Part shown: piece after piece, positions 1 through 64,000 of the stretch
How the letters are laid out: every line of letters starts with the position of its first letter
How positions within the stretch are numbered: the stretch's first letter is position 1
From: a virus
Taxonomy: Duplodnaviria; Caudoviricetes
IMG/VR virus record: IMGVR_UViG_3300010356_002264
Strand: one strand, 5' to 3'
Length of the DNA stretch: 64,000 bases
Made by a program: the position numbers and the translations under genes
Notes under the pieces: generated by a model
Database searches by the model: none
Seen by the model: the letters and a program-made list of their open reading frames with translations, nothing else
What the model was told of the DNA's origin: nothing

Positions 1-186
1 CATCATCACGTCACCGTTCTGCTCGTACTGGTGCGATACCGAGTAGAGCCGGTCACCAAGTTGCGCCACGTGGACCGCCATGTAGGTGCCGGCCGCGTTG
101 TCGACCTTGCGGCGCAGCACGAGCCCCTGGATGAGGGTGTCGAACAGGGCCTTGGACGTCTGAGTGAGGGGGCGGGGGCGGGCCAT
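1..186 (-). CDS. Hypothetical protein, runs off the window (DUF6908-like motif YSVSHQYEQNGD)
   Basis: ATG at 186 with AAGGAG SD; open frame MARPRPLTQTSK...YEQNGDVMM; promoter motif at 237. Confidence 0.6.
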   Translation of the reverse strand, partial: MARPRPLTQTSKALFDTLIQGLVLRRKVDNAAGTYMAVHVAQLGDRLYSVSHQYEQNGDVMM

Positions 187-226
187 GGGGTTCTCCTTGT
201 GGTTATCAGTCGAAGGTGGACATCAT

Positions 227-250
227 TTCAGAGCTGACGTCAGCTCTGAA
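227..250. promoter_or_regulatory. 24-bp perfect palindrome formed by two back-to-back TCAGCTC promoter elements for divergent genes
   Basis: TTCAGAGCTGACGTCAGCTCTGAA between ATG 186 (-) and ATG 278 (+). Confidence 0.75.
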
Positions 251-277
251 TCACCGAGAACCCTCGAAGGCTCCGCC

Positions 278-2296
278 ATGAGCACAACAACCTTGGACGA
301 CCTCCTCAACGAGGCCCTGCCCCTGTGGGGGGACGTGGCGGGGCTCATCCAGCAGGATGGGCCCGTCAAGCACTACACGGTGAGCTCCTGGGAGGCGGAG
401 AAGCACGCCAAGGACCTGTCGGAGAGTCGCTTGGATGACCCGTCAGGGCGCACCACGTTGCTGCTCCTGCGGGGGCTGGTGTCCCACTACCTCCAGTGGA
501 GCAAGTTGTCGGTCTGGGACCTAGTAAAGAACTACGACGCGATGTCGCCGGTCATCGAGCGGGGGCGCAAGCTCCTCGCGCTCATCGACCATCCGGTCGC
601 GGCGGCGGAGGTGGCGGCGGCGCGAGCGGAGGTGGCGGCGGCGTGCGACCACTACGAGCTCACCCCTGGCCAGCGCGAGAAGGTCCTCGCGTTCGACGAC
701 TACGCGCTCGGGCTGCTCTCCTACCACGCGAGTCGGTCGATGCGTCGTCTGTCCCGCCACGACTTCGCGCAGGCGGAGCCCTCCGCGGAGCGGCCCGGCT
801 ACAATCGCCAGGTCTACGAGTTCTGGAACATCGCCTCAGTCGTGTGCGCGCTCGCCGAGCAGCGGGTGTCGGGCGTGACGCTCGTGATGTTCCGCGACCC
901 CGAGGGCACGTTCCGCAGCTACTTCGCGCTCGCGGTTCGCCACGGGGGGACCATCACGCTCTTCACCGACCGACCGAACCACCCGCACCCGGACTTCGCC
1001 AGCATGACGCGCCGGCCGGACCGCGACCTTGAGCGGCGTGCCGAGCAGCACTGGTTCCCCTACGACCTGCTCGGACTCGTCAAGCGCGAGGACCCAGGCA
1101 GTGTGTCGGGAGCCGCCCGGTTGTTCGAGGGCCCGCAGACCCAGGTCGCGCGCGTCAACACGGTCGGGGTGCCGATCCGTGAGGTGCGCGACCTCCAGCC
1201 GGAGCAGTTCCTGTGGCTCATCCACGTCTTTCGTCACATCGTGGACAAGTGCCTCGCGGGCGAGCGGACGGAAAGTATCTCCTACACGGCCAACATGATC
1301 CGCGCCCCGCTGGAGCTCGCCGAGCGGTCGGCCGCCCTCATGGTGCCGGGGGCCTACGAGCCGCTTGCGCTCGCCCCGCTCACTAAGGCCGACCTCGCGC
1401 CCGAGGCGCTCGCCCCTCAGTGGGAGCGCCCGTCGACGGGGTTCAACCGCTGGATGGTGGACCGCTACGGGGCCGAGGTGCCCGACGTGGTGTTCAACGT
1501 GGTGAGCGTGGGAGAGGCGGATCAACTCCTGCCAGCCATGGAGGAGCAGGGTCTGCTACAGCGCACGACCGACCCTTGGGGGAAGGTCGCCCCGAACCCC
1601 CTCCGAACCCTCGGGGCGAACGACTTTGGGACCGCCGCGTCCCTCGACCGCGACCGCAGGTGGTGCGCGCGTGTGAACCAGTGTCGCGTCATCCAGCGGC
1701 TCGCCGTGCGGGAGTTCCAGCAGGACAAGGAGGTGACCCTGGACTGGTACCGGCGGGCCCTCGTGAAGAATCGAGATCGCCTTGTGCAGGCGGTCGCGGA
1801 AGGGGCCCTCGTGCTCCCTTCCGTTCGCTTCGAGGGCTGCTCAGACGACCCGCAGGCCGCCAACCGGAACACGGTAAAAGTCGGGACGGGCAGGACCTAC
1901 GGGGATGCCTTCCCTGGTAGCTACGGGTTTATGGGCGAGGGGAAGCTGTCCGTGTGGTCACGGTCAGACGGTGGCCGGTACCTGTGCGCGGATCGACAGG
2001 TCGTGGCGAGCGTCTTTGGGACTCTCTCGCCTACCTGCCCGGAGGCGCTCGCCGCCCTCTGTGGGGTGGAGGTCCGCGACCTCCCCTGGGGGCTTCAGCA
2101 CTGGTACAAGGGAGCCCCCTACTACGGCAACAGCATCCTGGACCGTCTCGACCCTGAGGACTGGGTGCTCAGTAATCCCTGGCTCAAGCTCGACCTGCGC
2201 GTCATGGTCGCCCTCTCGCGCACGGCCTACAAGGAGCGGCGCAAGCGCGTCGGGCTCGACCCCCTCGGGGTGCTCGCTGAGCCGAGGAAGAGCTAG
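278..2296 (+). CDS. Hypothetical protein (~672 aa)
   Basis: Long ORF with GC3-biased codons; ATG 278 is 38 nt after the TCAGCTC motif. Confidence 0.75.
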   Translation: MSTTTLDDLLNEALPLWGDVAGLIQQDGPVKHYTVSSWEAEKHAKDLSESRLDDPSGRTTLLLLRGLVSHYLQWSKLSVWDLVKNYDAMSPVIERGRKLLALIDHPVAAAEVAAARAEVAAACDHYELTPGQREKVLAFDDYALGLLSYHASRSMRRLSRHDFAQAEPSAERPGYNRQVYEFWNIASVVCALAEQRVSGVTLVMFRDPEGTFRSYFALAVRHGGTITLFTDRPNHPHPDFASMTRRPDRDLERRAEQHWFPYDLLGLVKREDPGSVSGAARLFEGPQTQVARVNTVGVPIREVRDLQPEQFLWLIHVFRHIVDKCLAGERTESISYTANMIRAPLELAERSAALMVPGAYEPLALAPLTKADLAPEALAPQWERPSTGFNRWMVDRYGAEVPDVVFNVVSVGEADQLLPAMEEQGLLQRTTDPWGKVAPNPLRTLGANDFGTAASLDRDRRWCARVNQCRVIQRLAVREFQQDKEVTLDWYRRALVKNRDRLVQAVAEGALVLPSVRFEGCSDDPQAANRNTVKVGTGRTYGDAFPGSYGFMGEGKLSVWSRSDGGRYLCADRQVVASVFGTLSPTCPEALAALCGVEVRDLPWGLQHWYKGAPYYGNSILDRLDPEDWVLSNPWLKLDLRVMVALSRTAYKERRKRVGLDPLGVLAEPRKS

Positions 2297-2950
2297 ACCC
2301 AGGGTAGCGAGCACGGGCGCGCACGCCTGCGTTCCCGCGCAGCGCGCGGCCGTCTCGGCCAGGGAGGTCGATCCAGGTTCCCGCTCGTACCTGTAGACGG
2401 CGTCGAGGTCGGTGAAGGCCCGATCGAGGTCGTCGTTCACCACGCGGTAGCGGTAGCTCGTGTGGTGTCGGAGCTCCTCGGGGGCCTTAGCGAGACGACG
2501 CGCGATGACCAGGTCGGAGTCGGTGCCTCGTGACCGGAGGCGCTGCTCCAGGACCTGCATCGAGGGGGGCAGCACGTAGACGAGGAGCGTCTCGTTTGGA
2601 AACCGGTCTCGCAGCTTTCCTGCGCCCTGGTTGTCGACCTCCAGGACGACGTCGCGCCCCGCCTTGACGGCCGCTGCCAGGGGCTGAACGGCGGTCCCGT
2701 AGCGGTGCCCGTGCACGACGCACCACTCCGCGAAGGCGTCCTGCGCGACCATCACGTCAAAGTCGTCCTCACTGACGAAGTGGTAGTCGACTCCGTCACG
2801 CTCTCCGCGCCGTGGCCGGCGCGTCGTGTGCGATACGGAGAACAGGAGGTCCTCGTGCGCACCAAGCAGCCGGCGCGCGAGTGTGGTCTTCCCGCCCCCC
2901 GACGGAGACGATAGGACCAGCAGCATCCCGCGTCGCGTCATCCCGCGCAT
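1964..2950 (-). CDS. gmk: Guanylate kinase; the C-terminal extension is probably not real
   Basis: SSPSGGGKTT P-loop, SVSHTTRRPR, GVDYHFVS and HGHRYGT motifs; kinase domain ends near 2390; tail overlaps the convergent gene. Confidence 0.9.
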   Translation of the reverse strand: MRGMTRRGMLLVLSSPSGGGKTTLARRLLGAHEDLLFSVSHTTRRPRRGERDGVDYHFVSEDDFDVMVAQDAFAEWCVVHGHRYGTAVQPLAAAVKAGRDVVLEVDNQGAGKLRDRFPNETLLVYVLPPSMQVLEQRLRSRGTDSDLVIARRLAKAPEELRHHTSYRYRVVNDDLDRAFTDLDAVYRYEREPGSTSLAETAARCAGTQACAPVLATLGLALPRLSEHPEGVEPDALAPLLVGRAREGDHDAQVELEPGITEHPVLRVETVQDAVAVVGGSLVPVLKPPGEVADLHPTEGGERLRAGRRESPKDARHDLSIRAQVPATV

Positions 2951-2993
2951 ACTACCTCAGCTCTGATTGTGGGTGGAGGTTCGTAAGGAGGGT

Positions 2994-3284
2994 ATGCGTT
3001 TTGAGATCCGCGTCTTCGTCGACCACCTGGACGTCATCCACGTGGCCGCAAACCCCTCCGAGTTTCTCCAGACGATGTGCAAGGAAATCACCAGGGCAAA
3101 CTACCCCCTGGAGTCGACCTTCCACGTCCAGGGGAGTCTGTACATATCGACCTGGACGTTCCCCGGAAAGTCTTGGGACCAGGCCCTCGCGCGGGTCGTG
3201 AATGCCCTTCGGCACCACGGGATGGACCTCGTGGTCGTCGACGGCACGACGGCCCCGCTACTTCAGCAGCCGGGAGACGCCTAG
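2994..3284 (+). CDS. Hypothetical protein
   Basis: ORF with ATG 37 nt after TCAGCTC (2957). Confidence 0.65.
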   Translation: MRFEIRVFVDHLDVIHVAANPSEFLQTMCKEITRANYPLESTFHVQGSLYISTWTFPGKSWDQALARVVNALRHHGMDLVVVDGTTAPLLQQPGDA

Positions 3285-3323
3285 TCTCAGCTCCGGACGT
3301 GCGGGTCCGGGTACATGGTGACT

Positions 3324-4358
3324 ATGCTCACACCCACCCGCAAGCTCGCCTCGATCCAGGTGATCGAGGGCTTCGACCCTATCCCGAACGCCGACGCCAT
3401 CCTGCGCACCCGCGTGCTCGGCTGGACCCAGGTGGTTCGCCGTGACGAGGTCGAGGCGTTCCGCGCCTCCGACAACCTCTGCGTGTTCTTCGAGATCGAC
3501 GCCCAGCTTCCAGACGGTCCCGCGTGGTCGGAGTTCATGCGCAAGCACGGCTTCGTGGTGCGTACCGTGCGGCTGCGCGGAGTGCTCGCCCAGGGGCTCG
3601 CGCTGCCCGTCTCGATCCTTGGGGAGGGCCCTGTGCCCGCCGTGGGTACCGACGTGTCGGAGCAGCTTGGGGTCACGCACTACGAGAAGGAGGTGCCGGA
3701 CGACCCACGCATCTCGGGTCCCTTCCCGCCGCTCGTCCCCAAGACCGGGGAGCTGCGCCTCCAGTCGTACCCCGCGGTGCTCGACGACCTCCGGGGACAC
3801 GCCTTCTACGTGACGACCAAGATCGACGGCGTGTCGGGGACCTTCTTCCAGCCGTTTGACGGGTCTCCACTCGTCGCGTGCCAGCGCAACTGGTCGGCCG
3901 CTCCTGGGGACCATCCCATCTGGCGGGTCGTGGACCGCTACGACCTCCGCGTCATGATCCCGCCCGGCCTGGCCGTGCAGGGGGAGATCGCCGGCCCTGG
4001 CGTACCGGGCAAGAAGAACCACCTTGGGCTCAAGGAGATGGAGTTCTTCGTCTTCCGCGTCTACGACGTGCGCAGGGACCGCTTCTTCAACTACTACGAG
4101 CTCGTCGCGTTCTGTCGCGACCGGGGCCTCCGCATGGTGCCCGTCGAGCGCGTCGTGGAGGGACGGGAGGCCGTCGAGTATCTCCACACCTTGGAGGGGT
4201 GGCTCGCCGCGGCGCGGGGCTTCTACGAGGGTACGACGCACCGCAAGGAGGGGATCGTCGTCCAGACCATCGACGTCGTTCGGTCGGAGGCTCTCGGCGG
4301 CTCTCGCCTCTCGTTCAAGGTCATCAACAACGACTTCCTCCTCAAGGAGCAGGCATGA
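3324..4358 (+). CDS. RNA ligase, DRB0094 (Rnl5-like) family
   Basis: N-terminal KLASIQ..PIPNADAI and LRGVLAQGL; nucleotidyltransferase motifs TKIDG, QGEI, KEGIV, SFKVINNDFLL. Confidence 0.9.
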   Translation: MLTPTRKLASIQVIEGFDPIPNADAILRTRVLGWTQVVRRDEVEAFRASDNLCVFFEIDAQLPDGPAWSEFMRKHGFVVRTVRLRGVLAQGLALPVSILGEGPVPAVGTDVSEQLGVTHYEKEVPDDPRISGPFPPLVPKTGELRLQSYPAVLDDLRGHAFYVTTKIDGVSGTFFQPFDGSPLVACQRNWSAAPGDHPIWRVVDRYDLRVMIPPGLAVQGEIAGPGVPGKKNHLGLKEMEFFVFRVYDVRRDRFFNYYELVAFCRDRGLRMVPVERVVEGREAVEYLHTLEGWLAAARGFYEGTTHRKEGIVVQTIDVVRSEALGGSRLSFKVINNDFLLKEQA

Positions 4359-4906
4359 ACCTCCCCAAGCGAATCGTGCTGTCCGCCGAGATCGGCGCGC
4401 AGATCCAGAAGATGCCTGCTAACGCGCTGCCGTACCGCGAGCAGGTGTGGTCGATATGCAACACGGCCTCTCGTCTGGGGATCGAGGTCGCCCTACACGG
4501 TGTCTGGTCTGTGTCCCTCGCCGAGGGACCCCACTTTCCCCCTGCGAAACTCCACTTCAACGCCGGCCCAGAGCGGGAGGATGACGTGTGGATCGGGCGT
4601 GACGGAGATGTCTCGCTCGCGGACCTCGAGACGGTCCTCCTGCGCAAGGTCGTCATCAAGCTCGACGCGGCGCTTGTCGACGCCACTGCTGAGGGTCGGC
4701 AGATCTTCCGCAAGAACTACCAGGGTGCCTACGACTTCTCAGCCTTCCTCCAGGATGCTCGCGACCTGCTGGTCGGAAAGGGTATCCCAGAGAACTTCCA
4801 CGGGGTCGTCGCCGTGGAGGCCCGCTACATAGACCTTGATGGGGAGTCCATATCGGCCCCACAAGTCCCCACGCTGCTCCCGCCGTCCAGCAAGAGGCCC
4901 GGCTAG
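4355..4906 (+). CDS. Hypothetical protein
   Basis: ATGA overlap with the ligase stop; MNLPKRIV... Confidence 0.6.
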   Translation: MNLPKRIVLSAEIGAQIQKMPANALPYREQVWSICNTASRLGIEVALHGVWSVSLAEGPHFPPAKLHFNAGPEREDDVWIGRDGDVSLADLETVLLRKVVIKLDAALVDATAEGRQIFRKNYQGAYDFSAFLQDARDLLVGKGIPENFHGVVAVEARYIDLDGESISAPQVPTLLPPSSKRPG

Positions 4907-5991
4907 CCGATCCCCATCTGGCGCAGGGCCTTGCGGTGGCGCGCGGCACCCAACTCGTCTCCCGTCGAGGCCAGCAGGTCGGGGGACCACAGGGGGACAC
5001 CGATCTTAGCTGCGATGCTCGTCAGTACCGCCGCAGCGTGCGCGGCGCTTTCCACTGTGGGGGAGTGGATGACGAGGCCCCCCTGTAGAGAAAGGGTCTC
5101 GTCAGGGTTGAGCGCGGGCTCCTCGGGGACACGCATCGTGACCGACCACACCTCGATGTGCAGACCCGCCTCGCGAAACTCCTCCGTGACCTGCATGGCG
5201 ACACCAGCGGACACCGCACCCCCATACACTTTGTACATGGTGTAGTTGGCGGGCTCTAGGCACTGGAGGTAGCGAAAAACTGCGGGAGGATCTTCGTCTG
5301 ACGTCCAGGGCATACCGGTGAAGAACTTGTTGTTGTAAACCTCGTCGCACAGGACTACGTCGCCGAACTGGCAGGGGCCGTCGTAGCGAACCACCGACAG
5401 GACGCGAGCCCGCACGGGGTCCATCCACTGCACCCACACTTTCTCGCGGGTGTACCGGTTTCCTGACAGGGGGACGTCCATGAGTGCCACCCCCTTGTCC
5501 CTTCGCTGGCTAAGCAAGCCCGTCTCCGTCCACAGCCGTTTAGCTTCCGTCACGTTGTTGAGGGCCACGTAGGCAAGGGCCAAGTTGTGCTTGGCCAGGC
5601 GCAAGCACTCCGCGGATAGCGTCTTGAGGTCGATGGCCTTCTTCAGGAGGTCGACTACCTCCTGCCACTTGGCCTCGGGTTTTCGCAGCAGGACCGCCAG
5701 GTTGTAGTAGGGCACCGCCCAGGTAGGGTCGGCGGTCATGGCGGCACGAAAGCGATCTTCCTTGCCCGGGGAGTCGTCCAGGATTCCGGCCAGGTTGAGC
5801 AGGCGAGCTTGCGCGAGGTCGCTGTAGGAGCGGCTCGCGATCATCCGGCGCAGGAGCGAGAGCCCCTGTTGCTCGGTCGCGCACTTCTGCATGGTTTCGA
5901 GCGCCTGGGTAAGCACCTGCGTGGGATGCTGCGTGGGATGCTGTGGAGTTGCGGGAGCTTCGCGTCCCACCAGGCGTAGTAGAGAGGTCAT
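4903..5991 (-). CDS. TPR-repeat protein
   Basis: YYNLAVLL / KHNLALAY TPR-like helices; motif 37 nt upstream. Confidence 0.7.
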   Translation of the reverse strand: MTSLLRLVGREAPATPQHPTQHPTQVLTQALETMQKCATEQQGLSLLRRMIASRSYSDLAQARLLNLAGILDDSPGKEDRFRAAMTADPTWAVPYYNLAVLLRKPEAKWQEVVDLLKKAIDLKTLSAECLRLAKHNLALAYVALNNVTEAKRLWTETGLLSQRRDKGVALMDVPLSGNRYTREKVWVQWMDPVRARVLSVVRYDGPCQFGDVVLCDEVYNNKFFTGMPWTSDEDPPAVFRYLQCLEPANYTMYKVYGGAVSAGVAMQVTEEFREAGLHIEVWSVTMRVPEEPALNPDETLSLQGGLVIHSPTVESAAHAAAVLTSIAAKIGVPLWSPDLLASTGDELGAARHRKALRQMGIG

Positions 5992-6016
5992 GTGAGCCTG
6001 TCGATAAAACTAGGGA

Positions 6017-9000
6017 TTATGGAGCTGACGGGTTCGCAGCTAGCGCCTGCGCCACGGCCTCCTGCGCGAGCTCGACGAAGAAGTTGGCCCCTGTGGAGTC
6101 GAAATCCGCGAGCCCTCCCGTCTCGTCCCCATCGACCATCTCGGCCGCCCGCATCTTGCGGGCGATGAGGCGCATCGCGACCTCCTGCATGGTGGCGCGA
6201 TAGGCGAGGAAGACCACTCGGATCGGAGCCACCTGACCAAGCCGCCAGGAGCGGCGCACGGACTGTCGAAGGATGGGGACCGAGTACTCGGTCCCGTACT
6301 GGATGATCGTCTTGGCGAAGAGCAGGTCGAGGCCCGTCTCGACGAGACGGCCGTTGGTGAGCAGGACGTCGAACCCGCGCTTGCACGCCTTCTCCAGCCA
6401 CTCCTCACGCTTCTCGGGGGACACGCTCGCGTCGAGCACTTCGACGCGGAATCCCTCAGCCTCTAGGGCCTCGCGGACACGCCCTCGCGCGTCCCTCTTG
6501 TGGGTCTGAGCGAAGAACACGAGGACCTGTCGTCCCGCCTGCTTCTCCTCCCGTACGATGCGCACGACCTCCGCGTCCTTGGGTTGCGGGGTGCGCGGGA
6601 AGGCGGGGGCGCTCGCCAGGAACTCCCGGCGGCCCGACTCCTCGTCGGTCCCCCAGATCTCCTCGGCCTGCTCGGGGCAGTCGGGGTAGCCAAGGCACGT
6701 CTGGAGGTACTGGCCGAGCACCTTGGGGTACTTGCGCATGACCTTCCGGACCTCCTTGGTGAGCTCAGCGATCGCCCGGAGGATCGCTGGGTCGTGGTCG
6801 ACGATCCTCACCTCCTCGTCATACGGGGGGAGGTCCTGACGAAGGTCCTTGAGCTTGACGAATATCGTGTAGGGCAACAGCAGGGGGACCATCGCGGGGT
6901 TCATCCCCGGGATCTCCCTGGTCCGTCCGCCCGATCGCTTCCCTCCTCGACGGGTCCCGTAGCGGGAGGTCGAAGACTTGAGGTCATAGCGTGTCTCGAA
7001 GAGCCCGAAGTGCTGCGAGAAGCGCGCGCAGTCCTTGAACCCGTAGCGCTTACGGAACGAGGGCTCCACCTTGTAGAGCAGGTAGAACAGGGAGCTCGCG
7101 CGCCCGCCGTACAGGGTGCCGGTCATCGCGAGGATCTTGTGCGCGCCGGCCGCGAGGTCCTGTACGGCCCGCGACTGGTCGGACTCGGCACCAGCGAACT
7201 TGTGGCAGTTGGACACGAGGATCCCCTCGACGAAGTAGCAGTGCGTGTCCTCGACCTCCAGGTCGTAGACCCACTCCTCGTCGAGATTGACGGGTTCTAC
7301 CGAGGTGACGCGGACGCCTCGGCATCCCGGATACGCATCAGGACGAGGTCGATGTTCGTCGTGACCTCCGAGTTCCAGAACCGCAGCACGGTCCACCCGA
7401 GCGCTTGGAGCATGCGACTCTTCCGTCGGTCCCGGTTGCGCTGCTTGCTCGTGTGGTGGGAGGCTCCGTCGCATTCCACCGCGATCTTCAGGGTCGGATG
7501 AATGAGGTCCACTCGCGCCATTCGCCAGGATGGATCCATCGTCGGGATGCAGCCCTCCATCTCCCAGCCCAGACGGGCGTGCAGTAGCTTCTGCTCTGGT
7601 GTGAGGTATCCGTTCCCGCCCCTGCGACCGGAGAACGGAAGACCCTTTCGGGCTTCGCTCGTCTTCGCTCGGACCTCGGGACTTCTGTTGAGCTTCGTCA
7701 TCCACTCCGACGACCGCTTCCTCGCCTCGGGCAGGCGCTGCGTTGTCCGCATGCGTTCCCGTGTCTGGGTGCGACGAGCGGGATTGCGCGCCCAGGCCGC
7801 AAGCTGGGTACACGACCGACTGCAATAGCGCCGACCCCTCTTGCGTGCGGGAACCTGTTCCGTCTTCTGACACCACCCGCACGTCACAGGGAACCGACGC
7901 GTCGGACGCTTGGGTGTAGGTCTCGTCCGGCGACGAAGCTGCGCGCCGCAGATCGGGCTGCACGTCTTCTGCTCGCGCCTCGCCCGTCGCACGAACGGGA
8001 ACTCGGACTTGCAAATAGGGCAAGCCTTGGTCGGCATCGTTGATCTCTATCAATACGTTTGTATTAGTGAGACACCGTGCCTTCCTGTAGTCAAGCTGGT
8101 CCTCCGTCCAGATCTTGTGGTCGTCGGTACAGACGATGGATCCCGTCTCATGTGAGACGCGCACCATGGGTTTGACCCTCGGCTTGCAAAGGGCACGCAC
8201 GACTCGACGCAGCACGACCTGTCCGTCTCGTGTTCTCGACCACACGAGGTCACCGACCCGTATGTCCTTGATCGGGATGCGTCCTCTCGACGTACTTACT
8301 AGGCTGGCCCCAGGGAAACACTCGTCCACGACGAGCACGTACCGGCGCGCGTATCGCTGACTGATGTACTCGGCCAGCGGCCAGCGGGTCGATCCCTTGT
8401 CGTTCAGGGTCGTCACGGTCCAGAGGGGGGACCGGCAGCCGGCGCAGTACTGGTGGTTGTCGCGGTCGAACGCTGCGGCCGTGTAGCCCGTCGTTCGTCC
8501 GCACTGCGGGCAGGAAACGAGGCTCACGATCTGGCGCACCTGCTTGGTGATCGTCCTGCGCGCGTAGAAGGGAAGCGCGTCCATCGCCTCGTGGTCCGGG
8601 ACCTCACGCATCCACGTCCTGGTGCGCAGCACGAAGGCAGGCTCCCATCGTGTTCCGAGCTTGGCGATCTCCTTGGAGATCACGAGGTAGCGAGCCGGCT
8701 TCGCCTCGGTTGACCGAAAGAATGCGTCCACGTCGGAGAGCTTCTTGCCCGCCACCGCAACGCCACGCTGGCCGGTGACCGCCTCGAACTCTCGGATCCA
8801 CTTGCGTACCAGGTGCGCGGGACAGACCACGACGGTGCGGCGTGCCCCGTACAGCTCGACGGCGACGGCCGCCATCGAGGTGTTGTGGGTCACGATGTAG
8901 TCGTCGGTGACGTACAGGGAGTTACGGCTCGATACCCTGATGCACTGACACTCCTCGTCCCTCACGTAATCGACGTTCTCGATCGAGCGGGAGGGCCCGT

Positions 9001-11233
9001 ACTTTGTTCCAGGTGAGTAGGTAGCCAGTTTTCGCGCGAGGCGGAAGGGCTGGATGTCCGGGGGAAGCGTGATGTAGAGACGGTACGCCGTCTGACCCTG
9101 CCGTCTCTCCCCGTTGTAGACGTAGGTCGTCTCCTTGGGAGCCATGGTCACGACTCCCCCGAGGGATTGGGCGAGCTCGCGGACGTGACGGGCGAGCTGG
9201 ATCGAGACGGACGTGTACTCGACGCCTGTCCCTCTCTCGTTCGCGATACCTCCGTCGGTGTCGAGTAGTCCCTGGAGGAGCGCGACACGTACCTCGACGC
9301 TGTTGTACAGGTACAGGGGAGGCACGAACTTGTGCTCGCTGCGCTTCCCGAACAGATCCAACCGACGCAGCGCCCGCGTGACGGGGTTGCGTTGCCCCCT
9401 CTCCACGACGAGAGAGTAGTCGTAGGGTGAGTTTTTTACGGGCGCGATCGATACGTTCGGAGGCAGTAAGGGTTCGATGAGTCGCAGGATCTGCTGGTCT
9501 CCCGTAGAGAGGCGAACACTGCTCGTAAGCCCTCCGTCTCCAAGGAGTACGCCGAGCAGGTATGGGTCGAGGAGGACTGGAACCTCCTCGAACTCTACGG
9601 GAGCCACCAACGGGATGAAGTGTTGTCGGTTGCCGTTCGCGTGGTGCAGGCGTTCGCGGATCTCCCTGAGCGGTAGCACGCGAGGGGCTTGGTCGCGCCA
9701 CTTGCGCAGGGGCGTGTTGACGAGCCACAGGTGGTCGTCGCAGCACTCCGTCGAGGAACCGTCGCAGAACGTGACTCGGTAGACGGGCTTGACGCCCTGC
9801 GGGAATACGCCCTCGATCGTCGCCGTTCCCCCGTCGGGATCGATGACCGAATCTCCGACGCGCAAGGCCCCCATGGTTCGCCATCCCGTCGGAGTGAGCA
9901 CCTTGGCGGTGAGCGGTTGGGCCTTCCCCGTCCCCATCTCTCCCGACAGGATGGCGGTCTTGTGGGGCTTGCGGGTCGGGCTCCCGCGCCACTGGAAGCA
10001 GACGGCGGCGGCGGCCTCCTTCTGGACCTGGAGGATCTCGGGCTGCGCGTGGCCGGGCAGAAGGCCGGGGGCGTGAAGCTGGACGAGGCGGTTCGCATAG
10101 GGTGCGAGGTTCCCGTCGAACTCCGGCGTGTGGAGCTTGCGGGTGGCCTGCGCGAGGTCGGCGCCGTACTCCTGGAACCACGCGGCCGTCTTCTCCGGAG
10201 CGTCGCTCACGCGCCAGGCATCGAAGTCACCCGTGCGGAGGTCGAGCACGGCCAGTCGGGAGGCGACGCGCTCGCGGTCGACGACCGTATCGTCTCCTCC
10301 TCCCGCCTTGTCCTCCTCGACGATCGTGTCGGTGACCTTCTCGCTCGACCCCTTGATGAGGTAGCACCCGCGAATCTCGGCCCCGTTGAGCGCCCCAGCG
10401 GCGAGGAGCATCGCCTGGTGGCCCGGCCTGGGGGGCATGAGGGGCCGCTCGATCTTGTTGCCCGCGTGTCCGACGAGTGCGTCCCACGTGGGGGTCGCGT
10501 AGGCCCCGGTGGGGGCGGGGCCCCACGCGGGAGCCAGGTCGAACGGGTTTATCCCGTGGAGTGCGAAGAAGTCTAGGGAGGTGGCGCTGACGTCGATAAC
10601 CTCCCCGTGCTTCGTGTAGGGTTCGTCCCCGATGACGGGGATGTGCTCCGTGTTGATCGGGTTGGCGTAGCTGTAGCCGGAGGAGCGACGTGCCAGCACG
10701 ACGACCTGGTCGAACTTCTCCCTCTCGGGGAGGGGGTAGTCGAACACGCGCGCGCCGTAGTAGCGCCCCTGCATGAACTCCTTGAACTTCGTGTTTCGCA
10801 GGATGGCGCGGGGCACGATGAGCACGAGGAGGCCGTTCGGCGCGAGGTGAACGGTCGCCGCCTGGAGGAACAGCACCTCCAGGCGCACCGAGTTTCCCTC
10901 TCCGTCCTGGCCCGCGTCGTACGGAGGGTTGCAGAACAGCACGTGGAAGCTCCCCTCGCTCGCGTGTAGCTGCGTGTAGCTGCCTCGCAGGCACTGTCGC
11001 ATGCGGGGACGCGCGACTTCCGCACGCTCGGCGTCGAGCTCTACTCCGTACGCCTCGAATCCCCAGGCGGCGGCGAGCGCCGAGACCGCACGTCCTTCCC
11101 CCGCGCACACGTCGAGGATACGGCCCACCTGGCCCGCGGGTGCGCGCACGGTGATGGTACGCACGATCCGCGCGGTCACGTCGTCGGACGTGGGGTAGTA
11201 GAGCGCCTTGGCGATAGCGGCTAAGCGAGCCAT
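6017..11233 (-). CDS. DNA methyltransferase-like (DUF6094-type) domain fused to an SF2/SNF2-like helicase; contains two inteins
   Basis: YYPT, DVCAGEG, NPPY; after intein removal GEMGTGK|T, DE|CH, MTGT, ETGLDL, QSVRRSWRLGQ. Confidence 0.9.
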   Translation of the reverse strand: MARLAAIAKALYYPTSDDVTARIVRTITVRAPAGQVGRILDVCAGEGRAVSALAAAWGFEAYGVELDAERAEVARPRMRQCLRGSYTQLHASEGSFHVLFCNPPYDAGQDGEGNSVRLEVLFLQAATVHLAPNGLLVLIVPRAILRNTKFKEFMQGRYYGARVFDYPLPEREKFDQVVVLARRSSGYSYANPINTEHIPVIGDEPYTKHGEVIDVSATSLDFFALHGINPFDLAPAWGPAPTGAYATPTWDALVGHAGNKIERPLMPPRPGHQAMLLAAGALNGAEIRGCYLIKGSSEKVTDTIVEEDKAGGGDDTVVDRERVASRLAVLDLRTGDFDAWRVSDAPEKTAAWFQEYGADLAQATRKLHTPEFDGNLAPYANRLVQLHAPGLLPGHAQPEILQVQKEAAAAVCFQWRGSPTRKPHKTAILSGEMGTGKAQPLTAKVLTPTGWRTMGALRVGDSVIDPDGGTATIEGVFPQGVKPVYRVTFCDGSSTECCDDHLWLVNTPLRKWRDQAPRVLPLREIRERLHHANGNRQHFIPLVAPVEFEEVPVLLDPYLLGVLLGDGGLTSSVRLSTGDQQILRLIEPLLPPNVSIAPVKNSPYDYSLVVERGQRNPVTRALRRLDLFGKRSEHKFVPPLYLYNSVEVRVALLQGLLDTDGGIANERGTGVEYTSVSIQLARHVRELAQSLGGVVTMAPKETTYVYNGERRQGQTAYRLYITLPPDIQPFRLARKLATYSPGTKYGPSRSIENVDYVRDEECQCIRVSSRNSLYVTDDYIVTHNTSMAAVAVELYGARRTVVVCPAHLVRKWIREFEAVTGQRGVAVAGKKLSDVDAFFRSTEAKPARYLVISKEIAKLGTRWEPAFVLRTRTWMREVPDHEAMDALPFYARRTITKQVRQIVSLVSCPQCGRTTGYTAAAFDRDNHQYCAGCRSPLWTVTTLNDKGSTRWPLAEYISQRYARRYVLVVDECFPGASLVSTSRGRIPIKDIRVGDLVWSRTRDGQVVLRRVVRALCKPRVKPMVRVSHETGSIVCTDDHKIWTEDQLDYRKARCLTNTNVLIEINDADQGLPYLQVRVPVRATGEARAEDVQPDLRRAASSPDETYTQASDASVPCDVRVVSEDGTGSRTQEGSALLQSVVYPACGLGAQSRSSHPDTGTHADNAAPARGEEAVVGVDDEAQQKSRGPSEDERSPKGSSVLRSQGRERIPHTRAEATARPSGLGDGGLHPDDGSILANGASGPHSSDPEDRGGMRRSLPPHEQAAQPGPTEESHAPSARVDRAAVLELGGHDEHRPRPDAYPGCRGVRVTSVEPVNLDEEWVYDLEVEDTHCYFVEGILVSNCHKFAGAESDQSRAVQDLAAGAHKILAMTGTLYGGRASSLFYLLYKVEPSFRKRYGFKDCARFSQHFGLFETRYDLKSSTSRYGTRRGGKRSGGRTREIPGMNPAMVPLLLPYTIFVKLKDLRQDLPPYDEEVRIVDHDPAILRAIAELTKEVRKVMRKYPKVLGQYLQTCLGYPDCPEQAEEIWGTDEESGRREFLASAPAFPRTPQPKDAEVVRIVREEKQAGRQVLVFFAQTHKRDARGRVREALEAEGFRVEVLDASVSPEKREEWLEKACKRGFDVLLTNGRLVETGLDLLFAKTIIQYGTEYSVPILRQSVRRSWRLGQVAPIRVVFLAYRATMQEVAMRLIARKMRAAEMVDGDETGGLADFDSTGANFFVELAQEAVAQALAANPSAP
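7208..8320 (-). mobile_element. Intein 2 (371 aa) inserted in the DExH motif; no in-frame endonuclease motifs recognisable
   Basis: DE|CFPGASLV...CTDDHKIW...WVYDLEVEDTHCYFVEGILVSN|CH. Confidence 0.9.
7297..8037 (-). CDS. Zn-finger plus Vsr/DUF559-like endonuclease, nested out of frame inside intein 2
   Basis: CxxC / CSxxC repeats; DLIHPTLKIAVECDGASHH...DRRKS..LQALGWTVLRFWNSEV; own ATG and TAG. Confidence 0.85.
   Translation of the reverse strand: MPTKACPICKSEFPFVRRARREQKTCSPICGAQLRRRTRPTPKRPTRRFPVTCGWCQKTEQVPARKRGRRYCSRSCTQLAAWARNPARRTQTRERMRTTQRLPEARKRSSEWMTKLNRSPEVRAKTSEARKGLPFSGRRGGNGYLTPEQKLLHARLGWEMEGCIPTMDPSWRMARVDLIHPTLKIAVECDGASHHTSKQRNRDRRKSRMLQALGWTVLRFWNSEVTTNIDLVLMRIRDAEASASPR
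8882..9922 (-). mobile_element. Intein 1 (347 aa): Ala-initiated, class-3-like, with LAGLIDADG endonuclease, inserted in Walker A
   Basis: GK|AQPL...DHLW...ECQCI...VTHN|T; LLGVLLGDGG and LLQGLLDTDGG. Confidence 0.9.
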
Positions 11234-11240
11234 GTTGTCC

Positions 11241-11789
11241 TCACGACAGCGACCCGTCCTGGATCGCCTTCTTCACGATGGGTCCCCAAACGTCGGAGGA
11301 CGCGTTGATGCGGTAGACGGGCAGCCCGTACCCTCCAAGTGCCTCGATGGTGTGGCCCTCACGACCGATCCTCCACAGCGTCTCTTGCCACTCGGGGCGG
11401 AACGGTATCGGGCACATGCGATTCAAGCGGTTGAAGAACAGCGTCTTCGCCTCCGACTCCTCTCCCGCGACCATGAACCAGGACGAGAACGGCGACCACT
11501 GGTGGGTCATGGCGGGGTGGACCATCACGAGGTGAAGCAGGTCGACCCCCGTCGTAGTGGCTATCCGCATCATCCCCGGCTGCACCATTACGGTGTGTCC
11601 ACCGATGTCGAGGAGGCCGTCAACCTTCCGGTTGCCGTCGTGCACCTTGGCCCAGACGGCCCGCACGCTCACGGAGTCCCCAAACAATGACAGCATCGCC
11701 ACCACAGGGTGGTAGCCACTGCCGGGCATCACGCGGTACGAGTCCGCCCAGCAGGTGATCCCCCCGCTGTAGGGCTTTACGACTAGCAT
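11241..11789 (-). CDS. Hypothetical protein upstream of the methylase-helicase
   Basis: ORF with ATG 37 nt after the motif (11826). Confidence 0.75.
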   Translation of the reverse strand: MLVVKPYSGGITCWADSYRVMPGSGYHPVVAMLSLFGDSVSVRAVWAKVHDGNRKVDGLLDIGGHTVMVQPGMMRIATTTGVDLLHLVMVHPAMTHQWSPFSSWFMVAGEESEAKTLFFNRLNRMCPIPFRPEWQETLWRIGREGHTIEALGGYGLPVYRINASSDVWGPIVKKAIQDGSLS

Positions 11790-11933
11790 GCCTCCCTGTC
11801 GCGATGAGGTCGCGGTTCAGAGCTGACGCACTACTCGGCTTCGGATTGTGTGTTTTTTCAGCTCTTTTTTCAGAAAACTATTTGACAGTATGCCGAACAA
11901 GTGGTTACTTCATTCACACGTAGCGAGAACGCC

Positions 11934-12038
11934 ATGAACTCCTTCATCCACATCGAACAGCCAGAACCTACGACGGTCCCCGCGACCGATCGCGTGGACT
12001 CGCTCGATCAGGACCCCGAGGTGATGGCCTCCCGGTAG
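11934..12038 (+). CDS. Putative 34-aa leader peptide of the tRNA operon
   Basis: MNSFIHIEQPEPTTVPATDRVDSLDQDPEVMASR between the promoter motif (11858) and a terminator-like hairpin. Confidence 0.4.
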   Translation: MNSFIHIEQPEPTTVPATDRVDSLDQDPEVMASR

Positions 12039-12064
12039 ACGGTACGCTACATACGCACCGCCAC

Positions 12065-12107
12065 CGAGAGGCCGGGACTTCGAGAGGAGTCCCGGCCTTT
12101 CTCGTTT
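12065..12107 (+). terminator. Terminator/attenuator-like hairpin before the tRNAs
   Basis: AGGCCGGGACTT...GAGTCCCGGCCT followed by TTCTCGTTT. Confidence 0.6.
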
Positions 12108-12111
12108 ATGC

Positions 12112-12187
12112 GGTCCCATCGGCCAATGGTCAAGCCGCCGGCCTCTCAAGTCGGAAATGGCGGGTTCAAGTCCCCCTGGGATCACCA
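12112..12187 (+). tRNA. tRNA-Glu(CTC)
   Basis: Cloverleaf; anticodon arm CCGGC-CT-CTC-AA-GTCGG; GGTTCAAGTCC; encoded CCA. Confidence 0.9.
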
Positions 12188-12188
12188 C

Positions 12189-12259
12189 ACCCTGTTCGTC
12201 CAGCGGCAGGACGCCGGCTTTTCGCTCCGGAAAGGAGGGTTCAACTCCCTCACAGGGTA
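12189..12259 (+). tRNA. tRNA-Glu(TTC), no encoded CCA
   Basis: Acceptor ACCCTGT/ACAGGGT; D-arm GTCC/GGAC; loop TT-TTC-GC; one anticodon-stem mismatch. Confidence 0.8.
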
Positions 12260-12268
12260 CATAATTAT

Positions 12269-12343
12269 GCCTCGTGATGCGACGGGTGTCGCAGTCCGAC
12301 TGTCTATCGGATGAGAGGGGTTCAAGTCCCCTACGAGGCGCCA
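12269..12343 (+). tRNA. tRNA-Asp(GTC)
   Basis: GCCTCGT/ACGAGGC; TCCGA-CT-GTC-TA-TCGGA; CCA. Confidence 0.9.
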
Positions 12344-12363
12344 GTCATGGTATACATGAACCC

Positions 12364-12999
12364 ATGACATTACCGATCGGTCTACGAGAAGAAGCTGTTC
12401 GTCTCCGAGTCGAGGAGCGGCGTTCCAATAAGGAGATATGCACGAAGTTGAAGGTGTCGGCGGGAACCATGAGTTTTTGGCTAAAGGATCATCCGCTGGC
12501 CCCTGAAGAGAAACAAAGCAGGTGGAAGGAGAAGATGGAGGGCGGGGCTAGAAGACCTCGGGGTCCGCAGAAAATAAAAGATGTAGCAGGTCCATCTAAG
12601 CACTATGCGGTAGTGAAGGACTGTGAATTATCTAATTCACATAAGATGGCCATATCTGAGTCTGCTATTCTATTTCGATTAGCTCTACATGGCTACGCTG
12701 TAGCTACTCCTGTATTTGAAGGGACTAAGATTGATTGGCTCGTCAAAGTTCCGACGACAGGTCGGATCATTCAGGTTCAGGTGAAGACGGTTCGCAAGGG
12801 ATCGATCAGTCTTCGTTGTGCGAACGGTCGAGGCAAGCTGAGACGCTACGTGGAGGGTGAGTTTGATGTCATTGTTGGGTATGACCTGTTTTCTGATACG
12901 GCCTACGTGTACCTGGCCCGGGAGGTGATGCACCTGGGCTATGTTGCGGCAGCCTCCCAGGAGGCTGCCGAACGATGGGGTAAACTTCTGGAAGTTTGA
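12364..12999 (+). CDS. Free-standing PD-(D/E)XK homing-type endonuclease with N-terminal HTH, inside the tRNA cluster
   Basis: ISESAIL..L...GY.V..P; IDWLV; IQVQVKT; FDVIVGYD; AT-richer than flanks. Confidence 0.8.
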   Translation: MTLPIGLREEAVRLRVEERRSNKEICTKLKVSAGTMSFWLKDHPLAPEEKQSRWKEKMEGGARRPRGPQKIKDVAGPSKHYAVVKDCELSNSHKMAISESAILFRLALHGYAVATPVFEGTKIDWLVKVPTTGRIIQVQVKTVRKGSISLRCANGRGKLRRYVEGEFDVIVGYDLFSDTAYVYLAREVMHLGYVAAASQEAAERWGKLLEV

Positions 13000-13005
13000 A
13001 TTTCT

Positions 13006-13079
13006 CGGGGTGTGACGCAGCCTGGTAGCGTACTTGCTTTGGAGGCAAGGAGCCGGAGGTTCAAATCCTCTCACCCCGA
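13006..13079 (+). tRNA. tRNA-Pro(TGG), no encoded CCA
   Basis: CGGGGTG/CACCCCG; CTTGC-TT-TGG-AG-GCAAG; GGTTCAAATCC. Confidence 0.9.
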
Positions 13080-13378
13080 CTCAGGAAGAAAAAAGATCGC
13101 GGGATCGATACTTTTCTCAGCTCGGCCCCGTTCAGGGTATACGATAAGACTTCATAAACGGCGATGGCTGCACGCCGAAGCCCAAACACCAAACTCCTTC
13201 GGGAGGGAAGTGGATGGGACAAAGGGGCCACCAAACCTCAAGACCATTCGGGTTTGCTGTCGATCCGGCCCTTCCGCAAGGAGGGTGAAGTGGGCACCCC
13301 CCACAAGACAGCTTCCTGACAAACCCTGAGGTGCCCCATGCGCCACTAAACAGATTGCTCCCCCCTCGGAAGGCTCAT

Positions 13379-13453
13379 ACAAGCGTAGCTCATCAGGTAG
13401 AGCATCGGTCTAACTCACCGAGGGTAGCTGGTTCAACTCCAGTCCTTGATCCA
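13379..13453 (+). tRNA. Atypical tRNA-like element (anticodon AAC, broken acceptor stem)
   Basis: TAGCTC..GGTAGAGC D-arm; TCGGT-CTAACTC-ACCGA; GCTGGTTCAACTCCAGT; ends CCA. Confidence 0.5.
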
Positions 13454-13781
13454 AACGGGCCCCACACTCGGGGAGCAGTTTCACCTTCGTAGGCCAGGTT
13501 CATGACCTGGCCAAACAGGGTCGGTACGCTAACCAAGCGGCTGCGGCTTCCACCGCAGCGATGCCAGCTGGACGCTGGCCCGTCCCCCTAAGACTCCGCC
13601 CTCGGCGGGACCTTACATGCGCGCCGTCGCAAGGCGGCACCTAATCTCCACCAAAACGGGGATACTTGGCTCATACCCAAGCAACGACCATGTGAGGTCA
13701 CCAAAGACGGTCCCGCCTCTCGCGGGGTCTGTCCTCTGACAACCGAATACCAGCTTCTTCTCCCCCTCGGGTCGATCCAAC

Positions 13782-13856
13782 ATGCTTATCGCCCAGTGGT
13801 TGGGCATCTGTCTACGGAACAGACCTCGGCAGGTTCAATTCCTGCTAAGCGTACCA
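13782..13856 (+). tRNA. tRNA-Arg(ACG)
   Basis: ATGCTTA/TAAGCGT; TCTGT-CT-ACG-GA-ACAGA; CCA. Confidence 0.88.
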
Positions 13857-13906
13857 CCAAGGGTCGACACACTCGGGAGGAGATCCCCATCGGCCGCAAG
13901 GCCGGT

Positions 13907-13958
13907 AGCGGCCCGACGGTCTCCCCCCCCGACAAGACCGTCGGGCCGCTTTTCTTTT
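13907..13958 (+). terminator. Intrinsic terminator
   Basis: 16-bp stem AGCGGCCCGACGGTCT/AGACCGTCGGGCCGCT followed by TTTCTTTT. Confidence 0.8.
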
Positions 13959-13994
13959 CAGCTCCAGATTCACGCTGGGTCGCGACGACCCGGC

Positions 13995-14270
13995 ATGCCC
14001 TACAGCTTCACGTACAAGCAGCTCGTCGCGTACCTGCGACGGACCGGATGGACCTACGACGAGTCCTCCATGTTCTGGCGGCACCCCGACACGTTCGAGG
14101 TGGTCTGTGTGGACTCGAACTACGACCTTGGTCGGGGTCTTGTGCGGGCCTCGATCCTCGGAGTTCTCGGGCGGCTGAAGGCGCGGGACCAGAAGGGTCC
14201 TGACCTCCCGGAGGAGGAACTCACGCGGCTCAGCTCCGATCCGCAGGCTCATGTCGACTCGTCGACATGA
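13995..14270 (+). CDS. Small protein with weak HicA-like pattern
   Basis: YKQLVAYLRRTGW...WRHPD...DLGRGLVRASIL; no GSH motif; motif 37 nt upstream. Confidence 0.55.
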   Translation: MPYSFTYKQLVAYLRRTGWTYDESSMFWRHPDTFEVVCVDSNYDLGRGLVRASILGVLGRLKARDQKGPDLPEEELTRLSSDPQAHVDSST

Positions 14271-14731
14271 GCCACTACGCAGACCCCACCTCCAGCGACT
14301 TCGCCCCTAACCCGCGCGCCATCTGCGGACAGGCTGGGCCCCTCACCGAGGATCCTCGCCAGGTCGACTGCGAGGCGTGCCGGGGGCGGATGGCGGCCCA
14401 CCTGGCCATGACGCTTGGTCTGGATGTCGAGGCCGACTACGACCAGCGCGAGGTCTGCCCGCATGGGGACGACGACGAGTGCTCCTGCCCGCTTGAGCCG
14501 ACCAAGTACTACGCGTGGGAGGAGACGTTTGCGGTCTCTCGACCCCACTACGACCTGTCGTTCGAGATCGGTCGTGAGGTCGCGCTCCAGGTCGGGGGTG
14601 AGGGGACGGAGCAGGGTCCCTCCCGCCTACGGAGCGTCAAGAAGGACTTCGTCTCGGAGGGAGAGGCCGCCCTCCACTACCTGCGCGTCCTGCGGGACCG
14701 CCTCAACGTCGTGCTCGGAGACAAGTCGTGA
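14267..14731 (+). CDS. Hypothetical Cys-containing protein
   Basis: ORF; motif 37 nt upstream. Confidence 0.7.
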   Translation: MSHYADPTSSDFAPNPRAICGQAGPLTEDPRQVDCEACRGRMAAHLAMTLGLDVEADYDQREVCPHGDDDECSCPLEPTKYYAWEETFAVSRPHYDLSFEIGREVALQVGGEGTEQGPSRLRSVKKDFVSEGEAALHYLRVLRDRLNVVLGDKS

Positions 14732-15156
14732 GCGACAACGATCAGGTCTACACCTTCACCAAGTCAGGCAACCTGGTGACCCTCGTGGGCAATCCCGCCC
14801 CGAGCGAGAAGTTCGTCACCGTGTGTCGGGTCGATGCGGACAAGGAGATGCTCGTGTCCCGCGACGCGCTCGTCCCCTATGAGCCCGAGCCCGGCGAGGC
14901 TACCTTCGACGGCGCGCGCATCGAGGCGCACGCGAGGCGCATCGCGCGGGAGCTCGTGACCCGCTGGCACATCCCGGCGGACGTTGCGGTGCGGCTCGCC
15001 AAGGGGCTCGCGGGGACCGCGGAGGCGGTCAACGTGCTCTACGCTCGCGGCATCACGCTGTCGGAGGTCGGGATGGAGTACGTCGCGCGGGAGTGCTTCA
15101 AGCTCGCGCAGGAGGACGACGCGCTCCCGTCCCCAGCGGGAGGGTTGACGAAATGA
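14728..15156 (+). CDS. Hypothetical protein
   Basis: GTGA overlap; GC3 bias. Confidence 0.65.
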   Translation: MSDNDQVYTFTKSGNLVTLVGNPAPSEKFVTVCRVDADKEMLVSRDALVPYEPEPGEATFDGARIEAHARRIARELVTRWHIPADVAVRLAKGLAGTAEAVNVLYARGITLSEVGMEYVARECFKLAQEDDALPSPAGGLTK

Positions 15157-15845
15157 GCCAGGACAAGCCGCAGCACGTCCTGCGAGACGAGTTCCAGGTG
15201 CTCCTGGACCAGTCGCGCGAGCCGAACGTGGACCTCAAGGAGACCTGGCTGGCCATGTGCGCGGAGGTTGCCCAGAAGAAGCGACCCCGACATCGCGGCC
15301 CGTGGACGTGGGCGCAGATCGACCGGGTCCTGACGAAGGAGGACTCCGAGCCCCTCCGTGCGGCGTTCGGCGAGATACAGGACCGCCTCTTCAAGGAAGT
15401 AGACACGAGGCGTCAGGCGGCCAAGAAGGCCCTCTACGAGCTCGCACCACGCCTCGTGGTGCAGCGGGCGGCCTTCGTGGCGTTCCCCTACTCGACCCAC
15501 CACGGGAGCACCTATCGGTCGTCCGGCGACGGGGAGGGGTACGCGCGCGGGTACGCCGAGATAGAGGTCGAGGAGATCCAGGCGACCCGCAACGTGCGGG
15601 CCGGCGTCGAGCGGGTCGATGATGGGGGTCGCGATGTGTACCGCGTGATGGTGCTGGTCTCCTCGGAGTTCGATGTCGAGATCCTGCACTACCAGCCTGG
15701 CTGGGGGATGCGGGACTTCTTCAAGGCGTGCTGGCGACGGGCGCTAAACCCCCGCGTCTACTTTCCCGGCCTCGCGCACGGCCTGGAGGAGAAGTGGGGT
15801 ATCGACTACCAGGGCAACGACCTCCCCAGGAAGGAAGCACCATGA
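15153..15845 (+). CDS. Hypothetical protein
   Basis: ATGA overlap; GC3 bias. Confidence 0.7.
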   Translation: MSQDKPQHVLRDEFQVLLDQSREPNVDLKETWLAMCAEVAQKKRPRHRGPWTWAQIDRVLTKEDSEPLRAAFGEIQDRLFKEVDTRRQAAKKALYELAPRLVVQRAAFVAFPYSTHHGSTYRSSGDGEGYARGYAEIEVEEIQATRNVRAGVERVDDGGRDVYRVMVLVSSEFDVEILHYQPGWGMRDFFKACWRRALNPRVYFPGLAHGLEEKWGIDYQGNDLPRKEAP

Positions 15846-16459
15846 CTCAGGCGGACATCAAGAAGCGAGAGGCCGACGAGAAGCGCCGAGCCGAGCTCCC
15901 CGGCAAGCTGGCGGCCCTGCGGGGGCACGTGGGTGAGGTGGTGCGGCGGTGGCGGGAGTCCGCGATCGCCGTGTCGCTCAGCCTGCACCGCGCCCCGAGC
16001 CCAGAGCAGCAGGCCGAGCGCTTTCCCCCGATGCCGAGCGGAACGCCCAAGTGGGCCGAGACGTACGGGCTGGAAGCCCGTCAGGCGGCCGAGAAGGCCG
16101 CGCAGGTCGTGTGGCCGGCGTTCGACGAGCCTCAGCCGCTGCCCCCGGTCCGGGAGGGAGAGCGGCGCGCGTGGTCGTTCCACATGGGCGGACTCGGGAA
16201 CACACCGCGCGTTTTCCCGACCATCGCGGGCCCCGTCTCCTGGTGCGAGGTCTTCCTGGTCAGGCTCCCGGACGGGACGTCCAGGGAGAAGCGAGACATC
16301 GCCCACAGCACGTCCATCGTGCAGTACGAGACGCGCGCGGGGGCACTCCAGGCCGCCCACTACAAGCTGTGCCGGGAGGTATGCGAGAGCCTCTACCGCT
16401 CGCTTCGCCTGTGTGAGGACGCCACAGCTCCGAGACCTCCCAAGGGATCGACCAAGTAG
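15842..16459 (+). CDS. Hypothetical protein
   Basis: ATGA overlap; AAGGA SD. Confidence 0.65.
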   Translation: MTQADIKKREADEKRRAELPGKLAALRGHVGEVVRRWRESAIAVSLSLHRAPSPEQQAERFPPMPSGTPKWAETYGLEARQAAEKAAQVVWPAFDEPQPLPPVREGERRAWSFHMGGLGNTPRVFPTIAGPVSWCEVFLVRLPDGTSREKRDIAHSTSIVQYETRAGALQAAHYKLCREVCESLYRSLRLCEDATAPRPPKGSTK

Positions 16460-16460
16460 C

Positions 16461-16789
16461 ATGCCGAACGTCGCCTGCCTCACCCCCTAAGGTCTGCTCG
16501 GTCGAGGACCCTGGGCAGGTCATGGAAGACATTGAGTGCGCGCTGTCGTTCTGCCCCGAGATGAAGCGGAGCGGCTACCACTACTGGCAGCCGAACGCCT
16601 CTCGGGGGCTCGCGGAGCAGCCGAGCACGGACCTGCCGTCGGGCACGCTGGTGCCCGTGACCCCCCGAAGGGGTCGCGGACACCCTAACCAAGTTTCGGG
16701 AAGCGTATCGAGACGAGATCGAGAAGCTCGCCCGCGCGTACGCGAGCGAGCCGGAGGTAGGCTTTGGGTTCCTCGTGACGTACGAGTGA
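16461..16789 (+). pseudogene. Small gene interrupted by two +1 shifts at ACC-CCC-N
   Basis: Promoter motif points to ATG 16461; removing one C at each C-run gives a coherent ~108-aa ORF ending 5 nt before the convergent gene. Confidence 0.5.
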
Positions 16790-16793
16790 CCGC

Positions 16794-17651
16794 TTACGGA
16801 CGCTGGATGATGGGGCCGTCGACCACGACACCCTCGGTCGCGGACTGCGCGTCGAGGACGAGCCGGGTGTACTTGGTCGACCCGACGCCAGTGAACGGCA
16901 CGAGCGACCCGTCCTCCTTGGCGAAGTAGTCGCCCGGCGTGAGCCCGACGAGGCCGGAGAGCGCGACGCCCGGAGGGGCGTAGGTGACGGTCGCGCCGAT
17001 GGCGTAGGTTCCACCGTCGGACACGCCGATGTACTTCTGGGCGTTGGCGAGCGTCCCGTCGAGCGGGTACACCAGCGCACCGTCTGAGTAGATCGCCGTG
17101 AAGGGGTTGATGATGGCACCGGCGATCGCCGTACGGAACGAGTTGGCGTTCGTGTCGACGACGATCGCACCGGAGGCGTTTTCGATTGCAGCAGGAGTCG
17201 AGGGCATGGCCGATCCTTTCTGGAGGACGATCCCCTTATCTACGAGGACCGTCGTGGAGTTCGTGGCACCCCCCACGCTGCGCGTCATCGCGCCCGTGGG
17301 GACCAAAGCAAGCGGGACCGGAGGCCCCGCGTTGTAGACGAAGTACTGGACGCCTGGCGTGAGCCCCGCGAAGAGCGACGTCAGGCCGGTGTGGCGCACC
17401 ACGACGGGAGATCCGTCCGAAGCAGAGTTCTCCGCGAACCCTGCCATCAGGGAGACGGCGTTCGCTGATCCGTCGAGCGCGCGCACTCGGTCCGCGTCCC
17501 CCAGGGGGAAGTAGACCGCCTGCCCCCGCACCACAGGTCCGCGTGCGGTGGACAGGAAGGTGCAGCACCCATCCGTCTGAGGTGGAGACGGAGGGGTCGA
17601 TCGAGCGCGACGGCGTTCGGGACATCCACACACCCTTGAAAGTAGGGGCAA
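16794..17651 (-). CDS. Putative virion protein with two related beta-rich domains (start uncertain)
   Basis: Repeated LDGS/T.ANA and GLTPG..YF segments. Confidence 0.55.
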   Translation of the reverse strand: MPLLSRVCGCPERRRARSTPPSPPQTDGCCTFLSTARGPVVRGQAVYFPLGDADRVRALDGSANAVSLMAGFAENSASDGSPVVVRHTGLTSLFAGLTPGVQYFVYNAGPPVPLALVPTGAMTRSVGGATNSTTVLVDKGIVLQKGSAMPSTPAAIENASGAIVVDTNANSFRTAIAGAIINPFTAIYSDGALVYPLDGTLANAQKYIGVSDGGTYAIGATVTYAPPGVALSGLVGLTPGDYFAKEDGSLVPFTGVGSTKYTRLVLDAQSATEGVVVDGPIIQRP

Positions 17652-17751
17652 GACGACCCGCGCGGGGGGATCAGTATCTGGTTGGGATCTGTGCGGCCTG
17701 CCTAGCTCAGCTCCGAACCATTGACCCGCATCGACTCCTTCTCAGGAGGAT

Positions 17752-18066
17752 ATGACGATGGGTTGGTCCTGTTCGGTTAAGGCAAGCAACGTGGAGCGAG
17801 CTTGGTCGCGGGCCTGTACGGCCCAGACGGGGGACAGCAACACCTTCCAGAGCGGAGGGCAAACCTACTTCTACGAGGTGTCGCGCACCGAGCACCCGGA
17901 CGGGGCCATCACGGGTACCGTGTTCCGCATGGTCAGCAAGACGCACGCGCGCCCCTCGGGGACCTTTCGCATCAGTGGGGATGGGGAGGTAGAGCGCGCG
18001 CCCGCGTACCTGCGGGACATCGATGTCCCGCAGGTGCCGAAGGTCCCCCTCTTTCAGTTCGTGTAG
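17752..18066 (+). CDS. Hypothetical protein
   Basis: AGGAGG SD; motif at 17707. Confidence 0.7.
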   Translation: MTMGWSCSVKASNVERAWSRACTAQTGDSNTFQSGGQTYFYEVSRTEHPDGAITGTVFRMVSKTHARPSGTFRISGDGEVERAPAYLRDIDVPQVPKVPLFQFV

Positions 18067-18067
18067 C

Positions 18068-18517
18068 TCATGGGCGGGCGGCCTTGGCGGCCTCGGTGAG
18101 GGCGTCGCGGGCCGGGTTGACCATGCGGTCGGCTCGCTCCCGGAACGCCGCCTCGTGACCTGGCATGACCGCGTAGTGGTCACCCAGGTTGCGCAGGTGC
18201 GCGGGGTCGGTGCCGGGGTTCTGCGCGAGCACGGCGAGCTTGTCGCGTCGTCGTTGGCGGGCGACCTCCCACCCCGCGCGGGCGGACGCGCCGATAGCGC
18301 GGTCCGGCACGTCGTCGATCCCCGTGAGACCGGTGTTGCCTGGTCGTGGGGGGCCAGGCTTCGCGCCGCTAGTCCCGTAGGCGAGACGCACCTCTCCGGG
18401 CAGGCGAGGTGCGTCCGTCTGGCAGGAGGGGCAGGGATGAGGGGAGGAGGCTTCGCTTAGGGGGCGACGACGCTCGAAGCGGAGGCCGCACGAGCACTGG
18501 TAGGCGTACAGGGGCAT
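18068..18517 (-). CDS. FmdB-family zinc-ribbon protein
   Basis: MPLYAYQCSCGLRFE...CPSC. Confidence 0.75.
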   Translation of the reverse strand: MPLYAYQCSCGLRFERRRPLSEASSPHPCPSCQTDAPRLPGEVRLAYGTSGAKPGPPRPGNTGLTGIDDVPDRAIGASARAGWEVARQRRRDKLAVLAQNPGTDPAHLRNLGDHYAVMPGHEAAFRERADRMVNPARDALTEAAKAARP

Positions 18518-18536
18518 GCGGGCATGATACGCCCGC

Positions 18537-18911
18537 TCACTGCCGCGTGAACCTGAACCAGAACCAGATGATGTTCACGAGGATCGCTCCCGCGGAGAAC
18601 CCGAGGACGGCTCCATGCAACAGGGCGTCGCGGACGACGCCCTGTTGCGTTCTCGCGGAGATTTTCACCTTGCGCTTCTGGTGCTGCTTCTCCAGGGCCT
18701 CCCAGAACTCTCGGGGCACTTCGAGGTGTTCACCCAGCTTCTCGGCGACGTCGCCCGTGAGCGGGCAGGTCCCATGGACGATCATCTGCATGTAGCTGTT
18801 CGGGATCCCCATCCGACGGGCTAGCTCGGCGGTGGTGAACCCCTTGGCCTGACAGGTCTCCAGGATGGTCATTCCGGGGGGTGTGGAGTAGTCGGGGTTG
18901 AACGCGGTCAT
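18537..18911 (-). CDS. HigA-like XRE HTH protein with C-terminal transmembrane helix
   Basis: PPGMTILE...AELARRMG...AEKLGE...EFW; hydrophobic tail. Confidence 0.7.
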   Translation of the reverse strand: MTAFNPDYSTPPGMTILETCQAKGFTTAELARRMGIPNSYMQMIVHGTCPLTGDVAEKLGEHLEVPREFWEALEKQHQKRKVKISARTQQGVVRDALLHGAVLGFSAGAILVNIIWFWFRFTRQ

Positions 18912-19321
18912 GGCTGCGCCGGCTGCGGGAGGGAGGATGTGGTCTCCGGCACGAACCCCTCGGGGACCGAGCTCCGGTTCTCCAGGCCATCCAGGACGGC
19001 CTGCGTGCAGGGGACGTGGGTGAAGGTGGGTCCCCCCGTGGGGAACTGGTACCATCGACGGCGCTCCTGGTAGAAGTAGGCGAAGCACAGGTGCTTCTCG
19101 GGGTCGAAGAAGTACCGGGGGCGCGACATGCGCTGGTACATCTCCAAGGAGATCGCGTCGCGTTCCTGGGCCGTCTGCCGCGAGTCCCACCATAGGTAGA
19201 ACGAGGCGACGAACACGGTCACGGCGACAACCGTCTGCACCATGAGGTACAGAAGGCTCGCGATGAGCTTCGTCTTCTCCCACAGGAACTCAACAAGGTC
19301 GCTAAAACTTTGGATGTACAT
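18908..19321 (-). CDS. Hypothetical membrane protein
   Basis: MYIQSF...; one TM segment; SD and motif at 19374. Confidence 0.6.
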   Translation of the reverse strand: MYIQSFSDLVEFLWEKTKLIASLLYLMVQTVVAVTVFVASFYLWWDSRQTAQERDAISLEMYQRMSRPRYFFDPEKHLCFAYFYQERRRWYQFPTGGPTFTHVPCTQAVLDGLENRSSVPEGFVPETTSSLPQPAQP

Positions 19322-19391
19322 GAGGGGGTTCCTTTCAGGTCTCCTGTCTCCTTGAGTCCCTGGTCTGGAGCTGAGGCGGGTAGACCTTCGC

Positions 19392-20372
19392 ATGGACAAG
19401 ACCGAGACGTACGTGAGTACCGACATCGAGGCGAACGGACCCGTTCCCGGCCCGCACTCGATGTGGAGCCTGGGAGCAGTGGCCCGCGACCCCAAGGGGG
19501 TCGTGCTCGGCCGCTTCTCCGTGAACTTGGAGGACCTCCCGAACGCCGAGCCAGACCCCGAGACGATGGCCTTCTGGGCGCGGAACCCGGAGGCCCTCGC
19601 GGCGGCCCGCAAGGACCCCGTGCCTCCTGGTGAGGCGATGACGCGCTTCGCCACCTGGCTGCGCGGGCTTCCGGGCAAGGTCGTGTTCGCGGGCTACCCC
19701 GCGACGTACGACTTCCTCTTCGTCTACTGGTACTACTGGGTGTTCGTCGAGGAGATGCCGCCCTTCTCCTTCTCGGGCCTGGACATCAAGACGCTCGCGA
19801 TGGCGCTGCTCCGGCTCCCCTACCGGCAGTCGACCAAGAAGAACTTCCCCCTCCGCTGGACGGAGGGCCTCCCGCCCCACACGCACGAGGCGGCCGGCGA
19901 CGCGGATGAGCAGGGCGAGATCCTGGCCCGCATGCTGGCGGAGCTCCACGCGCCCCACGCGCGCCTCACGCAGGAGGAGGTGATCCTCGTGCGCCGGCTC
20001 CTTCGCGACGCCGTCGCGGGCAAGTGCAGCCTGTCGGACCGCACGCGGGAGGTCGCTGTGCGCCTACACCAGAAGCTCGCGGACGCGGGGCCGAAGGTGG
20101 TTATCGAGTACGCAGTCTTCTCCGCACCCACCTACAGGGGGCGGGTCCCCGCGCGCGAGGACCTGCCTGTCACCCAGCCCGTCCATCCCACCCACATGAT
20201 CCGCGTCCTCTATGGGGGGATCGTCCGCACCTGCACAGTTTGTGAGGCCGGAGGCTACTTGCTGGCTCCTCCTGGCCCTCTCCTCCTCGCCCCATGTCCA
20301 GGCCGTCCATACCCGCGCGACAAGCTCCTGGAGGACGCGGGTGCTTCTCCTGTCGATTCCTCAGCTCCCTAG
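19392..20372 (+). CDS. DEDDh 3'-5' exonuclease (Rv2179c-like) with C-terminal extension
   Basis: STDIEANGP, YPATYDF, LDIKT, THEAAGDA. Confidence 0.8.
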   Translation: MDKTETYVSTDIEANGPVPGPHSMWSLGAVARDPKGVVLGRFSVNLEDLPNAEPDPETMAFWARNPEALAAARKDPVPPGEAMTRFATWLRGLPGKVVFAGYPATYDFLFVYWYYWVFVEEMPPFSFSGLDIKTLAMALLRLPYRQSTKKNFPLRWTEGLPPHTHEAAGDADEQGEILARMLAELHAPHARLTQEEVILVRRLLRDAVAGKCSLSDRTREVAVRLHQKLADAGPKVVIEYAVFSAPTYRGRVPAREDLPVTQPVHPTHMIRVLYGGIVRTCTVCEAGGYLLAPPGPLLLAPCPGRPYPRDKLLEDAGASPVDSSAP

Positions 20373-20419
20373 CTCAAGCGGGGGGTCCGCTGTAGGTCAC
20401 CTCAAACTAGGAGTCCCCT

Positions 20420-22249
20420 GTGGCTAAGAAAAACAAAGAGAAGAAGGGCAAAGAGAAGGACCAGAAGACCGCTCAGCCTACGCCGGACGCGAAGAACTAC
20501 ACCGAGACGTCGATGACGGGGTTTGTCGAGCGCGTCTACACGGACGGTCGGACGATGCTGCACGTCGGTTACTGGAACCTGCTCGACAAGATGCGCCCCT
20601 ACATCGGGGGCGCCACCGTCGAGGGGATGCACAAGAAGAACAACCTCCGGAAGGACCTTGAGAAGCAGAATGGCAAGGACGGGGTCATCGACCTGAACGA
20701 CCTACTCCATGAGTACACCCACATCCTTATCGCGGAGCTCTCCGACAACGGCCACCTCCAGGAGGCGGCCACCTACCTGTCTCGGAAGTGGTACGCGAAG
20801 TTCCCCAACGCGCGCGAGGCGCTCATCGCCTCAGGCAAGGCCCGCTTCGAGGACCTCCCGCTGCTGCTGCCCGTCGGATCCTCCGTCCTGGTGCGCGATC
20901 CGAGCGACTGCAACCGGGACCTCGGGGCCGAGGTCGTCGGGATCTCCTTTGACGCCTGGTGGCATCGCCTCATCTTTGAGGTGAAGTTCATTGAAGGGAT
21001 CAAGGGCAACGCGGTCTACGCGCAGAAGCGGATCCGCGTCCGCGCCCATGATGGCTACCTCCCGTTCGGGGAGCTCAACCTCCGGCCCCTGGACGACCAG
21101 AACCGGGAGCGCCTGTCTCGTCGGGGGGAGACCTTCCTGTCTCTACTCACCCGCGACGGAGCGCACTACGCGCAGTACCACGGCAGCCTGGTGCTGAACT
21201 ACGGCTGGGGCGAGATGACGGTTCGGGCGGATGGCCGCTGCATGATCGACCCGACCGGGTTCGCGCGCTTCGACAAGACCCAGTACGGAGCGTCTCAGAA
21301 CCAGTACAGCAATCGCTGGTGGGAGGTCGCCGACTCGGACAACGAGGATGCCGGTGCTGCGCGCTGCGCGCTGACCCCAGACATGCTGTGGATGACCTCT
21401 CCGATGGTGGCGGGCTACTCGCTGACCGCCAAGCGGTGGGGTAAGTTCCTCATCGCCAACGTCTCCGAGATCAACTTCCGCGACGATGCCATCGACGCGC
21501 TCGTGCTCGACGACCGGAAGAAGAAGCTCATCATCGCTCTCGTCAAGCACAACGACGACAAGCTGCGGTTCCGGGACGTCATCGAGGGCAAGGGCGGGGG
21601 GACGATCTTCCTGCTGCACGGCACGCCGGGAACGGGCAAGACGCTGACCGCCGAGGCGGTCGCTGAGGCCCTGCACCAGCCGCTGTACTCGGTGTCGATC
21701 GGCGAGCTCGGCACCGACCCTGAGTCGCTGGAGAGCAAGCTCACCACCATCCTGGAGCTCGCCGCCATGTGGCGGGCGGTGCTGCTGCTCGACGAGGCCG
21801 ACATCTTCCTGGAGAAGCGCGCCTCGGACATCGAGCGCAACGCGATGGTCGGTGTGTTCCTCCGGCTGCTGGAGTACCACAACGGCGTCCTCATGCTGAC
21901 GACCAACCGCGTCAACGAGTTCGACGCGGCCTTCCACAGCCGGATCTCGCTCGCCATCAAGTACCCCAAGATGGGCCGCGAGACCCGTGAGGCCGTGTGG
22001 ACGCGCCTGCTTAAAGCCTCTGGCTTCGGGCACATCGAAGCCTCCAAGCTCTCCCACCTGGAGATCAACGGACGCGAGGTGAAGAACCTCATCCGCATCG
22101 CCTCCATCTCCGCCAAGGAGGAGGGAGTCGCGCTGTCGGTCCAGCACCTGCTCGACTGCTACGCCCTCCAGCAGGAGTTCATCGCCGACGCGACCGCCTC
22201 CAGCCGCCAGAAGCGCCAGAAGCGCCCGAAGCGGGTCAAGGCCGCCTAG
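20420..22249 (+). CDS. AAA+ ATPase
   Basis: LLHGTPGTGKTLTAE, LLLDEAD, LTTNRV, AFHSRI. Confidence 0.9.
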   Translation: MAKKNKEKKGKEKDQKTAQPTPDAKNYTETSMTGFVERVYTDGRTMLHVGYWNLLDKMRPYIGGATVEGMHKKNNLRKDLEKQNGKDGVIDLNDLLHEYTHILIAELSDNGHLQEAATYLSRKWYAKFPNAREALIASGKARFEDLPLLLPVGSSVLVRDPSDCNRDLGAEVVGISFDAWWHRLIFEVKFIEGIKGNAVYAQKRIRVRAHDGYLPFGELNLRPLDDQNRERLSRRGETFLSLLTRDGAHYAQYHGSLVLNYGWGEMTVRADGRCMIDPTGFARFDKTQYGASQNQYSNRWWEVADSDNEDAGAARCALTPDMLWMTSPMVAGYSLTAKRWGKFLIANVSEINFRDDAIDALVLDDRKKKLIIALVKHNDDKLRFRDVIEGKGGGTIFLLHGTPGTGKTLTAEAVAEALHQPLYSVSIGELGTDPESLESKLTTILELAAMWRAVLLLDEADIFLEKRASDIERNAMVGVFLRLLEYHNGVLMLTTNRVNEFDAAFHSRISLAIKYPKMGRETREAVWTRLLKASGFGHIEASKLSHLEINGREVKNLIRIASISAKEEGVALSVQHLLDCYALQQEFIADATASSRQKRQKRPKRVKAA

Positions 22250-22261
22250 CGGTCCCGCAGC

Positions 22262-22300
22262 TGCACATGGGTCATAGTCGACGACTATGACCCATGTGCA
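22262..22300. repeat. Perfect 19-bp inverted repeat with 1-nt spacer, covering a promoter and start codon
   Basis: TGCACATGGGTCATAGTCG-A-CGACTATGACCCATGTGCA. Confidence 0.9.
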
Positions 22301-22533
22301 TCGCCCCCAAAGACTCCTACTTCCTCATCACGAGCGACGAGGACGGCATCAAGATCCGAGAGATCGACGAAGCTGACCTCGCCGAGTTCCTGTACCACAA
22401 GCCCGGATGCCACGGTGGAGTCCCCGACCAGTACAAGGGGTCGTTCGAGGGCGCGGCGGCGAACAAGTCCCTCGTCATCAAGGGGCGCATCGTGACCCCG
22501 CGACGTCGAGGCCGTCGCTTCGTGTCCTGCTAG
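22294..22533 (+). CDS. Hypothetical protein
   Basis: ORF; variant motif GCAGCTG 37 nt upstream plus CGAC. Confidence 0.6.
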   Translation: MCIAPKDSYFLITSDEDGIKIREIDEADLAEFLYHKPGCHGGVPDQYKGSFEGAAANKSLVIKGRIVTPRRRGRRFVSC

Positions 22534-23627
22534 CCGAACCGCTCGGTGTCGGTGCCTGGAGGTGGGCCGGGAGGTACCTCCCCCGTCGTGGCGAGCACCT
22601 GGATGTCGCGGACGGGCATGTCGAGCGGGTAGTGCTCTGACCACTCGGTCGTGCAGGCAAGGTTCAGGGTCGTGGTGAAGTAGGGCTCGTCGGCGTTGTC
22701 GTCGTAGCTCTCCTCCGAGTCGGCTCCAATACTTACCTGGGATATCTCGATCCCCTCGCTGGACAGGCGGGACCTCGCGACCCCCCAGAGGTAGCTGGCG
22801 GTCTTGTCGGCGATCTCGCGCTGGTCGTGGACGTCGCGCGCGAACACGTCGATGTCCGCCGAGAGCTCCCACTGTCCTCCGTACTCCATCGCGGTGGGCC
22901 GACGGAACGGTTCCACCACGACCCCCACCACGTCCCCCTCGCGGAGGTTACGGCCTATCGCGACCACGACACCCGGTACCGCTGTGGTGAGGGGCGTGTT
23001 CCCCGACACGGGGAACGGTCCTCGCTCCCCAGCGTCGTAGCGGTAGTCGGCGACGGCCGACTCCTTGCGGGTGAGGGGCTTCTTGAGGGTCACGACCCCG
23101 CGCGCGGGGTCGGTGGTGAACTCCGACTCCTCCAGGACGTAGTCGTACGGCTGCACGCGGATCCGCATGGACCGCGGGACGAAGGGGCGGCTTGCCAGCA
23201 GGTCGAGCGGGCCCTTCGGTTTGAGGGTCTCCTTCCGCACGTCGAGGAAGGCGTCCACCAGGACGACGAGCTGCTTGTGGTGCAGGTCGTACGCGAGGCA
23301 GAGCCAGTAGATGCCTGGCGGGGAGGGGAAGGGCTGACCTGGCCGGATGGCGCTTGGGTCCTCGCGGACCCACTCGACGAATGCCCCCCGCTTGCCCGCG
23401 AAGTAGGTGAGACGGACGCGCGAGTGAACCAAGCCCCGGTAGTGGTCGGCGCTCGTGATGACGGGGTTTGCCCCTCCGATCTTCACCACGATCCCCCGCT
23501 GGGGCCGCTCGCGTAATCCGTGCTTACCTTGCACCTGGAGGTCGGGGAACGCCGCGTGGTCGGCCCAGTAGCGCTGAAGCTCCTCGACCAGGCGGCGGCC
23601 GAGAAGCTCGGTCATTCGTAGGAACAT
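22530..23627 (-). CDS. Putative virion (tail completion/neck-like) protein
   Basis: Long ORF; C-terminal DIDVFARD...REIAD pattern reminiscent of tail-completion proteins. Confidence 0.5.
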   Translation of the reverse strand: MFLRMTELLGRRLVEELQRYWADHAAFPDLQVQGKHGLRERPQRGIVVKIGGANPVITSADHYRGLVHSRVRLTYFAGKRGAFVEWVREDPSAIRPGQPFPSPPGIYWLCLAYDLHHKQLVVLVDAFLDVRKETLKPKGPLDLLASRPFVPRSMRIRVQPYDYVLEESEFTTDPARGVVTLKKPLTRKESAVADYRYDAGERGPFPVSGNTPLTTAVPGVVVAIGRNLREGDVVGVVVEPFRRPTAMEYGGQWELSADIDVFARDVHDQREIADKTASYLWGVARSRLSSEGIEISQVSIGADSEESYDDNADEPYFTTTLNLACTTEWSEHYPLDMPVRDIQVLATTGEVPPGPPPGTDTERFG

Positions 23628-23695
23628 CTTGACAGGGGCCGCGTGATAGGGGACGTGCTCAGCTCTTAGGGCCCGCTACCCCTCGGCTCACTCCC

Positions 23696-23893
23696 ATGAG
23701 CGCACCCATGTACGAGTGCACGGGGCCCTGTCGCGGTAAGTGGACGGCGGAGGCGACCTTTCCCTACGGGAAGTGTCCCCGCTGCGGGACTTCCCTCTTC
23801 AACCCCGCCGCCCAACCCCTGCGGGTCGTGCCCCTCTCCGTCTTCATGGCCGAGGAGGCCCGGTCCACATCCCCGGATAAGCTCAAGACATGA
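23696..23893 (+). CDS. Small zinc-ribbon protein
   Basis: CxxxC...CPRCG; motif 37 nt upstream. Confidence 0.6.
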   Translation: MSAPMYECTGPCRGKWTAEATFPYGKCPRCGTSLFNPAAQPLRVVPLSVFMAEEARSTSPDKLKT

Positions 23894-24492
23894 GTCCAAA
23901 CGAACCCTCGCGCCGTGCTATCCCCGCGGCCACCAAGATCCCCCTCGTCGTCATAGGCGAGCCCTTCCAGCGTCCCTGCGATCAGACCGTCGTGGTCTTC
24001 CTCCGCAAGCCCGAGTGGCAGCAGGCGACCCTGATGACGAACGGGATGTTCTCGGTCACCTCCGCGTGGGGAAACTACGCCTACTCGTGGAACGGCTTCG
24101 GGGACGACTTCGTCGGGTGGTTCTGCGGGATCGACGGCAGCTACCTGCTGTCCAAGGTGAACCCCGGCAACGTGTTTGACCGAGAGACGTCCGAGAGAAT
24201 GGCCCGCAACCTCGTGCGAGATCTCCGTCGCGACAATACCATCACTCCCGGCCAGGCACGAGCGCTACGCAAAGACGTCGACATCGGGAGCGAATCGGAG
24301 GCGGTTGACTGGTTCAGCAAGACCCACGCGACGGCGGACTACTCCGAGTCGGTGCGCGTCTCGGACCACACGGACTGGAACGCGGTCCCGGTCGCGAGCA
24401 TGCCAAACCCGCAGGCTGCGGCATACTGTCGTAAGGGCCTGCCCGCCCTCCAGCGGGCGCTTCGGCGAGCTCGAAAGGAAGGGAAGATCTGA
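23890..24492 (+). CDS. Hypothetical protein
   Basis: ATGA overlap. Confidence 0.65.
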   Translation: MSPNEPSRRAIPAATKIPLVVIGEPFQRPCDQTVVVFLRKPEWQQATLMTNGMFSVTSAWGNYAYSWNGFGDDFVGWFCGIDGSYLLSKVNPGNVFDRETSERMARNLVRDLRRDNTITPGQARALRKDVDIGSESEAVDWFSKTHATADYSESVRVSDHTDWNAVPVASMPNPQAAAYCRKGLPALQRALRRARKEGKI

Positions 24493-24746
24493 TGTCCAAG
24501 GGCAGCAGGCGGGTGGTCTTCTGGTCAGCGGTTACGGCCGCCGGCCTTGGCGTGACGCTCGCGGCGGGCACGAGCGCGGGTCAGCGGGTCCTCGGGACGT
24601 GGCAGGACGCGGTCGCCACCTGGACCTCGCTGGGCACCCTCGCGTCAGGTGCCGCTGGGGGCCTAGCGGCCGTTCGTCGCGCGGGCCAGGTGGTTCGGTC
24701 CGTCCTCACGCGGGTCAGCTCCGCGGCGGATCGCCCCGGCGATTAA
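24492..24746 (+). CDS. Small hydrophobic protein
   Basis: TGATG overlap. Confidence 0.5.
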   Translation: MSKGSRRVVFWSAVTAAGLGVTLAAGTSAGQRVLGTWQDAVATWTSLGTLASGAAGGLAAVRRAGQVVRSVLTRVSSAADRPGD

Positions 24747-24751
24747 CCCGC

Positions 24752-25189
24752 ATGGCCACCCTACCGAGCTACGAGATCGTGAGGGCGCGCGAGGACGCGC
24801 GCGTTGCGGCCTTCTTGGCTCCCTACAAGGGGAACGCGTCTTCCGAGGTGCTCAGCCTAGTCCTGACGACCAAGAGGGAGCGCATCGACCAGGCGCTCAC
24901 CCCGTACCGACCAGGGCTCCCCCCGAAGGACCTCGTGCTCCTCCATGCGAGTTGGCAAGCGTATGCTGAGGGGTTTGAGGCGGGTGTCATCTACGACTTC
25001 TACGTCGTCGACGGGGTGCTGTTCTACAAGCTGCACCACGAACCGTGCACGAACATCCGGCCCGTGACTGCGTTCCCCGACTGGGACAAGCTGGAGTTTC
25101 GACCCTGGTGCGCCACCTGGGACGACACGGAGGTGTGGCTCGCCCGGCGACGAGAGCAAACCTTGACAGCCAAGGTTGCCGACAGATAA
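24752..25189 (+). CDS. Hypothetical protein
   Basis: ATG 37 nt after the motif at 24715. Confidence 0.65.
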   Translation: MATLPSYEIVRAREDARVAAFLAPYKGNASSEVLSLVLTTKRERIDQALTPYRPGLPPKDLVLLHASWQAYAEGFEAGVIYDFYVVDGVLFYKLHHEPCTNIRPVTAFPDWDKLEFRPWCATWDDTEVWLARRREQTLTAKVADR

Positions 25190-25197
25190 CTTACCAG

Positions 25198-25391
25198 TTG
25201 GTCACGGGTCCGACGGGATCGCCAGGGCCTCGCCGACCTCGGCGTTAAGGAGGGCTGCCGGAACAGGCTTCTGCGTTGCTTGGTTCCGCAAGCTGGAGGA
25301 GTACACAGGTAACGCAACGGGTTGAGGTGTGATGCTTGCACCCTAACTCCGAAGGGCCGTGTTGGGGTGACCTGACACGGCCCTTCCTTTT
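25198..25391 (+). ncRNA. Candidate small structured RNA or leader ending in a terminator
   Basis: TTGACA(25163)-18-TAACTT upstream; serial hairpins; GAAGGGCCGTGTTGGG/CCTGACACGGCCCTTC followed by CTTTT. Confidence 0.45.
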
Positions 25392-25401
25392 GACCCTCTG
25401 C

Positions 25402-25508
25402 AATCTTTTTTCGGGTACGAGGTCCGACCTGCAATGTTTTTTCGGATTAGAGGCCATTCTCGTAATCTTTTTTCGGGTACGAGGTCCGACCTGCAATGTT
25501 TTTTCGGA
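25402..25508. repeat. Two identical 45-bp direct repeats, containing four AATSTTTTTTCGG boxes at 31-bp spacing
   Basis: Boxes start at 25402, 25433, 25464 and 25495. Confidence 0.9.
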
Positions 25509-25539
25509 GAAGGGCCCAGCCAGGCCCAGGAGGAACGTC

Positions 25540-26209
25540 ATGAACAGCATCCTGGTAGAAGTGAGGGCCGCCGAGGGCGGCGACGACGCGAAGAACCTCG
25601 TGCGCCAGCAGGTACGCATCTATGTGCGACGCTGCGAGCGGAGGGGTCTTTAGCGCGGCTCTCGTTGAGGAGCGACCGGGGATCGCGATCCTTGAGGTGT
25701 CCGGCGCCGGCGCGGAGGCAGCCTTTGCGGACGAGCCCGGCGGGCACCGGTGGCAGCGGGTCCCCGAGACCGAGAAGCGGGGGCGCGTCCATACTTCTTC
25801 GCTGACGGTCGCCATCCTTCCTGTAGCGACAGACGCTGAGGTAGATGTACGAAGTTCCGACTTTGAATGGCAAGCCACCCGAGGCAGCGGAGCAGGAGGC
25901 CAGCATCGCAATAAAACGAGCTCAGCCGTCATCTTGCGTCATATACCGACGGGAATCGTGGTCCGCTGCGAATCGGAACGCAGCCAACACAGCAACCGAC
26001 GCACCGCGATGTCCCTCCTCCTGTTCAAGCTGAGAACCCAGAGCCAAGAGGGTGCGCAAGCAGGCCGAGCCAAGCTGCGACGTGATCAAGTTGGAAGAGG
26101 GTGTCGCGGAGATAAGATCCGTACGGTCGCCGTTCAGCGCGACGAGGTTGTCGACCACCGACTGAACAAACGCTGGAGCTACCGCGAGTATGAGCGAGGA
26201 GGATGGTAG
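25540..26209 (+). CDS. Class-I peptide release factor homologue (RF1-type PxT, lacks domain 1), requiring a +1 frameshift at codon 37; ~222 aa
   Basis: ILVEVRAAEGGDDA in frame 0; GGHRWQRVPETEKRGRVHTS, GSGAGGQHRNKT, CESERSQHSN and RGDKIRT in the +1 frame. Confidence 0.9.
25640..25654 (+). other. Programmed +1 frameshift cassette GGAGG-GGT-CTT-TAG-C
   Basis: Same geometry as the prfB signal: internal SD, 3-nt spacer, CUU-stop-C. Confidence 0.85.
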
Positions 26210-26213
26210 GCCG

Positions 26214-26828
26214 CTAGGCGGCAGCATGCGGGCATACCCCTCCGTTGACCGCGCGTCCGCAGTTGCAGTTGAAACATAGCACTCGGTACCCGTCTGGATA
26301 CTTCTGCCTCTTCAACCACCTATATAGTTTCCCGTGGAGGTCGATACGATGCTTCTTGCCTCCACCCATCACGTGGTCGATGGTTAGGAACCCGATTCGG
26401 TCCTCTCTGCAACATTCGCAACGTCCCCCATAGGCCGTCAGTACCTCAACCTTCAGGGTCTGTTCGCGCTTCCGAAGTCGGAGCTTGCACCGATCACACC
26501 AACGAGGTCCCTCTCCCTCACATTTTGGCGCCCCACATCGAGGGCATAAAGTAGGGTCGACTTGGTGGGCTTCGCGTCTCGTCTTTCCCTTCTCTTGGTA
26601 CTTCTCCCGACATGCGGTGCAGAGCTTCCCCGGGGAGTCCAGCGGACCTCGACAATCCGCGCATCTTCCTGACGCGACTAGCGCGGCCTTCCTCCGCCGG
26701 TCATACTCAATAGCGCAACCACATGTCTGTTTACCAAGACGCGGCGGGTTCGTCCCACACCTGACACAGAGTCCGGCCTCTTGGAGGGACTTACGCCTGG
26801 CGGTTTGCCAGGCTGTCTTCTTGTTCAT
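26214..26828 (-). CDS. Zn-finger-repeat HNH endonuclease (free-standing, homing-type)
   Basis: Multiple CxxC; CECC...LTIDH...LCFNCN; atypical codon usage. Confidence 0.8.
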   Translation of the reverse strand: MNKKTAWQTARRKSLQEAGLCVRCGTNPPRLGKQTCGCAIEYDRRRKAALVASGRCADCRGPLDSPGKLCTACREKYQEKGKTRREAHQVDPTLCPRCGAPKCEGEGPRWCDRCKLRLRKREQTLKVEVLTAYGGRCECCREDRIGFLTIDHVMGGGKKHRIDLHGKLYRWLKRQKYPDGYRVLCFNCNCGRAVNGGVCPHAAA

Positions 26829-26869
26829 ACTTCTACGCTGGCCATAAACCCAGCACAAAAACATCCTGG

Positions 26870-26914
26870 GGCCGGCGGTGGACCTACCGCGACTACGAGC
26901 GCGGCGACTGGTAA
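26870..26914 (+). pseudogene. Stranded duplicate of the release-factor 3' end
   Basis: GRRWTYRDYERGDW* versus the active NKRWSYREYERGGW*. Confidence 0.8.
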
Positions 26915-26951
26915 CCGATCATCGTTGAGCGGTTAGGTCCCCCAGGAAGGT

Positions 26952-27266
26952 CTAGGCGCTCATCCGTGAGCGCCTAGCCGTGGGGATTGGCTCGCAACGA
27001 ATGCGCCGGGCCAGGATCTTCATCGCCCACGGCTGAGGGAGTGCGGGGGTCGTGAAGACGAAGCCGAACGGTCGACGCAGCATGCGCGTGACCTGCACGT
27101 TGAAGGGCGTGCAGGCTTCTTGCAGGACCTTCCGGTACTCCTCGATGTCCTCGTACTCGGACTCGTCGCGCCAGCGGTCAGCGAGGCGGCACGCAAGGTC
27201 GCGGATCGCGTCGAAGAACGGACGAACGACGTCCATGGGGCGGGAGGGGGTCGAAGGTGGGCTCAT
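26952..27266 (-). CDS. Hypothetical protein
   Basis: ATG 37 nt after the motif (27303). Confidence 0.65.
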   Translation of the reverse strand: MSPPSTPSRPMDVVRPFFDAIRDLACRLADRWRDESEYEDIEEYRKVLQEACTPFNVQVTRMLRRPFGFVFTTPALPQPWAMKILARRIRCEPIPTARRSRMSA

Positions 27267-27285
27267 ACCCACTTGTCAACGATCC

Positions 27286-27837
27286 CTACGACTTCAGAGC
27301 TGACCCGAGCCGCGCGCGAAGGGAGTCGAGGACCCCGCGGGCGTCGTCGTTCATGGCCCGCATGGTCTTCTCGGCGTGGGTGAGCTCGCTTTGGAGGCGA
27401 GCTACCTCCTCGGTGAGTCGGCGGATCTCTGCCTTATGGGCGGCTGCCTCACGGCCGATGCGCGTGACGATGTCGACCTCGTCCTCGATGAGGTTGTCAT
27501 CGTCCAGGTGCCTGCGAATGGTGCCCTCCAGCAGGAGTCGGCGCTGCTCGGACTGGCGACGAACGCGAATCGCCTCGTTACGGTCGCGCTCAGCGAGCGC
27601 TAGTTGACCGCGCAGGTAGGAGGGATCATCCTTGTCATCGACGGTCTCTGATCCTTCAAGGATCGCGTTGATGTACCGGACGTGCGGGCACTTGCAGGTG
27701 TCGTCCTCGGGGCAGTCCTTGAGGTGCTCGACGCTGTAGTCAACGACGTAGCGGGCGAGCCACGCGGCCAGGAGGTCCGATCGGTCCTTCTGGGCGCGAA
27801 GCTCCTTCTCTAGCTCGATCTCGCGGGTGGTGGGCAT
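27286..27837 (-). CDS. Coiled-coil protein with HxxxC..CxC motif
   Basis: MPTTREIELEK; GAGG SD. Confidence 0.65.
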   Translation of the reverse strand: MPTTREIELEKELRAQKDRSDLLAAWLARYVVDYSVEHLKDCPEDDTCKCPHVRYINAILEGSETVDDKDDPSYLRGQLALAERDRNEAIRVRRQSEQRRLLLEGTIRRHLDDDNLIEDEVDIVTRIGREAAAHKAEIRRLTEEVARLQSELTHAEKTMRAMNDDARGVLDSLRARLGSALKS

Positions 27838-27917
27838 GGGTTCCTCTCTGATTGCCTCCTCTGAATACCCCACACGCCAGGATCTGTCGGTAGGTCGCCT
27901 CTCCCCCAGCGGATCGC

Positions 27918-28373
27918 ATGGCGGACAACGCGACACGCAGCTACATCCTGGAGAACGCGGCCGAGTGGGCGAGGCGCGAGCGCAAGTGGCACCGACGCCT
28001 GGAGTGGGAGCGCCGGTGGAAGTGGATCGGGGCGGGCGCGCCCCCCGTCGTTGCCGCCGCGGGCGGACTCGTCGTCCACCTGTGGGGGCATCAGACGCTG
28101 GTGGTGGTGGTCGCCCCACTGCTCCTGGGCCTCATCGGCCTCCGCAGCCTGGTGGCGAGCGGGCGGATCAGCGAGGGCAAGTACGAGGAGGTCTGGGCGA
28201 TCGCCGACCGAGTGTCCAAGGTGTACAGGTCGCTGCGGGCCCGGCTCGACGACGGGGAGGACCCCACCCTGCTGCGGGTGGCGGCCGACGCGGTGGAGGC
28301 GGAGGCCCGCCTGGGGGTGCCCGAGGCGCTGCGGGGCGCGATCCGACTCGCTAGCGGAACGGGTCACCCTTAG
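27918..28373 (+). CDS. Two-TM membrane protein (SLATT-like topology)
   Basis: Helix-TM-TM-helix arrangement. Confidence 0.5.
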   Translation: MADNATRSYILENAAEWARRERKWHRRLEWERRWKWIGAGAPPVVAAAGGLVVHLWGHQTLVVVVAPLLLGLIGLRSLVASGRISEGKYEEVWAIADRVSKVYRSLRARLDDGEDPTLLRVAADAVEAEARLGVPEALRGAIRLASGTGHP

Positions 28374-28986
28374 CGAGGCGGCTCGCGGCGACCTCCAGCA
28401 GGAGCTCGGCCATCTCCTGTCGCGCGCGGCGCACGGCACGGTCTCCGAACGTCAGGCGGCGGATGCCCGGGTGGACCCAGGCGTCCGCGATGCGTTCGGG
28501 GGCGACGCGAAACAGCGTCGTCCCGAAGGGTCCTCGCATGGGGACGACGAGAGGACCCTTGCGGCTCGGGTCGTGCCGACGCGCCATCTCCTGAGTGAGC
28601 CAGGGCATCGGGTGGCGCGGGACACCCTTGGACAGCAGCTCGTCGAGCCCGTAGTAGGTGGAGGTGACCTCCACCTGGTTGCCCACGACCCGGAAGGAGA
28701 AGGACTTGTCGATGGGAGGCCCGCCCTGCGGCTGCCCCTCCTGCGCGTGGTGGACCCGCTTGGGCGCATCGACCCCCCCGATCTGGGCGGACGCGCTGCT
28801 CCCCCCGTGGGAGCCGGGGGCCTTGAGGCTCCAGTTGCGGCGGGCGAAGTCCTTGCGGGCCTCCTCCGCGAAGACCTTGACGAGTAGCTTCCCGATCGCC
28901 TGGACCTCACGGGGTGTCAGGGGCTCCCGCTTGATCTTCGACCACGGCTTGAGGTAGGTGCGGCGCGCGACTCGTAAGCCCTTCAT
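28351..28986 (-). CDS. Putative virion morphogenesis protein
   Basis: Basic ORF with AWVHPGI..F pattern. Confidence 0.5.
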   Translation of the reverse strand: MKGLRVARRTYLKPWSKIKREPLTPREVQAIGKLLVKVFAEEARKDFARRNWSLKAPGSHGGSSASAQIGGVDAPKRVHHAQEGQPQGGPPIDKSFSFRVVGNQVEVTSTYYGLDELLSKGVPRHPMPWLTQEMARRHDPSRKGPLVVPMRGPFGTTLFRVAPERIADAWVHPGIRRLTFGDRAVRRARQEMAELLLEVAASRLAKGDPFR

Positions 28987-29077
28987 GCCCTCATGATATC
29001 GGGCTCCAGCGAGAGGGTTGACGAAATAAGTCAGCTCCGATCTTTGCGTTCCTCTCTACCTGTTAGGGAGGAACGAG

Positions 29078-29299
29078 ATGGCACACCAGATCACCATTAG
29101 CGACGCGTTGTTGACCCGCCTGCGTGAGCTAGCGAGCGACAAGACGGGGCTTGACCAGGCCGAGGAGCAGGGAAAAGAGTTTCGAGTCCCGGAGGCCAGC
29201 GAGGGAGATCCGGAAGCAGCCTACGACTTAGGTTGCGCGGACGGTGAGATCCTGCTGGCTCGAAGCCTGATCGCAGAGATCGACAAGGTGAACTCATGA
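29078..29299 (+). CDS. Hypothetical protein
   Basis: SD plus motif at 29031. Confidence 0.6.
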   Translation: MAHQITISDALLTRLRELASDKTGLDQAEEQGKEFRVPEASEGDPEAAYDLGCADGEILLARSLIAEIDKVNS

Positions 29300-29634
29300 G
29301 CGACATCGCTGATATCCGACGGAACAAGCACCTGGACTCATTGGTTCGCACTTTTGAAGGAAAGGTCCAGAGCCTGCGCGAGATGATCGACGAGATGCTG
29401 GCTTCCGGGAGTGCTGCGCGACTCAAGTTCGCGCACTCCCAGGGCCGCAAGGTGGGGGGTCTGTACCAGGTCAAGCGGCCCGTATGGACCCTGTGGGTCG
29501 GTGATGACGGGGTTGACCTCTCCAAGATCGGAGCGGAGTACGCCGCCAGTCAGATGAACCCCCGTCCCGACCTCAAGCTCCTTGAGGAGCAGGGAAACGC
29601 AGCCTACGAGAAGGCGTTGAAGGAATCACGCTAG
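29296..29634 (+). CDS. Hypothetical protein
   Basis: ATGA overlap. Confidence 0.6.
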   Translation: MSDIADIRRNKHLDSLVRTFEGKVQSLREMIDEMLASGSAARLKFAHSQGRKVGGLYQVKRPVWTLWVGDDGVDLSKIGAEYAASQMNPRPDLKLLEEQGNAAYEKALKESR

Positions 29635-29693
29635 ATCGCCCTCCTCGTCGGGAACTTCAGCTCCCGTCAGACGGCTCGTGTTTACTACCCCCC

Positions 29694-30824
29694 ATGAGCA
29701 AACACACCTTCCCCACCCTGTACGAGAAGAGCAGCACGGGCGCGATCAAGCAGTGGACCATCTCGGTGGATGGCAACGTCATCACCACCGAGTGGGGCCT
29801 CAAGGGAGGCGCCCTCCAGAAGACGAGCGACCCCATCACGGAGGGCAAGAACCTCGGCAAGTCGAACGCCACGACCCCCGAGCAGCAGGCGATGCTGGAG
29901 GCGGAGGCCAAGCACACCAAGAAGAAGAAGTCGGGCTACGTCGAGTCGATCGACTCCGCCGAGGCCGGCGAGGTGGACGCGCTCGTGCAGGGCGGTGAGT
30001 GGCCCATGCTGGCGGAGGTCTTTCGAGACCACGCGCACAAGGTCGTCTACCCCGCCGTCATCCAGAAGAAGTACGACGGGCACCGCTGCATCGCGCAGGT
30101 GGACAAGGCAGGCAAGGTGACGCTGTGGTCGCGCGAGCGTCGCCCTATCGAGACGATGCCTCACATCCAGAACGAGCTTGAACGCGTCTGCGCACTCGCG
30201 GGCATCAAGGACTGCTTCCTCGACGGGGAACTCTACATCCACGGGATGGGGTTCCAGTTGCTCACGAAGTTCATCAAGAAGTATCGGCCCGGCGAGAGCG
30301 AGAAGGTCCAGTACCACATCTACGACATCATCACCGACGAGTGCTACCGGAAGCGGTACGCACGACTGTCGTTCATCGAGGAGCACGGGGACAAGACCAA
30401 GGTCGTCCGCGTCGAGTCGATCTTCGTGAACAACGAGGCCGAGGCCGCGGAAGCCTTCGCGCACTTCGTGTCCCTCGGCTACGAGGGGCTCATGATGCGC
30501 CTGCTCGGTGAGGGCTACAAGCGGGGCAAGCGCACTTGGTTCCTCCTCAAGATGAAGGGGTTCCTTGACGCGGTCGCCCGCGTCAAGAAGCTCATCGAGG
30601 GAACGGGCAAGCTCTTGGGCCATGTCGCCGTGTACGAGTGCGAGACACCCGAGGGACGCACCATCCTCGTCACGGCGACGGGCGAGTTCGGCCCACGCAA
30701 GGCCGCGTGGGAGCAGCAGACCGGGATCGGGGAGAACCTGGAGTACCAGTACTTCGAGCGCACCGACGACGGCCTCCCCCGCTTCCCGACGGCCCTAAGG
30801 TTCGTTCCCGGCCTGCACTCGTGA
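29694..30824 (+). CDS. lig: ATP-dependent DNA ligase
   Basis: QKKYDGHRC, LDGELY, YHIYD, YEGLMMR, LLKMK, PRFP. Confidence 0.92.
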   Translation: MSKHTFPTLYEKSSTGAIKQWTISVDGNVITTEWGLKGGALQKTSDPITEGKNLGKSNATTPEQQAMLEAEAKHTKKKKSGYVESIDSAEAGEVDALVQGGEWPMLAEVFRDHAHKVVYPAVIQKKYDGHRCIAQVDKAGKVTLWSRERRPIETMPHIQNELERVCALAGIKDCFLDGELYIHGMGFQLLTKFIKKYRPGESEKVQYHIYDIITDECYRKRYARLSFIEEHGDKTKVVRVESIFVNNEAEAAEAFAHFVSLGYEGLMMRLLGEGYKRGKRTWFLLKMKGFLDAVARVKKLIEGTGKLLGHVAVYECETPEGRTILVTATGEFGPRKAAWEQQTGIGENLEYQYFERTDDGLPRFPTALRFVPGLHS

Positions 30825-31513
30825 ACCCCGCCGAGGCCACCCTCGCGGAGCAGCCCGTCATGCAGCGGGCCGCCCGCGAGTCGTATCGGGTCGCCCGCGC
30901 TGCCGCGACGGGCGAGGAGATCCTCGCGTGGGCGGAGACGGTCGTCGAGATGGAGCAGGAGGCCACTGCGTCCCACTGGCCCCTCACCGCGTGTGGGCCT
31001 GGCTGCGCGCACTGCTGCCACATCCCGGTGGAGGTGTCTCCCGTGGAGGTCACGATCCTTCACCGCGCCTCGTGCCTTTTGCCGGGCTACGAGGAGAGGG
31101 TCCGCGCCTCCGCCTCCGCTGACGCGGAGGGGCGGGTCGCATGTCCACTCCTCGTGGCGAACCGATGCGTCGCGTACGCGGCCCGTCCGGCCGCGTGCCG
31201 CGGGGAGAACTCGACGAGCGCTGAGGAGTGTGCCCAGCCTAGGGGGAGCCACCACTACTACGGGGAGGTCCGCATGCTTTCCCGCAGCGTCATCGGGGGC
31301 GCGACGATCGCTTTTGGGGAGCGCGGCCTGGACGTTCGCCCGCTGCTCCTGCGTCGTGCGCTCGCCGAGGTCGCCCATCTTCCACCTGACGAGCCGCTAG
31401 AGAGGTGGCTCGCCGGGGAAGTCCTGTTTTCCCCCGCCAGTCGCATGCCGTATGGTCGACGCGTCAAGTCCATGCTCCTCCAGATCAGTAGGCGCAAAAC
31501 CCAACTCACGTAG
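30821..31513 (+). CDS. YkgJ-family Fe-S/Cys-cluster protein
   Basis: CGPGCAHCC...CPLL...C.AY..RP..CR. Confidence 0.8.
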   Translation: MNPAEATLAEQPVMQRAARESYRVARAAATGEEILAWAETVVEMEQEATASHWPLTACGPGCAHCCHIPVEVSPVEVTILHRASCLLPGYEERVRASASADAEGRVACPLLVANRCVAYAARPAACRGENSTSAEECAQPRGSHHYYGEVRMLSRSVIGGATIAFGERGLDVRPLLLRRALAEVAHLPPDEPLERWLAGEVLFSPASRMPYGRRVKSMLLQISRRKTQLT

Positions 31514-31514
31514 G

Positions 31515-32324
31515 ATGAACCTCATGCTGTTTCGTGTCGGAATCCCCAAGCTGTCAGGCCAGATCGCGCGCACCCTGCACCGCCTGCGTCAGCCCGGCAT
31601 GGTGTCCGCAGGAGCCCTGTGGCGGCCCGACCGGGAGCAGTTCGCCTCGCCGGGCCTGCTGGCGCTGCGCATGGAGCTCGCGCTCGACTCTGGCGGGTAC
31701 GTCGCGGCGACCCGCGGCGGGTTCCCCTGGACCGTCGAGCAGTTCGTGACGCTCGCCTGCGCTTATGGCTGGGACTGGTGGAGCCAGATGGACCTGCCAT
31801 GCGAGAAGGCCCTCGCGCCCAACCAGGCGGCCGTGCGCGCGCGGGTCGAGGAGACGGCCCGCCTGCTCGAGTTGTGCCTCCTGGAGGCTCGGCGGCAGCG
31901 GGGAGATAGCGGTCGGTACCCGTGGATGCAGGACCCGGTGCCTGTCCTTCAGGGCCGTAGGCCCGACGACTACGCCTACAGCGCGGAGCTCGCGACCAAG
32001 GTGATGGGGGGCAAGCTGCCCAACTTCGTCGGGATAGGCTCGATGTGTACGCGCCACGTCAACGGGCCGGACGGCATCCTGGCGATCGTGGACGCCCTCG
32101 ACCAGATCCTACCTAAGAACACCCAGTTCCACCTCTACGGGGTCAAGGGGGATGCGCTTCCCCACCTCAAGAACAACCCTCGCGTCAGGTCGTGCGACTC
32201 GATGGCGTGGGACGACCGCGCGCGCTGGGCCGCGTTCGCGGAGGGACGACCCAGCGCGCGCGTCAAGGAGCGTGTGAACCACATGCTGCACTTCACGGAA
32301 GTAAACCTGGCACACATACGATAG
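31515..32324 (+). CDS. TGT/DpdA-like base-exchange protein (possible deazapurine DNA modification)
   Basis: ALDSGGY, MDLPCE, PVLQG, VGIGSMC, HLYGVK, SCDSMAW. Confidence 0.75.
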   Translation: MNLMLFRVGIPKLSGQIARTLHRLRQPGMVSAGALWRPDREQFASPGLLALRMELALDSGGYVAATRGGFPWTVEQFVTLACAYGWDWWSQMDLPCEKALAPNQAAVRARVEETARLLELCLLEARRQRGDSGRYPWMQDPVPVLQGRRPDDYAYSAELATKVMGGKLPNFVGIGSMCTRHVNGPDGILAIVDALDQILPKNTQFHLYGVKGDALPHLKNNPRVRSCDSMAWDDRARWAAFAEGRPSARVKERVNHMLHFTEVNLAHIR

Positions 32325-32403
32325 ACAGCTCCCGCTCCACCTGGGTATCCTCCCAACGTACGGGGCGCGATGTGTGCCCAGATGAACAAAAGGACCTTAG
32401 ATC

Positions 32404-32769
32404 ATGAGTAAGAAGCTATACGTGGGGAACCTCCCCTACGGCGTCGACGACGCCGAACTCGCCCAGACCTTCAGCAGGCACGGTGCGGTCAAGAGCGCCC
32501 AGGTCATCCGTGACCGCACGACCGACCAGTCCAAGGGGTTCGGGTTCGTCGAGATGGAGACCGCCGCGGAGGCGCAGGCCGCCATCGACAAGCTGCACGG
32601 CACGCAGCTTGGTGGGCGCACCTTGACGGTCAACGAGGCCAAGCCTCGTGAGGACCGTGGCGGCGGCGGAGGCGGTGGCTACGGTGGCGGGGGCGGCTAT
32701 GGTGGTCGCGATAGCGGCAATCGCCGTCGCCGCGACGACGATGACGGCAACCGTCGCTCACGCTACTAG
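32404..32769 (+). CDS. RRM (RNP-1) RNA-binding protein with Gly-rich tail
   Basis: KLYVGNL (RNP2) and KGFGFVEM (RNP1). Confidence 0.95.
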   Translation: MSKKLYVGNLPYGVDDAELAQTFSRHGAVKSAQVIRDRTTDQSKGFGFVEMETAAEAQAAIDKLHGTQLGGRTLTVNEAKPREDRGGGGGGGYGGGGGYGGRDSGNRRRRDDDDGNRRSRY

Positions 32770-32810
32770 CTCTCAGCTCCGGTTCGGGCTCACTCTCCGG
32801 GTTCCCTCCC

Positions 32811-33350
32811 ATGCGGGAACCCTCCATCCATCCCGGTGAGGTCCTCCTCACCGACTTCAGCAGCAACACCTACGCCTACAAGTACCGCCTCTCCTTCACG
32901 GGAGAGCGGAGCTTCCTGCGCGTCCACAGAACCGATCTCCACATCGGACAGGCAGCCCTGATCTGCGATCTGTCCCTAACCCGGCCCGAGGCCGAGGCCC
33001 TGGGCGCGGCCTTGGACATCTACCTGATGTGCGGGGGGTTGCGTAACAGGTACGAGCTACATCCGAGCCGTGGTGAGTACCCCCTCATACACTCGAACGG
33101 CAACGTGACGCTTGGGAAGTTCGTCACGTTGCCGAGCGGGCGGGTCTACACCTGCAAGTCGCTCGCGACCTACCGCGCCGACCTGGTCGATAGCTTCGGG
33201 CTCGTCGTGGACGAGCCGCAAGGCCACGAGTGCGTGGGTCTTGGCGACCGCGTCGCTGACCTGGCGCTCGACCTTGCGGACGCCACCATGCTGCGAGATG
33301 GGCTGGCGCAGTTCGTCGCGTCCGCTCAGTTAAGCAGCCTTCCCTCCTGA
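32811..33350 (+). CDS. Hypothetical protein
   Basis: Motif 38 nt upstream. Confidence 0.65.
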   Translation: MREPSIHPGEVLLTDFSSNTYAYKYRLSFTGERSFLRVHRTDLHIGQAALICDLSLTRPEAEALGAALDIYLMCGGLRNRYELHPSRGEYPLIHSNGNVTLGKFVTLPSGRVYTCKSLATYRADLVDSFGLVVDEPQGHECVGLGDRVADLALDLADATMLRDGLAQFVASAQLSSLPS

Positions 33351-33847
33351 GGAAGCATGGAGCGGAAGGCTCCCTCGACCCTGGTGGGCTGCCAGCGTGT
33401 GATGCGCGGGGTGCAGGACTCTCCACGCTCGATGAGGCCGCTCCATACGGAGACGCCATCCCCGCGGGCCTCGCTGAGCAGCAGCACCCCGTCCTGACAT
33501 CCAGGCACCTCGTCGAGTCGGCCATCCAGGTAGAGGAGCTCGATACGACGCTCCTCGGCGGGGTCGTCCGGGACCTTGGGCATCCAGCACTCGGCCGCGT
33601 GGAACACCGCGAAGGCCCCCTCGAGTTGGTGGCACAGCGCCCGGAGGGCCTCTCGCTGGTCCTCCAGCCGAGGGATGCGGGACAGGTCTGAGGGGACCTC
33701 CGCGTGGACCTGTCCCAAGAGGTCTCGCCACATCACGAAGCCAAACGGCGCAATGCGCCCGTCCCGAGCGAACTTGCTCTCGATGAGGTGCTGTATCCGG
33801 GCGACCGCTTCGTCCCGGTCGAAGGATGTTGGGTACATGTCTTGCAT
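33326..33847 (-). CDS. Hypothetical protein (start 33847 or 33838)
   Basis: ORF; motif at 33877. Confidence 0.6.
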   Translation of the reverse strand: MQDMYPTSFDRDEAVARIQHLIESKFARDGRIAPFGFVMWRDLLGQVHAEVPSDLSRIPRLEDQREALRALCHQLEGAFAVFHAAECWMPKVPDDPAEERRIELLYLDGRLDEVPGCQDGVLLLSEARGDGVSVWSGLIERGESCTPRITRWQPTRVEGAFRSMLPQEGRLLN

Positions 33848-33889
33848 AGTGGCCTGATGAACCCTCAAGAGAGCTGAGCGAGGAGGACA

Positions 33890-34423
33890 GTGATGAAGGA
33901 CATCAAGACGTGGGCACGGGACATCGTACGAGACGCGCGTCGGACTGGGTCGACCACCCAGATCGCACGGGCTGCCGTGCAGGGACGCACCGACGTGGCG
34001 GTCGTGCTGCCGAGCAGCAACGCGGCCCTGGACTTCCGCACGCACTACCTGGTGCCCGCGGCCGTCCGGGCTAACCTCGCGGTCGAGCAGCTTCCCAAGA
34101 GCCCAGCCATCAGGATCTTTGGAGACGACGGCACGAACCACTATGTGTACGTGCTGGTGGCCGGACAGGACGTGCAGGGGTTGCCCGCGGTGCCTCTCCT
34201 GTTCGACCCGGCCGTCGTGTACCTGGTCTCGACGTTCGGGCAAGGGGCGTCCCCCGTGGCGTCCCTGCGCGAGATCATCCTGTACGGGACGACCGCGGGG
34301 ACGGCGGGCCTGCTCGGCCTCCTGCTGCGCCCGCACCTGGGGCGCTGGGCGGTCGGGGCTGCCGTGGCGGTCGGGACGCTGGTTCCCGCGCTGCGCGCGC
34401 TACGCCGGCTGCGCCGCCGGTAG
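33890..34423 (+). CDS. Hypothetical protein with two C-terminal TM segments
   Basis: AGGAGG SD. Confidence 0.6.
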   Translation: MMKDIKTWARDIVRDARRTGSTTQIARAAVQGRTDVAVVLPSSNAALDFRTHYLVPAAVRANLAVEQLPKSPAIRIFGDDGTNHYVYVLVAGQDVQGLPAVPLLFDPAVVYLVSTFGQGASPVASLREIILYGTTAGTAGLLGLLLRPHLGRWAVGAAVAVGTLVPALRALRRLRRR

Positions 34424-34852
34424 CGTGAGAGAGGGGCCTGACCGCGCACTCAGCACGAGCCCCGCGGGAAAGCTGCGCAGCCACTCGGAGTCGTGCCCCA
34501 CGTAGAAGTGTGGGCACGACTCCTTGCCACAGGAGTGCCCCGTCTCGATGACGAGCAGGTGCGGAGGGAGGTTCGACACGAACTCCACGTAGGTTGGGTT
34601 GAACGGGGAGCCGGCGACCTGCCGCACGGTGCTCGCGTCGACGACCTTGATCGTTCCCCCCTCGCACGACACGACGGTCATCTCAGTTCGAGACCCCTCG
34701 CTCCAGCACAGGCTGGTCTGGGGGATGCGATACTCGGCCTGCATCGACAGGAAGCCGTCACGTTTGCGGCACTTGATCCCCACGGTCTGGAGCAGGTCGC
34801 GGAGCACCTTGGTGAGGTGGAACTTCTCGCTGTGGTGGTTCGGGGTCGACAT
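34400..34852 (-). CDS. Hypothetical protein
   Basis: Motif 37 nt upstream. Confidence 0.65.
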   Translation of the reverse strand: MSTPNHHSEKFHLTKVLRDLLQTVGIKCRKRDGFLSMQAEYRIPQTSLCWSEGSRTEMTVVSCEGGTIKVVDASTVRQVAGSPFNPTYVEFVSNLPPHLLVIETGHSCGKESCPHFYVGHDSEWLRSFPAGLVLSARSGPSLTLPAAQPA

Positions 34853-34874
34853 GACCGTTAGTCGATGAGGTTAG

Positions 34875-35183
34875 CTACTTCGGAGCTGAGTCCCACAAGG
34901 CCGCGATCGCGTCCCGCCCTACCTGGGCCGCCAGGGCGCGCAGCTTGCGGACCTTGTTGGCGTCCTTGCGACGCACCCGCGAGATCCAGCGCTCGAAGTC
35001 GCCCCCGTGCTGGCGGGCGAGGCCGGCGGCCCCGTCCACGATCTCACCGAGCTCGGTGACTCCGAGAAGCAGGGTGTAGCGTCCCTGCCACTCGTAGACC
35101 GAGAAGGGCGCGCGCTCCCAGACGAGGAGGCCCCGCGGGGGTCCCGGTTCGCACCTGCGGTTCGAGGCCGTGTAGTAGCTCAC
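34875..35183 (-). CDS. Hypothetical protein
   Basis: GTGA overlap. Confidence 0.55.
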   Translation of the reverse strand: MSYYTASNRRCEPGPPRGLLVWERAPFSVYEWQGRYTLLLGVTELGEIVDGAAGLARQHGGDFERWISRVRRKDANKVRKLRALAAQVGRDAIAALWDSAPK

Positions 35184-35437
35184 CGGCGAGCCCTGGGGGC
35201 CGATCCCCGGACGAAGCTGAAGTGGACGACGCGGAGCTCGCGCTCTCCCTCCACCAGCACGGCGACGTGCTGCCCCCCGACGAGATGGTGGTGGGAGTCC
35301 TCGCGGAGGAAGCCCTGAAACGTGGCTGTCTGCTCGATGCGGCGTGGGGGTGACAGGTCCTTCTGGTAGACCTCGACGAGGACCCGCGACCCCACCTGGC
35401 GTCGCTTGAGGTTAGCCCGCAGGCGCGTGAAGTCCAT
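35180..35437 (-). CDS. Hypothetical protein
   Basis: MDFTRLRANL; GGAGG SD. Confidence 0.55.
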   Translation of the reverse strand: MDFTRLRANLKRRQVGSRVLVEVYQKDLSPPRRIEQTATFQGFLREDSHHHLVGGQHVAVLVEGERELRVVHFSFVRGSAPRARR

Positions 35438-36027
35438 CAGTCCTCCACGTGCCGAAGGCCGAAGGACGTCGCGGCGCTGACGAGCGCGCGGAACGCGTGG
35501 TTCTCGGTGGGTCCCGCGTCGTGGATGCCTCGGCGGTGGCGAAGGCGTGCGCGCCAGCAGCCCGACCGGCCCGAGTGGAACCCGCTGGGGTCGAAGTACA
35601 CCTCGACGTCGGCCGTCGTGTAGCTGTCCTCGTGGAGCGTGTGGGGAGACGCGTCGGGCGGCAGGGGCTCGAACGCCGACTCCAGCGGGTCGCAGAGACA
35701 CGAGTGCAGCCTCTCGCTGCACGTCGCGCAGCGGTCGCCTCCGTCCGTGACCAGGCACAGGTAGCTTGAGGGCTGGACCTTTCGGCGCATGAGGGGCAGC
35801 GACGCGCGGCAGAACGGGCAGGCCACCAGGCCCGCCACCTCCCCCATGCACCAGGAGCCCGTCCATAGGTGGGAGGCCAGCATCCCTCCGTTGTGGACGC
35901 GGAACCGAATGTGCGACTCGGCGCGTCCGCAGCAGGTGGGTCGGGGACGCAGCGCCTCGATCTCCTGCCGCCGTCGGTCGAGTAGGTTGCCGCGGAACTC
36001 TCGGATCTGCCTGGGAACGTCGCTCAT
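35437..36027 (-). CDS. Cys-rich hypothetical protein
   Basis: CPFC and CATC..CLC; motif 38 nt upstream. Confidence 0.65.
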   Translation of the reverse strand: MSDVPRQIREFRGNLLDRRRQEIEALRPRPTCCGRAESHIRFRVHNGGMLASHLWTGSWCMGEVAGLVACPFCRASLPLMRRKVQPSSYLCLVTDGGDRCATCSERLHSCLCDPLESAFEPLPPDASPHTLHEDSYTTADVEVYFDPSGFHSGRSGCWRARLRHRRGIHDAGPTENHAFRALVSAATSFGLRHVED

Positions 36028-36139
36028 CCCTGATGGGTAGAGCGATGCCGACCGACCGGAGCTGAAGGAGTTTCGTCAACCCACCCGCTGGGCTACGAGA
36101 CGTCAGCTCCATCCCGCCGGAAGGTTCCGACCCTTGGTC

Positions 36140-36484
36140 ATGCAGACCTTCATCCTGCGGGAGGAGCACGTGAAGCTGCTCCGCGCCGCCTCCGTCGACA
36201 CGAACCTGGCCGAGTGGGGAGCCCCCACGATCGACCCGAAGCGCCCCTTCGGCAACGGCGACATCACCGGAGACATGGCCCGCATCCTCGGGATGCCGGA
36301 CCCCTCGGAGCTCGGGAAGACCGACCGGGAGCGGTTCGAGCGTCTGATGCTGAAGCTCTTCCGGGAACTCGGCGACGCCCTCCAGGTGGTGCTGGCGGCC
36401 GGGTCGTTCGCGCCGGGGACCTACGTGCAGGGGCTGGTGGACGGGCGCCACTCGTGGCGGCGCGTCGATCGGCTTACCGACTGA
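36140..36484 (+). CDS. Hypothetical protein
   Basis: IDPKRPFGNGD; motif 37 nt upstream. Confidence 0.7.
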   Translation: MQTFILREEHVKLLRAASVDTNLAEWGAPTIDPKRPFGNGDITGDMARILGMPDPSELGKTDRERFERLMLKLFRELGDALQVVLAAGSFAPGTYVQGLVDGRHSWRRVDRLTD

Positions 36485-36512
36485 TAGCCTATATGGCTAT
36501 CAAGCCATCTAG

Positions 36513-37514
36513 CTAGCTCTTTAATTCAGAATAGAACACGCCGTAGCTATATTCGCTTAAATCGACCCATTTGTCCTCGTGAACTTTAACTGAGGTATGT
36601 GGTGCCACACACCATAAGTAACCAGGCCACGGTTGGAGAGCTGCAATGATTAGTTGCGTTTTATTCACAGTAACGTGAAGCGGAACAGTTTGATTGATTA
36701 TGTCAACCCACCCTGTGTAGGGTGCGTTATTGATGTATGTTATTATAGGTAGGGGCAAGGATTCTAACCCCAGGCTCTCCAAATTCATGTGCTTAAAGCG
36801 AGCTGCTGATAGTTCTTTAGCCGTTTTTCGTGGGTCTTCATTGCTCCAATTCTTGGGATAGTCGACCTCAAAAATGGGTACGAGACTATCGACGACGCTC
36901 CACATAATTAAGATTCTTTGCTTCTTGGTAGTCACTTCTTTCCATGACCTATTGTTTATAGATATACGATTGTCAATCGCGGACAACGCGATTCTATGTA
37001 TTATAGACCTCAAACAATCAAACAAGTGTGACTTACACACCTTACCTTCCCAGTCCCTGCACTTTACACTGTAAGTGGTGGATGCGTGACATGCCCCGTT
37101 GTGTTTATCAAGAGAAGTGTTCCTGACACTTACGTAGTCGCATGTAATAGCACGGAACAGCACATACTCGTCCAACAGACTGTTACCATCTCTCTGTATC
37201 ACAGAATATTTTGATCCCGCGGGGGCTTCTGCCAGTACGACTCTTATGTCAGGAGGTACTGATCGAGCCAGTTCAATAGGTTTTTGAATTGACTCGTCTA
37301 ATATCCCCTTAACCTCTACAAAAACGCGGGCACCAGGTAGCCAGAAGTCGGGCAGGTACCACGTCCCGCTCGGTAGCTGGTAGCCCTCCTGCTCGTAGGT
37401 CCACTCGATCCCCTTGGAGTCGAACCACTCGGCCCAGGCGGCTTCCAGCTTGGAGCGGAACTTGACGCCCTTGTAGGTGGTGGGGATGGCGGCGATGCGA
37501 GGTGGGGTGCTCAT
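36513..37514 (-). CDS. PD-(D/E)XK nuclease with AT-rich C-terminal region
   Basis: YKGVKFRSKLEAAWA..FD, YEQEGY, YLPDF, FVEVKG. Confidence 0.8.
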   Translation of the reverse strand: MSTPPRIAAIPTTYKGVKFRSKLEAAWAEWFDSKGIEWTYEQEGYQLPSGTWYLPDFWLPGARVFVEVKGILDESIQKPIELARSVPPDIRVVLAEAPAGSKYSVIQRDGNSLLDEYVLFRAITCDYVSVRNTSLDKHNGACHASTTYSVKCRDWEGKVCKSHLFDCLRSIIHRIALSAIDNRISINNRSWKEVTTKKQRILIMWSVVDSLVPIFEVDYPKNWSNEDPRKTAKELSAARFKHMNLESLGLESLPLPIITYINNAPYTGWVDIINQTVPLHVTVNKTQLIIAALQPWPGYLWCVAPHTSVKVHEDKWVDLSEYSYGVFYSELKS

Positions 37515-38542
37515 GGGGTGCGTCCTGCCTGGGGTTCGAGGTGTTCGACTGCGGGGTACCAGGTGCGGCATACCCTCAGAGCTGACGTCTTGAGCCGGTC
37601 GAGCACCCCGAGCAGGTGAGAGGCGGCCTCGCCCGACCGGATCTCCGTCTCCGAGTACCGGAGCGCCGAGTAGCCGAGGGCGTAGAACGCCTGGGCGGTC
37701 TCGGTGTCGTAGTCGATGCACGCCGACGGATCGCGGAAGCGGCAGCTGGGGCCATGGAAGGCTTCACCGTCGCAGAAGATGAGGATCGTCCGTCCATCCT
37801 CCAGGCGCACCTCGATGTCGGCCTCTCGGCAGGTCGTCTCCCCTCGGACTTGGATCGTGCGCCAGCGATTGCGAGCGTGGATGACGATGCCTTCCGCCTC
37901 CATCTGGCTCACTAGCTCGTCTTCCAGGCCGCTGTGGAGCGTAAGGAGGGTCAGAGTCTGATGGATGGTTCGGACCTTCCGCGTGTGCATCATGCGGTCG
38001 AGGATCTCCTTCCCGAACGCATGCTCACCGATGGCCCGCAGCACCGGGTAGGTGACCCCCGCTTGCTGTCGGATGTCGTTGATGCGGTCGCCGGCCTGGA
38101 TGGCGTGAACGACCCTCTGATAGGTGGGGTCCCCTGGCTCCCAGCGAAGCGTCCTCGCAGTCAGCCCGTCTCGCCGCACCATGGGCACCTTGCCCTTTGG
38201 GCTGAGGTGATCAGTCGGCTTGGTGTCGAAGGTCAGGGCCTCGTACTGGCGCTTCCCGAGCTTCCTCCGCAGGTCGTCGCAGGTGGGGCAGCGCTTACGC
38301 CCCTTGAGCGCCTTGTCGCGCACCTCAAAGAGGCTCCCGCACTTCCTGCACCTCGTCGTGAGCCGGTACTCTGCGCGCCAGGCTAGCCACTCGTGTAGGA
38401 GCTTCCGGTGATCGTCGTCGAGGCGCTTGCGGAGGTGCTGTGTGAGGGCGCGGTAGGTGGGCATGGGCTGCCCGCAGACCCGGCAGTCGCCTAAATAGTT
38501 CATTCTGCCAGGGTAGCATACTACCGCATTATATTGTTCCAA
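37511..38542 (-). CDS. Zn-finger plus Vsr/DUF559-like endonuclease (start may be 38503)
   Basis: CxxC..H, CRKC..CPTC; EADI, FCDGEAFHG, GYSALRY.E. Confidence 0.7.
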   Translation of the reverse strand: MEQYNAVVCYPGRMNYLGDCRVCGQPMPTYRALTQHLRKRLDDDHRKLLHEWLAWRAEYRLTTRCRKCGSLFEVRDKALKGRKRCPTCDDLRRKLGKRQYEALTFDTKPTDHLSPKGKVPMVRRDGLTARTLRWEPGDPTYQRVVHAIQAGDRINDIRQQAGVTYPVLRAIGEHAFGKEILDRMMHTRKVRTIHQTLTLLTLHSGLEDELVSQMEAEGIVIHARNRWRTIQVRGETTCREADIEVRLEDGRTILIFCDGEAFHGPSCRFRDPSACIDYDTETAQAFYALGYSALRYSETEIRSGEAASHLLGVLDRLKTSALRVCRTWYPAVEHLEPQAGRTP

Positions 38543-39933
38543 GGTCTAGATCGGCCGCGGAACTGCTCGCCCTCGGGCTTGGCGGGGTCGTCGGTCACCA
38601 TGGGGACGAAGTGTCGAGGCCCCACGGGGAAGGGGGGACCGGCCCAGCCCTCCTCCTCGTCGTAGGAGATCTCTCCCGTGACGGGCAGGCGCGGCTCGAC
38701 GATGTCGACGTCCCTGGTCTCGGGGTTGGGGAGCAGGACCCCGTAGGTGGGGACGCGGTACCGCACGTCCCCCTCGTCGATGAAGCTGAGCGTGGTGTGC
38801 TGCTGGAGCAGCGCCCCGCGGTTGGTGGGCCGGTGGGTCGGGCCGACGAGGTAGCGCTCCCCCGACTGCTTGACGACGAGGTCCCCCTGGCGCACGAGCG
38901 GGACGGGGCCGAAGAAGATGTCGTAGGTGTGCTCCTTGTGCCGACCCCACGGGGTACGCGCGATGCGCCGCGGGGCGTCGTCCGGCGCGATGACGGTGTC
39001 GTACGGCCCCTCGTAGCCCCCCACCAGGCCGGTCCCGAAGCACCGCAGGCACATCGCCTCGGGCTGCCGCGCGTACTCCAGCGTGCGGGCGTCCCGCGTG
39101 CAGGTGCAGGGGAGCCCGTTGATGCGGCGGTTGAAGATCTTCACCCGCTCGCCGCCCTGCTGGAGGATCCAGCCGTTGCGCCGCACCGCCTCGCGCCACA
39201 CGTAGTCGGTCTCCTCGACGAGGAGCTTCGAGAACGGCTTGCTGTGGTCGAGGTTCGACTCGATGTAGGCGACCGGGTTGTTGGGGTCGATGGCGACCGT
39301 CGAGAGGCGGTACCAGGTCCACGTCTCGGTCGAGGGGCTCGGGGTGAAGCCCCTGGTGGTGTAGTAGCTCGCCTCCACGACGGAGGTGGGGCTGGGGCGC
39401 GGGTAGGTGACGGTCCTGGAGGCCACGGGCTCCAGGTCGTCCGCGAGCCCGAGCTCGATCTCGTGGCCGCGGCCGAACACGCGGTCGATGGGCACCTCGA
39501 CCCCGTCGACCCGCACCGCGACGTCGTGGGGGTTGGAGGAGTAGACGGGGGCCTGGCCGGGCGCGGACTCTCCCGGCACCACGATGACCTCGCGGGTCCG
39601 GAGCACCCAGCGCTCCCCGCTCCCCGACTGGCCGCGCAGCGACCACCCTCCCTCCCAGGGGATCCGCTCGTGCTCCACGCGGTGCAGGCGCGGCCCGTCC
39701 TCGTAGTAGGTCCCCCCGATGGGGAACGGGGTGACGCGGTAGTAGGGGCCGCGGTCGGAGGCGTCCGACCTGTACAGGTGGACCCCCACCACGTAGAACG
39801 CGCTGTTGACCGCCTGGACCCCCGGGTCGTCCCACAGGATGCGGGTCACCCGCGGGTCGGGAGCGGGGAGCGCGAAGGCGTTGAGCGGGCCTGCCGGGCC
39901 ACCCGCGGGCGTGTTCCAGTAGGGGGTCCCCAT
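38521..39933 (-). CDS. Putative virion structural protein
   Basis: MGTPYWN start; FN3-like N-terminus; CTC...CLRCFGTG...GY. Confidence 0.6.
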   Translation of the reverse strand: MGTPYWNTPAGGPAGPLNAFALPAPDPRVTRILWDDPGVQAVNSAFYVVGVHLYRSDASDRGPYYRVTPFPIGGTYYEDGPRLHRVEHERIPWEGGWSLRGQSGSGERWVLRTREVIVVPGESAPGQAPVYSSNPHDVAVRVDGVEVPIDRVFGRGHEIELGLADDLEPVASRTVTYPRPSPTSVVEASYYTTRGFTPSPSTETWTWYRLSTVAIDPNNPVAYIESNLDHSKPFSKLLVEETDYVWREAVRRNGWILQQGGERVKIFNRRINGLPCTCTRDARTLEYARQPEAMCLRCFGTGLVGGYEGPYDTVIAPDDAPRRIARTPWGRHKEHTYDIFFGPVPLVRQGDLVVKQSGERYLVGPTHRPTNRGALLQQHTTLSFIDEGDVRYRVPTYGVLLPNPETRDVDIVEPRLPVTGEISYDEEEGWAGPPFPVGPRHFVPMVTDDPAKPEGEQFRGRSRPWNNIMR

Positions 39934-39993
39934 ACAAGACGCGGCCCCATAGGGCGGACAGCTCCACCTCGTCGCGCGGGCACGGGGCCTAGC

Positions 39994-40998
39994 GTGCCTG
40001 TCCCGATCATAAGGGTCGAGGAGCCCCTCTTCTTGCTCGACGAGCTCGGCTACCTCCCCGTCCCCGTGCCCCCAGGGGCTGCGGGGTACGTGGACCTGAG
40101 GGGTCACTAGATGGGTGGCGTCTACCTGCCGACCGACGACCTCGGGTTCACGACCCGGCCGATGTTCGTCTACGTGAGCTCGTCTGACGAGGGCGGGCGC
40201 GAGCACGCGTACACGTTCGGGACGCGCTGCCTGCTGTGCGGGTCCACCCCGAACCTGCTGAGCGCCGGGGCGCTGTACGGCTGGACGCTCCAGCACGTCC
40301 CCGACCTGTCCGGGGTCCCTCGCCTCTCGGTGACGCTACAGTCCAGAGGCGGGGGCCAGGAGGACAGGTGCATGACCTTCTCCGCGGACCTGTTGAGGAG
40401 CCTCACCAGGGACCCGCAGGAGCGGTCCGACGCGTTCCTCGCGCGCGTGCGCCTGCCCGCCCACGGCCGGGTGGGGGAGCGGGAGGCCGCGCGGCGACTG
40501 CGCTGCGGGGACTTCATGCCGGGGCCGATGCTCTGGCGGGAGCGGCTCCGCCTGTGTCGTCCTGTCCAGGTCCCCGACCACCCCACCCACGCGTTCGAGT
40601 GGGCGAGCGAGCCGGAACGCAGCCTGCTCCGCGCGGCCGTCTCGCACCTGTACGAGCTGAGCGTGCTGGCGCGCTACCTACAGAACCGCATGATGGTCCG
40701 CGCCGCCGTGGGGGAGGTTCCGGTCGACGTCACCGACTACGTGCTCATCGAGGCCGTCACCTGCGCGGCGACGGGTCGTGCGCTCTTCTTGCCCGGTCCG
40801 GCGGTCCCGTGGGACCAGGGTGGGCTGGGGGACCTCGGCGTGGACCTGATGACGGATCGTCGTCGGTACGCGCCGACCTACCTCGCGCTGTCCCCGTCCT
40901 CCCTCCGGGCGGCCTTCGCCGAGGTGCAGCAGAACTGCGCCCGCCTGGAGCCGTGGCGATCGATGCGCCTGGACCCCAGCGCGCTGGGAGACGCCTGA
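39994..40998 (+). CDS. Hypothetical protein with in-frame TAG at 40108-40110 (or a 38-aa ORF abutting a 295-aa ORF)
   Basis: GTG 36 nt after ACAGCTC; TAG immediately followed by an in-frame ATG at 40111. Confidence 0.55.
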
Positions 40999-41001
40999 CC
41001 G

Positions 41002-41523
41002 CTACGACCGGTCGGAGGCCGGAGGGAGAGCGCGGCGCTCCCCCTCCACGAGGAGCTCGGTGCCGAGGTGGTCGGCGGCGCGCTCGACCTGCCGCAGGTC
41101 GATGCGGAGGAGCTCGGCGGGCGCTCGCGCCAGCACCAGGGCCGCGACCCCGAGGATCGTGGCGACCAGGGCCGCCGAGTGCAGGGGGATGAGGCACCCC
41201 AGGATGAGGGTGAACACCGAGGCGGACCCGCAGGTGCGGGCCATCCCGTGGAGCTCCTGGGCGCGCGCCTGGTAGCGCGCGTGCGCGCGCTCCACGGCCG
41301 GCGCGATCACGGCGCGGGACACCTCCGCCCACCGCCTGCGGTCCACCTCGTCGACGTCGGGAGGTGATGCGGCGGTGATCGCCGTGCAGAGCGTCTCCCC
41401 GACCGGGCGATCCTGCGGGGATCGCCTCTTGCTCGGGGTTGTGGGAAGGGGGACCTGTACCGCGAGGACGGCCAGCCGAAACGCATCCCCGTAGGGTGTC
41501 TGTACGCCGGTGGGGGGCATCAT
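41002..41523 (-). CDS. Hypothetical two-TM protein
   Basis: Hydrophobic hairpin; start uncertain. Confidence 0.45.
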
Positions 41524-41599
41524 CGCCTCAGGATACCCGGATCTGCCTCCGATCCCGACCGCGACCCCTGGGTCGCGGGTGCGGGGCGGCTCGCGCTTA

Positions 41600-45863
<4,264 letters not shown>

Positions 45864-45899
45864 GGGGTTTATCGTCTCCCGATCCTCGGGAGGACTCAC

Positions 45900-46886
45900 A
45901 TGATCTCAGCCTGCATGATCGCTCGTAACGAGGAGGCGGTGCTTCCTCGCGTGCTCGCCAGCCTGGCGGCGGCTCCTGCCATCACCGAGGTCTGCGTGCT
46001 CGACACGGGGTCGACCGACCGCACGAGCGAGGTCGCGCGGGACCTCGGGGCGCGCGTCGAGCGCTGGGACGAGGGGAACGACAAGACGGGGTACCTCGCT
46101 GACTTCGCTGCCGCGCGGAACCGCTCGCTCGCGATGGCCACGAACCCGTGGCTCATGATGGTCGACGCGGACGACGTGCTGAAGGTCGACGACCCGAGCG
46201 CCGACGTCGCCGCGTGGCTCACCTCCGCCCACGCCGAGGGGGTGGTGGCGGCCTACATGACGATCCACGACGGGGGCCACTACAGGTTCCAGCAGATCCG
46301 GTTCATGCGGGCCGGCGTCGTGCAGTACGTGGGGCGCGTCCACGAGTACCCCAAGCCCTCCTACCCCTCCCGTCGGTGGGAGGCGTGGCACGTCGAGCAC
46401 CTGCCCGACAAGCGGGGCAAGGAGGGGTCCGACCCCCGCGTGCTCCGCATCCTCCAGGCGATCCCTCCGCGAGAGCGCACGGTGCGCGACTGGTTCTACC
46501 TCGCCCGGTCCCTCTGGTCGAGCGGCTACCACGGGGCGGGCATCGACGCCTTCAACGAGTACCTGCGCAGGGGTCCTGGCTTCCCCGAGGAGGGGTTGTT
46601 CGCGCGCTACTACCTCGCCGACTGCCACGAGAAGATCGGGGAGCGCGCCAAGGCCAAGGAGGTCATCTGCTCGGCCCTCGCGGTGGACCCGCGGTACGCG
46701 GAGCTCCACTGCTACCTGGGCGACCTCTTCTTCCTCGACGGGCACTTCAAGCAGGCCCGCGTGTGCTACGAGCTGGCCGTCCACATCGGCAAGCCCCCCG
46801 ACGACGCGCTCCTGTTCGTCGACCTCACCAAGTACGGGAACTACCCGCGCAGCATGATCCGCCGCATGTACCCCGACACCCCCTGA
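45900..46886 (+). CDS. GT2 glycosyltransferase with TPR C-terminus
   Basis: ISACMIARNEE, LDTGSTD, DFAAARN, VDADD, GRVHE. Confidence 0.92.
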   Translation: MISACMIARNEEAVLPRVLASLAAAPAITEVCVLDTGSTDRTSEVARDLGARVERWDEGNDKTGYLADFAAARNRSLAMATNPWLMMVDADDVLKVDDPSADVAAWLTSAHAEGVVAAYMTIHDGGHYRFQQIRFMRAGVVQYVGRVHEYPKPSYPSRRWEAWHVEHLPDKRGKEGSDPRVLRILQAIPPRERTVRDWFYLARSLWSSGYHGAGIDAFNEYLRRGPGFPEEGLFARYYLADCHEKIGERAKAKEVICSALAVDPRYAELHCYLGDLFFLDGHFKQARVCYELAVHIGKPPDDALLFVDLTKYGNYPRSMIRRMYPDTP

Positions 46887-46924
46887 CTCAGCTCCCGTGC
46901 CCCGTGTCTCGTCGACTACGGGGC

Positions 46925-47245
46925 ATGCCCCTCACGGTCGACCCCTCCAAGCCCTCTCCCAAGCTCAACGCCCACGTCGTCACCCTGTTCAAGGTCTCCT
47001 ACCACGACCTGGAGCGCTTCATCCAGGAGGCGACGGGCCGCACCATAAGCGTTCCCGCCGAGATGGAGTGGAGCAACGGGGAGGACCACGAGGTCACCAT
47101 CGACCGGAACGCCGATGACGCCGACGACTACGAGGACTTCCTCGCCGGCCGCCGTACGAACTACGCCCTCTTCGCCATCATGGACGGCCTCGCTCGTGAC
47201 GGCCTGCTCGCGAAGGGCAAGTACCTGATCGAAGTGCTCTGGTAA
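46925..47245 (+). CDS. Hypothetical protein (paralog A)
   Basis: Motif 37 nt upstream; LERFIQEATGR. Confidence 0.7.
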   Translation: MPLTVDPSKPSPKLNAHVVTLFKVSYHDLERFIQEATGRTISVPAEMEWSNGEDHEVTIDRNADDADDYEDFLAGRRTNYALFAIMDGLARDGLLAKGKYLIEVLW

Positions 47246-47254
47246 GGAGCCCGT

Positions 47255-47581
47255 ATGCCGACCCTCATCCCGGCGCCCAAGAAGCGTCCTCCGTCGCCCT
47301 TCAAGCAGGTCACGGCCTTCCACACGGACACCAGCGCCCTGGAGCGGTTCATCAAGCAGGTCACGGGGCGCAGCTACCCGATATGCGCCTGCGAGCTATG
47401 GGGTGACGACGAGTCGCACGAGTTCACCGTGGACGGCGAGGTCCACGAGTACGACGAGGAGAAGGTCCACGCCCTCATGCACGCCAGGATCCCGAAGGAG
47501 CACAGCCTGCGGTCGATCCTGAACGCCCTCTGCCGTGACGGGCACATTGAGAGGGGCCTGTACGTCGTGCAGGCGATCTAG
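47255..47581 (+). CDS. Hypothetical protein (paralog B)
   Basis: AAGGAG SD; LERFIKQVTGR. Confidence 0.7.
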   Translation: MPTLIPAPKKRPPSPFKQVTAFHTDTSALERFIKQVTGRSYPICACELWGDDESHEFTVDGEVHEYDEEKVHALMHARIPKEHSLRSILNALCRDGHIERGLYVVQAI

Positions 47582-48153
47582 TCCGCGCGCTCGGGGAGGC
47601 TCAGGGGAGCGTGTGCGGCCGGCAGGGCTGGAGCGTTCTGCCCCAGGCGCTCCGCGGCCTGGATGAGCCGCCCCATCCCCACCTGGACCTCGGGACGCCC
47701 CAGCGCGCGGAGGAACCCGATGATCCCCAGGCGGGGTGCGGGCGTGGCGACCTCCGTGGCCTCGGGGGCCTCGACCGGCCGGGTTCGACGCTCCACCTCG
47801 GCCGCGTACTTGTCCGCCGACTGGGCGAAGGTCAGGGTCTGGTCGGCGACGCGCCGGAGGTCGGTGACGAGCGTGTGGAGCTCGCCCGACAGCGTCCGCA
47901 CGTCGCCGCGCAGCGCAGCGATCTCGGACGCGGTGGCCACCACGCGGGACGCCGACGCGACCGCCTCCAGTCGCTGGAGGATCTCCGTCAGAACCGCCGA
48001 GTCCCCGTGGCGAGTCAGCAGGGTCTCGAACGTCGTCTTGAGGCGCTCCGTCCCCGAGCGCACCTCCGCGAGGATCGCCTCCGCCCAGGAGGGCGTGTCC
48101 CCGAAGGGAAGTGGAGTGGGAGTGGGTGGAGTGGGAGCGGTTTTCTTCGGCAT
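47578..48153 (-). CDS. Helical hypothetical protein
   Basis: MPKKTAP; C-terminal GIIGFLRALGRPEVQ.GMG (DUF1641-like). Confidence 0.6.
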   Translation of the reverse strand: MPKKTAPTPPTPTPLPFGDTPSWAEAILAEVRSGTERLKTTFETLLTRHGDSAVLTEILQRLEAVASASRVVATASEIAALRGDVRTLSGELHTLVTDLRRVADQTLTFAQSADKYAAEVERRTRPVEAPEATEVATPAPRLGIIGFLRALGRPEVQVGMGRLIQAAERLGQNAPALPAAHAPLSLPERAD

Positions 48154-48306
48154 GGTCGTCCTGTTGTCGATGGTGAAGCGCCGCCATCTGGCGCACAGAG
48201 GATACATCCTTCAACCATTCTCCTCCATCCCAAGATGCGCGCGCTCCCATGGATCTGTTGCGTCGGTGGTAGACCTGAGTTCGCGGCGGGGTACTCGACG
48301 GGAGCG

Positions 48307-48600
48307 CTACGTCGCGGGGTTCGCAGCACTCCCGAGGAGCACGCGGTTCTCCTCCTTGCCGAGGGGCTGCTTGCAGGGTCGGTAGTACCCGTCTCGCCGG
48401 AGGGAGACGCGCACGCCGGCCGAGGCCCCGAAGCCGCGGAACACGGCCTCCAGGCCGCTGTCCGACACCCAGGTGATCTCGCCCTGGACCTCCTTGGTCC
48501 CCACGAGCTGGGTCGCGGGCATCTTGGTGGTCGCCATGGTGTGGGCCGGGTGGTAGCCCTCCGGAGTCGGAAGGGCGGGCGGGTCTTTGGGCTTGCTCAT
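48307..48600 (-). CDS. Hypothetical protein
   Basis: ATGA overlap with an upstream 37-aa ORF (48597-48710). Confidence 0.5.
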   Translation of the reverse strand: MSKPKDPPALPTPEGYHPAHTMATTKMPATQLVGTKEVQGEITWVSDSGLEAVFRGFGASAGVRVSLRRDGYYRPCKQPLGKEENRVLLGSAANPAT

Positions 48601-48819
48601 GGGGCCTGCTCCGATCCCTTGCTCCCCTTCAGCGAGCACATGACCAGGGCCTCCAGCACGGGCATGGCGAGCGTATGGTTGCGTGGGTCCTGCGGGATGT
48701 GTTCTGCCATGCGGTGATCCCGAGGTCCCACCGTGGCTCGGAGCTGTGGAGGGGTCAGCTCCGCTCCTCCGGGTCTCGTCGATTGGTTCCCCGCCTGTAG
48801 GGGAGTGATAGGTAAGCCC

Positions 48820-51800
48820 ATGATCCAGATGACACCTGGCGTCGTGCTAGACGTCCTCAAGCTCTCCGTCGCCGTCCACTTCGGGTTCGCGCACCTCGAC
48901 GCGGACAAGCAGCAGAAGACGCGCAGCTACCTGCGCAGCAAGTCCGCGTGGCCGCTGTCGCGCGCGGTGCTCGTCCACGTGGTGCGGGAGCTCCAGCAGG
49001 CCCCGGGCGGGATGGGCCTGGTGGCTGCGATCCGGAACGCGCAGCGCGTGCAGGGGAGCGACTCGGTCACCCACCTGGACGGGATCGGGCGCGTGACGCC
49101 GCGCGTCCTGGCGCTCCTACAGTCTCACGGCGGGGTGCTGGAGGCGCTCGCCGCGGACGAGGCTCCGGCCTACCGACGCCTCGCGCAGGCGGTCAAGTCG
49201 TCTGACCCGCACACGGTCCTGCGGGCGATCGCCCGCATCCCCGGGGCGGACCCCTCCCTCATGTGGATCTCCTCGACGGTTCGTCGAGTCGCCCAGGTGG
49301 TCACCTCCGAGGACCTCACCGCGGAGGAGAAGGCGGCCGTGTCGGCGGAGGAGGCGCGCAAGGCCGTGACCAGCATCCGCCAGGCGCGCCTGGCGGAGTC
49401 GGCCACCGACCCGCTGACCCCCCGCGGGGCCGAGGCGGCCGAGCAGCGGGTCTCCGCGGAGACCTCCGCGCTGGAGGTGTCGAGCCCGGAGCACGCCGCC
49501 GACCCTGGCGTGGCGCGCGCGACGGTCGCGAAGGCCGAGGTGCAGTCGAGCGGTCACGCGACCGAGACGGGGCGCAAGCTCGGCCTGTCCCCCGAGCAGG
49601 AGCACGCGATGGTCGACAAGGGACCCGTGCTCATCGCCGCCGGGGCGGGATCTGGGAAGACCCGCGTCCTGGCGGGCAAGGTGGTCTACCACCTGCGCGA
49701 GCTCCAGGAGCCGGCACGGTCGCTCATCGCGACGTCCTTCACCCGCAAGAGCGCGCGCGAGCTCAAGGAACGCATCCAGGCGTACGGGGGCGCGGACGTG
49801 CTCGATGGGGCTGAGGGCTACGTGGGGACGACCCACTCGGTCTCGATGGCGATGCAGCGGGACTACGGACCTCGTAACCGCCCCGACATCGCGTCCGACG
49901 GGCTCCAGCGATCGACCGTCGAGATCGCCATCAAGCAGGTCCAGATGAACCCGACGAGCGGGTTCTCGTCCCCGCCCAGCACGACGAGACGGTTCTTCGA
50001 CGAGCTCAGCCCGGTGACGGGAGTGGGCCCGCGCGGTGCGGACCGAGGGTCCTCGCGCTTCTGGAAGGAGCCCGCCAACCAGTGGTGGAACCTCGGAGTC
50101 AAGAAGATCGTCGACGAGAAGGGCAACGCCTCGGGCGTGAGGCAGGTGGCCACCGCGATCTCCAAGTGGAAGGGCAACCTCGTGTCCCCGTCGGAGGCGT
50201 GGAGGGACTCAGGCGAGTCCCCGCTCGCCGCCGTCTACGCGGCCTACGAGTGGCTCAAGCGGAACGACACCCCGTGGGCGGGCAAGCAGGACAAGGATGA
50301 CATCCTCACCGAGGGTGTCCGGCTGTTGTCGCGCAACAAGGGGGCTCGTGAGGCGGTACAGCACCGCTTCAAGACGGTCCTCGTCGACGAGGCCCAGGAC
50401 CAGAACCGGGCTCAGAACGTCCTGTTCGGGCTCATCACCGGCACGCACGACCCCGACACGCTGGAGGAGCGCGCGGACGGCCAGATGACCGCGCGAACCT
50501 ACTGCAAGATCGGGGACGACAAGCAGGCGATCTACAGCTTCCGCGGCGCGAACCCGGACGAGTTCATACGGTCGTCCGACCTCGTCGAGACCAACGGCAA
50601 GACGGGGCGGTTCAAGACCCACATGCTCCAGACGAACTACCGGAGCGGGTCGAACATCGTGGAGGCCGCGGGCAAGCTCATCTCCCACAACTCTCGGCAG
50701 GTGCCGATGGTGTGCGTTGCCGACCCCGCGCGGCGGGGCAACGGGTCGATCTACCGGGTCGACGTCGCTGACCACCAGGCGGGGGCGGAGCACGCGGCGG
50801 AGGAGATCCAGAGCCTCGTGCACGGGGAGGGGTCGACCAAGAACTACGGGGACTTCGGGGTCGCGACGCGCACCAACGCCGAGGCGTATGCCTACGTGAT
50901 GGAGCTCATGCGGAGGGGTATCCCGTTCCGCTCGCGCGTAAACCCCCTACGCGACCGCACCGCGCAGGCCCTGATCCGCTGGATGCACCTGGCCCAGCCC
51001 AGCACGGGCGGGGAGGAGCAGAACGACGCGGTACTGCGTGCGCACGAGGTTCCGGGCTTCATGCTGGACGCGGAGTTCGGCCGGCGTATCCAGGCGCTGG
51101 CACGCCAGCAGCGCGAGTCGTCCTACCTCCGGGTCCTCCAGACCTCGTGGAACAGGGTCTACGAGGCGTCGCAGCAGTGGCGCAACGACAAGAACGTCCG
51201 CGCCTACGTCGATGCGATCGAGACCCTGCGAGAGGGGAACTTCTCGCCGGCTGACCTCGTCAACCACGTCCTCGACATGCAGGGCGTGGGGCGTGGGGGC
51301 GGTAGGAGCCTCATCGGGGCCCTCATGGAAGACATCCGCAGCGACGCGGAGGCAATGGCCGAGCTAACCTCCGAGCTCGGTCAGCCCCCCACCGATGACG
51401 ACGTGAGGGCGCTGGCGATCGCTCCCGTGCAGCCGCTCCTGTCCCTGCTCGGGGTCCACGAGGACGTGGGAGGGGCCCTCGCGTTCATCAACAAGCTCCA
51501 GCGGGCGGCCCAGAAGATCGACCACTCGGACGACGAGTCCAAGGAGCCGGCCGTCACCGTGGACACCGTCCACGGATGGAAGGGCCTGGAGACCAAGCAC
51601 CTGTTCGTCCCGATGGCCAAGGGGGTGTTCCCTCACACGCGGTCGATGGAGGACGAGACGGAGCTATCGGAGGAGCGTCGTCTCGCCTACGTGGCGCTCA
51701 CGCGCGGTAAGGACGTCGTGAGCGTCATCACGCCAGGCAAGAGCCACCTCGGCAAGCCCGCGGGGCCGAGCTCCTTCCTCGCCGAGGCGTGTATCGCGCC

Positions 51801-51846
51801 GCTCACCCAGCCGGTCGCGCCAGGCGAGGAGCAGCGGGCCGTCTAG
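48820..51846 (+). CDS. UvrD/PcrA-like SF1 helicase with N-terminal extension
   Basis: AGAGSGKT, SFTRK, VDEAQD, GDDKQAIYSFRGA, NYRS, TVHGWKGLE, EERRLAYVALTR. Confidence 0.92.
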   Translation: MIQMTPGVVLDVLKLSVAVHFGFAHLDADKQQKTRSYLRSKSAWPLSRAVLVHVVRELQQAPGGMGLVAAIRNAQRVQGSDSVTHLDGIGRVTPRVLALLQSHGGVLEALAADEAPAYRRLAQAVKSSDPHTVLRAIARIPGADPSLMWISSTVRRVAQVVTSEDLTAEEKAAVSAEEARKAVTSIRQARLAESATDPLTPRGAEAAEQRVSAETSALEVSSPEHAADPGVARATVAKAEVQSSGHATETGRKLGLSPEQEHAMVDKGPVLIAAGAGSGKTRVLAGKVVYHLRELQEPARSLIATSFTRKSARELKERIQAYGGADVLDGAEGYVGTTHSVSMAMQRDYGPRNRPDIASDGLQRSTVEIAIKQVQMNPTSGFSSPPSTTRRFFDELSPVTGVGPRGADRGSSRFWKEPANQWWNLGVKKIVDEKGNASGVRQVATAISKWKGNLVSPSEAWRDSGESPLAAVYAAYEWLKRNDTPWAGKQDKDDILTEGVRLLSRNKGAREAVQHRFKTVLVDEAQDQNRAQNVLFGLITGTHDPDTLEERADGQMTARTYCKIGDDKQAIYSFRGANPDEFIRSSDLVETNGKTGRFKTHMLQTNYRSGSNIVEAAGKLISHNSRQVPMVCVADPARRGNGSIYRVDVADHQAGAEHAAEEIQSLVHGEGSTKNYGDFGVATRTNAEAYAYVMELMRRGIPFRSRVNPLRDRTAQALIRWMHLAQPSTGGEEQNDAVLRAHEVPGFMLDAEFGRRIQALARQQRESSYLRVLQTSWNRVYEASQQWRNDKNVRAYVDAIETLREGNFSPADLVNHVLDMQGVGRGGGRSLIGALMEDIRSDAEAMAELTSELGQPPTDDDVRALAIAPVQPLLSLLGVHEDVGGALAFINKLQRAAQKIDHSDDESKEPAVTVDTVHGWKGLETKHLFVPMAKGVFPHTRSMEDETELSEERRLAYVALTRGKDVVSVITPGKSHLGKPAGPSSFLAEACIAPLTQPVAPGEEQRAV

Positions 51847-52043
51847 CCCCACTCGCTCACGGTGAACTCGACGTCGAGGGGCGTTGAGCCGCTCTGCTCG
51901 GTCGTCCTCAGGATGAAGCGGTGGTCCGCCTCAGGGTCCGCAAGCATGCGGGTCAATGCGGTGATGAGGTCCCTCGCCTCCTGTGGGGTCACGGTGAGGA
52001 TCTGCTTGCACGCCACGAGCTCGCTGTCGAATCGGGTCGCCAT
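51843..52043 (-). CDS. Hypothetical protein
   Basis: MATRFDSEL; GGAG SD. Confidence 0.5.
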   Translation of the reverse strand: MATRFDSELVACKQILTVTPQEARDLITALTRMLADPEADHRFILRTTEQSGSTPLDVEFTVSEWG

Positions 52044-52045
52044 GA

Positions 52046-52279
52046 CTAGCTCCGCTTCTCCACAACCCATCCCGTGTCCTTCTTGACGAGGACCGCCACG
52101 GGTTTCCCGCTCTTGTCCCACGCGGTGAAGGCCGCGCGGTCGTGGTCGTCCATCGAGAAGTAACCGCGACACGCAGTCCTGATCCCCGCCTGGGCAAGTA
52201 CCGGGGCAATCTTCTTGGGAATCCCGTTCGTGGGAGTCTGGAAGTCTGGCTGCGGTTTTGAGGTGGGACGCTTTGCCAT
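52046..52279 (-). CDS. Hypothetical protein
   Basis: Motif 37 nt upstream. Confidence 0.6.
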   Translation of the reverse strand: MAKRPTSKPQPDFQTPTNGIPKKIAPVLAQAGIRTACRGYFSMDDHDRAAFTAWDKSGKPVAVLVKKDTGWVVEKRS

Positions 52280-52337
52280 GGGGATGAGTCGCGAACAAAA
52301 CACGGATTGGAGCTGATGTAGCTGGGTAGGGTGGGGC

Positions 52338-52769
52338 ATGACGACTCCCAACCCCGTGACCCTCACCCCAAAAGACCTCTCCCCCTACCGTGCCTACCTC
52401 AAGGGCCGCATCCTCACCGCGCTCAGCCTGCAAGGCAACGAGCAATGCGACATGAAGGGCGTTCACCTGGCGGTCCAGGCGGACTGCCTGGCGGCCCACC
52501 TGTCGGAGGAAGCCTCGATCGCCCTGACGATCGGGGTCACCCAGTCGTCCTCGGAGCCCGTGCTCTCGAAGGCCATCATCGAGACGATGGTTGCTGCCTG
52601 CATGGAGAAGGCTTCCAAGGAGCCGAAGACGCCCGGCACCAAGCCTCTGACGCCCGCCAGCAAGACTGCGACCGCCCGCGTGGGTGGTCTCCCCGCGGGT
52701 AGCCAGCCGGCCGCCCCGGTGGCGAAGCGTGGCCGCCCAGCGAAGTCCGTGACGACTCCCGCCGTCTAG
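52338..52769 (+). CDS. Hypothetical protein with AT-hook-like tail (KRGRPAK)
   Basis: ORF; GC3 bias. Confidence 0.6.
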   Translation: MTTPNPVTLTPKDLSPYRAYLKGRILTALSLQGNEQCDMKGVHLAVQADCLAAHLSEEASIALTIGVTQSSSEPVLSKAIIETMVAACMEKASKEPKTPGTKPLTPASKTATARVGGLPAGSQPAAPVAKRGRPAKSVTTPAV

Positions 52770-52918
52770 TCGACGACCTTGACGGGACGAGCCTCCCGCT
52801 TGTCCAGGGTGCGGCGGTGCTTGCGAGAGTGCAGCTTTGCGTCCGCGCGACGGGTCCTGCGCTCACTCTTCGATCCCGCCTTTCCGTTCCCGTTCGTCTT
52901 TCCCTTCCAGAGTGCCAT
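52766..52918 (-). CDS. 50-aa basic protein not listed in the ORF track
   Basis: MALWKGKTNGNG...; AAGGA SD; shares CTAG stop overlap with the convergent gene. Confidence 0.5.
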   Translation of the reverse strand: MALWKGKTNGNGKAGSKSERRTRRADAKLHSRKHRRTLDKREARPVKVVD

Positions 52919-52966
52919 CGCCGTATCCTTCGTATCGAGGGTTACTCCCCCGAGCTAACAACTTAG

Positions 52967-53386
52967 CTAGCTGGGGTTTTGCTTGCATGTGATGCGTGCC
53001 AGCCACCAGTCTCCGACCCCAAGGGCCTTCCCGACAGCATCTCCGTGCGTTGTTTTCGGGTGGGGGATGTACTCACTTGAGCAAGAGATGTTTTTGTTGG
53101 GATGCTTTTGGCGCAGGAATGTCTGCATGTCCATCTTCGCAGTGTCTCGGTTGTCGTCGATCGCTTTGTCGCAATCTTTGTTCTCAGCAGGCTGGAACCG
53201 AAACTCAAGCTCGAAGTTGTATTGCCTGACCCCGTCGTCGTCCGTGTAGTTGTACTCGGTGGTGACGTCCGGAGTGCAGGATTTCAGAATCGCCCTGAAC
53301 GCAGGAGTATCAGGGAGATCTGGGCCACATCCGGGTACGACGAAGAGGCATAGGGTTAGAAGCAGGAGTTTTAGAGCGTGTCGCAT
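52967..53386 (-). CDS. Putative lipoprotein
   Basis: Signal peptide ending VPG-C; motif 38 nt upstream. Confidence 0.6.
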   Translation of the reverse strand: MRHALKLLLLTLCLFVVPGCGPDLPDTPAFRAILKSCTPDVTTEYNYTDDDGVRQYNFELEFRFQPAENKDCDKAIDDNRDTAKMDMQTFLRQKHPNKNISCSSEYIPHPKTTHGDAVGKALGVGDWWLARITCKQNPS

Positions 53387-53503
53387 GCGTCCTCGGAGTT
53401 TGGTCCTGTTGAACTCGGAGCTGAACGATTGAAACTACCAAGTAGTTTGTGTGGTTCGCGAGGATAGCTCAACCCCAAGCTAAATTTTGGTCGCAGTTGG
53501 CGA

Positions 53504-54028
53504 TCAGCAGGTGCAGTCGCAAAGGAACTCGTTGCAGTCGAGGCAGTGCCCGTCGTCCTCGCCCTCGCCCTCGTCGGGGCAGTCGCACTCGGCAATGAAG
53601 TTCTGACAGCGACGGCAGTGTCCGTCATCCTCGTCCATTCCGTCGTCGTCCGTGTCGAGGCAGCCCTCATGGACCGTCCCGTTGGGCCCCGACACCCCGT
53701 CACCGGGGTTGATGGGGTCGCCGCATTCGGGGCACGACTCATGAAGCCCGTCCTCGACCGACATGCAGTCGAAGTGGACGTATCCACGTTCTCCGCACGT
53801 ACCGTCATCGCCGACCGGCTTGTCGCAGACGACACAGTCTTCGGGCACACACGCCTCGCCGTCCTCGTTGAGCGGGCATTCGCAGTCCTCGACCAGGATG
53901 CCGCACTCGGTGCAGCGGTCATCCTCGTCGATGCCGCGCCCTCCCGAGGGGGCCTTGGGGTCGTAGGAGACGTCCTCGACTCCGGCTTCGTCTAAGCCAA
54001 CTTCTTCGTCGCGGTTCGTTGTGCTCAT
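53504..54028 (-). CDS. Acidic, Cys-rich repeat protein
   Basis: Repeated CxxC...CxC and CxxC...HxxC; motif 37 nt upstream. Confidence 0.7.
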   Translation of the reverse strand: MSTTNRDEEVGLDEAGVEDVSYDPKAPSGGRGIDEDDRCTECGILVEDCECPLNEDGEACVPEDCVVCDKPVGDDGTCGERGYVHFDCMSVEDGLHESCPECGDPINPGDGVSGPNGTVHEGCLDTDDDGMDEDDGHCRRCQNFIAECDCPDEGEGEDDGHCLDCNEFLCDCTC

Positions 54029-54117
54029 GACTGGTAGTCGATTTGGTGGGTGGAAGTGGAGCTGATTATGTGCCAGGTGGGACAGCTCCAAGTTCGGTCT
54101 TTCGGCGACGGACTACC

Positions 54118-54546
54118 ATGAGCGACATCAGACGAGAGCGCGTCGAGAGTCCCACGTTCGGTAAGGGCTGGCTCCTCTGGCCGGGCCCGAACGACGGGAT
54201 GCGGTTCACCTTCGAGGCCGACACGGACGGGAGTACCTTCGCCCTGCCGGTGCGCTTCACGATGGACGTCGAGCAGGGTGTCATCACCACCGACTCGCCC
54301 CGGCGCCACCGGGACGTCGAGCGCGCGGAGGCGCAGGCGGAGGGCGCGCGCATCATGGCCTGCCTGGAGCAGGGCATCGATCTCGACCCGGACGACGAGA
54401 CGAGCCCGAGTCGTGACCCGTACCTCTACGACATGGACGAGAACACGCTCGTCTCCCTCATCTCCCGCGACCCGGACGGGGAGGTGTGGTTCACGCTGCG
54501 CACGGGCGGCGACGAGGTGTTCGGGTTCCGCAGGATAAGTGCTTGA
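54118..54546 (+). CDS. Hypothetical protein
   Basis: ACAGCTC 36 nt upstream. Confidence 0.65.
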   Translation: MSDIRRERVESPTFGKGWLLWPGPNDGMRFTFEADTDGSTFALPVRFTMDVEQGVITTDSPRRHRDVERAEAQAEGARIMACLEQGIDLDPDDETSPSRDPYLYDMDENTLVSLISRDPDGEVWFTLRTGGDEVFGFRRISA

Positions 54547-54563
54547 TAGGCCGCACAGAGTAG

Positions 54564-55811
54564 ATGTCGTCTACGAATCGAATCGCGGCCCGCGTTGCCG
54601 CCGCCTACCTCATCGCGAACCCTCGTGTGGCGGCGCTCGTCGGCGACCCCAAGCAGCTCGTGGAGTCGTTCGCGCTCGCGCTCCAGAAGCTGGCCTCCAG
54701 CGAAGACCCCCAGAAGCTCCAGTCGGCGCGCGGCATCCTCGAGCAGGAAGCGAAGCAGCGGAACTCGGTGGACTACCGCACGGTTCACGACGCGCAGGGC
54801 ACCGCGTACAGCGCCTACTACGCCCTGCGCAATCTGCCCCTTCGCGCGTCTGGGTACGCGCTGTTCCTGTCGATCCTCCAGAGCTACACGCTGCCTCCCA
54901 AGCTGCTCAAGCAGGTCGAGATGGCGTCCCGCGAGTACCTCAAGAGCCGACCCCCACCGATCCCGAAGCTCGGGCCCCTTCGCTACCTCGGTGCACTAAC
55001 GGCCTACGAGCAGGTGGTCGCGCTTGGGCGTAAGCACCTGGAGGTCGCGCGGGAGGCCATCGCGCAAGGGAAGGAGCACGGTGCGGAGGGGGAGGGAGCG
55101 ACCAAGGTGCAGGTGGGGCCGATCACGATCATCAACACGGGAGGATTCTCCTCCGACGTGATGCGAGGCGTCGCCGACACCATCCACCAGGTGGTGTCCC
55201 ACATCCAGAAGGCCGGGTTCGGGCAGATCCTCTACGGGGACGTCCACGTGACCAACACCATCAAGTCGAACGCGAACGTCCTGGCCTTCTACCTCGTCCA
55301 GAAGGACGAGATGTTCGTGCGCGCCAACGTCAAGGTGACCACGGGGATGGTCCGCGACGTCATCCACGAGTACGGGCATCGGTACCAGCACAAGTTCCTG
55401 CGCGGAGGGGAGAAGACGCTCACGCAGCTGTACGCGACGATCGACCGCCAGGAGTTTCGACGGCGCATCCAGGGACCCAAGGAATCAGAGAAGCCCACAC
55501 CGGGAGAGGTCGTGGAGCACAAGGGCACGCGCTACGAGGCAATTAAGCTCGCGCCAGGCGGTCAGAAGGTGGAGGCCGTGAACCAGAAGAACAAGAAGCG
55601 CTACCTCATCTCCCTGGACAGCTGGAACCTGCTCAAGAGGGGAGAGAACCGCGACCTCTCCGACCCTGACCACCTCGGGTTCGTGACCGAGTACGCCAAG
55701 CGCAGTCCGGGGGAGAACTTCGCCGAGATGTTCTCGTATTACTGCATCGGGAAGCTCCCGCGCACCCTCGTGCCGATCTTCGAGCAGGCCCTATCGGGGG
55801 CCCTCCTCTAG
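54564..55811 (+). CDS. Zincin-like metallopeptidase domain protein
   Basis: IHEYGHR plus distal EYAKRSPGENFAE. Confidence 0.65.
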   Translation: MSSTNRIAARVAAAYLIANPRVAALVGDPKQLVESFALALQKLASSEDPQKLQSARGILEQEAKQRNSVDYRTVHDAQGTAYSAYYALRNLPLRASGYALFLSILQSYTLPPKLLKQVEMASREYLKSRPPPIPKLGPLRYLGALTAYEQVVALGRKHLEVAREAIAQGKEHGAEGEGATKVQVGPITIINTGGFSSDVMRGVADTIHQVVSHIQKAGFGQILYGDVHVTNTIKSNANVLAFYLVQKDEMFVRANVKVTTGMVRDVIHEYGHRYQHKFLRGGEKTLTQLYATIDRQEFRRRIQGPKESEKPTPGEVVEHKGTRYEAIKLAPGGQKVEAVNQKNKKRYLISLDSWNLLKRGENRDLSDPDHLGFVTEYAKRSPGENFAEMFSYYCIGKLPRTLVPIFEQALSGALL

Positions 55812-56104
55812 GTCTGGTCTTTAGTACAGAGGAACCCCTCGACGACCCGGTCGAGCTCCCGCCGCACCTGCGGGGGGAAGGGGGCTAGGGTTTCCTCGGG
55901 TGTGGCGAGGTACACGAGGACGAACGAGGGCAAGCGGAGCGCCGCTGCGATGCGGTCCAGCGCGGAGAGGCTGGGGTAGCGTCGTCCGCTCTCCAGCAGG
56001 GAGAGGTGGCTCTGCTGGAGGGAGGCGAGTTGCGCGACCTGCCGTTGGGTCATCTGGCGGGCCTCACGCGCTCCGCGGATCGCGGCTCCGAAGTCGAGCT
56101 TCAC
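55808..56104 (-). CDS. XRE-family HTH regulator
   Basis: FGAAIRGAREARQMTQRQVA...LSLLESGRRYPS. Confidence 0.8.
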   Translation of the reverse strand: MKLDFGAAIRGAREARQMTQRQVAQLASLQQSHLSLLESGRRYPSLSALDRIAAALRLPSFVLVYLATPEETLAPFPPQVRRELDRVVEGFLCTKDQT

Positions 56105-56337
56105 GGGGCGGGGAGCCGCAGGGTCTCCGGCAGCCCCCCCACTTCGTGCAGGCGCAGCAGGCGCAGCAGCGCGTTGGCCGAGTCGCAGTAGCTCTCGGCG
56201 GTCCGCCGCCGGGCCTCGCGCGTCTTGTCGGAGATCCAGCGGCCCTCTGAGGACTTCAGGATCGACAGGGCCCGGCTGCGGAGCTCCTGGAGGTGGTTGC
56301 AGAGGATCACCACGTCCTCGCTGGACAGACTTGTCAT
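56101..56337 (-). CDS. Hypothetical protein
   Basis: Motif 37 nt upstream. Confidence 0.6.
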   Translation of the reverse strand: MTSLSSEDVVILCNHLQELRSRALSILKSSEGRWISDKTREARRRTAESYCDSANALLRLLRLHEVGGLPETLRLPAP

Positions 56338-56562
56338 GACGGTATCGCGCGAGCGTTCCGCGGGGTGGAGCTGAGTGGGCGCGCAGGCACACGCGGCAGG
56401 TGGTCTGCTTCGGGTCCTCGGTGACCTCGTAGATGCGGTCGCCGATGAAGTTCTCCATCTCGGAGTCCGGCAGGCAGCGGGACCGCGTGCCCCACAGGCC
56501 GCAGGCCGTGTGGAGCATGGTGGACGCGGCCGGCGTGAGGAGGTGGACCTTCCCCCCGCGCC

Positions 56563-57243
56563 TCACGCCTGGACCTCCAGCACGACAGGCGGGCGGACCA
56601 GGCGGTACTCGTCGTTGAGGAGCGCGGCGTTGACGTGGGTGGTCCCCTCGACGACCCGCAGGCCCACCTCGTGGTGGTTGTGGCCGAACAGGTGCAGCTT
56701 GGGGCGCACCTGCCGGAGTCGGTCGAGCAGCGCGGGACACCCGCGCCTGCGCTGCACGCCGTCCGGGTCGACCGGCCCGAGGTCCATCAGGCCGACTGGT
56801 GGGACGTGCGTGACCACGACGTCCGTCCCCGCGGGGACGCGCGCCCAGTGGGCCTCGATCTCGTCGAGCATCACCCCGAACGCGCTGTAGCGCCCCTGCC
56901 GGATGTTCCCCTGGTCATCGCGCTTCACCCAGGGAGGGCGCGCGCGCCAGGGGGCCCCGAAGAACCGGAGCCCTGCGACCTCGGCGGTCTGCCCGTTGAG
57001 GTAGGTGACGCCGGGCGGGATGGGCACCTCCCCGGCCTCCAGCGCCCAGTCGTGGTTTCCCCCGATGAGCACGCGGTGCGCGAAGGGTGTGCGGGCGAAC
57101 CAGGCGAGGAAGGAGGCGAGCTCGCCCCGCCTCCCCTTGAGCGTCGAGTCCCCACAGTGGACCAGGACGTCCCCGTCCGGCAGCGGGACCTCCTCGTGGT
57201 GGTTGTGGGTGTCGCTCATCGCGACGATCGTGACGGTGCGCAT
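56563..57243 (-). CDS. Calcineurin-like metallophosphoesterase
   Basis: SDTH, HCGD, GNHD, THVPP, FGHNH. Confidence 0.9.
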   Translation of the reverse strand: MRTVTIVAMSDTHNHHEEVPLPDGDVLVHCGDSTLKGRRGELASFLAWFARTPFAHRVLIGGNHDWALEAGEVPIPPGVTYLNGQTAEVAGLRFFGAPWRARPPWVKRDDQGNIRQGRYSAFGVMLDEIEAHWARVPAGTDVVVTHVPPVGLMDLGPVDPDGVQRRRGCPALLDRLRQVRPKLHLFGHNHHEVGLRVVEGTTHVNAALLNDEYRLVRPPVVLEVQA

Positions 57244-57287
57244 GGGTGACTAGGATACGTGGACGGAGATCTGAAGGGAGCTGTGGG

Positions 57288-58427
57288 CTACTGGTCCTCC
57301 TCGACCTCGCACGCCTCCATCGTCGCGCGCCACTCCTCCCACCGACGGCTCATGTCGACCACGTCCTGCGCCCAGATGCGCTTGATGATGTGGACTTCGT
57401 CCTCGGTGATGAGGGTGCTTCCTACCCGATGCTGAAGGTCGAGCAGGCGGTCGAGGATCTCCATGCGGGCCGTGATCGTGAAGGGTCCTGGCATGAGCTC
57501 GTCCTGGGAGAAGGTGACCGTCCCGTCTCGCTTCTCCGCCTGTCGCTTGGTGCGGTCGTGCTGGAGGTCGCGGATGTAGTCGCGGAACTCCCCGAGGTGC
57601 TCGTACTCCTCGAACCCCGCGTCGGCCATCGCCTCCCCGCTCTTGTCCCGCGCGACCACCGTGCAGGTCCAGCAGCCGAAGCGCGAGCTCCCCCCGCACG
57701 CGGGGGCCTCGGAGCGGTCCATGACGACCGGGCACTCGCCGGCCCCTGCGTTTCGGTACAGCGTGATGAGGTTGCGGTGCGACCCACCCCAGGGGACGGG
57801 CCGCTGGAGGAGAGTCGCCCATACCTCGTCGGTGTCGAAGCGCTCGATTGGTCGGAACACCATGCAACTCTTGAGGTTCTGGTGCGGGCTGAGCCGCTGC
57901 CCCTCGACCGTGTGGCGGTCGATCGTCTTGGCGCGGTTCGCCGACTCCGACCTGCGCACTCCGACGAGCAGGACCACCTGCCCGGCTGCCGACACCTGAT
58001 CGCGGACGAACCGCGTCGTCGGGCCGATCTTCATCCGGTCCGTACACCAGCGAAAGCGACGGTTCGGCGGTGGGTAGCCGCGCCCGATCAGGTTGCACCA
58101 GAAGGTCTGGTCGGCGGCCGGCGTGGTGACATGGACCGACATGGGGAGGCGGAGGGACTCCCCGGCTCGTCCAACCTTGTCCAGGGCCGCGCGCGTGTGC
58201 GTGATGAGCAGCGGGCTCTCCACCTGGGTGTCGTTGCACACCACGTGGACGCGACGCTGCCGGTCCGACGGCGCGAGGCTGAGCAACATCTCAACGACCA
58301 GGTGCAGCACGAGCGTCGAGTCCTTCCCCCCGCTGAACGCCACGATCCACGGGTGTTGGTGAGGCTGAAGGTACTCGTCGCGGAGTTCCGCGATGGCGTG
58401 GTCGATCCTATGCTTTGTGAGCAGCAT
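57288..58427 (-). CDS. dndC: DndC-like PAPS-reductase-family sulfurtransferase
   Basis: PWIVAFSGGKDS, NLIGRGYPPP..RFRWCTDRMKI, GVRRSES, RFGCWTCTVV..DKS. Confidence 0.85.
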   Translation of the reverse strand: MLLTKHRIDHAIAELRDEYLQPHQHPWIVAFSGGKDSTLVLHLVVEMLLSLAPSDRQRRVHVVCNDTQVESPLLITHTRAALDKVGRAGESLRLPMSVHVTTPAADQTFWCNLIGRGYPPPNRRFRWCTDRMKIGPTTRFVRDQVSAAGQVVLLVGVRRSESANRAKTIDRHTVEGQRLSPHQNLKSCMVFRPIERFDTDEVWATLLQRPVPWGGSHRNLITLYRNAGAGECPVVMDRSEAPACGGSSRFGCWTCTVVARDKSGEAMADAGFEEYEHLGEFRDYIRDLQHDRTKRQAEKRDGTVTFSQDELMPGPFTITARMEILDRLLDLQHRVGSTLITEDEVHIIKRIWAQDVVDMSRRWEEWRATMEACEVEEDQ

Positions 58428-58464
58428 GCCTGTAAGTCGAAGAGGCACGCTGAATATGAGCTGA

Positions 58465-58914
58465 CTACTTGATCGCCTGGAGGTGGATCTCCAGGCGGGG
58501 GCCGTCGATCGTGGGGGTCGTGTGCTCCCGCAGGACGCGGAAGGCCGCCTGGATCCCGTAGGCGCGCGCGAACCTCTCCCGGTAGATGTTGCCCGCCTCG
58601 TAGTAGAGGAAGCTGCGTCGGTTCCAGAAGGAGACGTGCGTGGGGTCCTGGAAGGCTCCTGGCCCGTCCGTCGTGGGAACGGCGATCTCGACGATCCTGC
58701 CAGGGGCGAGCACGCGCCAGAGCTCGTTCATCGTGTGGATCTTGTCGGGAAGGTGCTCGATGACGTCGTGGGCGCGGACACGCTCGACGGACCCGTCTGG
58801 CCAGGGCCAGGGCTTGGAGAGGTCGGCGACGACGTCGACGCCGTGGCCGGCGACGATGTCGACGTTGACGTAGTCCGCAAGGATGCGGTCACAACATCCG
58901 AGGTTGAGCTTCAT
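58465..58914 (-). CDS. SAM-dependent methyltransferase (type 11-like)
   Basis: KLNLGCC, NVDI, HDVIEHL, RVLAPG, DPTH. Confidence 0.8.
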   Translation of the reverse strand: MKLNLGCCDRILADYVNVDIVAGHGVDVVADLSKPWPWPDGSVERVRAHDVIEHLPDKIHTMNELWRVLAPGRIVEIAVPTTDGPGAFQDPTHVSFWNRRSFLYYEAGNIYRERFARAYGIQAAFRVLREHTTPTIDGPRLEIHLQAIK

Positions 58915-58922
58915 GTTTCATC

Positions 58923-60230
58923 CTACGCAGACAGGAGGCGGCGGGCCTCCTCGATCAGGAGGGCGCGCTTGTTGCGTGTGGGGTCATCCAGCACCCAGGC
59001 ATGCAGCGCGCGCTGGAGCTCCCCGATCCGGGGGCCTGGGGGGATGCCGAGGTCGGAGACGATGTTCGCTCCGCTCAGGTCGAGTTCGCCTGGGCGGAGC
59101 GGGAAGGGCTTGACCTGAGCGTCTTGGATGCGGGTCGCCAGGTGTTTGAACGCGTGCCCGCTCATCCTCTCTTCCTCGATGCGTTGCCCCACCAAAAGCC
59201 ACGTCCTGATGCCCTCCTGGTCGTTCGGGTGAAGGGCGAGGAAGCGGCGCACGGCCCCCATCTCCGGCCCGAGGGTCGGGAGGTCGGCGGTGAGCGCCCA
59301 GGACAGCCCCTCACAGTGCGCGGTCGACAGGCGCAGCGTCTCGTAGAGGTACTGCCCCACGGCTCGACGGTCCATGCCCTGCGCGCGGAAGTGCTCGCGC
59401 AGCGGCCACAGCAGCGCCGTCCACCGATGGCCGACCGGTACGTTGGACACGACGTAGATCCAATCTCCCTGGTTGTCGTCGAGGGTCCTGGCGTGCGGGG
59501 CGAGGTCTGGGAGGATGGTCCCAAGGATGTCGCAACTCTTGGCGAAGAACAGCAGGTCGAGGCCGTGGAACACGAGGCTGGGTTCCCGCTGGATGATCTT
59601 CTGGAGCTCGTCGCGCACGCGCTCGCGGCTCACCTGGCGCAGCACGTCGAGCGCCGACGGGATGGCCCGCCACGTAGCGGCCTCAATCGTGAACCCAAAG
59701 CGCGCCGCGAACCGCACGGCGCGCAGGACGCGCAGGCCGTCCTCCCGAAGGCGCGCGACGGGGTCGCCGACCGCCCTGACCTGACCAAGCCCCAGGTCGC
59801 GCTGGCCCTCGAACGGGTCGACGACCTTGTCCGCCACGGGGTCGTAGGCGATCGCGTTGATCGTGAAGTCGCGACGCCGGAGGTCCTCGACGACGTCGTC
59901 GAGGAACACGACGCTGTCGGGACGTCGACCATCCGAGTAGGTCCCGTCTCCTCGAAACGTGGTGATCTCCACGGGGAGCGAGGAAGCTCCTGGGGTCATG
60001 ACGGTGACCGTCCCGTGCGCGATCCCCGTGGGGATGACGCGCAGGTCGGAGAACACCCCCTGGACCTGTTCAGGCCGGGCCGATGTGGCGAGGTCGAAGT
60101 CCTTGGGGGGATCCCCGCGGAGGCGGTCTCGCACCGCGCCACCGACCAGGTAGGCCGCGTGGCCCGCCTGCTGGAGGCGTCGGCAGAGGTCGACGACCTC
60201 CTGGGGAAACGAGGCGGGCTGTAGGCTCAT
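58923..60230 (-). CDS. cca: CCA-adding tRNA nucleotidyltransferase (class II)
   Basis: YLVGGAVRD, KDFDLAT, EITTFR, DLRRRDFTINA, EDGLRVLRAVRF, ERVRDEL. Confidence 0.9.
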   Translation of the reverse strand: MSLQPASFPQEVVDLCRRLQQAGHAAYLVGGAVRDRLRGDPPKDFDLATSARPEQVQGVFSDLRVIPTGIAHGTVTVMTPGASSLPVEITTFRGDGTYSDGRRPDSVVFLDDVVEDLRRRDFTINAIAYDPVADKVVDPFEGQRDLGLGQVRAVGDPVARLREDGLRVLRAVRFAARFGFTIEAATWRAIPSALDVLRQVSRERVRDELQKIIQREPSLVFHGLDLLFFAKSCDILGTILPDLAPHARTLDDNQGDWIYVVSNVPVGHRWTALLWPLREHFRAQGMDRRAVGQYLYETLRLSTAHCEGLSWALTADLPTLGPEMGAVRRFLALHPNDQEGIRTWLLVGQRIEEERMSGHAFKHLATRIQDAQVKPFPLRPGELDLSGANIVSDLGIPPGPRIGELQRALHAWVLDDPTRNKRALLIEEARRLLSA

Positions 60231-60982
60231 GGGGTCTTCTCGTTGGGTACGGGGTTCGAGGCGTCGAGCACGAGGTAGAAGCTGCGCCCCTCGTACGCCC
60301 CAGGGCGTCGGACGAAGCGCGCGGGGTATCGCTGGCTGCCCCGCACCACGATCACCGTCCCCGTCGCGCCCTCTCCGGGGTCGGGGAACTGCTCGGGGTC
60401 CGGGTAGTAGTGGGTGCTGTGCGCGCCGAGGGCGGTCTTGGCGCGCAGCAGGTCAAGCTCAACCTCCACGTCGAGGCTGCGCAGGTAGTCGAACACGGAC
60501 CGCTCGATGTCCGCGAACCGCTTCATGTTGACGTGGGTGACCTGGTCGGCGCGCACCATCCCGATCGACTGGAGGTAGGCGAGGTAGTCGCGGATGACCG
60601 TGAGCCCCTTGTCGAACGACGTCGGTATGATCTCCGTTTCCTCGCACTGGAGGAGGATCGCGCGGTCACGCCGCGCGTTGAACTCGATCGCGAAGTCGCG
60701 CGGGTTTCGGAACCCCTCGATCACGCAGGCTGCGTTGAGGTCGTGGTGCTCGCGCAGGTATCGCAGGTTGAAGTCCGGGTCGGCCCCCATCACCGTGTTG
60801 TTGAACTGCACGAGCGCGTCGGTGTGCTCCTGACGGCTCGTCGATCCCTGCGGGGGGAAGTTCGCCCGGAACCACTCGGACGCGCTCACCACGGGGAGGC
60901 CGAGCGCCCCCGCCAGGTGGCGCGCGAACGGGGTCTTACCGGAGTTGCTGGACCCGAGGACGAAGAAGCGTGTTGGTTCCAC
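60227..60982 (-). CDS. P-loop kinase-like protein (start uncertain)
   Basis: VLGSSNSGKT; VIEGFR. Confidence 0.65.
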   Translation of the reverse strand: MEPTRFFVLGSSNSGKTPFARHLAGALGLPVVSASEWFRANFPPQGSTSRQEHTDALVQFNNTVMGADPDFNLRYLREHHDLNAACVIEGFRNPRDFAIEFNARRDRAILLQCEETEIIPTSFDKGLTVIRDYLAYLQSIGMVRADQVTHVNMKRFADIERSVFDYLRSLDVEVELDLLRAKTALGAHSTHYYPDPEQFPDPGEGATGTVIVVRGSQRYPARFVRRPGAYEGRSFYLVLDASNPVPNEKTP

Positions 60983-60990
60983 AGGGGTCT

Positions 60991-61290
60991 CTAGCGAACG
61001 GGCCAGATGAACGCCTTGAGTTTGGAGATCCACGGGAGATCCTCCTTAGTGACGTACTCGCCCATCGATCGGGCCTCCGCGTGCAGCTTGTCGGCCAGGC
61101 GTCGAAGCTGGTCCTGCGTGTTGCGGGCCGCGCCGATCCGGGAGATGAACTCGTGGTGAAACATGACGGCGCGGGAGACCGCGCCCGCCAGGTGGTCGTG
61201 CTGTCCGCTGCGACGGAGCTCACGCTCCGCCTCCTCGAGGAGGCGGACGTGCTGCTCGTGGTCGAACTTGTCGTTGGGCTCTGTGGTCAT
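60991..61290 (-). CDS. Hypothetical protein
   Basis: Motif 37 nt upstream. Confidence 0.6.
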   Translation of the reverse strand: MTTEPNDKFDHEQHVRLLEEAERELRRSGQHDHLAGAVSRAVMFHHEFISRIGAARNTQDQLRRLADKLHAEARSMGEYVTKEDLPWISKLKAFIWPVR

Positions 61291-61330
61291 GCGGGAGGGT
61301 CGAAGGGATCCCCCCGCGCGGAGCTGATCG

Positions 61331-62176
61331 CTAGAGGGTGAAGCCGGCGAGCTTCTGGATCTCCCGGTCCAGCCGGTCCTTCTTCCGCTGGAGCGTGTCC
61401 TTTAGCCTGGCGATGGTGTCGTCGACGTTCTTGTAGAACTCGACGGCAGCCTTCTCGAAGTCCTCGAAGCGTCGCGGTCCCTGGGGGACGGGAGGACGGC
61501 CGTAGTTGTAGCCGTAGGACGGCACGGGAAGAGGCGCGGGAAGAGGCGCGGACTCGTACGCTGCGCGCAGGTCTTCCTTGAAGTGCTCGAAGCCCGCGCG
61601 TGAGAGGTAGGTGGTCCCGCTGCGGGGAGAGGCCGGCAGGTAGCTCCAGCGCTGAAGCTGCACGAAGTAGGTCTTCGGGAAGTCCTCGGGCTCGCGGGCG
61701 GTCTGCTGGTCGTACTGGCTGCGGGCCTCCAGGCCGTACTGGCCGATGTTCCCGCGGGCAGCCTGCGCGATGACTTGGTCCCGCGACAGGCTGACGTACA
61801 GGTGGCGCTGCGCCTTGCGAGCCTGGCGCGCGGCCTCGTTCTCAACGCCACCGAGGAAGATGTTGACGGAGCGCTCGAACCGTCCCCAGTCGGCGTTGCC
61901 GCTCGCGGCCCAGGCGGCCTTGAGGTCCTCCTTGAAGTGCTCGAAGCCCGCACGGGTGAGGAAGACATCCCCCAGGCGGCTGGGCATCTTCATGACGCGG
62001 AACTTGTGAACGCGCATGAAGTATTCGCCGGGAAAATCCTCCGGCGACCCACCGGGGCAGGTGCTTCTCCGCTTGAGGTACTCAGCGGGGATCAGGGTGG
62101 ACGGTTCACCACGACGGGCAGAGGCGGTCACCACCTCCCGCGTGGTACGCAGGGTCTGGGTCTTTCGTTTCCACAT
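61331..62176 (-). CDS. Hypothetical protein with internal duplication
   Basis: PEDFP..YF...RAGFEHFKEDL occurs twice. Confidence 0.7.
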   Translation of the reverse strand: MWKRKTQTLRTTREVVTASARRGEPSTLIPAEYLKRRSTCPGGSPEDFPGEYFMRVHKFRVMKMPSRLGDVFLTRAGFEHFKEDLKAAWAASGNADWGRFERSVNIFLGGVENEAARQARKAQRHLYVSLSRDQVIAQAARGNIGQYGLEARSQYDQQTAREPEDFPKTYFVQLQRWSYLPASPRSGTTYLSRAGFEHFKEDLRAAYESAPLPAPLPVPSYGYNYGRPPVPQGPRRFEDFEKAAVEFYKNVDDTIARLKDTLQRKKDRLDREIQKLAGFTL

Positions 62177-62205
62177 GGGGCTCTTTCTCCACCATGATTT
62201 CTAGC

Positions 62206-62225
62206 AGAGCTGTCTGACAGCTCTC
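62206..62225. promoter_or_regulatory. Back-to-back ACAGCTC elements, each 37 nt from a divergent ATG
   Basis: AGAGCTGTC-TG-ACAGCTCT; ATGs at 62176 (-) and 62255 (+). Confidence 0.8.
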
Positions 62226-62254
62226 CGCCCCTGTTCCTGATAGACTGCGCGCCC

Positions 62255-62593
62255 ATGGAGCTAGATCCCGTCCTACTAGAAGAGTCCATGCAGGCGCTGC
62301 GCGTGGACAAGAGCCGGCGAAGGCCCCCGCATGTGGACTCCGCGCACGCGGCCGACCGCGCGGTGCTGTTCAACCTCGTGTGTCCCGTCGGTACCATCGT
62401 TCGCTACTTCCCCATATGGGGGCAGTGGGACAAGTCCCAGACCTGTACGGTCTCTCGCAGGGCGTACCTGAGCGCATCCAAGGAGCCCGTGGTGTTTCTC
62501 GACGATGTGTCGGGGTGCGTGAGCGTGTGGAACTGCGAGCCCGTAACCATCCAACCTGCGGGGCAGGCCGAAGAATCGCGGGGGGCGGCATGA
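62255..62593 (+). CDS. Hypothetical protein
   Basis: FN..CPVGTIVRY; motif upstream. Confidence 0.65.
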   Translation: MELDPVLLEESMQALRVDKSRRRPPHVDSAHAADRAVLFNLVCPVGTIVRYFPIWGQWDKSQTCTVSRRAYLSASKEPVVFLDDVSGCVSVWNCEPVTIQPAGQAEESRGAA

Positions 62594-62922
62594 GCACCGT
62601 ATCTCGCCCCAAGGATCCCACGACAGGACCCGCGTTCGTGGCGCACGCCCGTGTGGCACGAGAGGACCTCCGCCTGGACCGCCCAGAAGTCCAACGGGAC
62701 ATCAAGCACGCCTGGTTCGCGCAGGAACTCGCCGTGCTGCTGGAGCAGGTCGTTGGTGACCCGAAGGATTTTGCGCGACGGGCTGGAGTGCGGGAGGTCG
62801 CCCTTCGTCGACTGCTGCGGGGAGAAGACCTCGACCGTGTGTCCGTCGACACGATGCTCCGCGTCATCATCCAGGGGCGGCTGCACCTCCAGGTGACGAC
62901 CTTCGCGCGCCCCTCGTCCTAG
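62590..62922 (+). CDS. HTH-containing protein
   Basis: DFARRAGV...LRRLLRGE...VSVDTM. Confidence 0.6.
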   Translation: MSTVSRPKDPTTGPAFVAHARVAREDLRLDRPEVQRDIKHAWFAQELAVLLEQVVGDPKDFARRAGVREVALRRLLRGEDLDRVSVDTMLRVIIQGRLHLQVTTFARPSS

Positions 62923-62957
62923 TCCCTTGAGCGTGCTATCGCACGACCAGGAGTGAG

Positions 62958-63656
62958 ATGCCCGCCACCTACGTCGAGATCAGCCGAGACGAGTTCGAGG
63001 AGTGGCTCAACACGCTCGGCAAGCGCTGGTCACGGGACACGCGCACGGCGGGCATCTACTACGTGCACCTGTCGGATCGTGTTGGGGTGAAGATCTCATC
63101 CTCGATCGGGTCGCGCGACTCCGCGATGGGGCGGGCCAACGCCTCCATCGACATCGTCCTTGCCTCGCTCATCACCCATCGCACGCTGAACCGTGTCGGT
63201 GGGGAGCAGTCGCGCTACCATCGCACCCAGAAGTGGAGAGACAACCTCCGGCGCGGGGTCCTGCACTTCGAGCAGGTCTACTCGGCTGCGCGCGACTTCT
63301 ACGAGAAGATCGCCCCCATCGCGGACCGGGAGAAGTACAAGACAGAACGCCTCCAGATCCTGAGCAGGATTCCCGACGTGTCCGACGACGACGTGCTGGC
63401 TCACATACACAAGCGGCTCGTGCAGGGAGGCGTGCTGGACGACCCCCAGGAAGCAGTGCTGCGGGTCGCCGCGAACCTGAACGATGACCAAGTGAAGTTC
63501 CTTGGCCGGCTCGAGAAGCTCCGCCAGAGGGCGATGCGTGACCCTCAGACCCTTGGGGACATCACGAGCACGCGTCGCACCATCTGGACGGGCAGGACGC
63601 TTGCGCCCGACCTGCGCAAGCGCCTTCACGAGGCGCTCCAGAAGTACGGGGTGTAG
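62958..63656 (+). CDS. Hypothetical protein
   Basis: AGGAG SD; GC3 bias. Confidence 0.7.
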   Translation: MPATYVEISRDEFEEWLNTLGKRWSRDTRTAGIYYVHLSDRVGVKISSSIGSRDSAMGRANASIDIVLASLITHRTLNRVGGEQSRYHRTQKWRDNLRRGVLHFEQVYSAARDFYEKIAPIADREKYKTERLQILSRIPDVSDDDVLAHIHKRLVQGGVLDDPQEAVLRVAANLNDDQVKFLGRLEKLRQRAMRDPQTLGDITSTRRTIWTGRTLAPDLRKRLHEALQKYGV

Positions 63657-63659
63657 TGT

Positions 63660-64000
63660 GGCCTCCTGGTGGGTTGACCGGGTTGGGCGGAACCTCCTGG
63701 AGGTGTTCACGCCAACGAACCTACCGCCCCCTGTGGCGGTGTACTCCACGCCGATACCTCCCGGTACGGGACCAACTGGACCCTCAGGGACCGGAACGTC
63801 GGGTTCAGGGTCATCGTCATCGTCATCCTCGTCGACCGGAGGATGGAGTTGGCCGCTTCCCCTCCCAATCCCACTTCCCTTCCCACTCCCTTGGCCTCCA
63901 GGTTGGCCTCCGCGGCCCGCCTCTCCGGCACCGGCACCGGCACCACCAGCACCACCGCCTCCTCCTCTGCCGCCGCCTCCCCCGCCTCCCCCGCCTCCCC
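63660..64000 (-). CDS. 3' part of a Gly-rich/acidic protein entering from outside the window; end uncertain
   Basis: GGGGAGGAGAG...DEDDDDDPEP frame. Confidence 0.35.

Follow-up and report, generated by a model that had tools for sequence, protein, structure and literature searches.

The window, a stretch of 64,000 nucleotides of viral DNA, carries one recurrent element, WCAGCTC followed at a fixed distance by CGAC, in front of tRNA genes and of protein-coding genes on both strands, including genes for two ligases, a helicase and a PAPS-reductase-like protein. WCAGCTC occurs 42 times in the window, against 21 ± 3.9 in shuffled sequences, and the full motif WCAGCTC-N18-CGAC 14 times, against 0.31 expected, a level reached in 0 of 100 shuffles. 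Of the 42 WCAGCTC copies, 21 have an ATG exactly at +37, where chance would give about 1.2% for any one offset (binomial P ~2e-29). The motif and its fixed distance to the ATG, as described in an earlier note on this DNA, are thus real and far above chance.

Sites are given below with their PWM scores; those without a score rest on a regex match, and some of these score below 11. On the plus strand, predicted leaderless ATGs follow the promoters at 13958..13997 (ATG 13995, 91 aa, PWM 24.3), 14230..14269 (14267, 154 aa, 26.5), 23659..23698 (23696, 65 aa, 18.4), 24715..24754 (24752, 145 aa, 22.5), 36103..36142 (36140, 114 aa, 21.1) and 46888..46927 (46925, 106 aa, 25.9). The promoter at 29657..29696 (PWM 23.3) is placed in the same way before the ATG (29694) of an ATP-dependent DNA ligase gene assigned by Pfam, and the site is kept in the related phage fragment L063. 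At 16424..16463 (PWM 19.6) the ATG at 16461 opens just a 9-codon mini-ORF, the next ORF lying 61 nt downstream. Two sites have poorer -10 boxes, namely 2957..2996 (CGTA; leaderless ATG 2994, 96 aa, PWM 12.0) and 3287..3326, a regex match with PWM below 11, whose -35 box precedes the ATG (3324) of an RNA ligase gene (344 aa, Pfam RNA_ligase).

The minus strand carries the corresponding arrangement at 5989..6028 (ATG 5991, 362 aa, PWM 23.6, exact CGAC), 11787..11826 (11789, 182 aa, 22.0), 27264..27303 (27266, 104 aa, 19.3), 34850..34889 (34852, 150 aa, 26.3), 52277..52316 (52279, 77 aa, 26.7), 54026..54065 (54028, 174 aa, 28.5), 56335..56374 (56337, 78 aa, 17.1) and 61288..61327 (61290, 99 aa, 23.3). 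A PAPS-reductase-like gene (379 aa, Pfam) starts at the leaderless ATG 58427 of the promoter at 58425..58464 (PWM 26.0), and the promoter at 48708..48747 (ATG 48710, PWM 19.0) serves an ORF of 37 codons, the stop of which shares bases with the following start (ATGA). The ACAGCTC promoter at 62174..62213 has a weak -10 (ATG 62176, 281 aa, PWM 12.5).

The spacing is 38 nt at 240..280 (plus strand; ATG 278, 672-aa ORF, PWM 22.0), 32773..32813 (plus; ATG 32811, PWM 19.0), 36025..36065 (minus; ATG 36027, 196 aa, PWM 17.3), 53384..53424 (minus; a -35 box with weak -10, regex match only; ATG 53386, 139 aa) and the ACAGCTC promoter at 62217..62257 (plus; ATG 62255, PWM 17.4). In L063 the counterpart of 32773 retains the box, has a diverged spacer and shows the ATG at 37. 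At 54082..54120 (plus; regex) ACAGCTC stands 17 nt from CGAC, and the ATG (54118, 142 aa) lies at 36. These positions agree with the earlier note apart from two: all exact-37 sites listed there were recovered except 62218, where the motif starts at 62217 and the spacing is 38, and among its 36- or 38-nt sites 39958 fails, since it offers just a GTG without an ORF and scores below 11. Exact CGAC, claimed for about half of the sites, occupies -12..-9 in 12 of 22. The geometry also corrects ORF starts, at several genes at least, among them those at 278, 3324, 27266, 36140, 52279, 54028 and 58427.

Other sites precede short leaders. The promoter at 198..237 (minus; PWM 21.8, exact CGAC), back to back with 240, has its +1 on the A at 200 and a 14-nt leader opening with a Shine-Dalgarno (SD) box (AAGGAG) before ATG 186; that at 17707..17746 (plus; PWM 27.8) has its +1 on the A at 17744 and the 8-nt leader AGGAGGAT before ATG 17752. 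The short SD-containing leaders noticed earlier at these two sites are confirmed; both open with an SD box and read ACAAGGAG..ATG (14 nt) and AGGAGGATATG (8 nt). Further leaders follow 19335..19374 (minus; 16 nt, ATG 19321, PWM 14.6), 29031..29070 (plus; 10 nt, GAGGAACGAG, ATG 29078, PWM 20.7) and 48755..48794 (plus; a short leader and then a UvrD-like helicase gene, Pfam UvrD; PWM 25.5). Two weak ACAGCTCC sites lie at 32325..32364 (plus; 42-nt leader, PWM 12.4; kept in L063, site at 1143) and 57245..57284 (minus; ATG 4 nt past the predicted +1, 226 aa, PWM 11.1). Two plus-strand promoters head tRNA units, as had been noticed. The promoter of a non-coding unit at 11858..11897 (+1 = G at 11895, PWM 18.3) has a small ORF downstream of it, and after that a strong terminator hairpin at 12066-12101 and two tRNA-Glu genes; the promoter at 13117..13156 (+1 = A at 13154, PWM 15.6) lies between tRNA-Pro and tRNA-Val and has no ATG at +1.

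The window belongs to a draft genome of 7.2 Mb, which comprises four contigs (426 kb) of an uncultured giant phage of about 430 kb, assigned to a Verrucomicrobiota MAG by binning only, and a remaining 6.78 Mb. TCAGCTC-N18-CGAC occurs 58 times in the phage contigs and 4 times in the remainder, and 135 sites in the 426-kb element reach a PWM score of at least 14, where the frequency in the remaining sequence would predict 4.6. Genome-wide, the histogram of TCAGCTC-to-ATG distances shows a lone spike: against a background near 10, 94 distances measure 37 nt and 29 measure 38 nt. Approximately one fifth of the phage genes have a TCAGCTCC-17 bases-CGAC promoter exactly 37 bases before the ATG. The motif is absent from the head and packaging block of the phage, in line with the earlier failure to see it before virion genes.

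The logo reads gTCAGCTCCg-N16-tCGACta-N5-C|ATG, with boxes TCAGCTCC at -37..-30 and tCGACta at -13..-7. As in sigma-70-family (ECF-like) promoters, two boxes near -35 and -10 are held apart by a fixed spacer within the 16-18-nt range, and in the phage element the interval between TCAGCTC and CGAC is rigid (N18 58, N17 1, N19 1). Over 115 sites the bases at -12..-9 form a CGT/CGA-type -10 (C 85, G 83, A 92, C 83), and -1 is C in 98 (85%). At the 31 strong sites without an ATG the same signature persists: a purine occupies the predicted +1 in 29, and a pyrimidine precedes it in 24. Many transcripts from such sites would have an SD box at their very 5' end or would begin ahead of tRNA genes.

Alternatively, the motif could act as an operator present in many copies, mark the joints of recombination or of cassettes, or be a signal tied to translation that happens to stand a fixed distance from start codons. 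The box often directly follows an upstream stop codon, cassettes vary between relatives, as expected at recombination joints, and abutting inverted copies make palindromes (237/240, 62213/62217). However, the second box at a rigid 18 nt, the pyrimidine/purine step at -1/+1 that persists where no ATG follows, the use before tRNA genes and the strict orientation toward the downstream gene (reverse-complement control 1 vs 86) are all unexpected for an operator or recombination site. Use of the motif before tRNA genes also rules out a translation signal, and we consider a non-promoter function very improbable. All in-silico tests agree on a -35/-10 promoter with its predicted +1 on the A of the ATG, and geometry, -1/+1 bases and tRNA use thereby support the earlier proposal of a promoter pair for an ECF-like or phage sigma factor. 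The position of +1 itself is read from geometry and base preferences.

Since the promoter lies exactly 37 bases before the ATG, the mRNAs should start at the start codon. The predicted +1 purine is the A of an ATG at about 75% of sites, which would yield mRNAs with neither a leader nor an SD box. As is expected of leaderless genes, these start with AUG (codon at +1: ATG 90 vs GTG 1) and have no SD box upstream: an SD-like sequence precedes 3 of 96 leaderless ATGs, against 152 of 385 other genes, which bears out the impression that most motif genes lack one. The 5' ends of the ORFs are unusually unstructured, with a folding energy of -6.0 kcal/mol for the first 42 nt compared with -12.6 for internal segments and -8.1 for other gene starts (P = 2e-5). 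In the MAG associated with the phage no comparable signal was found.

The suggested search for a sigma factor or RNA polymerase yielded a phage-encoded ECF-like sigma, P0001 (257 aa; G000:C242:20701-21474), about 161 kb past the end of the window. No other ORF on the phage contigs was found to combine sigma2 with sigma4. As in ECF (group 4) factors, regions 1.1 and 3 are absent; in addition, the protein bears at its N-terminus an extra domain, conserved and about 85-115 aa long. P0001 matches TIGR02937 across regions 2 to 4 (positions 24-164), below the curated Pfam/NCBIfam cut-offs (25.2 bits vs 42.9; Sigma70_r4_2 13.9 bits). The profile of its family finds the whole chain of sigma-H 3mzy (E = 1.9e-11), and 15 of 62 family members match Pfam Sigma70_r2. 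In the AF2 model (pLDDT 88.9; sigma2, residues 88-175; sigma4, residues 190-257) sigma4 resembles CnrH, SigR, SigD and SigW (Z 8.1-8.8, rmsd ~2 Å) and sigma2 resembles RpoE (Z 7.2); Z values near 8 can arise by chance between helical proteins. The closest orthologues are 63-83% identical. The family is uncatalogued and common in huge phages, with at least 570 clusters at 50% identity and members on 66 IMG/VR contigs, many of them of 180-620 kb.

A divergent phage-encoded sigma is the most likely reader of the promoter, and what suggests P0001 for this role is its place as the sole full-length candidate, together with one analogous phage. That connection is indirect, which leaves some room for a host alternative (ECF-type) sigma borrowed by the phage, with P0001 serving another promoter set; the MAG encodes about 30 sigma-70-family genes, and bacterial ECF sigmas typically recognise -10 boxes of the CGAC/CGTC type. 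Yet the rest of the MAG shows no matching regulon, as its 4 matches in 6.78 Mb all look intragenic and none lies upstream of a sigma gene, and the MAG is itself an uncertain host, tied to the phage through binning. We regard a host reader as unlikely. Somewhat less probable still is another phage factor: a protein with two sigma4-like domains (C37:128340-128969), a sigma4-only protein (C37:97.6-98.3 kb), or a phage RNA polymerase that escaped recognition. The two proteins each have significant Sigma70_r4 domains, and Pfam can miss divergent phage polymerases, but a sigma2 domain, which neither protein shows, is needed for a two-box promoter whose -10 is ECF-like. No T7-like RNA polymerase, second beta' or other RNA polymerase domain was detected on the phage contigs, in a search that had no positive control for the T7 type, and the known promoters of phage-encoded polymerases are single contiguous blocks or hairpins.

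Our preferred reading, to which we assign a probability of about 65%, is that the ~430-kb phage uses the motif as its principal promoter for non-structural genes, probably of the middle class, read by host core polymerase with P0001 and giving mostly leaderless mRNAs. Host core RNA polymerase would carry P0001, whose sigma4 would bind TCAGCTCC at -37..-30 and whose sigma2 would bind tCGACta at -13..-7, and transcription would start at the purine 37 nt past the T of TCAGCTC. Leaderless mRNAs would be translated by ribosomes binding directly to the 5' AUG, and at most remaining sites the transcript would open at an SD box (4-40-nt leaders) or head tRNA or other non-coding units. The P0001 gene has no TCAGCTC promoter upstream and starts at an SD-led GTG; it does not autoregulate, and another polymerase form must therefore make P0001 first. 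The regulon, previously called early or middle, is accordingly best narrowed to middle, with expression following synthesis of the sigma.

Phage fragments of 70-86% identity from two other metagenomes have the same boxes, and all 7 of their strong sites show an ATG at +1; spacers and downstream genes differ. A second huge phage with a member of the P0001 family shows a rigid leaderless code, GGTTAC-N14-CTCCGTGGTG-N5-ATG, adjoining its sigma gene, and most other phages with the family have SD-led genes in the 20 kb sampled. Possibly, and we say so tentatively, huge phages possess in P0001 and its relatives a large sigma family, as yet uncatalogued, which in at least two lineages has evolved private two-box codes starting transcripts on the AUG. 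If so, transcription and translation initiation of the accessory genome of the phage would run through a channel separate from the SD-dependent one of the host. Genes expressed before the sigma may then depend on another leaderless class, -10-only, with GGGTAG 14 nt upstream of the ATG.

Among known systems, ECF (group 4) promoters, such as those of E. coli sigmaE, B. subtilis SigW/SigX/SigM and M. tuberculosis SigH/SigL, share the two boxes, the rigid spacer of ~17-18 nt, the CGAC/CGTC-like -10 and a start 7-8 nt after it (here predicted), along with a sigma factor of sigma2 and sigma4 only. Most ECF groups typically recognise a -35 box with AAC (GGAAC-like), and ECF sigmas normally autoregulate and pair with an anti-sigma factor; in contrast, the phage -35, TCAGCTCC, lacks AAC, its sigma has the extra N-terminal domain and no autoregulation, no anti-sigma partner was noticed, and the regulon counts about 130 promoters on the phage, most with a predicted +1 on the start codon. 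Leaderless promoters of the phiYS40 type are -10-only or extended -10 and use host sigmaA. The middle and late mRNAs of the Thermus phages phiYS40 and P23-45-like phages are mostly leaderless, according to PMC3594737, which cites the original work, and in the Thermus host, too, such mRNAs are common (PMC12340547). Our phage resembles phiYS40 as a large phage in which most of one temporal mRNA class would lack a leader, and differs in its dedicated two-box promoter and phage sigma and in the absence of a comparable signal from the associated MAG. Phages without their own RNA polymerase redirect host core polymerase to phage-specific promoters by a sigma of their own (PMC13401047, PMC7824862). 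SPO1 gp28 and gp33/34, T4 gp55 and the "group 2" jumbo phage sigmas share this principle with the system proposed here; unlike them, it would employ an ECF-like family with an N-terminal extension, and in place of their leadered, SD-dependent mRNAs it is predicted to make leaderless ones.

The two-box element WCAGCTC-N18-CGAC stands at a fixed distance from start codons. The window contains 42 copies of WCAGCTC, twice the shuffled expectation, and in 21 of these an ATG lies exactly 37 nt 3' of the box (binomial P ~2e-29), as the earlier note had claimed. The complete pattern occurs 14 times, compared to 0.31 expected, and 33 window sites reach a score of at least 11 with a position weight matrix (PWM) spanning positions -40 to -1. 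The sites listed in that note proved accurate overall, apart from an off-by-one at 62217 and an unsupported site at 39958. A literature search for the motif returned unrelated primer matches only.

The window is contiguous DNA, which in the draft genome G000 (7.2 Mb, 260 contigs) is split over C103:26318-60668, C98 (reversed) and the end of C242 (reversed). Its genes code for an RNA ligase, an ATP-dependent DNA ligase, a UvrD-like helicase, a CCA-adding enzyme, a PAPS-reductase-like protein and a collagen-repeat protein, along with five tRNAs. A methyltransferase (DUF6094)-helicase fusion of 1738 amino acids, split by Hint/intein and LAGLIDADG domains, is also encoded (6017-11233, minus strand). 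A fourth contig, C37, carries the genes for a head protease, portal, large terminase, sliding clamp, clamp loader and UvsX-like recombinase. The four contigs (426 kb in total, 66-69% GC) hold these phage genes and therefore represent one giant phage. Judged by rpoC, the remaining bin is a Verrucomicrobiota (Limisphaerales-like) metagenome-assembled genome (MAG), and binning is the only link between this organism and the phage. No plasmid or phage match emerged when 25 kb of the window were searched by megablast.

Throughout G000, the histogram of TCAGCTC-to-ATG distances, a check proposed along with the original claim, shows a single spike of 94 sites at offset 37 over a background of about 10, and 86 of the 94 are located on the phage contigs. 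Accordingly, TCAGCTC-N30-ATG is found 86 times in the 426-kb phage versus 8 times in the other 6.78 Mb, and its control with the box reverse-complemented 1 versus 10 times. The spacer is equally strict: TCAGCTC-N18-CGAC occurs 58 times in the phage and 4 times elsewhere, compared to 1 and 11 for N17, and 1 and 3 for N19. At a PWM score of at least 14 the phage has 135 sites, where 4.6 are expected from the host contigs. The motif observation is thus confirmed.

A logo of 115 sites reads g-TCAGCTC-C-g at -38 to -29 and t-CGAC-t-a at -13 to -7, lacks a purine-rich Shine-Dalgarno (SD) box and shows C (98 sites) or T (16 sites) at position -1. An element at a fixed distance from the ATG could be a translation signal or a promoter. 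Rescoring with the -1 column dropped and no ATG required yielded 128 strong sites, with ATG at +1 in 90, ATG at +2 in 6 and GTG at +1 in 1. The remaining 31 have a purine at +1 in 29 cases and a pyrimidine at -1 in 24. A pyrimidine at -1 followed by a purine at +1 is the usual signature of bacterial transcription starts, and here it holds in sites not selected for these bases. In many of the 31 the predicted +1 falls exactly at an SD box, e.g., AGGAGGATATG and GAGGAACGAGATG, and others precede non-coding units. A transcript from 11895 would comprise a small ORF, a strong terminator hairpin and then two tRNA-Glu genes, and another from 13154 would run into tRNA-Val, in agreement with the earlier proposal that the motif also precedes tRNA and ncRNA units. 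Since the start signature persists at non-ATG sites and the element heads non-coding tRNA units, it is a promoter rather than a translation signal. The bipartite-promoter interpretation is supported in silico, with predicted transcription start positions and a putative sigma assignment.

In the tRNA-Glu unit (11858-12112), an ORF of 34 codons (11935-12038) comes after the promoter at 11858, then a GC-rich 16-bp terminator hairpin with a T tract (12066-12101), and tRNA-Glu lies directly beyond it. The window further contains six divergent promoter pairs (231-246, 62207-62223, 48741-48761, 54059-54088, 36059-36109 and 11820-11864). Two of the pairs, 237/240 and 62213/62217, have directly adjoining -35 boxes that form the palindrome GAGCTGA-CG-TCAGCTC, and simultaneous occupancy by two polymerases is therefore improbable there.

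Most genes behind the promoter appear to be expressed without a leader. In a rough home-made gene call of about 504 genes, the predicted +1 lies within one base of the ATG in 96. SD-like sequences at -18 to -4 precede just 3 of these 96, versus 152 of 385 motif-free genes and 14 of 23 genes with motif plus leader, which bears out the claim that most motif genes lack an SD. These genes are separated from their upstream neighbours by a median of 51 nt, hardly above promoter length. The first 42 nt of the leaderless-type ORFs are G-poor and fold with a mean of -6.0 kcal/mol, compared to -12.6 for internal segments and -8.1 for other gene starts (P = 2e-5). At several window genes the longest-ORF start disagrees with the promoter-defined start, and there the motif corrects the gene call as anticipated. 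Two promoters open on short ORFs, one of 9 codons (16461-16490) and one of 37 codons (48597-48710) whose stop overlaps the next start as ATGA; these are possibly leaderless mini-ORFs or coupling devices. A phage-encoded IF3 or S21, which might explain leaderless translation, was not found.

The design recurs in relatives. Scanning JGI metagenomes for the exact pattern returned mainly single chance matches, plus fragments of two relatives. One, L063, is 82-86% identical to window 29629-33496; the other is represented by four short contigs of a single metagenome (L079, L090, L098, L099). Three of them are 69-75% identical to the phage where they align, and L079 yielded no alignment. ATG stands at +1 in every one of the seven strong sites that these fragments contain. 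In the orthologue of the site at 32773 the box is kept and the spacer has diverged, and at C103:16.5 kb the stop codon ahead of the box is shared, although the downstream cargo differs. Whole cassettes of promoter plus small gene, inserted at shared junctions, differ between the relatives (L063:1981 versus window ~31500; L098 versus G000:C103:16490-16750), a pattern resembling morons equipped with a TCAGCTCC promoter. A further apparent relative with 13 sites, UViG_3300009687_000006, turned out to be the same phage (99.9% identical to C37), and searches via the genes for DNA ligase and PAPS reductase led to loci of unrelated, motif-free phages.

The search for a sigma factor, also suggested at the outset, covered the whole bin and yielded four candidates on phage contigs, of which only P0001 (257 amino acids; C242:20701-21474, ~161 kb past the window end) spans regions 2 to 4. 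By itself P0001 matches TIGR02937 weakly (25 bits), and its family profile matches sigma-H (3mzy) over the whole chain (1.9e-11). Among 62 family members, 15 match Sigma70_r2 and 12 Sigma70_ECF in Pfam, which has no model of the family itself, and one IMG record names a member "sigma24 family protein". The AF2 model (pLDDT 88.9) comprises an N-terminal beta/alpha domain, sigma2 (residues 88-175; RpoE 5uxx, Z 7.2) and sigma4 (residues 190-257; CnrH, SigR, SigD and SigW, Z 8.1-8.8, rmsd ~2 Å), and its top structural matches are essentially all sigma factors. The gene starts with an SD-led GTG and is not preceded by a TCAGCTC promoter, and thus should be expressed before its putative regulon. A second beta' was not detected on the phage, nor was a T7-like polymerase, the latter a weak negative, as that search scored in no control genome either. 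The probable reader of the motif is therefore P0001, a putative divergent sigma factor with an extra domain.

More than 570 relatives of P0001 (E <= 0.001) exist among 50%-identity cluster representatives, and members of the family occur on 66 IMG/VR contigs, many of them 180-620 kb long. The orthologues P0003-P0005 are 63-83% identical to P0001, and P0006 is 41% identical. Back-translated patterns found no relatives in viral-contig and metagenome-contig collections, and none were found in 400 genomes of the MAG's phylum. Another huge phage, L217 (IMGVR_UViG_3300023174_000096), carries cgattcttGGTTAC-N14-CTCCGTGGTG-N5-ATG ten times next to the sigma gene (control, 0), each copy heading one of ten small genes (45-135 amino acids) at 12-19 kb of the locus. 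Its consensus differs from that of the present phage, but the design is the same. Other contigs with the sigma family, sampled over 20 kb, showed SD-type signals or nothing, and no fixed-offset motif was present in 40 kb of LR745208.1, a phage of 485 kb that encodes a distant homologue of the sigma. Fixed-offset signals in L210/L211 and L218 arose from repeats inside genes and not from promoters.

Virion genes were said to lack the motif, and this largely holds: the co-directional block C37:68-128 kb with protease, portal and terminase contains only a handful of sites, mostly preceding small opposite-strand inserts. The replication block (C37:129-141 kb) is also devoid of it. Many motif-free genes on C242, C103, C37 and C98, including those for the clamp loader, an SbcC-like protein and a DNA methyltransferase, show (G)GGTA(G/T) beginning 14-15 nt before ATG or GTG, i.e., a TAnnnT-like -10 that is preceded by Gs and lacks a -35 partner. 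Among ATG cases, GGGTA(G/T) occurs 18 times at offset 14 and 13 times at offset 15 (background ~3), with window examples at 19378-19394 and 52324-52340 (both plus strand); this peak is absent from the host contigs. The sites appear to form a second class of leaderless promoter, one that consists of a -10 box alone. Between the structural and replication blocks, outside the window, C37:128340-129634 (L001:8341-9644, minus strand) encodes two adjacent products. One, of 209 amino acids, has two sigma4-like HTH domains; the other, of 218 amino acids, has no Pfam match and, judged by eye, a KOW-like stretch. The pair is a candidate late-gene regulator.

The roughly 130 promoters provide a sequence-level transcription map of a huge uncultured phage with mostly unknown genes, correct many start codons and assign a probable job to a widespread, unannotated sigma family of huge phages. 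One sigma factor, one consensus and about 100 natural variants form a clean test system for studying how a non-AAC -35 box is recognised by an ECF-like sigma, and why a phage would produce its accessory mRNAs mostly without leaders. We know of no report of leaderless mRNAs from a phage that shares its bin with a Verrucomicrobiota genome; here, the predicted +1 coincides with the start codon in about three quarters of the promoters. Phage sigma cascades are classical in SPO1, T4 and those jumbo phages that lack a polymerase of their own (PMC7824862, PMC13401047). Phage transcripts without a leader have been documented for phiYS40 (PMC3594737), and Deinococcus-Thermus genomes commonly have leaderless genes preceded by a -10 box (PMC12340547). 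The present phage stands out by its combination of features and by their regularity: a probable divergent sigma reader and some 130 two-box promoters with ECF geometry and a non-AAC -35 box.

Follow-up and report, generated by a model that had tools for sequence, protein, structure and literature searches.

A helicase intein with a putative homing nuclease overprinted in its +1 reading frame

We find that the second of two inteins in a viral helicase gene encloses, on the same strand but one nucleotide out of register, a complete open reading frame for a zinc-finger, Vsr/DUF559-like nuclease. The gene lies in the window, a 64,000-nucleotide stretch of a Caudoviricetes record (IMG/VR IMGVR_UViG_3300010356_002264). 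We strongly favor reading this arrangement as a composite selfish element, made of a cis-splicing class-1-type intein and a separate homing nuclease overprinted in its +1 frame: two genes on one DNA. In the helicase frame, the N-terminal ~92 and C-terminal ~40 amino acids of this intein (intein 2) would make a Hint domain linked by a ~235-aa unstructured stretch, and the intein would excise itself after translation, restoring DECH as the helicase's motif II. The 246-aa nuclease would be translated independently, probably from its own ATG at 8037, and, by analogy with the I-Bth0305I family, would cleave helicase alleles that lack the intein, close to their motif II codons, leading to the whole element being copied in. 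Selection maintains the sequence of the nuclease, and in the helicase frame just purges stops. The features, all on the minus strand, are:

6017..11233, minus strand: host gene, a fusion of a DUF6094 methyltransferase and an SF2/SNF2-like helicase, 1738 aa, two inteins (ORF list, translation, Pfam)
8882..9922, minus strand: intein 1, residues 438-784, in the P-loop GTGK/T, with in-frame LAGLIDADG endonuclease (translation, Pfam, comparison with relative L168)
7208..8320, minus strand: intein 2, residues 972-1342, 371 aa, in helicase motif II, DE/CH (Pfam, NCBIfam, boundaries, AlphaFold2)
8045..8320, minus strand: intein 2, N-terminal splicing end, with blocks A and B; helicase frame only (pLDDT 88-96, beta strands)
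7208..7330, minus strand: intein 2, C-terminal splicing end, with blocks F and G; ...ILVSN, then the +1 Cys (pLDDT 85-95)
7297..8037, minus strand: +1 ORF, putative homing endonuclease, 246 aa, ATG to TAG; read in the host frame, a ~235-aa linker (ORF list, Pfam, selection)
7945..8019, minus strand: nuclease zinc finger 1, CxxC ... CxxxC, residues 7-31 (translation, alignment A1)
7810..7881, minus strand: nuclease zinc finger 2, C53, C56, C72 and C76, FCS-like (alignment A1, profile match)
7327..7512, minus strand: DUF559/Vsr-like nuclease core, residues 176-237 (Pfam, alignment A1, Foldseek, profile match)
8047..8052, minus strand: paired stops, TGA TAG, that close the nuclease frame three codons before its ATG (sequence)

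The host gene is a single uninterrupted ORF of 1738 codons that spans the methyltransferase, the helicase and both inteins, and Pfam recognizes DUF6094 (E 1e-22) and Helicase_C (E 1.2e-9) within it. We set the boundaries of intein 1 against the intein-less L168 allele, which reads GTGKTT; in translation, the intein begins with Ala and ends THN/T. A LAGLIDADG_3 match at residues 647-700, in frame with the helicase, agrees with the sequence-only reading, which had taken intein 1 as canonical with its endonuclease in frame.

Intein 2 was recovered at the same coordinates that the sequence-only reading had given it, and blocks A, B, F and G are all present, as its description of intact splicing blocks implied. 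Its N-terminal nucleophile is Cys972, directly after VVDE; block B is CTDDHKIWT, with the TxxH motif present, and H68 and T72 are invariant in alignment A2; blocks F and G read VYDLEVEDTHCYF...ILVSN, ending in Asn, and the next extein residues are the +1 Cys and His (ILVSN/CH). The Pfam profiles Hint_2 and Intein_splicing match, as does NCBIfam intein_Cterm (E 1.5e-7), and AlphaFold2 predicts a Hint fold of beta strands from intein residues 1-92 and 331-371 (pLDDT ~90). A penultimate His is common in inteins, though not essential in all; intein 2 lacks it and has Ser instead, probably a tolerated variant, since roughly one relative in three also ends in ...SN. The ~235-aa middle of the intein in the host frame is predicted to be unstructured (pLDDT 31-40). 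Because the helicase frame crosses the nuclease gene without a stop, one precursor, and so splicing in cis, is to be expected.

The +1 ORF had been described from the sequence as a complete zinc-finger plus Vsr/DUF559-like nuclease with its own ATG and TAG, and this description stood. The ORF matches Pfam PF04480 (DUF559) at E 1.1e-13 (51.4 bits, cutoff 20.6) and PF18741 at 46.7 bits (cutoff 38.2), and it carries two zinc fingers. Zinc finger 1 is found in most nuclease relatives in alignment A1, not in all; the cysteines of zinc finger 2 are invariant in 12 relatives, and its profile matches the FCS zinc finger 2w0t (E 0.004). In the nuclease core, D177, E188, D190, H194, D203 and the motif GWTVLRFWN are likewise invariant in 12 relatives. 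A structural model of the nuclease (pLDDT 80) returned 3r3p, the catalytic domain of I-Bth0305I, at Foldseek ranks 1-2 (probability 1.00, target TM 0.67-0.68), with 3hrl and 1vsr as the next PDB matches. Sequence profiles of the nuclease match 3hrl (DUF559; E 6e-14) and do not reach 3r3p. The last ~11 nuclease codons extend into the folded C-terminal splicing end of intein 2. Open frames also occur on the plus strand, antisense to the intein (for example 6500-7501); these had no family match, and we rejected them as genes and treated them as GC-driven.

Both frames are open for 741 nt, in keeping with the ~740 nt first noted. Among 5000 synonymous-codon shuffles of the nuclease ORF, the helicase frame acquired a mean of 6.3 stops and was open in none (0/5000), against 0 stops in the actual sequence; the third frame over the same ORF has 4 stops, where 5.2 are expected. 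The same held in 15 of the 15 loci tested, with 0 host-frame stops against 3.7-13.7 expected and a third frame as expected. We therefore rejected a chance open frame in GC-rich DNA, given these shuffles, the unexceptional third frame, and the occurrence of the layout at 26-45 % GC as well.

We then compared the window with L166, a relative from another sample, over 371 codons aligned without gaps. Across the overlap, differences fall at nuclease codon positions 1/2/3 as 37/38/97, and the nuclease frame has 69 synonymous against 56 non-synonymous codons. The helicase frame has 11 synonymous against 116 amino-acid-changing codons, much as the non-coding control frame does (16 against 115). The splicing ends follow the host frame: substitutions at host codon positions 1/2/3 number 14/7/36 in the N-terminal splicing region and 1/0/9 in the C-terminal one. 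More distant pairs show a pattern like that of the window and L166. Purifying selection thus appears in the +1 frame only, as the sequence-only reading had expected, and its motif-less linker in the helicase frame is unstructured by AlphaFold2 and shows no sign of sequence selection. A function for the linker sequence was rejected on the latter count, and the lone conserved host-frame motif, RVDxVEILE, is modeled as disordered and mirrors, in the other frame, the invariant GWTVLRFWN of the nuclease. As read from these substitutions and the shuffles, selection over the overlap acts in the helicase frame on openness alone, and in the nuclease frame on sequence.

The distribution of the intein is sporadic. 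A protein database search returned ~120 helicase homologues, most of them ~1000 aa and without an intein; motif II carries one in 6 of the 120, and the other sites are empty (DEAH, DECH, DEVH and others). Relative L167 lacks intein 2 and has DEGH as its motif II, yet it is the nearest extein relative of the intein-bearing L166, and in relative L169 the lineage of intein 2 is represented by a 195-aa mini-intein. Empty sites, composite inteins and a mini-intein at one position of one helicase family are a signature of mobility. C-extein relatives, sought in viral contigs with single-protein patterns, were not found. Between the window and L166, intein 2 has 77-80 % nucleotide identity and the exteins 83-85 %; the intein is the more diverged, so that nothing suggests it moved between this pair recently. 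Similarities of nuclease and Hint domain co-vary (r 0.46, 0/999 permutations), a correlation confounded by shared genome ancestry. Free-standing relatives of the nuclease exist (L114 and L138) and adjoin helicase genes. They fit the proposal that a free-standing nuclease gene invaded a mini-intein, and we infer such an origin for the overprinted ORF; the invasion would be placed in the ancestor of a large intein family and not in this gene.

The mini-intein of L169 and the missing trace of recent transfer might also suggest that the +1 ORF is a decaying remnant, no longer expressed, in an intein heading toward a mini-intein, and the weak ribosome-binding signal in the window (below) could be read in the same way. 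We consider this very unlikely: the nuclease ORF is unbroken and keeps each of the 28 residues that alignment A1 shows as invariant in the family, and the synonymous excess in its frame against L166 is what a relic would not be expected to retain when the control frame shows none.

The start of the nuclease points to translation as a protein of its own. The nuclease frame is closed by TGA TAG shortly upstream of the ATG, identically in L166, and a Met stands just ahead of the first CxxC in every nuclease relative. GGAGG-like motifs lie 7-12 nt upstream of the start in the Anaerolineales group and in L168; ahead of the window's ATG the Shine-Dalgarno-like signal is weak (GAGA). A scan of the host gene for internal promoters and terminators found none above expectation. 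An alternative is that ribosomes undergo programmed +1 frameshifting from the helicase frame, yielding an N-intein-nuclease fusion and no free protein. The invariable +1 register would suit such a scheme, as would four relatives (L011, L013, L014 and L017) in which the nuclease frame has no stop for 50-80 codons ahead of the first zinc finger, and contig L172, in which N-extein, N-intein and nuclease all share one frame. In the window and L166, however, only AGA TCA ACG separates TGA TAG from the ATG, no known slippery motif is present there, the start Met is conserved and preceded in many relatives by GGAGG-like motifs, and each shifted ribosome would abort synthesis of the helicase. We regard frameshifting, too, as very unlikely, and retain the independently translated nuclease as our reading.

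The composite layout recurs widely. The nuclease is in the +1 register in 95 of 99 relatives examined (GC 26-67 %), and in none of the 99 is it at +2 or in frame at both junctions. The layout occurs inside the helicase coding sequences of three annotated phages, so that isolate genomes are among the loci, in 11 bacterial or MAG loci, in 77 of 80 viral contigs (GC 26-67 %) and in three close helicase relatives. These loci come from Vibrio and Pseudomonas phages and from contigs or bins labeled Chloroflexi, Patescibacteria, Proteobacteria, Myxococcota and Acidobacteria. Among the best 150 of 863 strong representative matches, proteins of 186-496 aa, there is no full in-frame intein fusion; in the sole long match, P0230 (496 aa), the fusion is confined to the N-terminal junction. 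None of the three phage records that we inspected annotates a separate coding sequence for the nuclease match. Judged by sequence, intein 2 is a member of a large family that has colonized motif II of many phage and prophage SF2 helicases, in the +1 register throughout. That two compensating indels shifted an ordinary in-frame endonuclease domain, an artifact that the sequence-only reading had named and that a source in a metagenome bin of 260 contigs might invite, can be dismissed, given the same register in 95 other loci from independent samples and isolate phage genomes, the gapless alignment with L166, the paired stops before the ATG, the conserved TAG of the nuclease itself and the absence of a full in-frame version among those best 150 representatives.

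Each host-frame stop in the +1 register begins at the wobble T of a nuclease codon, and because a change from NNT to NNC is always synonymous, such stops can always be removed silently. One might propose that the invariant register is, beyond shared descent, a design rule in which silent stop removal is joined by helicase translation throttling nuclease synthesis, but we think this improbable. Were it true, +1 would have been kept as the only register where NNT-to-NNC changes silently erase every host-frame stop, a nuclease start nested in a translated helicase ORF would cap the dose of an enzyme that might be toxic, and one could predict, from one intein family to another, in which register and start context an overprinted endonuclease gene lies.

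Comparable inteins are already on record, as the sequence-only reading suspected. Gosselin, Arsenault and Gogarten described non-canonical inteins whose homing endonuclease lies in a separate overlapping ORF, with antisense LAGLIDADG, antisense VSR-like and same-strand "frame 3" endonuclease VII-like layouts in actinophage genes for DNA polymerase, minor capsid, terminase and thymidylate synthase (bioRxiv 10.1101/2025.01.02.630785). Intein 2 resembles these in having an endonuclease ORF that is flanked by the splicing blocks but read in a different frame while the intein frame stays open, in a host-frame middle without recognizable structure, in a nested ORF missed by automatic annotation, and in the proposed origin from a free-standing endonuclease gene. 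It differs from all three layouts in its sense-strand +1 VSR/DUF559-like nuclease with zinc fingers, and its family differs from those actinophage inteins in occupying SF2 helicase motif II, in phages and prophages of many phyla, in one register. A cyanobacterial dnaX intein is also reported to encode an out-of-frame homing endonuclease (bioRxiv 10.64898/2026.09.14.751524). Inteins with out-of-frame or antisense endonucleases are thus already present in preprints of 2025-2026, and the sense-strand +1 VSR/DUF559-like layout is a variant on them.

Three other systems are related. In fractured genes, a free-standing Vsr-like or GIY-YIG endonuclease gene lies between the halves of a split intein, and endonuclease genes were proposed to enter inteins (Dassa et al., 2009; PMC2677866). 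Shared with intein 2 are the Vsr-like superfamily, the same-strand order of N-intein, nuclease and C-intein, the overlap of the nuclease 3' end with the C-intein coding region, and occurrence mainly in phages; in fractured genes, however, the host ORF has come apart into two genes whose products are joined by trans-splicing, whereas here the ORF is uninterrupted. I-Bth0305I, of the "EDxHD" homing endonuclease family (Taylor et al., 2011; PMC3239194; PDB 3r3p), is the best structural match of the nuclease core, with which it shares a Vsr-like fold and may share conserved acidic and His residues. It too is bipartite, an N-terminal DNA-binding region preceding a C-terminal nuclease, and is tied to self-splicing elements of phage genes for replication and repair, but it belongs to a group I intron and has NUMOD/HTH-like DNA-binding motifs in place of the window nuclease's two CxxC...CxxxC zinc fingers. 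Lastly, the ShiLan insertion, in frame in a phage methylase gene, is reported to hide an endonuclease in another reading frame (PMC11855218). That insertion could not be recognized as an intein, and the nuclease it carries is of the HNH type, in contrast to the Hint-type intein and DUF559/Vsr-like nuclease found here.

We suggest that these ~95 loci add a large, well-supported family to the recent class of inteins with a separate overlapping mobility gene. Overprinted nuclease ORFs escape gene callers, and such inteins are likely misread as decaying. The ~740 nt of same-strand dual coding, with one frame selected for sequence and the other for openness, is a useful test of overlapping-gene detectors, and protein engineers may value a modeled Hint domain that would accommodate a 235-aa disordered insert, as well as a zinc-finger/Vsr-type nuclease whose putative target, by analogy, is helicase motif II DNA. 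For the evolution of inteins, the family offers a living example of the intermediate in models of "splicing first, endonuclease later" (Dassa et al., 2009), placing intein 2 between the mini-intein, the fractured gene and the canonical in-frame intein.

The helicase gene of the window is a fusion of DUF6094 methyltransferase and helicase interrupted by two inteins:

6017-11233, minus strand: helicase, single ORF of 1738 codons
8882-9922, minus strand: intein 1, in the P-loop GTGK/T (slashes mark intein boundaries)
8320-7208, minus strand: intein 2, from Cys972 (preceded by VVDE) to Asn1342 (followed by Cys-His)
8037-7297, minus strand, +1 frame: nuclease ORF, ATG to TAG, 246 aa, inside intein 2

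Pfam places the methyltransferase at the N-terminus, Helicase_C near the C-terminus and a LAGLIDADG domain in frame at residues 647-700; Hint/intein splicing matches fall at residues 970-1046 and 1321-1343. The sequence-only reading had proposed intein 2 at 7208-8320, a DUF559-like +1 ORF with its own start and stop, and an in-frame endonuclease in intein 1. ORF, Pfam and boundary evidence bear it out in all particulars: the intein span is exact, the DUF559 match (E 1.1e-13) exceeds the Pfam threshold, and the LAGLIDADG domain is that of intein 1. Intein 1 begins with Ala, not Cys or Ser, ends in THN/T and carries a block F Cys (DEECQCIRV), so that it resembles the inteins of class 3 (WCT-type); its LAGLIDADG domain is in frame. 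This intein is common to the window and the close helicase relatives L166 and L167 (75-81 % nucleotide identity), and absent from the helicase of a third relative, L168. Two genes from the helicase, on the plus strand at 3315-4358, is an RNA ligase gene (PHROG 968, E 7e-48); this synteny is kept in L166 and L167.

Structures were predicted for both frames. For the helicase frame, AlphaFold2 gives Hint strands at residues 1-92 and 331-371 of intein 2 (pLDDT ~90) and no secondary structure at residues 95-328 (pLDDT 31-40). The model of the nuclease (mean pLDDT 80) best matches 3r3p, the catalytic domain of homing endonuclease I-Bth0305I, the enzyme characterised by Taylor et al. (2011, PMC3239194), with probability 1.00 and target TM 0.67-0.68; next come 3hrl, a DUF559 protein, and the Vsr of E. 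coli. Invariant across twelve relatives are D177, E188, D190, H194, D203, the GWTVLRFWN and GGNG motifs, and a four-Cys finger similar to FCS zinc fingers.

The same layout recurs widely. A tblastn search of phage genomes with the nuclease matched 36 records, all matches listed lying inside a helicase-type gene; Pseudomonas phage MR14 and two Vibrio phages have a helicase intein at QDE/C...HN/CHH with a complete nuclease ORF of 209-261 aa in the +1 frame. In these three GenBank records the region is annotated as helicase CDS only (MR14 gp44, NVP1088O_73, VPH159E431B_0036), with no separate CDS for the nested ORF. Eleven full-length relatives from bacterial genomes and MAGs share the layout, as do three close relatives of the window's helicase, and a profile scan of viral contigs yielded 80 loci, 77 of them (GC 26-67 %) with the nuclease nested at +1 in an ORF of 557-2556 codons; two of the others are free-standing beside helicase genes and one is broken. 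Nearly all insertions are at SF2 helicase motif II (DE/C...N/CH, CQ, SS or SH), a minority 2-3 residues downstream. At none of the loci examined does the nuclease lie at +2, or share the host frame at both junctions. Strong matches to the nuclease number 863 among 1.84 billion representatives, and the best 150 of the 863 are all 186-496 aa. Because the layout recurs across these independent loci, compensating sequencing errors hiding an in-frame nuclease are excluded as the origin of the offset.

Nor is the double reading frame a chance effect. Because GC around the helicase gene is 60-70 %, and long spurious open frames are abundant there, we permuted synonymous codons within the nuclease ORF in 5000 trials. 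The helicase frame gained a mean of 6.3 stops and was open in 0/5000, and the third frame, where 5.2 stops are expected, contains 4; selection therefore keeps the helicase frame open across the nuclease ORF. Purifying selection in the overlap follows the +1 frame, as the sequence-only reading had predicted. We compared the window with L166, from a different sample (exteins 83-85 % nucleotide identity; intein 2 alignment gapless).

Table. Differences between window and L166 at codon positions 1/2/3, and synonymous versus changing codons
N-terminal splicing region, helicase frame: 14/7/36; 29 versus 16
Overlap, nuclease frame: 37/38/97; 69 versus 56
Overlap, helicase frame: 97/37/38; 11 versus 116
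Overlap, third frame (control): 38/97/37; 16 versus 115
C-terminal splicing region, helicase frame: 1/0/9; 8 versus 1

Wobble periodicity thus passes from helicase frame to nuclease frame, then returns to the helicase frame. The same nuclease-frame bias is seen when more distant pairs from four groups are compared (for example 39/39/102 for the relatives L010 and L012).

Every nuclease relative has a Met just ahead of the first CxxC, and GGAGG-like motifs lie 7-12 nt upstream of the start in the Anaerolineales group and L168. In the window and L166, TGA TAG in the nuclease frame three codons before the ATG leaves hardly any room for a frameshift fusion. Because the Shine-Dalgarno-like signal at the nuclease start in the window is weak, and a scan at the helicase gene found no promoter-like site, we go only so far as to infer that the nuclease may initiate independently.

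That similar cases might be published was a fair reserve: Gosselin, Arsenault and Gogarten (bioRxiv 10.1101/2025.01.02.630785) have described inteins whose endonucleases are read in a frame of their own, and warn of their under-annotation. Their layouts, all in actinophage genes, are antisense LAGLIDADG, antisense VSR-like and same-strand frame-3 endonuclease VII-like; the origin proposed is the one we suggest for intein 2, in which a free-standing nuclease gene would have entered an intein. According to a 2026 preprint, the cyanobacterial dnaX intein has an out-of-frame endonuclease, and Dassa et al. (2009, PMC2677866) found free-standing Vsr-like genes between the halves of split inteins and modeled their integration. 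In contrast to the published separate-frame inteins, the window's nuclease is sense-strand, +1 and zinc-finger/DUF559, in SF2 helicase motif II. Because this exact layout is absent from the descriptions compared, we regard it as a further form of an arrangement already on record.

The simplest reading of the invariant +1 is common descent of one composite of intein and nested nuclease, which would spread between SF2 helicases via conserved motif II DNA. The genetic code may contribute: at +1 each host-frame stop starts with a T in the wobble position of the nuclease frame, where T to C is always silent, and at +2 a Met codon followed by an A-starting codon is not silently fixable. The frame-3 endonuclease VII-like case (bioRxiv 10.1101/2025.01.02.630785) means that +1 is not a universal rule.

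Over 77 non-redundant loci, similarity between nucleases correlates with similarity between Hint domains (r 0.46, 0/999 permutations), which fits inheritance as one unit, a correlation that genome relatedness alone can also give. Free-standing copies occur in two loci. That of L138 (3465-5596; 212 aa) is directly upstream of a helicase gene whose frame breaks exactly at motif II, the relatives' intein site (...IIIDE, then ...GHHAAAP in a new frame); that of L114 (527-4304; 315 aa, three zinc fingers) is just downstream of an SNF2-like helicase gene with a different intein in the P-loop region. Contig L172 (420-2893), with N-extein, N-intein and nuclease in a single frame, reflects either a sequencing error of one base or a natural intermediate on the way to a fractured gene or in-frame fusion. 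The nuclease's nearest genomic relative (50 % identity) is a remnant truncated at its 5' end in a Chloroflexi MAG (L006, 3989-6300).

Motif II holds an intein in 6 of 120 C-extein homologues, the others being empty sites (DEAH 46, DECH 22, DEVH 18, plus others). In L167 intein 2 is missing and motif II reads DEGH (protein residue ~989); its exteins are closest to those of intein-bearing L166, with the window, also intein-bearing, as outgroup. It is the closest allele free of intein 2, with QY after DEGH in place of the KF of the window and L166. DEGH could be a nuclease-resistant site, or reflect loss then mutation. At the same DE/CH site of a homologous helicase, L169 (2373-2957) has a mini-intein of 195 aa that belongs to the same lineage and has lost the nuclease by deletion; it keeps LDRASILE, left over from the host-frame shadow of the nuclease's C-terminal motif. 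Empty sites, composites and this mini-intein mean that empty, full and degenerate states coexist, the pattern predicted by a homing cycle.

What the first reader, a model, noticed from the sequence alone, without database searches (positions are those of the whole stretch)
13354..13883. Repeated RNA clamp enclosing individual tRNAs
Seen twice with different stem sequences. First: ATTGCTCCCC-CCTCGG-AA-GGCTC [AAC tRNA-like] GGGCC-CC-ACACTC-GGGGAGCAGT (13354-13479). Second: TCTTCTCCC-CCTCGG-GTCGATCC [tRNA-Arg] GGGTCGAC-ACACTC-GGGAGGAGA (13756-13883). Outer and inner stems pair in both copies while the internal loop CCUCGG/ACACUC is identical. Inference: a protein-binding or processing signal (excision, ligation/circularisation or packaging) that presents a tRNA as cargo. 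The window encodes an RNA ligase, a CCA enzyme and an RRM protein that could act on it.
Basis: partly seen in the sequence, partly recalled or inferred. Interest (0 to 1): 0.72.

Follow-up and report, generated by a model that had tools for sequence, protein, structure and literature searches.

The report
Phage tRNAs clamped by Y-RNA-like handle
Two tRNA-shaped genes of a roughly 428-kb sewage-sludge phage are each gripped by the same two-step stem. That stem marks a widespread RNA family, absent from Rfam 15, which travels with a Ro60-like ring protein in huge phages, so these are probably protein-bound tRNA mimics (a new wiring of Y RNAs) and not plain tRNA genes.

Summary
W1 (13352-13481) and W2 (13756-13883) each enclose a tRNA-like body in an outer helix (12 or 9 bp), a conserved internal loop (CCUCGG / ACACUC) and an inner helix (5 or 8 bp). 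The stem sequences differ between copies and the loops are identical.

The clamp occurs beyond these two copies. The same handle is found five more times in this phage, around circularly permuted tRNA look-alikes. One copy lies 118-150 nt upstream of a 592-aa gene whose predicted fold matches Ro60.

In 40 huge-phage records carrying that gene, a model of the clamped normal-order form finds full-length matches in 38. It finds one in 46 unrelated viral records. A model built only from other phages ranks W1 and W2 first and second in the whole 7.2-Mb bin.

W1 has no proper acceptor stem and cannot decode. W2 is a complete tRNA-Arg(ACG) with CCA.

Best reading: the handle is the docking module of the Ro60-like protein and the tRNA body is the exposed head. 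Binding is inferred, not shown. Excision or circularisation has no support.

Rfam 15 has no family for the handle, and two literature searches found no description. Earlier agents of this scan noted the same kind of element in this phage and in another phage.

The parts
13352..13363 (+). W1 outer helix, 5' strand (AGAUUGCUCCCC)
   Evidence: Pairs with 13470-13481.
13364..13371 (+). W1 5' internal loop, CCUCGGAA
   Evidence: Its first six bases are identical to the W2 loop.
13372..13376 (+). W1 inner helix, 5' strand (GGCUC)
   Evidence: Pairs with 13457-13461.
13377..13385 (+). W1 junction motif AUACAAGCG, the family hallmark (U/C)ACA(A/C/U)GC
   Evidence: ACA and GC of this motif are invariant in the aligned family members. 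The scan that picked the members required the motif.
13385..13444 (+). W1 tRNA-like body: D arm, anticodon arm with loop CUAACUC (U at position 37), and T arm. There is no proper acceptor stem.
   Evidence: Infernal tRNA model, 36 bits, model positions 7-64 only. ARAGORN calls Val-AAC at 13379-13453.
13457..13461 (+). W1 inner helix, 3' strand (GGGCC)
13462..13469 (+). W1 3' internal loop, CCACACUC, ending in the ACUC hallmark
13470..13481 (+). W1 outer helix, 3' strand
13756..13764 (+). W2 outer helix, 5' strand (UCUUCUCCC)
   Evidence: Pairs with 13875-13883.
13765..13770 (+). W2 5' internal loop, CCUCGG
13771..13778 (+). W2 inner helix, 5' strand (GUCGAUCC)
   Evidence: Pairs with 13861-13868.
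13782..13856 (+). W2 body: complete tRNA-Arg(ACG) with a 7-bp acceptor stem, A73 and encoded CCA. The junction motif CAACAUGC overlaps its first four bases.
   Evidence: Infernal tRNA model, 50.8 bits, positions 1-71. ARAGORN. Only 43 of 79 aligned positions match the phage's other tRNA-Arg(ACG).
13861..13868 (+). W2 inner helix, 3' strand (GGGUCGAC)
13869..13874 (+). W2 3' internal loop, ACACUC
13875..13883 (+). W2 outer helix, 3' strand (GGGAGGAGA)
13081..13351 (+). Hairpin-dense spacer without a convincing ORF, between tRNA-Pro and W1
   Evidence: The whole stretch 13081-13960 folds with z = -7.2. No homologue was found.
13482..13755 (+). Hairpin-dense spacer without a convincing ORF, between W1 and W2
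13909..13958 (+). Intrinsic terminator that closes the tRNA and handle-RNA operon
   Evidence: A long G+C-rich hairpin followed by a T-run.
12112..13080 (+). Upstream part of the same operon: tRNA-Glu twice, a tRNA-like element at 12268-12340, a homing-endonuclease ORF, and tRNA-Pro. None of these is clamped.

Best explanation
W1 and W2 are two members of a widespread family of 'handle' RNAs in huge phages. Rfam 15 has no family for the handle.

The handle is built from the leader and trailer of a tRNA-shaped body. It consists of:
- an outer helix;
- an internal loop whose 3' strand ends in ACUC followed by G;
- an inner helix;
- a junction carrying (U/C)ACA(A/C/U)GC on the 5' side and an A/C-rich strand on the 3' side.

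The handle is most likely the docking module of the phage's divergent Ro60-like ring protein (HEAT-repeat ring plus vWA domain). The tRNA or tRNA-like body would be the exposed head that engages tRNA-binding factors, as in Ro60/Y-RNA particles.

In this 'W' wiring the handle sits at the acceptor end of a normal-order tRNA. In the five other copies in this phage it sits at the variable arm of a circularly permuted tRNA look-alike.

Shown here: the fold, the family membership, the Ro60-like fold of the protein, and the linkage within and across genomes. Inferred: that the protein binds the handle, and what the particle does.
For: 1. The fold is real and covaries.
- Each copy folds into the two helices.
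- Between W1 and W2 the stem sequences differ while the loops are identical.
- In 16 W-type members from at least 12 phages, RNAalifold recovers the outer helix (9 bp), the inner helix (5 bp) and the D, anticodon and T arms. Of 28 pairs, 23 show compensatory changes; 97% of cells are paired, against 32-49% when the partners are slid.

2. The handle is shared.
- Seven copies in this phage carry outer helix / CCWCGN / inner helix / NACA[ACU]GC ... [N]CACUC / outer helix. They are W1 and W2, four copies in the C242 tRNA array, and one on C37.
- W- and Y-type copies also agree at positions that my scan did not demand: A after GC, GG after ACUC, and an A/C-rich 3' junction ending in C.

3. A leave-out test is passed. 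Model R2 was built from 14 W-type RNAs of other phages only. Across the 7.2-Mb bin it ranks W1 first (84.9 bits, E = 1e-15) and W2 second (60.2 bits), both full length. The best other match scores 52.4 bits.

4. The candidate partner protein has a Ro60 fold.
- Copy Y5 lies 118-150 nt upstream of a 592-aa gene.
- Its AlphaFold model (pLDDT 84) has Ro60/TROVE structures as its top 12 listed Foldseek PDB matches, aligned over about 540-600 columns. They include 9kop, 9nfa, 1yvp, 9l5y from phage phiLo, and 2nvo (E = 2e-9 to 4e-7).
- C37, which carries the gene, belongs to the same phage, by contig-end overlaps and tetranucleotide distance.

5. Linkage holds across genomes.
- In 56 loci around homologues of the gene, there are 43 handle RNAs against 1 in the reversed-sequence control. 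Of these, 41 lie on the gene's strand; 17 are W-type and 23 are Y-type.
- Model R1 finds full-length W-type matches of at least 70 bits in 38 of 40 whole phage records that carry the gene. Most of these records were not in the seed. The nearest match is usually 1-10 kb from the gene.
- Of 46 unrelated viral records, 1 has such a match.

6. The bacterial context fits. In a bacterial homologue locus the gene follows rtcR, with rtcB-rtcA divergent and handle RNAs in between. This resembles the rsr/Y-RNA/rtcBA operon regulated by RtcR in Salmonella (PMC4201824; PMC7790460).

7. There are precedents (PMC4201824).
- Y RNAs carry the Ro60 site in a stem formed by their 5' and 3' ends.
- YrlA carries a tRNA-like domain.
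- D. radiodurans Yrn1 has a different orientation of its T and D arms and can be modelled with an anticodon arm.
- M. smegmatis YrlA is cut by RNase P and receives CCA in vivo.
Against: - No binding data exist. The link to the protein rests on gene linkage and on fold prediction.
- The 40 phage records are probably related to one another, so genome-level co-occurrence partly reflects shared ancestry.
- In this phage W1 and W2 lie about 144 kb from the Ro60-like gene, not beside it.
- The handle does not match Rfam YrlA (RF02553) or the Deinococcus Y RNA (RF01053) at E <= 1. It carries only a partial likeness (CUCGGAAGG, CUCGGG) to the YrlA motif GNCGAAN0-1G.
- Pfam TROVE does not detect the protein.
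- One 40.5-kb phage record, estimated 99% complete, has a W-type match but no Ro60-like gene.
- W2 and several relatives are complete, high-scoring tRNAs (up to 65 bits). They could simply be released as working tRNAs.
- The family members used for the covariation count were picked by a scan that demands pairing. The high pairing percentages in the two handle helices are therefore partly by construction.
Confidence: 0.6

Rival explanations
1. The clamp is a maturation clamp for real tRNAs. The leader-trailer helices only control or time processing by RNase P and 3' nucleases, or give an RNase III-type entry site as in rRNA precursors. The enclosed tRNA is then released to decode. The protein link is indirect.
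For: - W2 is a complete tRNA-Arg(ACG) with a 7-bp acceptor stem, a canonical anticodon loop and encoded CCA.
- W-type bodies in relatives reach 54-65 bits on the Rfam tRNA model over positions 1-71.
- Three unpaired bases separate the inner helix from position +1 of the tRNA, which leaves room for RNase P.
- M. smegmatis YrlA is cut by RNase P and CCA-tailed in vivo (PMC4201824).
Against: - W1 and several relatives lack an acceptor stem: Infernal aligns only positions 7-64 or 5-66. W1 has U at position 37.
- Half of the ARAGORN-called clamped bodies have A34 anticodons (AAA, AAC, AUG, AUC) that, to my knowledge, bacterial decoding does not use.
- The same handle clamps permuted look-alikes, which cannot give a tRNA by end trimming.
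- The roughly 50 ordinary tRNAs on this phage's contigs have no such clamp.
- The unpaired motifs ACUC and ACANGC are conserved and the helices vary. That fits a recognition site and not a generic double-stranded RNA.
- W2's tRNA matches the phage's other tRNA-Arg(ACG) at only 43 of 79 aligned positions. By my reading of the D loops, W2 has U where the other copy has A at position 20, an arginine identity element from memory.
Confidence: 0.2
2. The clamps are domains of one large structured RNA of about 880 nt (13081-13960). It would work as a single unit and contain two tRNA-like modules.
For: - The whole interval has no convincing ORF and folds far better than shuffles (z = -7.2).
- The spacers are dense with UUCG- and GNRA-capped hairpins.
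- A single terminator follows W2.
Against: - No homologue of the spacers was found in phage records, in 40 related genomes, or in the scan's notes.
- In relatives, W and Y units stand alone or in tandem with spacers of 10-170 nt, so the clamp unit is autonomous.
- The two spacers are not clearly alike.
Confidence: 0.1
3. The clamp is an excision and ligation (circularisation) signal. It would mark sites where the RNA is cut and rejoined by the phage's RNA ligases, in analogy to bulge-helix-bulge processing of permuted or intron-bearing tRNAs.
For: - The phage encodes an Rnl-type RNA ligase.
- The same handle encloses circularly permuted tRNA look-alikes, for which circularisation followed by end-processing could in principle rebuild a tRNA.
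Against: - The loop is a symmetric 6x6 to 8x8 internal loop, not a 3-4-3 bulge-helix-bulge.
- No splicing-endonuclease gene was looked for or found.
- Normal-order W bodies would gain nothing from circularisation.
- Linkage is to a Ro60-like gene, not to ligase genes.
Confidence: 0.05

Closest known systems
YrlA-type bacterial and phage Y RNAs bound by Ro60/Rsr (Rfam RF02553; Chen et al. 2014, PMC4201824; phage phiLo Ro60 with Yrl1 and Yrl2, PMC12135203)
   Same: - A small RNA whose 5' and 3' ends pair into a long stem with a conserved interruption.
- A tRNA-like module at the other end.
- Several different copies per genome.
- Genes that travel with a Ro60-fold ring protein, in bacteria next to rtcR and rtcBA.
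- Found in large phages, inside tRNA clusters.
   Different: - There is no match to RF02553 at E <= 1.
- The conserved motifs are ACUC and (U/C)ACA(A/C/U)GC, not GNCGAAN0-1G or CGAA.
- The protein is invisible to Pfam TROVE.
- The body is a whole tRNA in normal order, including the anticodon arm and (in W2) a true acceptor stem with CCA. In YrlA the acceptor-like stem is closed by a loop.
Deinococcus radiodurans Yrn1 (Rfam RF01053)
   Same: A Y RNA whose T and D arms are oriented differently from YrlA. It can be modelled with an anticodon arm (PMC4201824). As I recall its figure, the Ro60-binding stem formed by the RNA ends takes the place of the acceptor stem, which is the wiring of W1. The text I read does not state this.
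   Different: - There is no match to RF01053 at E <= 1 on W1 or W2.
- Yrn1 has a 6-nt 'anticodon loop' and only a partial D arm (PMC4201824). W2 is a complete cloverleaf with its own acceptor stem inside the handle.
Leader-trailer processing helices of rRNA and polycistronic tRNA precursors (RNase III and RNase P substrates)
   Same: Sequences flanking a stable RNA pair with each other and enclose it.
   Different: - Here the helices vary while two unpaired motifs are conserved across dozens of phages.
- The same clamp encloses permuted, non-tRNA bodies.
- It is linked to one protein gene.
Bulge-helix-bulge motifs of archaeal and Cyanidioschyzon permuted or intron-bearing pre-tRNAs
   Same: A structured signal formed by sequences flanking a tRNA body. 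The same genome also holds permuted tRNA-like genes.
   Different: The loop geometry is not 3-4-3. The host is bacterial and phage. There is no sign of a splicing endonuclease.

Membership tests
Handle-clamped normal-order tRNA-like RNAs of huge phages that encode the Ro60-like protein (W-type; not in Rfam 15) | Leader-trailer outer helix of at least 7 bp, plus an inner helix of 4-10 bp across an internal loop | tested here: met
   W1 has 12 + 5 bp and W2 has 9 + 8 bp.
Handle-clamped normal-order tRNA-like RNAs of huge phages that encode the Ro60-like protein (W-type; not in Rfam 15) | The 3' loop ends in ACUC, followed by G of the outer helix | tested here: met
   Both copies read ACACUC-GGG. 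ACUC is invariant in 16 W-type and 24 Y-type members, although the scan that picked them required it.
Handle-clamped normal-order tRNA-like RNAs of huge phages that encode the Ro60-like protein (W-type; not in Rfam 15) | The junction motif (U/C)ACA(A/C/U)GC directly 3' of the inner helix | tested here: met
   W1 reads AUACAAGC. W2 reads CAACAUGC, the same as copy Y5 beside the Ro60-like gene.
Handle-clamped normal-order tRNA-like RNAs of huge phages that encode the Ro60-like protein (W-type; not in Rfam 15) | Full-length match to a covariance model built without the sequences under test | tested here: met
   With model R2 (14 relatives), W1 scores 84.9 bits and W2 60.2 bits, both over positions 1-129. 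They are the top two matches in 7.2 Mb; the next scores 52.4 bits. The margin for W2 is modest.
Handle-clamped normal-order tRNA-like RNAs of huge phages that encode the Ro60-like protein (W-type; not in Rfam 15) | A Ro60-like gene (HEAT-repeat ring plus vWA) in the same genome | tested here: met
   The gene is at C37:104677-106485 and C37 joins C103. Foldseek matches the model to Ro60 structures.
Handle-clamped normal-order tRNA-like RNAs of huge phages that encode the Ro60-like protein (W-type; not in Rfam 15) | Location within about 10 kb of that gene, on its strand (the usual case in relatives) | tested here: not met
   W1 and W2 are about 144 kb from the gene on the joined contigs. A few relatives also have distant copies, at 20-230 kb.
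YrlA / Y RNA (Rfam RF02553, RF01053) | Match to the Rfam covariance model | tested here: not met
   Neither family matches W1 or W2 at E <= 1. Neither matches the five permuted copies at E <= 0.1.
YrlA / Y RNA (Rfam RF02553, RF01053) | The motif GNCGAAN0-1G (or CGAA) on the 5' strand of the stem | tested here: inconclusive
   W1 reads CUCGGAAGG and W2 reads CUCGGGU. One permuted copy reads CACGAACG. The likeness is only partial (motif from PMC4201824).
YrlA / Y RNA (Rfam RF02553, RF01053) | Bound by Ro60/Rsr | not testable with these tools
   This needs RIP, EMSA or a structure.
Ordinary decoding tRNA (Rfam RF00005) | A full cloverleaf with a 7-bp acceptor stem, U33 and a purine at position 37 | tested here: inconclusive
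   W2 meets this: 50.8 bits over positions 1-71, loop CUACGGA, ACCA at the 3' end. W1 does not: positions 7-64 only, and loop CUAACUC with U37.
Bulge-helix-bulge splicing or circularisation signal | Two 3-nt bulges on opposite strands, separated by a 4-bp helix | tested here: not met
   The loops are symmetric, 6x6 in W2 and 8x8 in W1, with no central 4-bp helix.

The most novel reading that the evidence does not exclude
The handle lets a phage Ro60-like ring hold complete, potentially chargeable tRNAs such as W2 (tRNA-Arg ACG) as a guarded reserve or as bait. The ring would release them through RNase P and 3' trimming, or offer them to host anticodon nucleases, when the host attacks the tRNA pool.
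Probability: 0.15. Interest if true: 0.85.

Novelty: new variant of a known kind. Interest (0 to 1): 0.66.

Why it matters
- Ro60/Y-RNA particles are known from animals, a few bacteria and a few phages. What their tRNA-like heads do is still open.
- Here a divergent Ro60-like protein that Pfam cannot see is linked, in dozens of huge phages, to arrays of RNAs that attach one handle to tRNA bodies in two different wirings. Some of these bodies are apparently intact tRNAs.
- This gives a large natural series of variants for asking what the tRNA head is for and how the ring recognises its RNA.
- It also warns that some 'tRNA genes' counted in huge-phage genomes are probably not decoders.

Tried and rejected
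- **Exact-motif scans.** I scanned IMG/VR, JGI metagenome contigs and GTDB genome contigs for CCUCGG...T-loop...ACACUC and for the relaxed CCUCG...CACUCG. Apart from the copy on C37 (L092), every match failed the stem test and was chance. The 5' loop sequence turned out to be specific to this phage, so the exact motif was the wrong probe.
- **DNA similarity.** The 880-nt region has no match in GenBank phages. In 40 genomes related to the bin, only tRNA fragments matched.
- **Neighbouring proteins.** Two flanking proteins have no close relatives in IMG/VR. In GenBank phages one has no match and the other only distant ones, below 60% identity.
- **Pfam searches for the partner.** TROVE and DUF2828 give nothing on the phage contigs. 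The only canonical rsr gene lies on C179, a contig of different composition that is not part of this phage.
- **Other tRNAs of the bin.** A duplex-energy screen of the flanks of all 116 tRNAs in the bin was too noisy in this G+C-rich DNA to be useful by itself.
- **RNA sequencing runs.** None was listed for this stretch, so expression and RNA ends could not be examined.
- **K-turn or loop-E reading of the internal loop.** I considered this by eye only. No consensus fitted.
Full report
**1. The observation**

W1 (13352-13481):
- a 12-bp outer helix;
- the loops CCUCGGAA and CCACACUC;
- a 5-bp inner helix.

W2 (13756-13883):
- a 9-bp outer helix;
- the loops CCUCGG and ACACUC;
- an 8-bp inner helix.

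The helices differ in sequence between the two copies and the loop cores are identical. Each element, folded alone, gives these helices as its minimum-free-energy structure.

The combined motif occurs twice in the window. It occurred in none of 100 shuffles. It occurs nowhere else in the 7.2-Mb genome bin.

W1 holds a tRNA-like body:
- ARAGORN calls it Val-AAC.
- Infernal aligns only tRNA positions 7-64, at 36 bits.
- The acceptor stem is reduced to a short CAAG/CUUG pairing.
- Position 37 of the anticodon loop is U.

W2 holds a complete tRNA-Arg(ACG) with A73 and CCA, scoring 50.8 bits.

**2. Setting**

The window comes from a huge phage. The evidence:
- Window positions 1-34351 are contig C103 of the bin. 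The rest of the window maps to C98 and C242.
- Contig-end overlaps link C103 to C37, C37 to C128, and C128 to C242.
- C37, C103 and C98 are the three contigs closest to C242 in tetranucleotide use.
- Together these contigs make about 428 kb.

W1 and W2 end a small operon:
- a short ORF followed by a strong terminator (12066-12101);
- tRNA-Glu, twice;
- a tRNA-like element at 12268-12340;
- a low-G+C PD-(D/E)XK endonuclease ORF;
- tRNA-Pro;
- a 270-nt spacer, then W1;
- a 275-nt spacer, then W2;
- a terminator at 13909-13958.

The 880 nt from 13081 to 13960 hold no convincing ORF and fold with z = -7.2.

**3. The clamp recurs in this phage**

A note from an earlier agent of this scan (e1-5459629) mentioned permuted tRNA-like RNAs with a CC(U/A)C / ACUC loop elsewhere in this genome. 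I tested that with my own stem-and-loop scan of the whole bin.

The same architecture occurs four times in the 43-gene tRNA array of C242 and once on C37. The architecture is outer helix of 9-12 bp / CCWCGN / inner helix of 5-8 bp ... [N]CACUC / outer helix. The helix sequences differ in every copy.

In those five copies the T arm comes first, followed by a hairpin-closed acceptor-like stem, the D arm and the anticodon arm. That is a circularly permuted tRNA look-alike.

All seven copies also carry NACA(A/C/U)GC directly after the inner helix. W1 reads AUACAAGC. W2 reads CAACAUGC, identical to the copy on C37.

**4. The candidate partner protein**

The C37 copy lies 118-150 nt upstream of a 592-aa gene. 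Pfam sees only a C-terminal vWA domain in it.

I aligned 32 homologues and predicted the structure (pLDDT 84). The top 12 listed Foldseek PDB matches are all Ro60/TROVE structures, aligned over roughly the full length:
- 9kop and 9l5y, from Thermus phage phiLo;
- 9nfa, 9nep, 9nen and 9nf8;
- 1yvp, 1yvr and 2i91;
- 2nvo, D. radiodurans Rsr.

E-values run from 2e-9 to 4e-7, and TM-scores are about 0.4-0.48.

Pfam TROVE and DUF2828 do not detect a Ro60-like gene on the phage contigs. The only canonical rsr in the bin is on C179, whose composition does not match the phage.

In a bacterial homologue locus (L131) the gene follows rtcR. The rtcB-rtcA pair is divergent, and two handle RNAs lie in the 378-nt gap between rtcR and the gene. 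This resembles the rsr/Y-RNA/rtcBA operon regulated by RtcR in Salmonella (PMC4201824; PMC7790460).

**5. Relatives**

IMG/VR holds 57 loci that encode relatives of the protein. Most lie in records of 130-620 kb.

My scan of 56 of these loci (718 kb) gave the following:
- 43 handle RNAs, against 1 in the reversed sequences.
- About 2 per Mb in the non-phage part of the bin.
- 41 of the 43 lie on the gene's strand.
- 17 are normal-order (W-type) and 23 are permuted (Y-type), often side by side in one array.

ARAGORN or Infernal recognises tRNAs in the W-type bodies. Some score 54-65 bits over positions 1-71. Others align over positions 5-66 only, like W1. Rfam 15 matches these elements only as tRNA and has no family for the handle.

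**6. Structure support and membership**

An alignment of 16 W-type members (A3) gives an RNAalifold consensus of outer helix, inner helix, D arm, anticodon arm and T arm.
- 23 of 28 pairs show compensatory changes.
- 97% of cells are paired, against 32-49% when the partners are slid.
- 0 of 500 shuffles reach the observed values.

One caveat applies. The members were picked by a scan that demands pairing in the two handle helices and demands both motifs. Three results are independent of that choice:
- The tRNA arms, which the scan did not demand, are present and covary.
- Model R1 finds full-length matches of at least 70 bits in 38 of 40 whole phage records carrying the gene. Most of these records are not in the seed, and ordinary tRNAs reach at most 62 bits with partial alignment.
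- Model R2, built from the 14 members of other phages only, ranks W1 (84.9 bits) and W2 (60.2 bits) first and second in the whole bin. Both align full length; the best other match scores 52.4 bits.

The control was 46 unrelated viral records. One of them, a 40.5-kb phage without the gene, has a full-length match of at least 70 bits. A second apparent exception (G086) turned out to carry the gene, 80 nt from its W-type RNA.

Comparing coordinates, the nearest W-type copy usually lies 1-10 kb from the gene, on its strand. A few copies lie 20-230 kb away, as here.

No W-type match was found in the three bacterial loci or on C179.

**7. How it most likely works**

Shown:
- the fold;
- the shared handle;
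- the Ro60-like fold of the linked protein;
- the linkage.

Inferred:
- The handle is the protein's docking site, as the end-to-end stem is in Y RNAs.
- The tRNA body is the exposed head that engages tRNA-binding factors.

In known systems, Y RNA tethers Ro60 to PNPase and gates access to the Ro60 cavity. The YrlA head is modified by tRNA enzymes. M. smegmatis YrlA is cut by RNase P and receives CCA in vivo (PMC4201824). Phage phiLo Ro60 binds two phage Y-like RNAs and, with them, forms a complex with host PNPase (PMC12135203).

W1 has no acceptor stem and has U37, so it can hardly be anything but a mimic.

W2 could be nicked by RNase P and still stay attached through the 17 bp of the handle. 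It could also be released as a working tRNA. I cannot tell which.

W2's tRNA matches the phage's other tRNA-Arg(ACG) at only 43 of 79 aligned positions. By my reading of the D loops, W2 has U where the other copy has A at position 20.

**8. Comparison with what is known, and novelty**

The closest known systems are the Ro60 Y RNAs. YrlA is closest for the tRNA mimicry and the gene context. D. radiodurans Yrn1 is closest for the wiring: its arms are oriented differently from YrlA, and it can be modelled with an anticodon arm (PMC4201824).

Membership in the Rfam Y-RNA families fails, and the conserved motifs differ. The protein is a divergent branch.

Two full-text searches and the papers I read describe no handle-clamped whole tRNAs.

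The scan itself has met this kind of element before:
- Notes e1-5459629 and e1-5459618 describe the permuted copies of this same phage.
- Note e1-5321830 describes clamped tRNAs in another jumbo phage.

I file the finding as a new variant of a known kind.

Noticed in passing
window 12364-12999 (+): A low-G+C ORF (45-55%, against about 66% around it) with a weak, near-threshold match to the PD-(D/E)XK endonuclease family PF11645 (25.6 bits, cut-off 26.1) and weak HTH matches. It sits between a tRNA-like element and tRNA-Pro. It looks like a free-standing homing endonuclease inside the tRNA operon.
   Followed up: partly
window 11935-12101 (+): A short ORF (about 34 codons) is followed by a strong terminator (12066-12101) just upstream of the first tRNA (12112).
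   Followed up: no
window 12268-12340 (+): A tRNA-shaped element that ARAGORN does not call. Its best Rfam match is the tRNA-Sec model, at 37 bits and below threshold. It has an anticodon loop CUGUCUA (GUC) and a long acceptor stem.
   Followed up: no
window 11855, 13955 (and the variant TTTTCTCAGCTC at 13111): The 10-mer TTTTCAGCTC occurs only three times in the 428-kb phage, all on C103. Two copies lie in this operon, each in a T-rich stretch. Its meaning is unknown.
   Followed up: partly
G000 contig C179 (locus L085), 11450-13818: A canonical rsr gene (TROVE plus vWA_Ro60, 577 aa) lies inside a 12-tRNA cluster, with Rfam matches below threshold to Deinococcus Y RNA and YrlA just upstream. 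The contig's composition differs from the phage, so it is a second, classical Ro60/Y-RNA element in the same bin.
   Followed up: partly
L126 7187-14228; L130; L131 7635-11640; L191; L192: The neighbourhood of the Ro60-like gene is largely conserved from phages to bacteria. In most loci a protein of about 310-350 aa, a small protein of 80-95 aa and a ThiF (E1-like) protein follow it. A weak Prok-JAB match appears in L130, L131, L191 and L192 only. A VIT-vWA protein lies upstream in this phage's own locus (L126) and in a 76%-identical relative. This looks like a ubiquitin-like conjugation module riding with the gene.
   Followed up: no
W-type RNAs in L199, L201, L204 and L210, and window W1 and W2: Six of the twelve clamped bodies that ARAGORN calls as tRNAs have A at position 34 (AAA, AAC twice, AUG, AUC, ACG). 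To my knowledge only Arg-ACG among these is a normal bacterial decoder.
   Followed up: no
L202 11889-11981: A 497-kb phage encodes a bacterial-type small SRP RNA (57.7 bits, above threshold) directly after its array of four handle RNAs.
   Followed up: no
window 13081-13351 and 13482-13755: Two spacers of about 270 nt, dense with hairpins that carry UUCG and GCAA loops. One hairpin has a T-loop-like loop (13492-13512) and one has a CAU anticodon-like loop (13665-13683). No homologue was found.
   Followed up: partly

Follow-up and report, generated by a model that had tools for sequence, protein, structure and literature searches.

Can a release factor of the RF1 type be controlled by the stop codon UAG within its own gene, as the mirror image of the circuit known for RF2? 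A +1 frameshift at a CUU-stop sequence is a textbook example of translational autoregulation, held to be specific to RF2, and the feedback has been demonstrated for prfB. The gene described here carries a sequence of the same kind, with UAG as the stop, inside an RF1-type factor gene of a huge phage. In a survey of 8164 genomes, the cassettes of prfB contained TGA in 98.6% and TAA in 1.4% of the cases and TAG in none, and this absence of the non-cognate stop was used as an argument for autoregulation (PMC12421855). For prfA, no programmed frameshift was found in a survey of 12,753 genomes (PMC12421855). Our literature search retrieved no paper on a frameshifted short RF1-type factor.

The organization of the gene is given in Table 1, with positions in the window, which is the whole stretch of 64,000 nucleotides analysed. 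Each element on which the original prediction relied was confirmed in the sequence: the ATG with its AGGAGG, the 37 codons, the string GGAGG-GGT-CTT-TAG-C and a remainder with PET and GGQ in the +1 frame. Read by codon, frame 0 ends in CGG (25639-41), AGG (25642-44), GGT (25645-47), CTT (25648-50) and TAG (25651-53), and the C that follows (25654) provides a weak stop context, as in prfB-type cassettes. The frame-0 segment encodes the conserved RAAEGGDDAK, in which the EGG motif is invariant, and frame 0 is conserved across the family. The PET tripeptide (25763-25771, domain 2), the GGQ motif (25895-25903, domain 3) and, after them, domain 4 are all encoded in the +1 frame. When CTTT is read as one step, a joined protein of 222 aa is obtained (P0001). 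Gene callers split the gene into an ORF of 37-39 aa and one of ~195 aa, for which ATG 25622 is a possible start that lacks a Shine-Dalgarno (SD) sequence.

Table 1. Features of the release-factor gene and of the region upstream of it.
Feature	Position	Strand	Remark
Hairpin terminator, 12 bp, then CTTTTG	25352-25387		5' of the repeat leader
Leader, about four copies of a 31-nt T-rich repeat	25402..25518	+	Candidate promoter/regulatory region of the release-factor gene
Shine-Dalgarno AGGAGG	25527..25532	+	Initiation at ATG 25540; 7-nt spacer; read from the sequence
Frame-0 segment, 37 codons, ATG to CTT	25540..25650	+	First strand and helix alpha-5 of release-factor domain 2
Internal SD-like GGAGG	25640..25644	+	3 nt (GGT) 5' of the CTT codon
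Shift site CTT TAG C	25648..25654	+	Slippery Leu codon, in-frame amber stop, +4 C
+1-frame segment, 185 codons and stop TAG (26207-26209)	25652..26209	+	Rest of domain 2, domains 3 and 4

Upstream of the gene, the phage-wide motif CAGCTC-N18-CGAC is absent, and the classical AGGAGG is found there instead. Elsewhere in the window, CAGCTC-N17-19-CGAC occurs at 15 sites (e.g., 13959, 14231, 36104 and 46889), where 1.6 are expected. Downstream, an HNH gene (26214-26864, minus strand) merely adjoins the release-factor gene. A replacement of the 3' end of the gene by this HNH element was considered and rejected, since the C-terminus of the protein aligns with its relatives to the last residue.

The prfB-style +1 cassette postulated in the original prediction is present. 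As in prfB, an SD-like GGAGG, three nucleotides, CUU, a stop and C follow each other within a class-I release factor gene. In contrast, the two sites are not positionally homologous: the phage site is located in domain 2, at codon 37, and that of prfB in domain 1, at codon 26. The phage factor differs from that of prfB also in being of the RF1 type (PxT) and in its UAG stop, which is variable across the family. The prfB gene of the bin that includes the phage contigs (L059, G000:C168) has the canonical CGGAGG-TTT-CTT-TGA-C after 23 codons; a cassette of this kind is therefore in use in this community.

The release-factor gene is not unique and is one member of a large family. DNA of relatives was taken from species genomes, IMG/VR and metagenomes, and the loci were classed by the frames of their N- and C-terminal motifs. 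Around 870 stretches were positive by tblastn (348 viral and 518 metagenomic), and the best 80 of the 348 and the best 80 of the 518 were read. Among the matches listed, a +1 shift at the same codon is required in 124 of 137 non-identical relatives; CTT directly precedes the stop in all 124, and GGAGG (a match of at least 4/5) stands at the exact 3-nt spacing in 85 of them. The +4 base is C in 110 and G in 21 of the 136 shifted loci that were counted before identical proteins were merged, again among the matches listed. The starts of the +1 ORF are not conserved among the relatives.

The 13 unshifted members have CTC, TTT, TTC or CTG at the site, use other Arg codons (CGN) and lack the SD, with the exception of L142, in which the SD and CTT are kept and apparently only the T of the stop has been lost. 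A similar loss is known for prfB (PMC12421855): some members of the family no longer shift, and the shift has nearly always disappeared together with the SD and CTT. Because the unshifted members lack CTT and the SD, it is the nucleotide signal, and not just the Arg-Arg-x-Leu peptide, that is selected in the shifted ones. A natural restoration of the frame was found in L263 (7539-8210, protein P0122) and its cluster mate P0004, two distinct sequences in which one G of a GGGG run has been lost (CGGAGGGTCTTTAGC). A continuous ORF of 223 aa reads through the fossil CTT-TAG site in both (GTCTTTAGC). These restored genes fuse both frames, and the joined protein is therefore the product.

A diverged strain, in which the 16-nt site is unchanged and no indel is present, is represented over positions 25540-26400 by contigs from runs X4 and X5, which belong to two other studies. 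An extra T introduced by error, or a continuous ORF in the homologues, had been named as the outcome that would speak against a programmed shift; X4 and X5 exclude the former for practical purposes, and the latter is limited to the small unshifted minority. All five substitutions before the site are at third positions of frame 0, and 19 of the 24 after it are at third positions of frame +1. This pattern indicates purifying selection on both frames, switching at the shift site. Based on these comparisons of sequences, the programmed +1 shift is very probably real.

The same X4/X5 strain differs by ~15% from the window over 25590-25780 and is identical to it over 25781-26400, a range that takes in the beginning of the HNH gene. 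The change from one range to the other suggests that a recombination breakpoint lies within the release-factor gene, beside a homing-type endonuclease. At the repeat block 25402-25518, this strain has 298 unrelated bases.

A different arrangement was observed in other homologues of the short release factor: an in-frame stop occupies the same codon position, and the gene then continues in the frame in which it began. They include L023 (Gemmobacter caeni DSM 21823), L024, L026 and L030 (Sphingomonas/Sphingobium), L025 and L022, and further L145-L152, L166, L062, L063, L115 and L116. Examples of the site are GGC TGA CTG, where RF1 has the Trp of KGW, CTC TGA ATG, and TAT TAG ATG in a 467-kb phage. 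In these cases, programmed readthrough seems to have taken the place of the frameshift; a crude comparison of coding density gave no clear sign of a reassigned code in these homologues.

The joined protein P0001 is matched by the Pfam domain PCRF at residues 2-90 (profile positions 100-194 of 194), corresponding to the second half of this domain, and by the full RF-1 domain at residues 99-207. The NCBIfam prfA models TIGR00019 (cut-off 423.25 bits) and NF001859 (cut-off 400 bits) give it 202.5 and 205.4 bits, respectively. These matches are confined to model positions 105-326, with one prfA match extending over 113-326 of 361. In comparison, the score is 142 bits for RF2 and 94 bits for PrfH (TIGR03072, cut-off 166.65). 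That all of these scores are below the NCBIfam cut-offs is explained by the missing domain 1. Chains of solved RF1 structures match P0001 with an E-value of about 1e-44, in one alignment that runs straight across the junction. The residues used by RF1 for decoding are kept: a Gln before the loop, Pro-Glu-Thr, and His-Thr after it, in addition to GGQ. RF1 of T. maritima and of E. coli aligns with the pattern Q..P.T....HT. GGDD, the acidic tip of helix alpha-5, is likewise kept. Given these residues, UAG is a codon that the short factor should read.

Since P0001 arises solely from the four-letter step at CTTT, the structure was modelled for the natural frame-restored relative P0122, which is 64% identical to P0001, with an alignment of 33 unshifted relatives. 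The model has a mean pLDDT of 88.6. The frame-0 segment forms a strand (3-12) and a helix (14-35) at a pLDDT of 90-96, and is therefore an integral part of domain 2. Superposition on ribosome-bound RF1 gives a TM score of 0.92 with an rmsd of 1.8-2.0 A, while TM is 0.81-0.89 for ribosome-bound RF2 and 0.68 for PrfH. By sequence and by predicted fold, the joined protein resembles RF1 more than it resembles RF2 or PrfH, so that an RF1-type factor devoid of domain 1, as originally described from PET, is borne out by the decoding residues and by the late start of the prfA match. Like canonical RF1 (prfA), it has domains 2-4, PxT, GGQ and the decoding residues, and its best matches in both sequence and fold are to ribosome-bound RF1. 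Unlike canonical RF1, it is phage-borne, lacks domain 1, is frameshifted and measures 222 aa instead of about 360.

The product is likely to be an active RF1-type terminator, judging from what is conserved in it. According to a passage of PMC1586002 (citing Mora et al. 2003), a truncated RF1 without domain 1 keeps its codon specificity and release activity and works in vivo, domain 1 being dispensable for codon recognition and peptide release. A compact RF1 of this kind, without domain 1, is therefore probably independent of RF3.

The probable phage origin assumed for the gene was substantiated. The window corresponds to contigs C103, C98 and C242 of a 7.2-Mb bin (G000), joined end to end (about 271 kb), and the carrier is a huge phage whose genome measures at least 271 kb and whose source is activated sludge or wastewater. 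Its genes include 48 tRNA genes, among them two for tRNA-Leu(GAG), one tmRNA, phage-type helicases, a CCA-adding enzyme, an HNH endonuclease and a DNA ligase. A large part of the tRNA genes, 43 in number and covering nearly all amino acids, is found in one array (G000:C242, 38974-57100); the tmRNA (C103, 13260-13618) has the tag ANDNSVRLAA. Scans for tRNAs and Rfam families in the 64-kb window identified five tRNAs and no suppressor, and no suppressor tRNA was found in the ~271-kb element. Searches of the neighbouring ORFs against PHROGs and Pfam left most of them without matches.

The phage uses TAG for 141 of its 245 stops (~58%), against 868 of 3623 (24%) in the rest of the bin, which has the same GC content (Fisher p 5e-27). 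Five contigs of the sister clade also have TAG-rich neighbourhoods, with 43-83% TAG according to the collection's own gene calls, and their cassettes have TAG in three cases, a fossil TAG in one (L263) and TGA in one. The clade of the window is thus mostly of the TAG type, as seen in the window itself, L260, L261, L262, the sixth sister L004 and the fossil site of L263. Another contig of the bin, C37 (155 kb), has 61% TAG and may represent the remainder of this phage's genome.

Across the family, the identity of the stop varies. Among the matches listed, the cassette stop of the 124 distinct shifted relatives is TGA in 89 (72%), TAG in 29 (23%) and TAA in 6 (5%); the 136 shifted loci before merging of identical proteins give 97, 33 and 6, respectively. 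Mapped on the maximum-likelihood tree, the cassette stop has switched between TGA and TAG about 20 times, and well-supported branches force no fewer than 6 of these switches; the members with TAA are the expected intermediates between the two. The closest relative among the matches listed, P0003, is encoded on a 393-kb contig and is 76% identical, also with PET. Its cassette has an identical CGGAGGGGT-CTT but continues with TGA-C, in a neighbourhood with 22 TAG, 10 TGA and 3 TAA stops (22/35 TAG, by the collection's own gene calls). A check proposed with the original prediction was whether the homologues keep SD-NNN-CTT-TAG at the same position. They do keep the position and the CTT, and in most cases the SD, but only the minority given above keeps the TAG.

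The stop type was also compared with other characters. No association was found with the Thr of PxT or with TAG-rich flanks (p 0.5-1), in a comparison that is underpowered, with only 4-6 well-supported independent pairs on the tree. Nine viral contigs with TAG cassettes have a median of 26% TAG and ten with TGA cassettes 19% (12-34 kb each), a difference that is not significant and that concerns phages outside the clade of the window. In the same contigs, the fraction of TGA is lower in the TAG type (p 0.04), and so is the GC content. For the genes that flank TAG-type loci, TAG stops amount to 39% versus 27% (p 0.025, by a statistic that ignores kinship).

The proposal that the sensor codon equals the factor's own specificity, as a mirror image of RF2, thus fits this gene, in which UAG is combined with PET, but not a family that mostly has TGA and in which even the nearest relative has TGA. 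By these counts, a sensor stop matched to the specificity of the factor is not a designed or conserved feature of the family. Following the logic applied to prfB, the mixed stops argue that self-sensing is not what keeps the cassette family-wide. On this comparison, the family shares a cassette whose stop is interchangeable, and UAG is a lineage-level choice, not a family-wide mirror image of prfB.

For the phage itself, the reading that we favour, with modest confidence, is a 222-aa class-I factor of the RF1 type without domain 1, made only via a programmed +1 frameshift in a loop that probably closes on itself. CUU (Leu37) would be in the P site and UAG in the A site, with the internal GGAGG, 3 nt upstream, pairing with the tail of the 16S rRNA. 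The peptidyl-tRNA-Leu would then re-pair on UUU, after which AGC would be read. This slip would compete with termination at UAG-C, which is open only to RF1-type factors. More capacity for amber termination would thus lead to less full-length factor, and little amber termination to more of it, the loop in this phage acting on the factor itself. We infer the slipping, its dependence on RF1 and the termination by the short factor at UAG, and hence the self-feedback. In a phage that closes ~58% of its genes with TAG and whose factor keeps the residues for RF1-type decoding, the loop probably closes on the factor itself. An active product would compete at the A-site UAG, which would result in negative feedback in the UAG version, whether selected for or not. 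That this feedback is meaningful in this phage seems, from the sequence features, a possibility slightly short of even. The strongest form of the proposal, in which the UAG-gated short factor would be a virus-encoded homeostat of amber termination in a TAG-rich clade, and a true functional mirror of prfB, is rather unlikely.

Equally doubtful, in our estimate, is that the cassette acts as a throttle or as a sensor of the state of the host, without self-feedback, for which any slowly read stop would suffice. The yield of the factor would then be low or fixed, or raised whenever termination in the host is generally impaired; UAG would be the outcome of drift in a TAG-rich genome, and the short factor would have no measurable effect on its own site. 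Several of the observations above agree with this. Each of the three stops is found at the site, with frequent switches; the nearest relative among the matches listed pairs TGA with a PET factor; and C or G at +4 in nearly all members constitutes a weak context for any stop. TAA, the stop read by both host factors, is the rarest at the site. The enrichment of TAG in the flanks of TAG-type loci could stem from a common bias in mutation or usage just as readily as from tuning. On the other hand, any active RF1-type factor must compete at a UAG in the A site, which makes some feedback unavoidable if the product is active, and the clade of the window joins TAG-rich genomes with mostly TAG cassettes.

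A factor for rescue or quality control, similar to PrfH or ArfB, would act on stalled, damaged or non-stop ribosomes, and the stop would only gate its synthesis. PrfH (RF-H, paired with RtcB), another short homologue of release factors, likewise has GGQ and lacks domain 1, and the phage also has a tmRNA. In the family, the tripeptide (PPT, PPN, PPS, PET and others) often ends in Asn, Ser or Gly and not in Thr, and the codon-recognition loop is deleted in one member from a huge phage. In contrast to PrfH, the factor of the window keeps the PxT codon-recognition loop, with Gln, Pro-x-Thr, His-Thr and the acidic tip of alpha-5, and its 94 bits on TIGR03072 are below the 166.65 of the cut-off and far from the 202-205 bits on the prfA models, in line with the fold (TM 0.92 to RF1, 0.68 to PrfH). 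No match to the RtcB family was found in the 10 neighbouring ORFs scanned (19.4-32.3 kb). ArfB consists of the GGQ domain and a basic C-terminal tail alone, whereas the phage factor has a codon-recognition domain; the ArfB model matches only residues 98-133 of P0001, with 41.8 bits (cut-off 100), and domains 2 and 4 are present. A role in rescue is therefore improbable.

Finally, the split made by the gene callers could mean that nothing is programmed and that the gene is a pseudogene, an assembly error (the extra T) or a 195-aa ORF initiated at ATG 25622, but this is very improbable and is excluded for practical purposes by the same-codon shift with CTT in 124 diverged relatives, the independent strain assembled without an indel, the selection on both frames, an invariant EGG motif and helix alpha-5 encoded in frame 0, and a start that is neither conserved nor preceded by an SD.

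The nearest viral analogue of the favoured reading, a short RF1-type factor made through a programmed shift, is the class-I release factor of Mimivirus and Megavirus, which requires a frameshift and a readthrough and was interpreted by its authors as autoregulation in the bacterial style (Jeudy et al. 2012, PMC3521657). In both systems, a virus-encoded termination factor depends for its own synthesis on recoding at internal stops. Unlike the phage factor, that of Mimivirus and Megavirus is of the eRF1 type, belongs to eukaryotic viruses, is unrelated in sequence and uses different signals. Huge phages and stop-recoded phages carry RF1 or RF2 as part of a large translation toolkit (Al-Shayeb et al. 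2020, PMC7162821; Borges et al., bioRxiv 10.1101/2021.08.26.457843), and neither a frameshift nor a short form of the release factor is mentioned in these two studies. In those phages, the factors are linked to reassigned stops, whereas here TAG is the main stop and no suppressor tRNA accompanies it.

The finding indicates that a cassette of this type can evolve independently and work with any stop, here at a different place and in a gene of the RF1 type. The RF1-specific UAG is carried by this phage and by about a quarter of its relatives among the matches listed. The idea of a mirror image of RF2 is reduced to a testable hypothesis for this phage clade, and would hold at best at the level of the lineage. 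The natural UAG, UGA and UAA versions of one switch offer a way to test what such cassettes really sense, which is of interest to researchers working on termination and recoding, and the compact RF1 without domain 1 might be a useful reagent. If the homeostat were real, the phage could end most of its genes in UAG in hosts that keep little RF1. The family would then consist of recoding switches, with a +1 shift at UGA, UAG or UAA or, in other branches, an in-frame stop, that would tie the supply of phage termination factor to the state of termination in the host. The locus also draws attention to phages in which termination capacity would be managed together with 48 tRNAs and a tmRNA, and in which TAG stops are unusually preferred.
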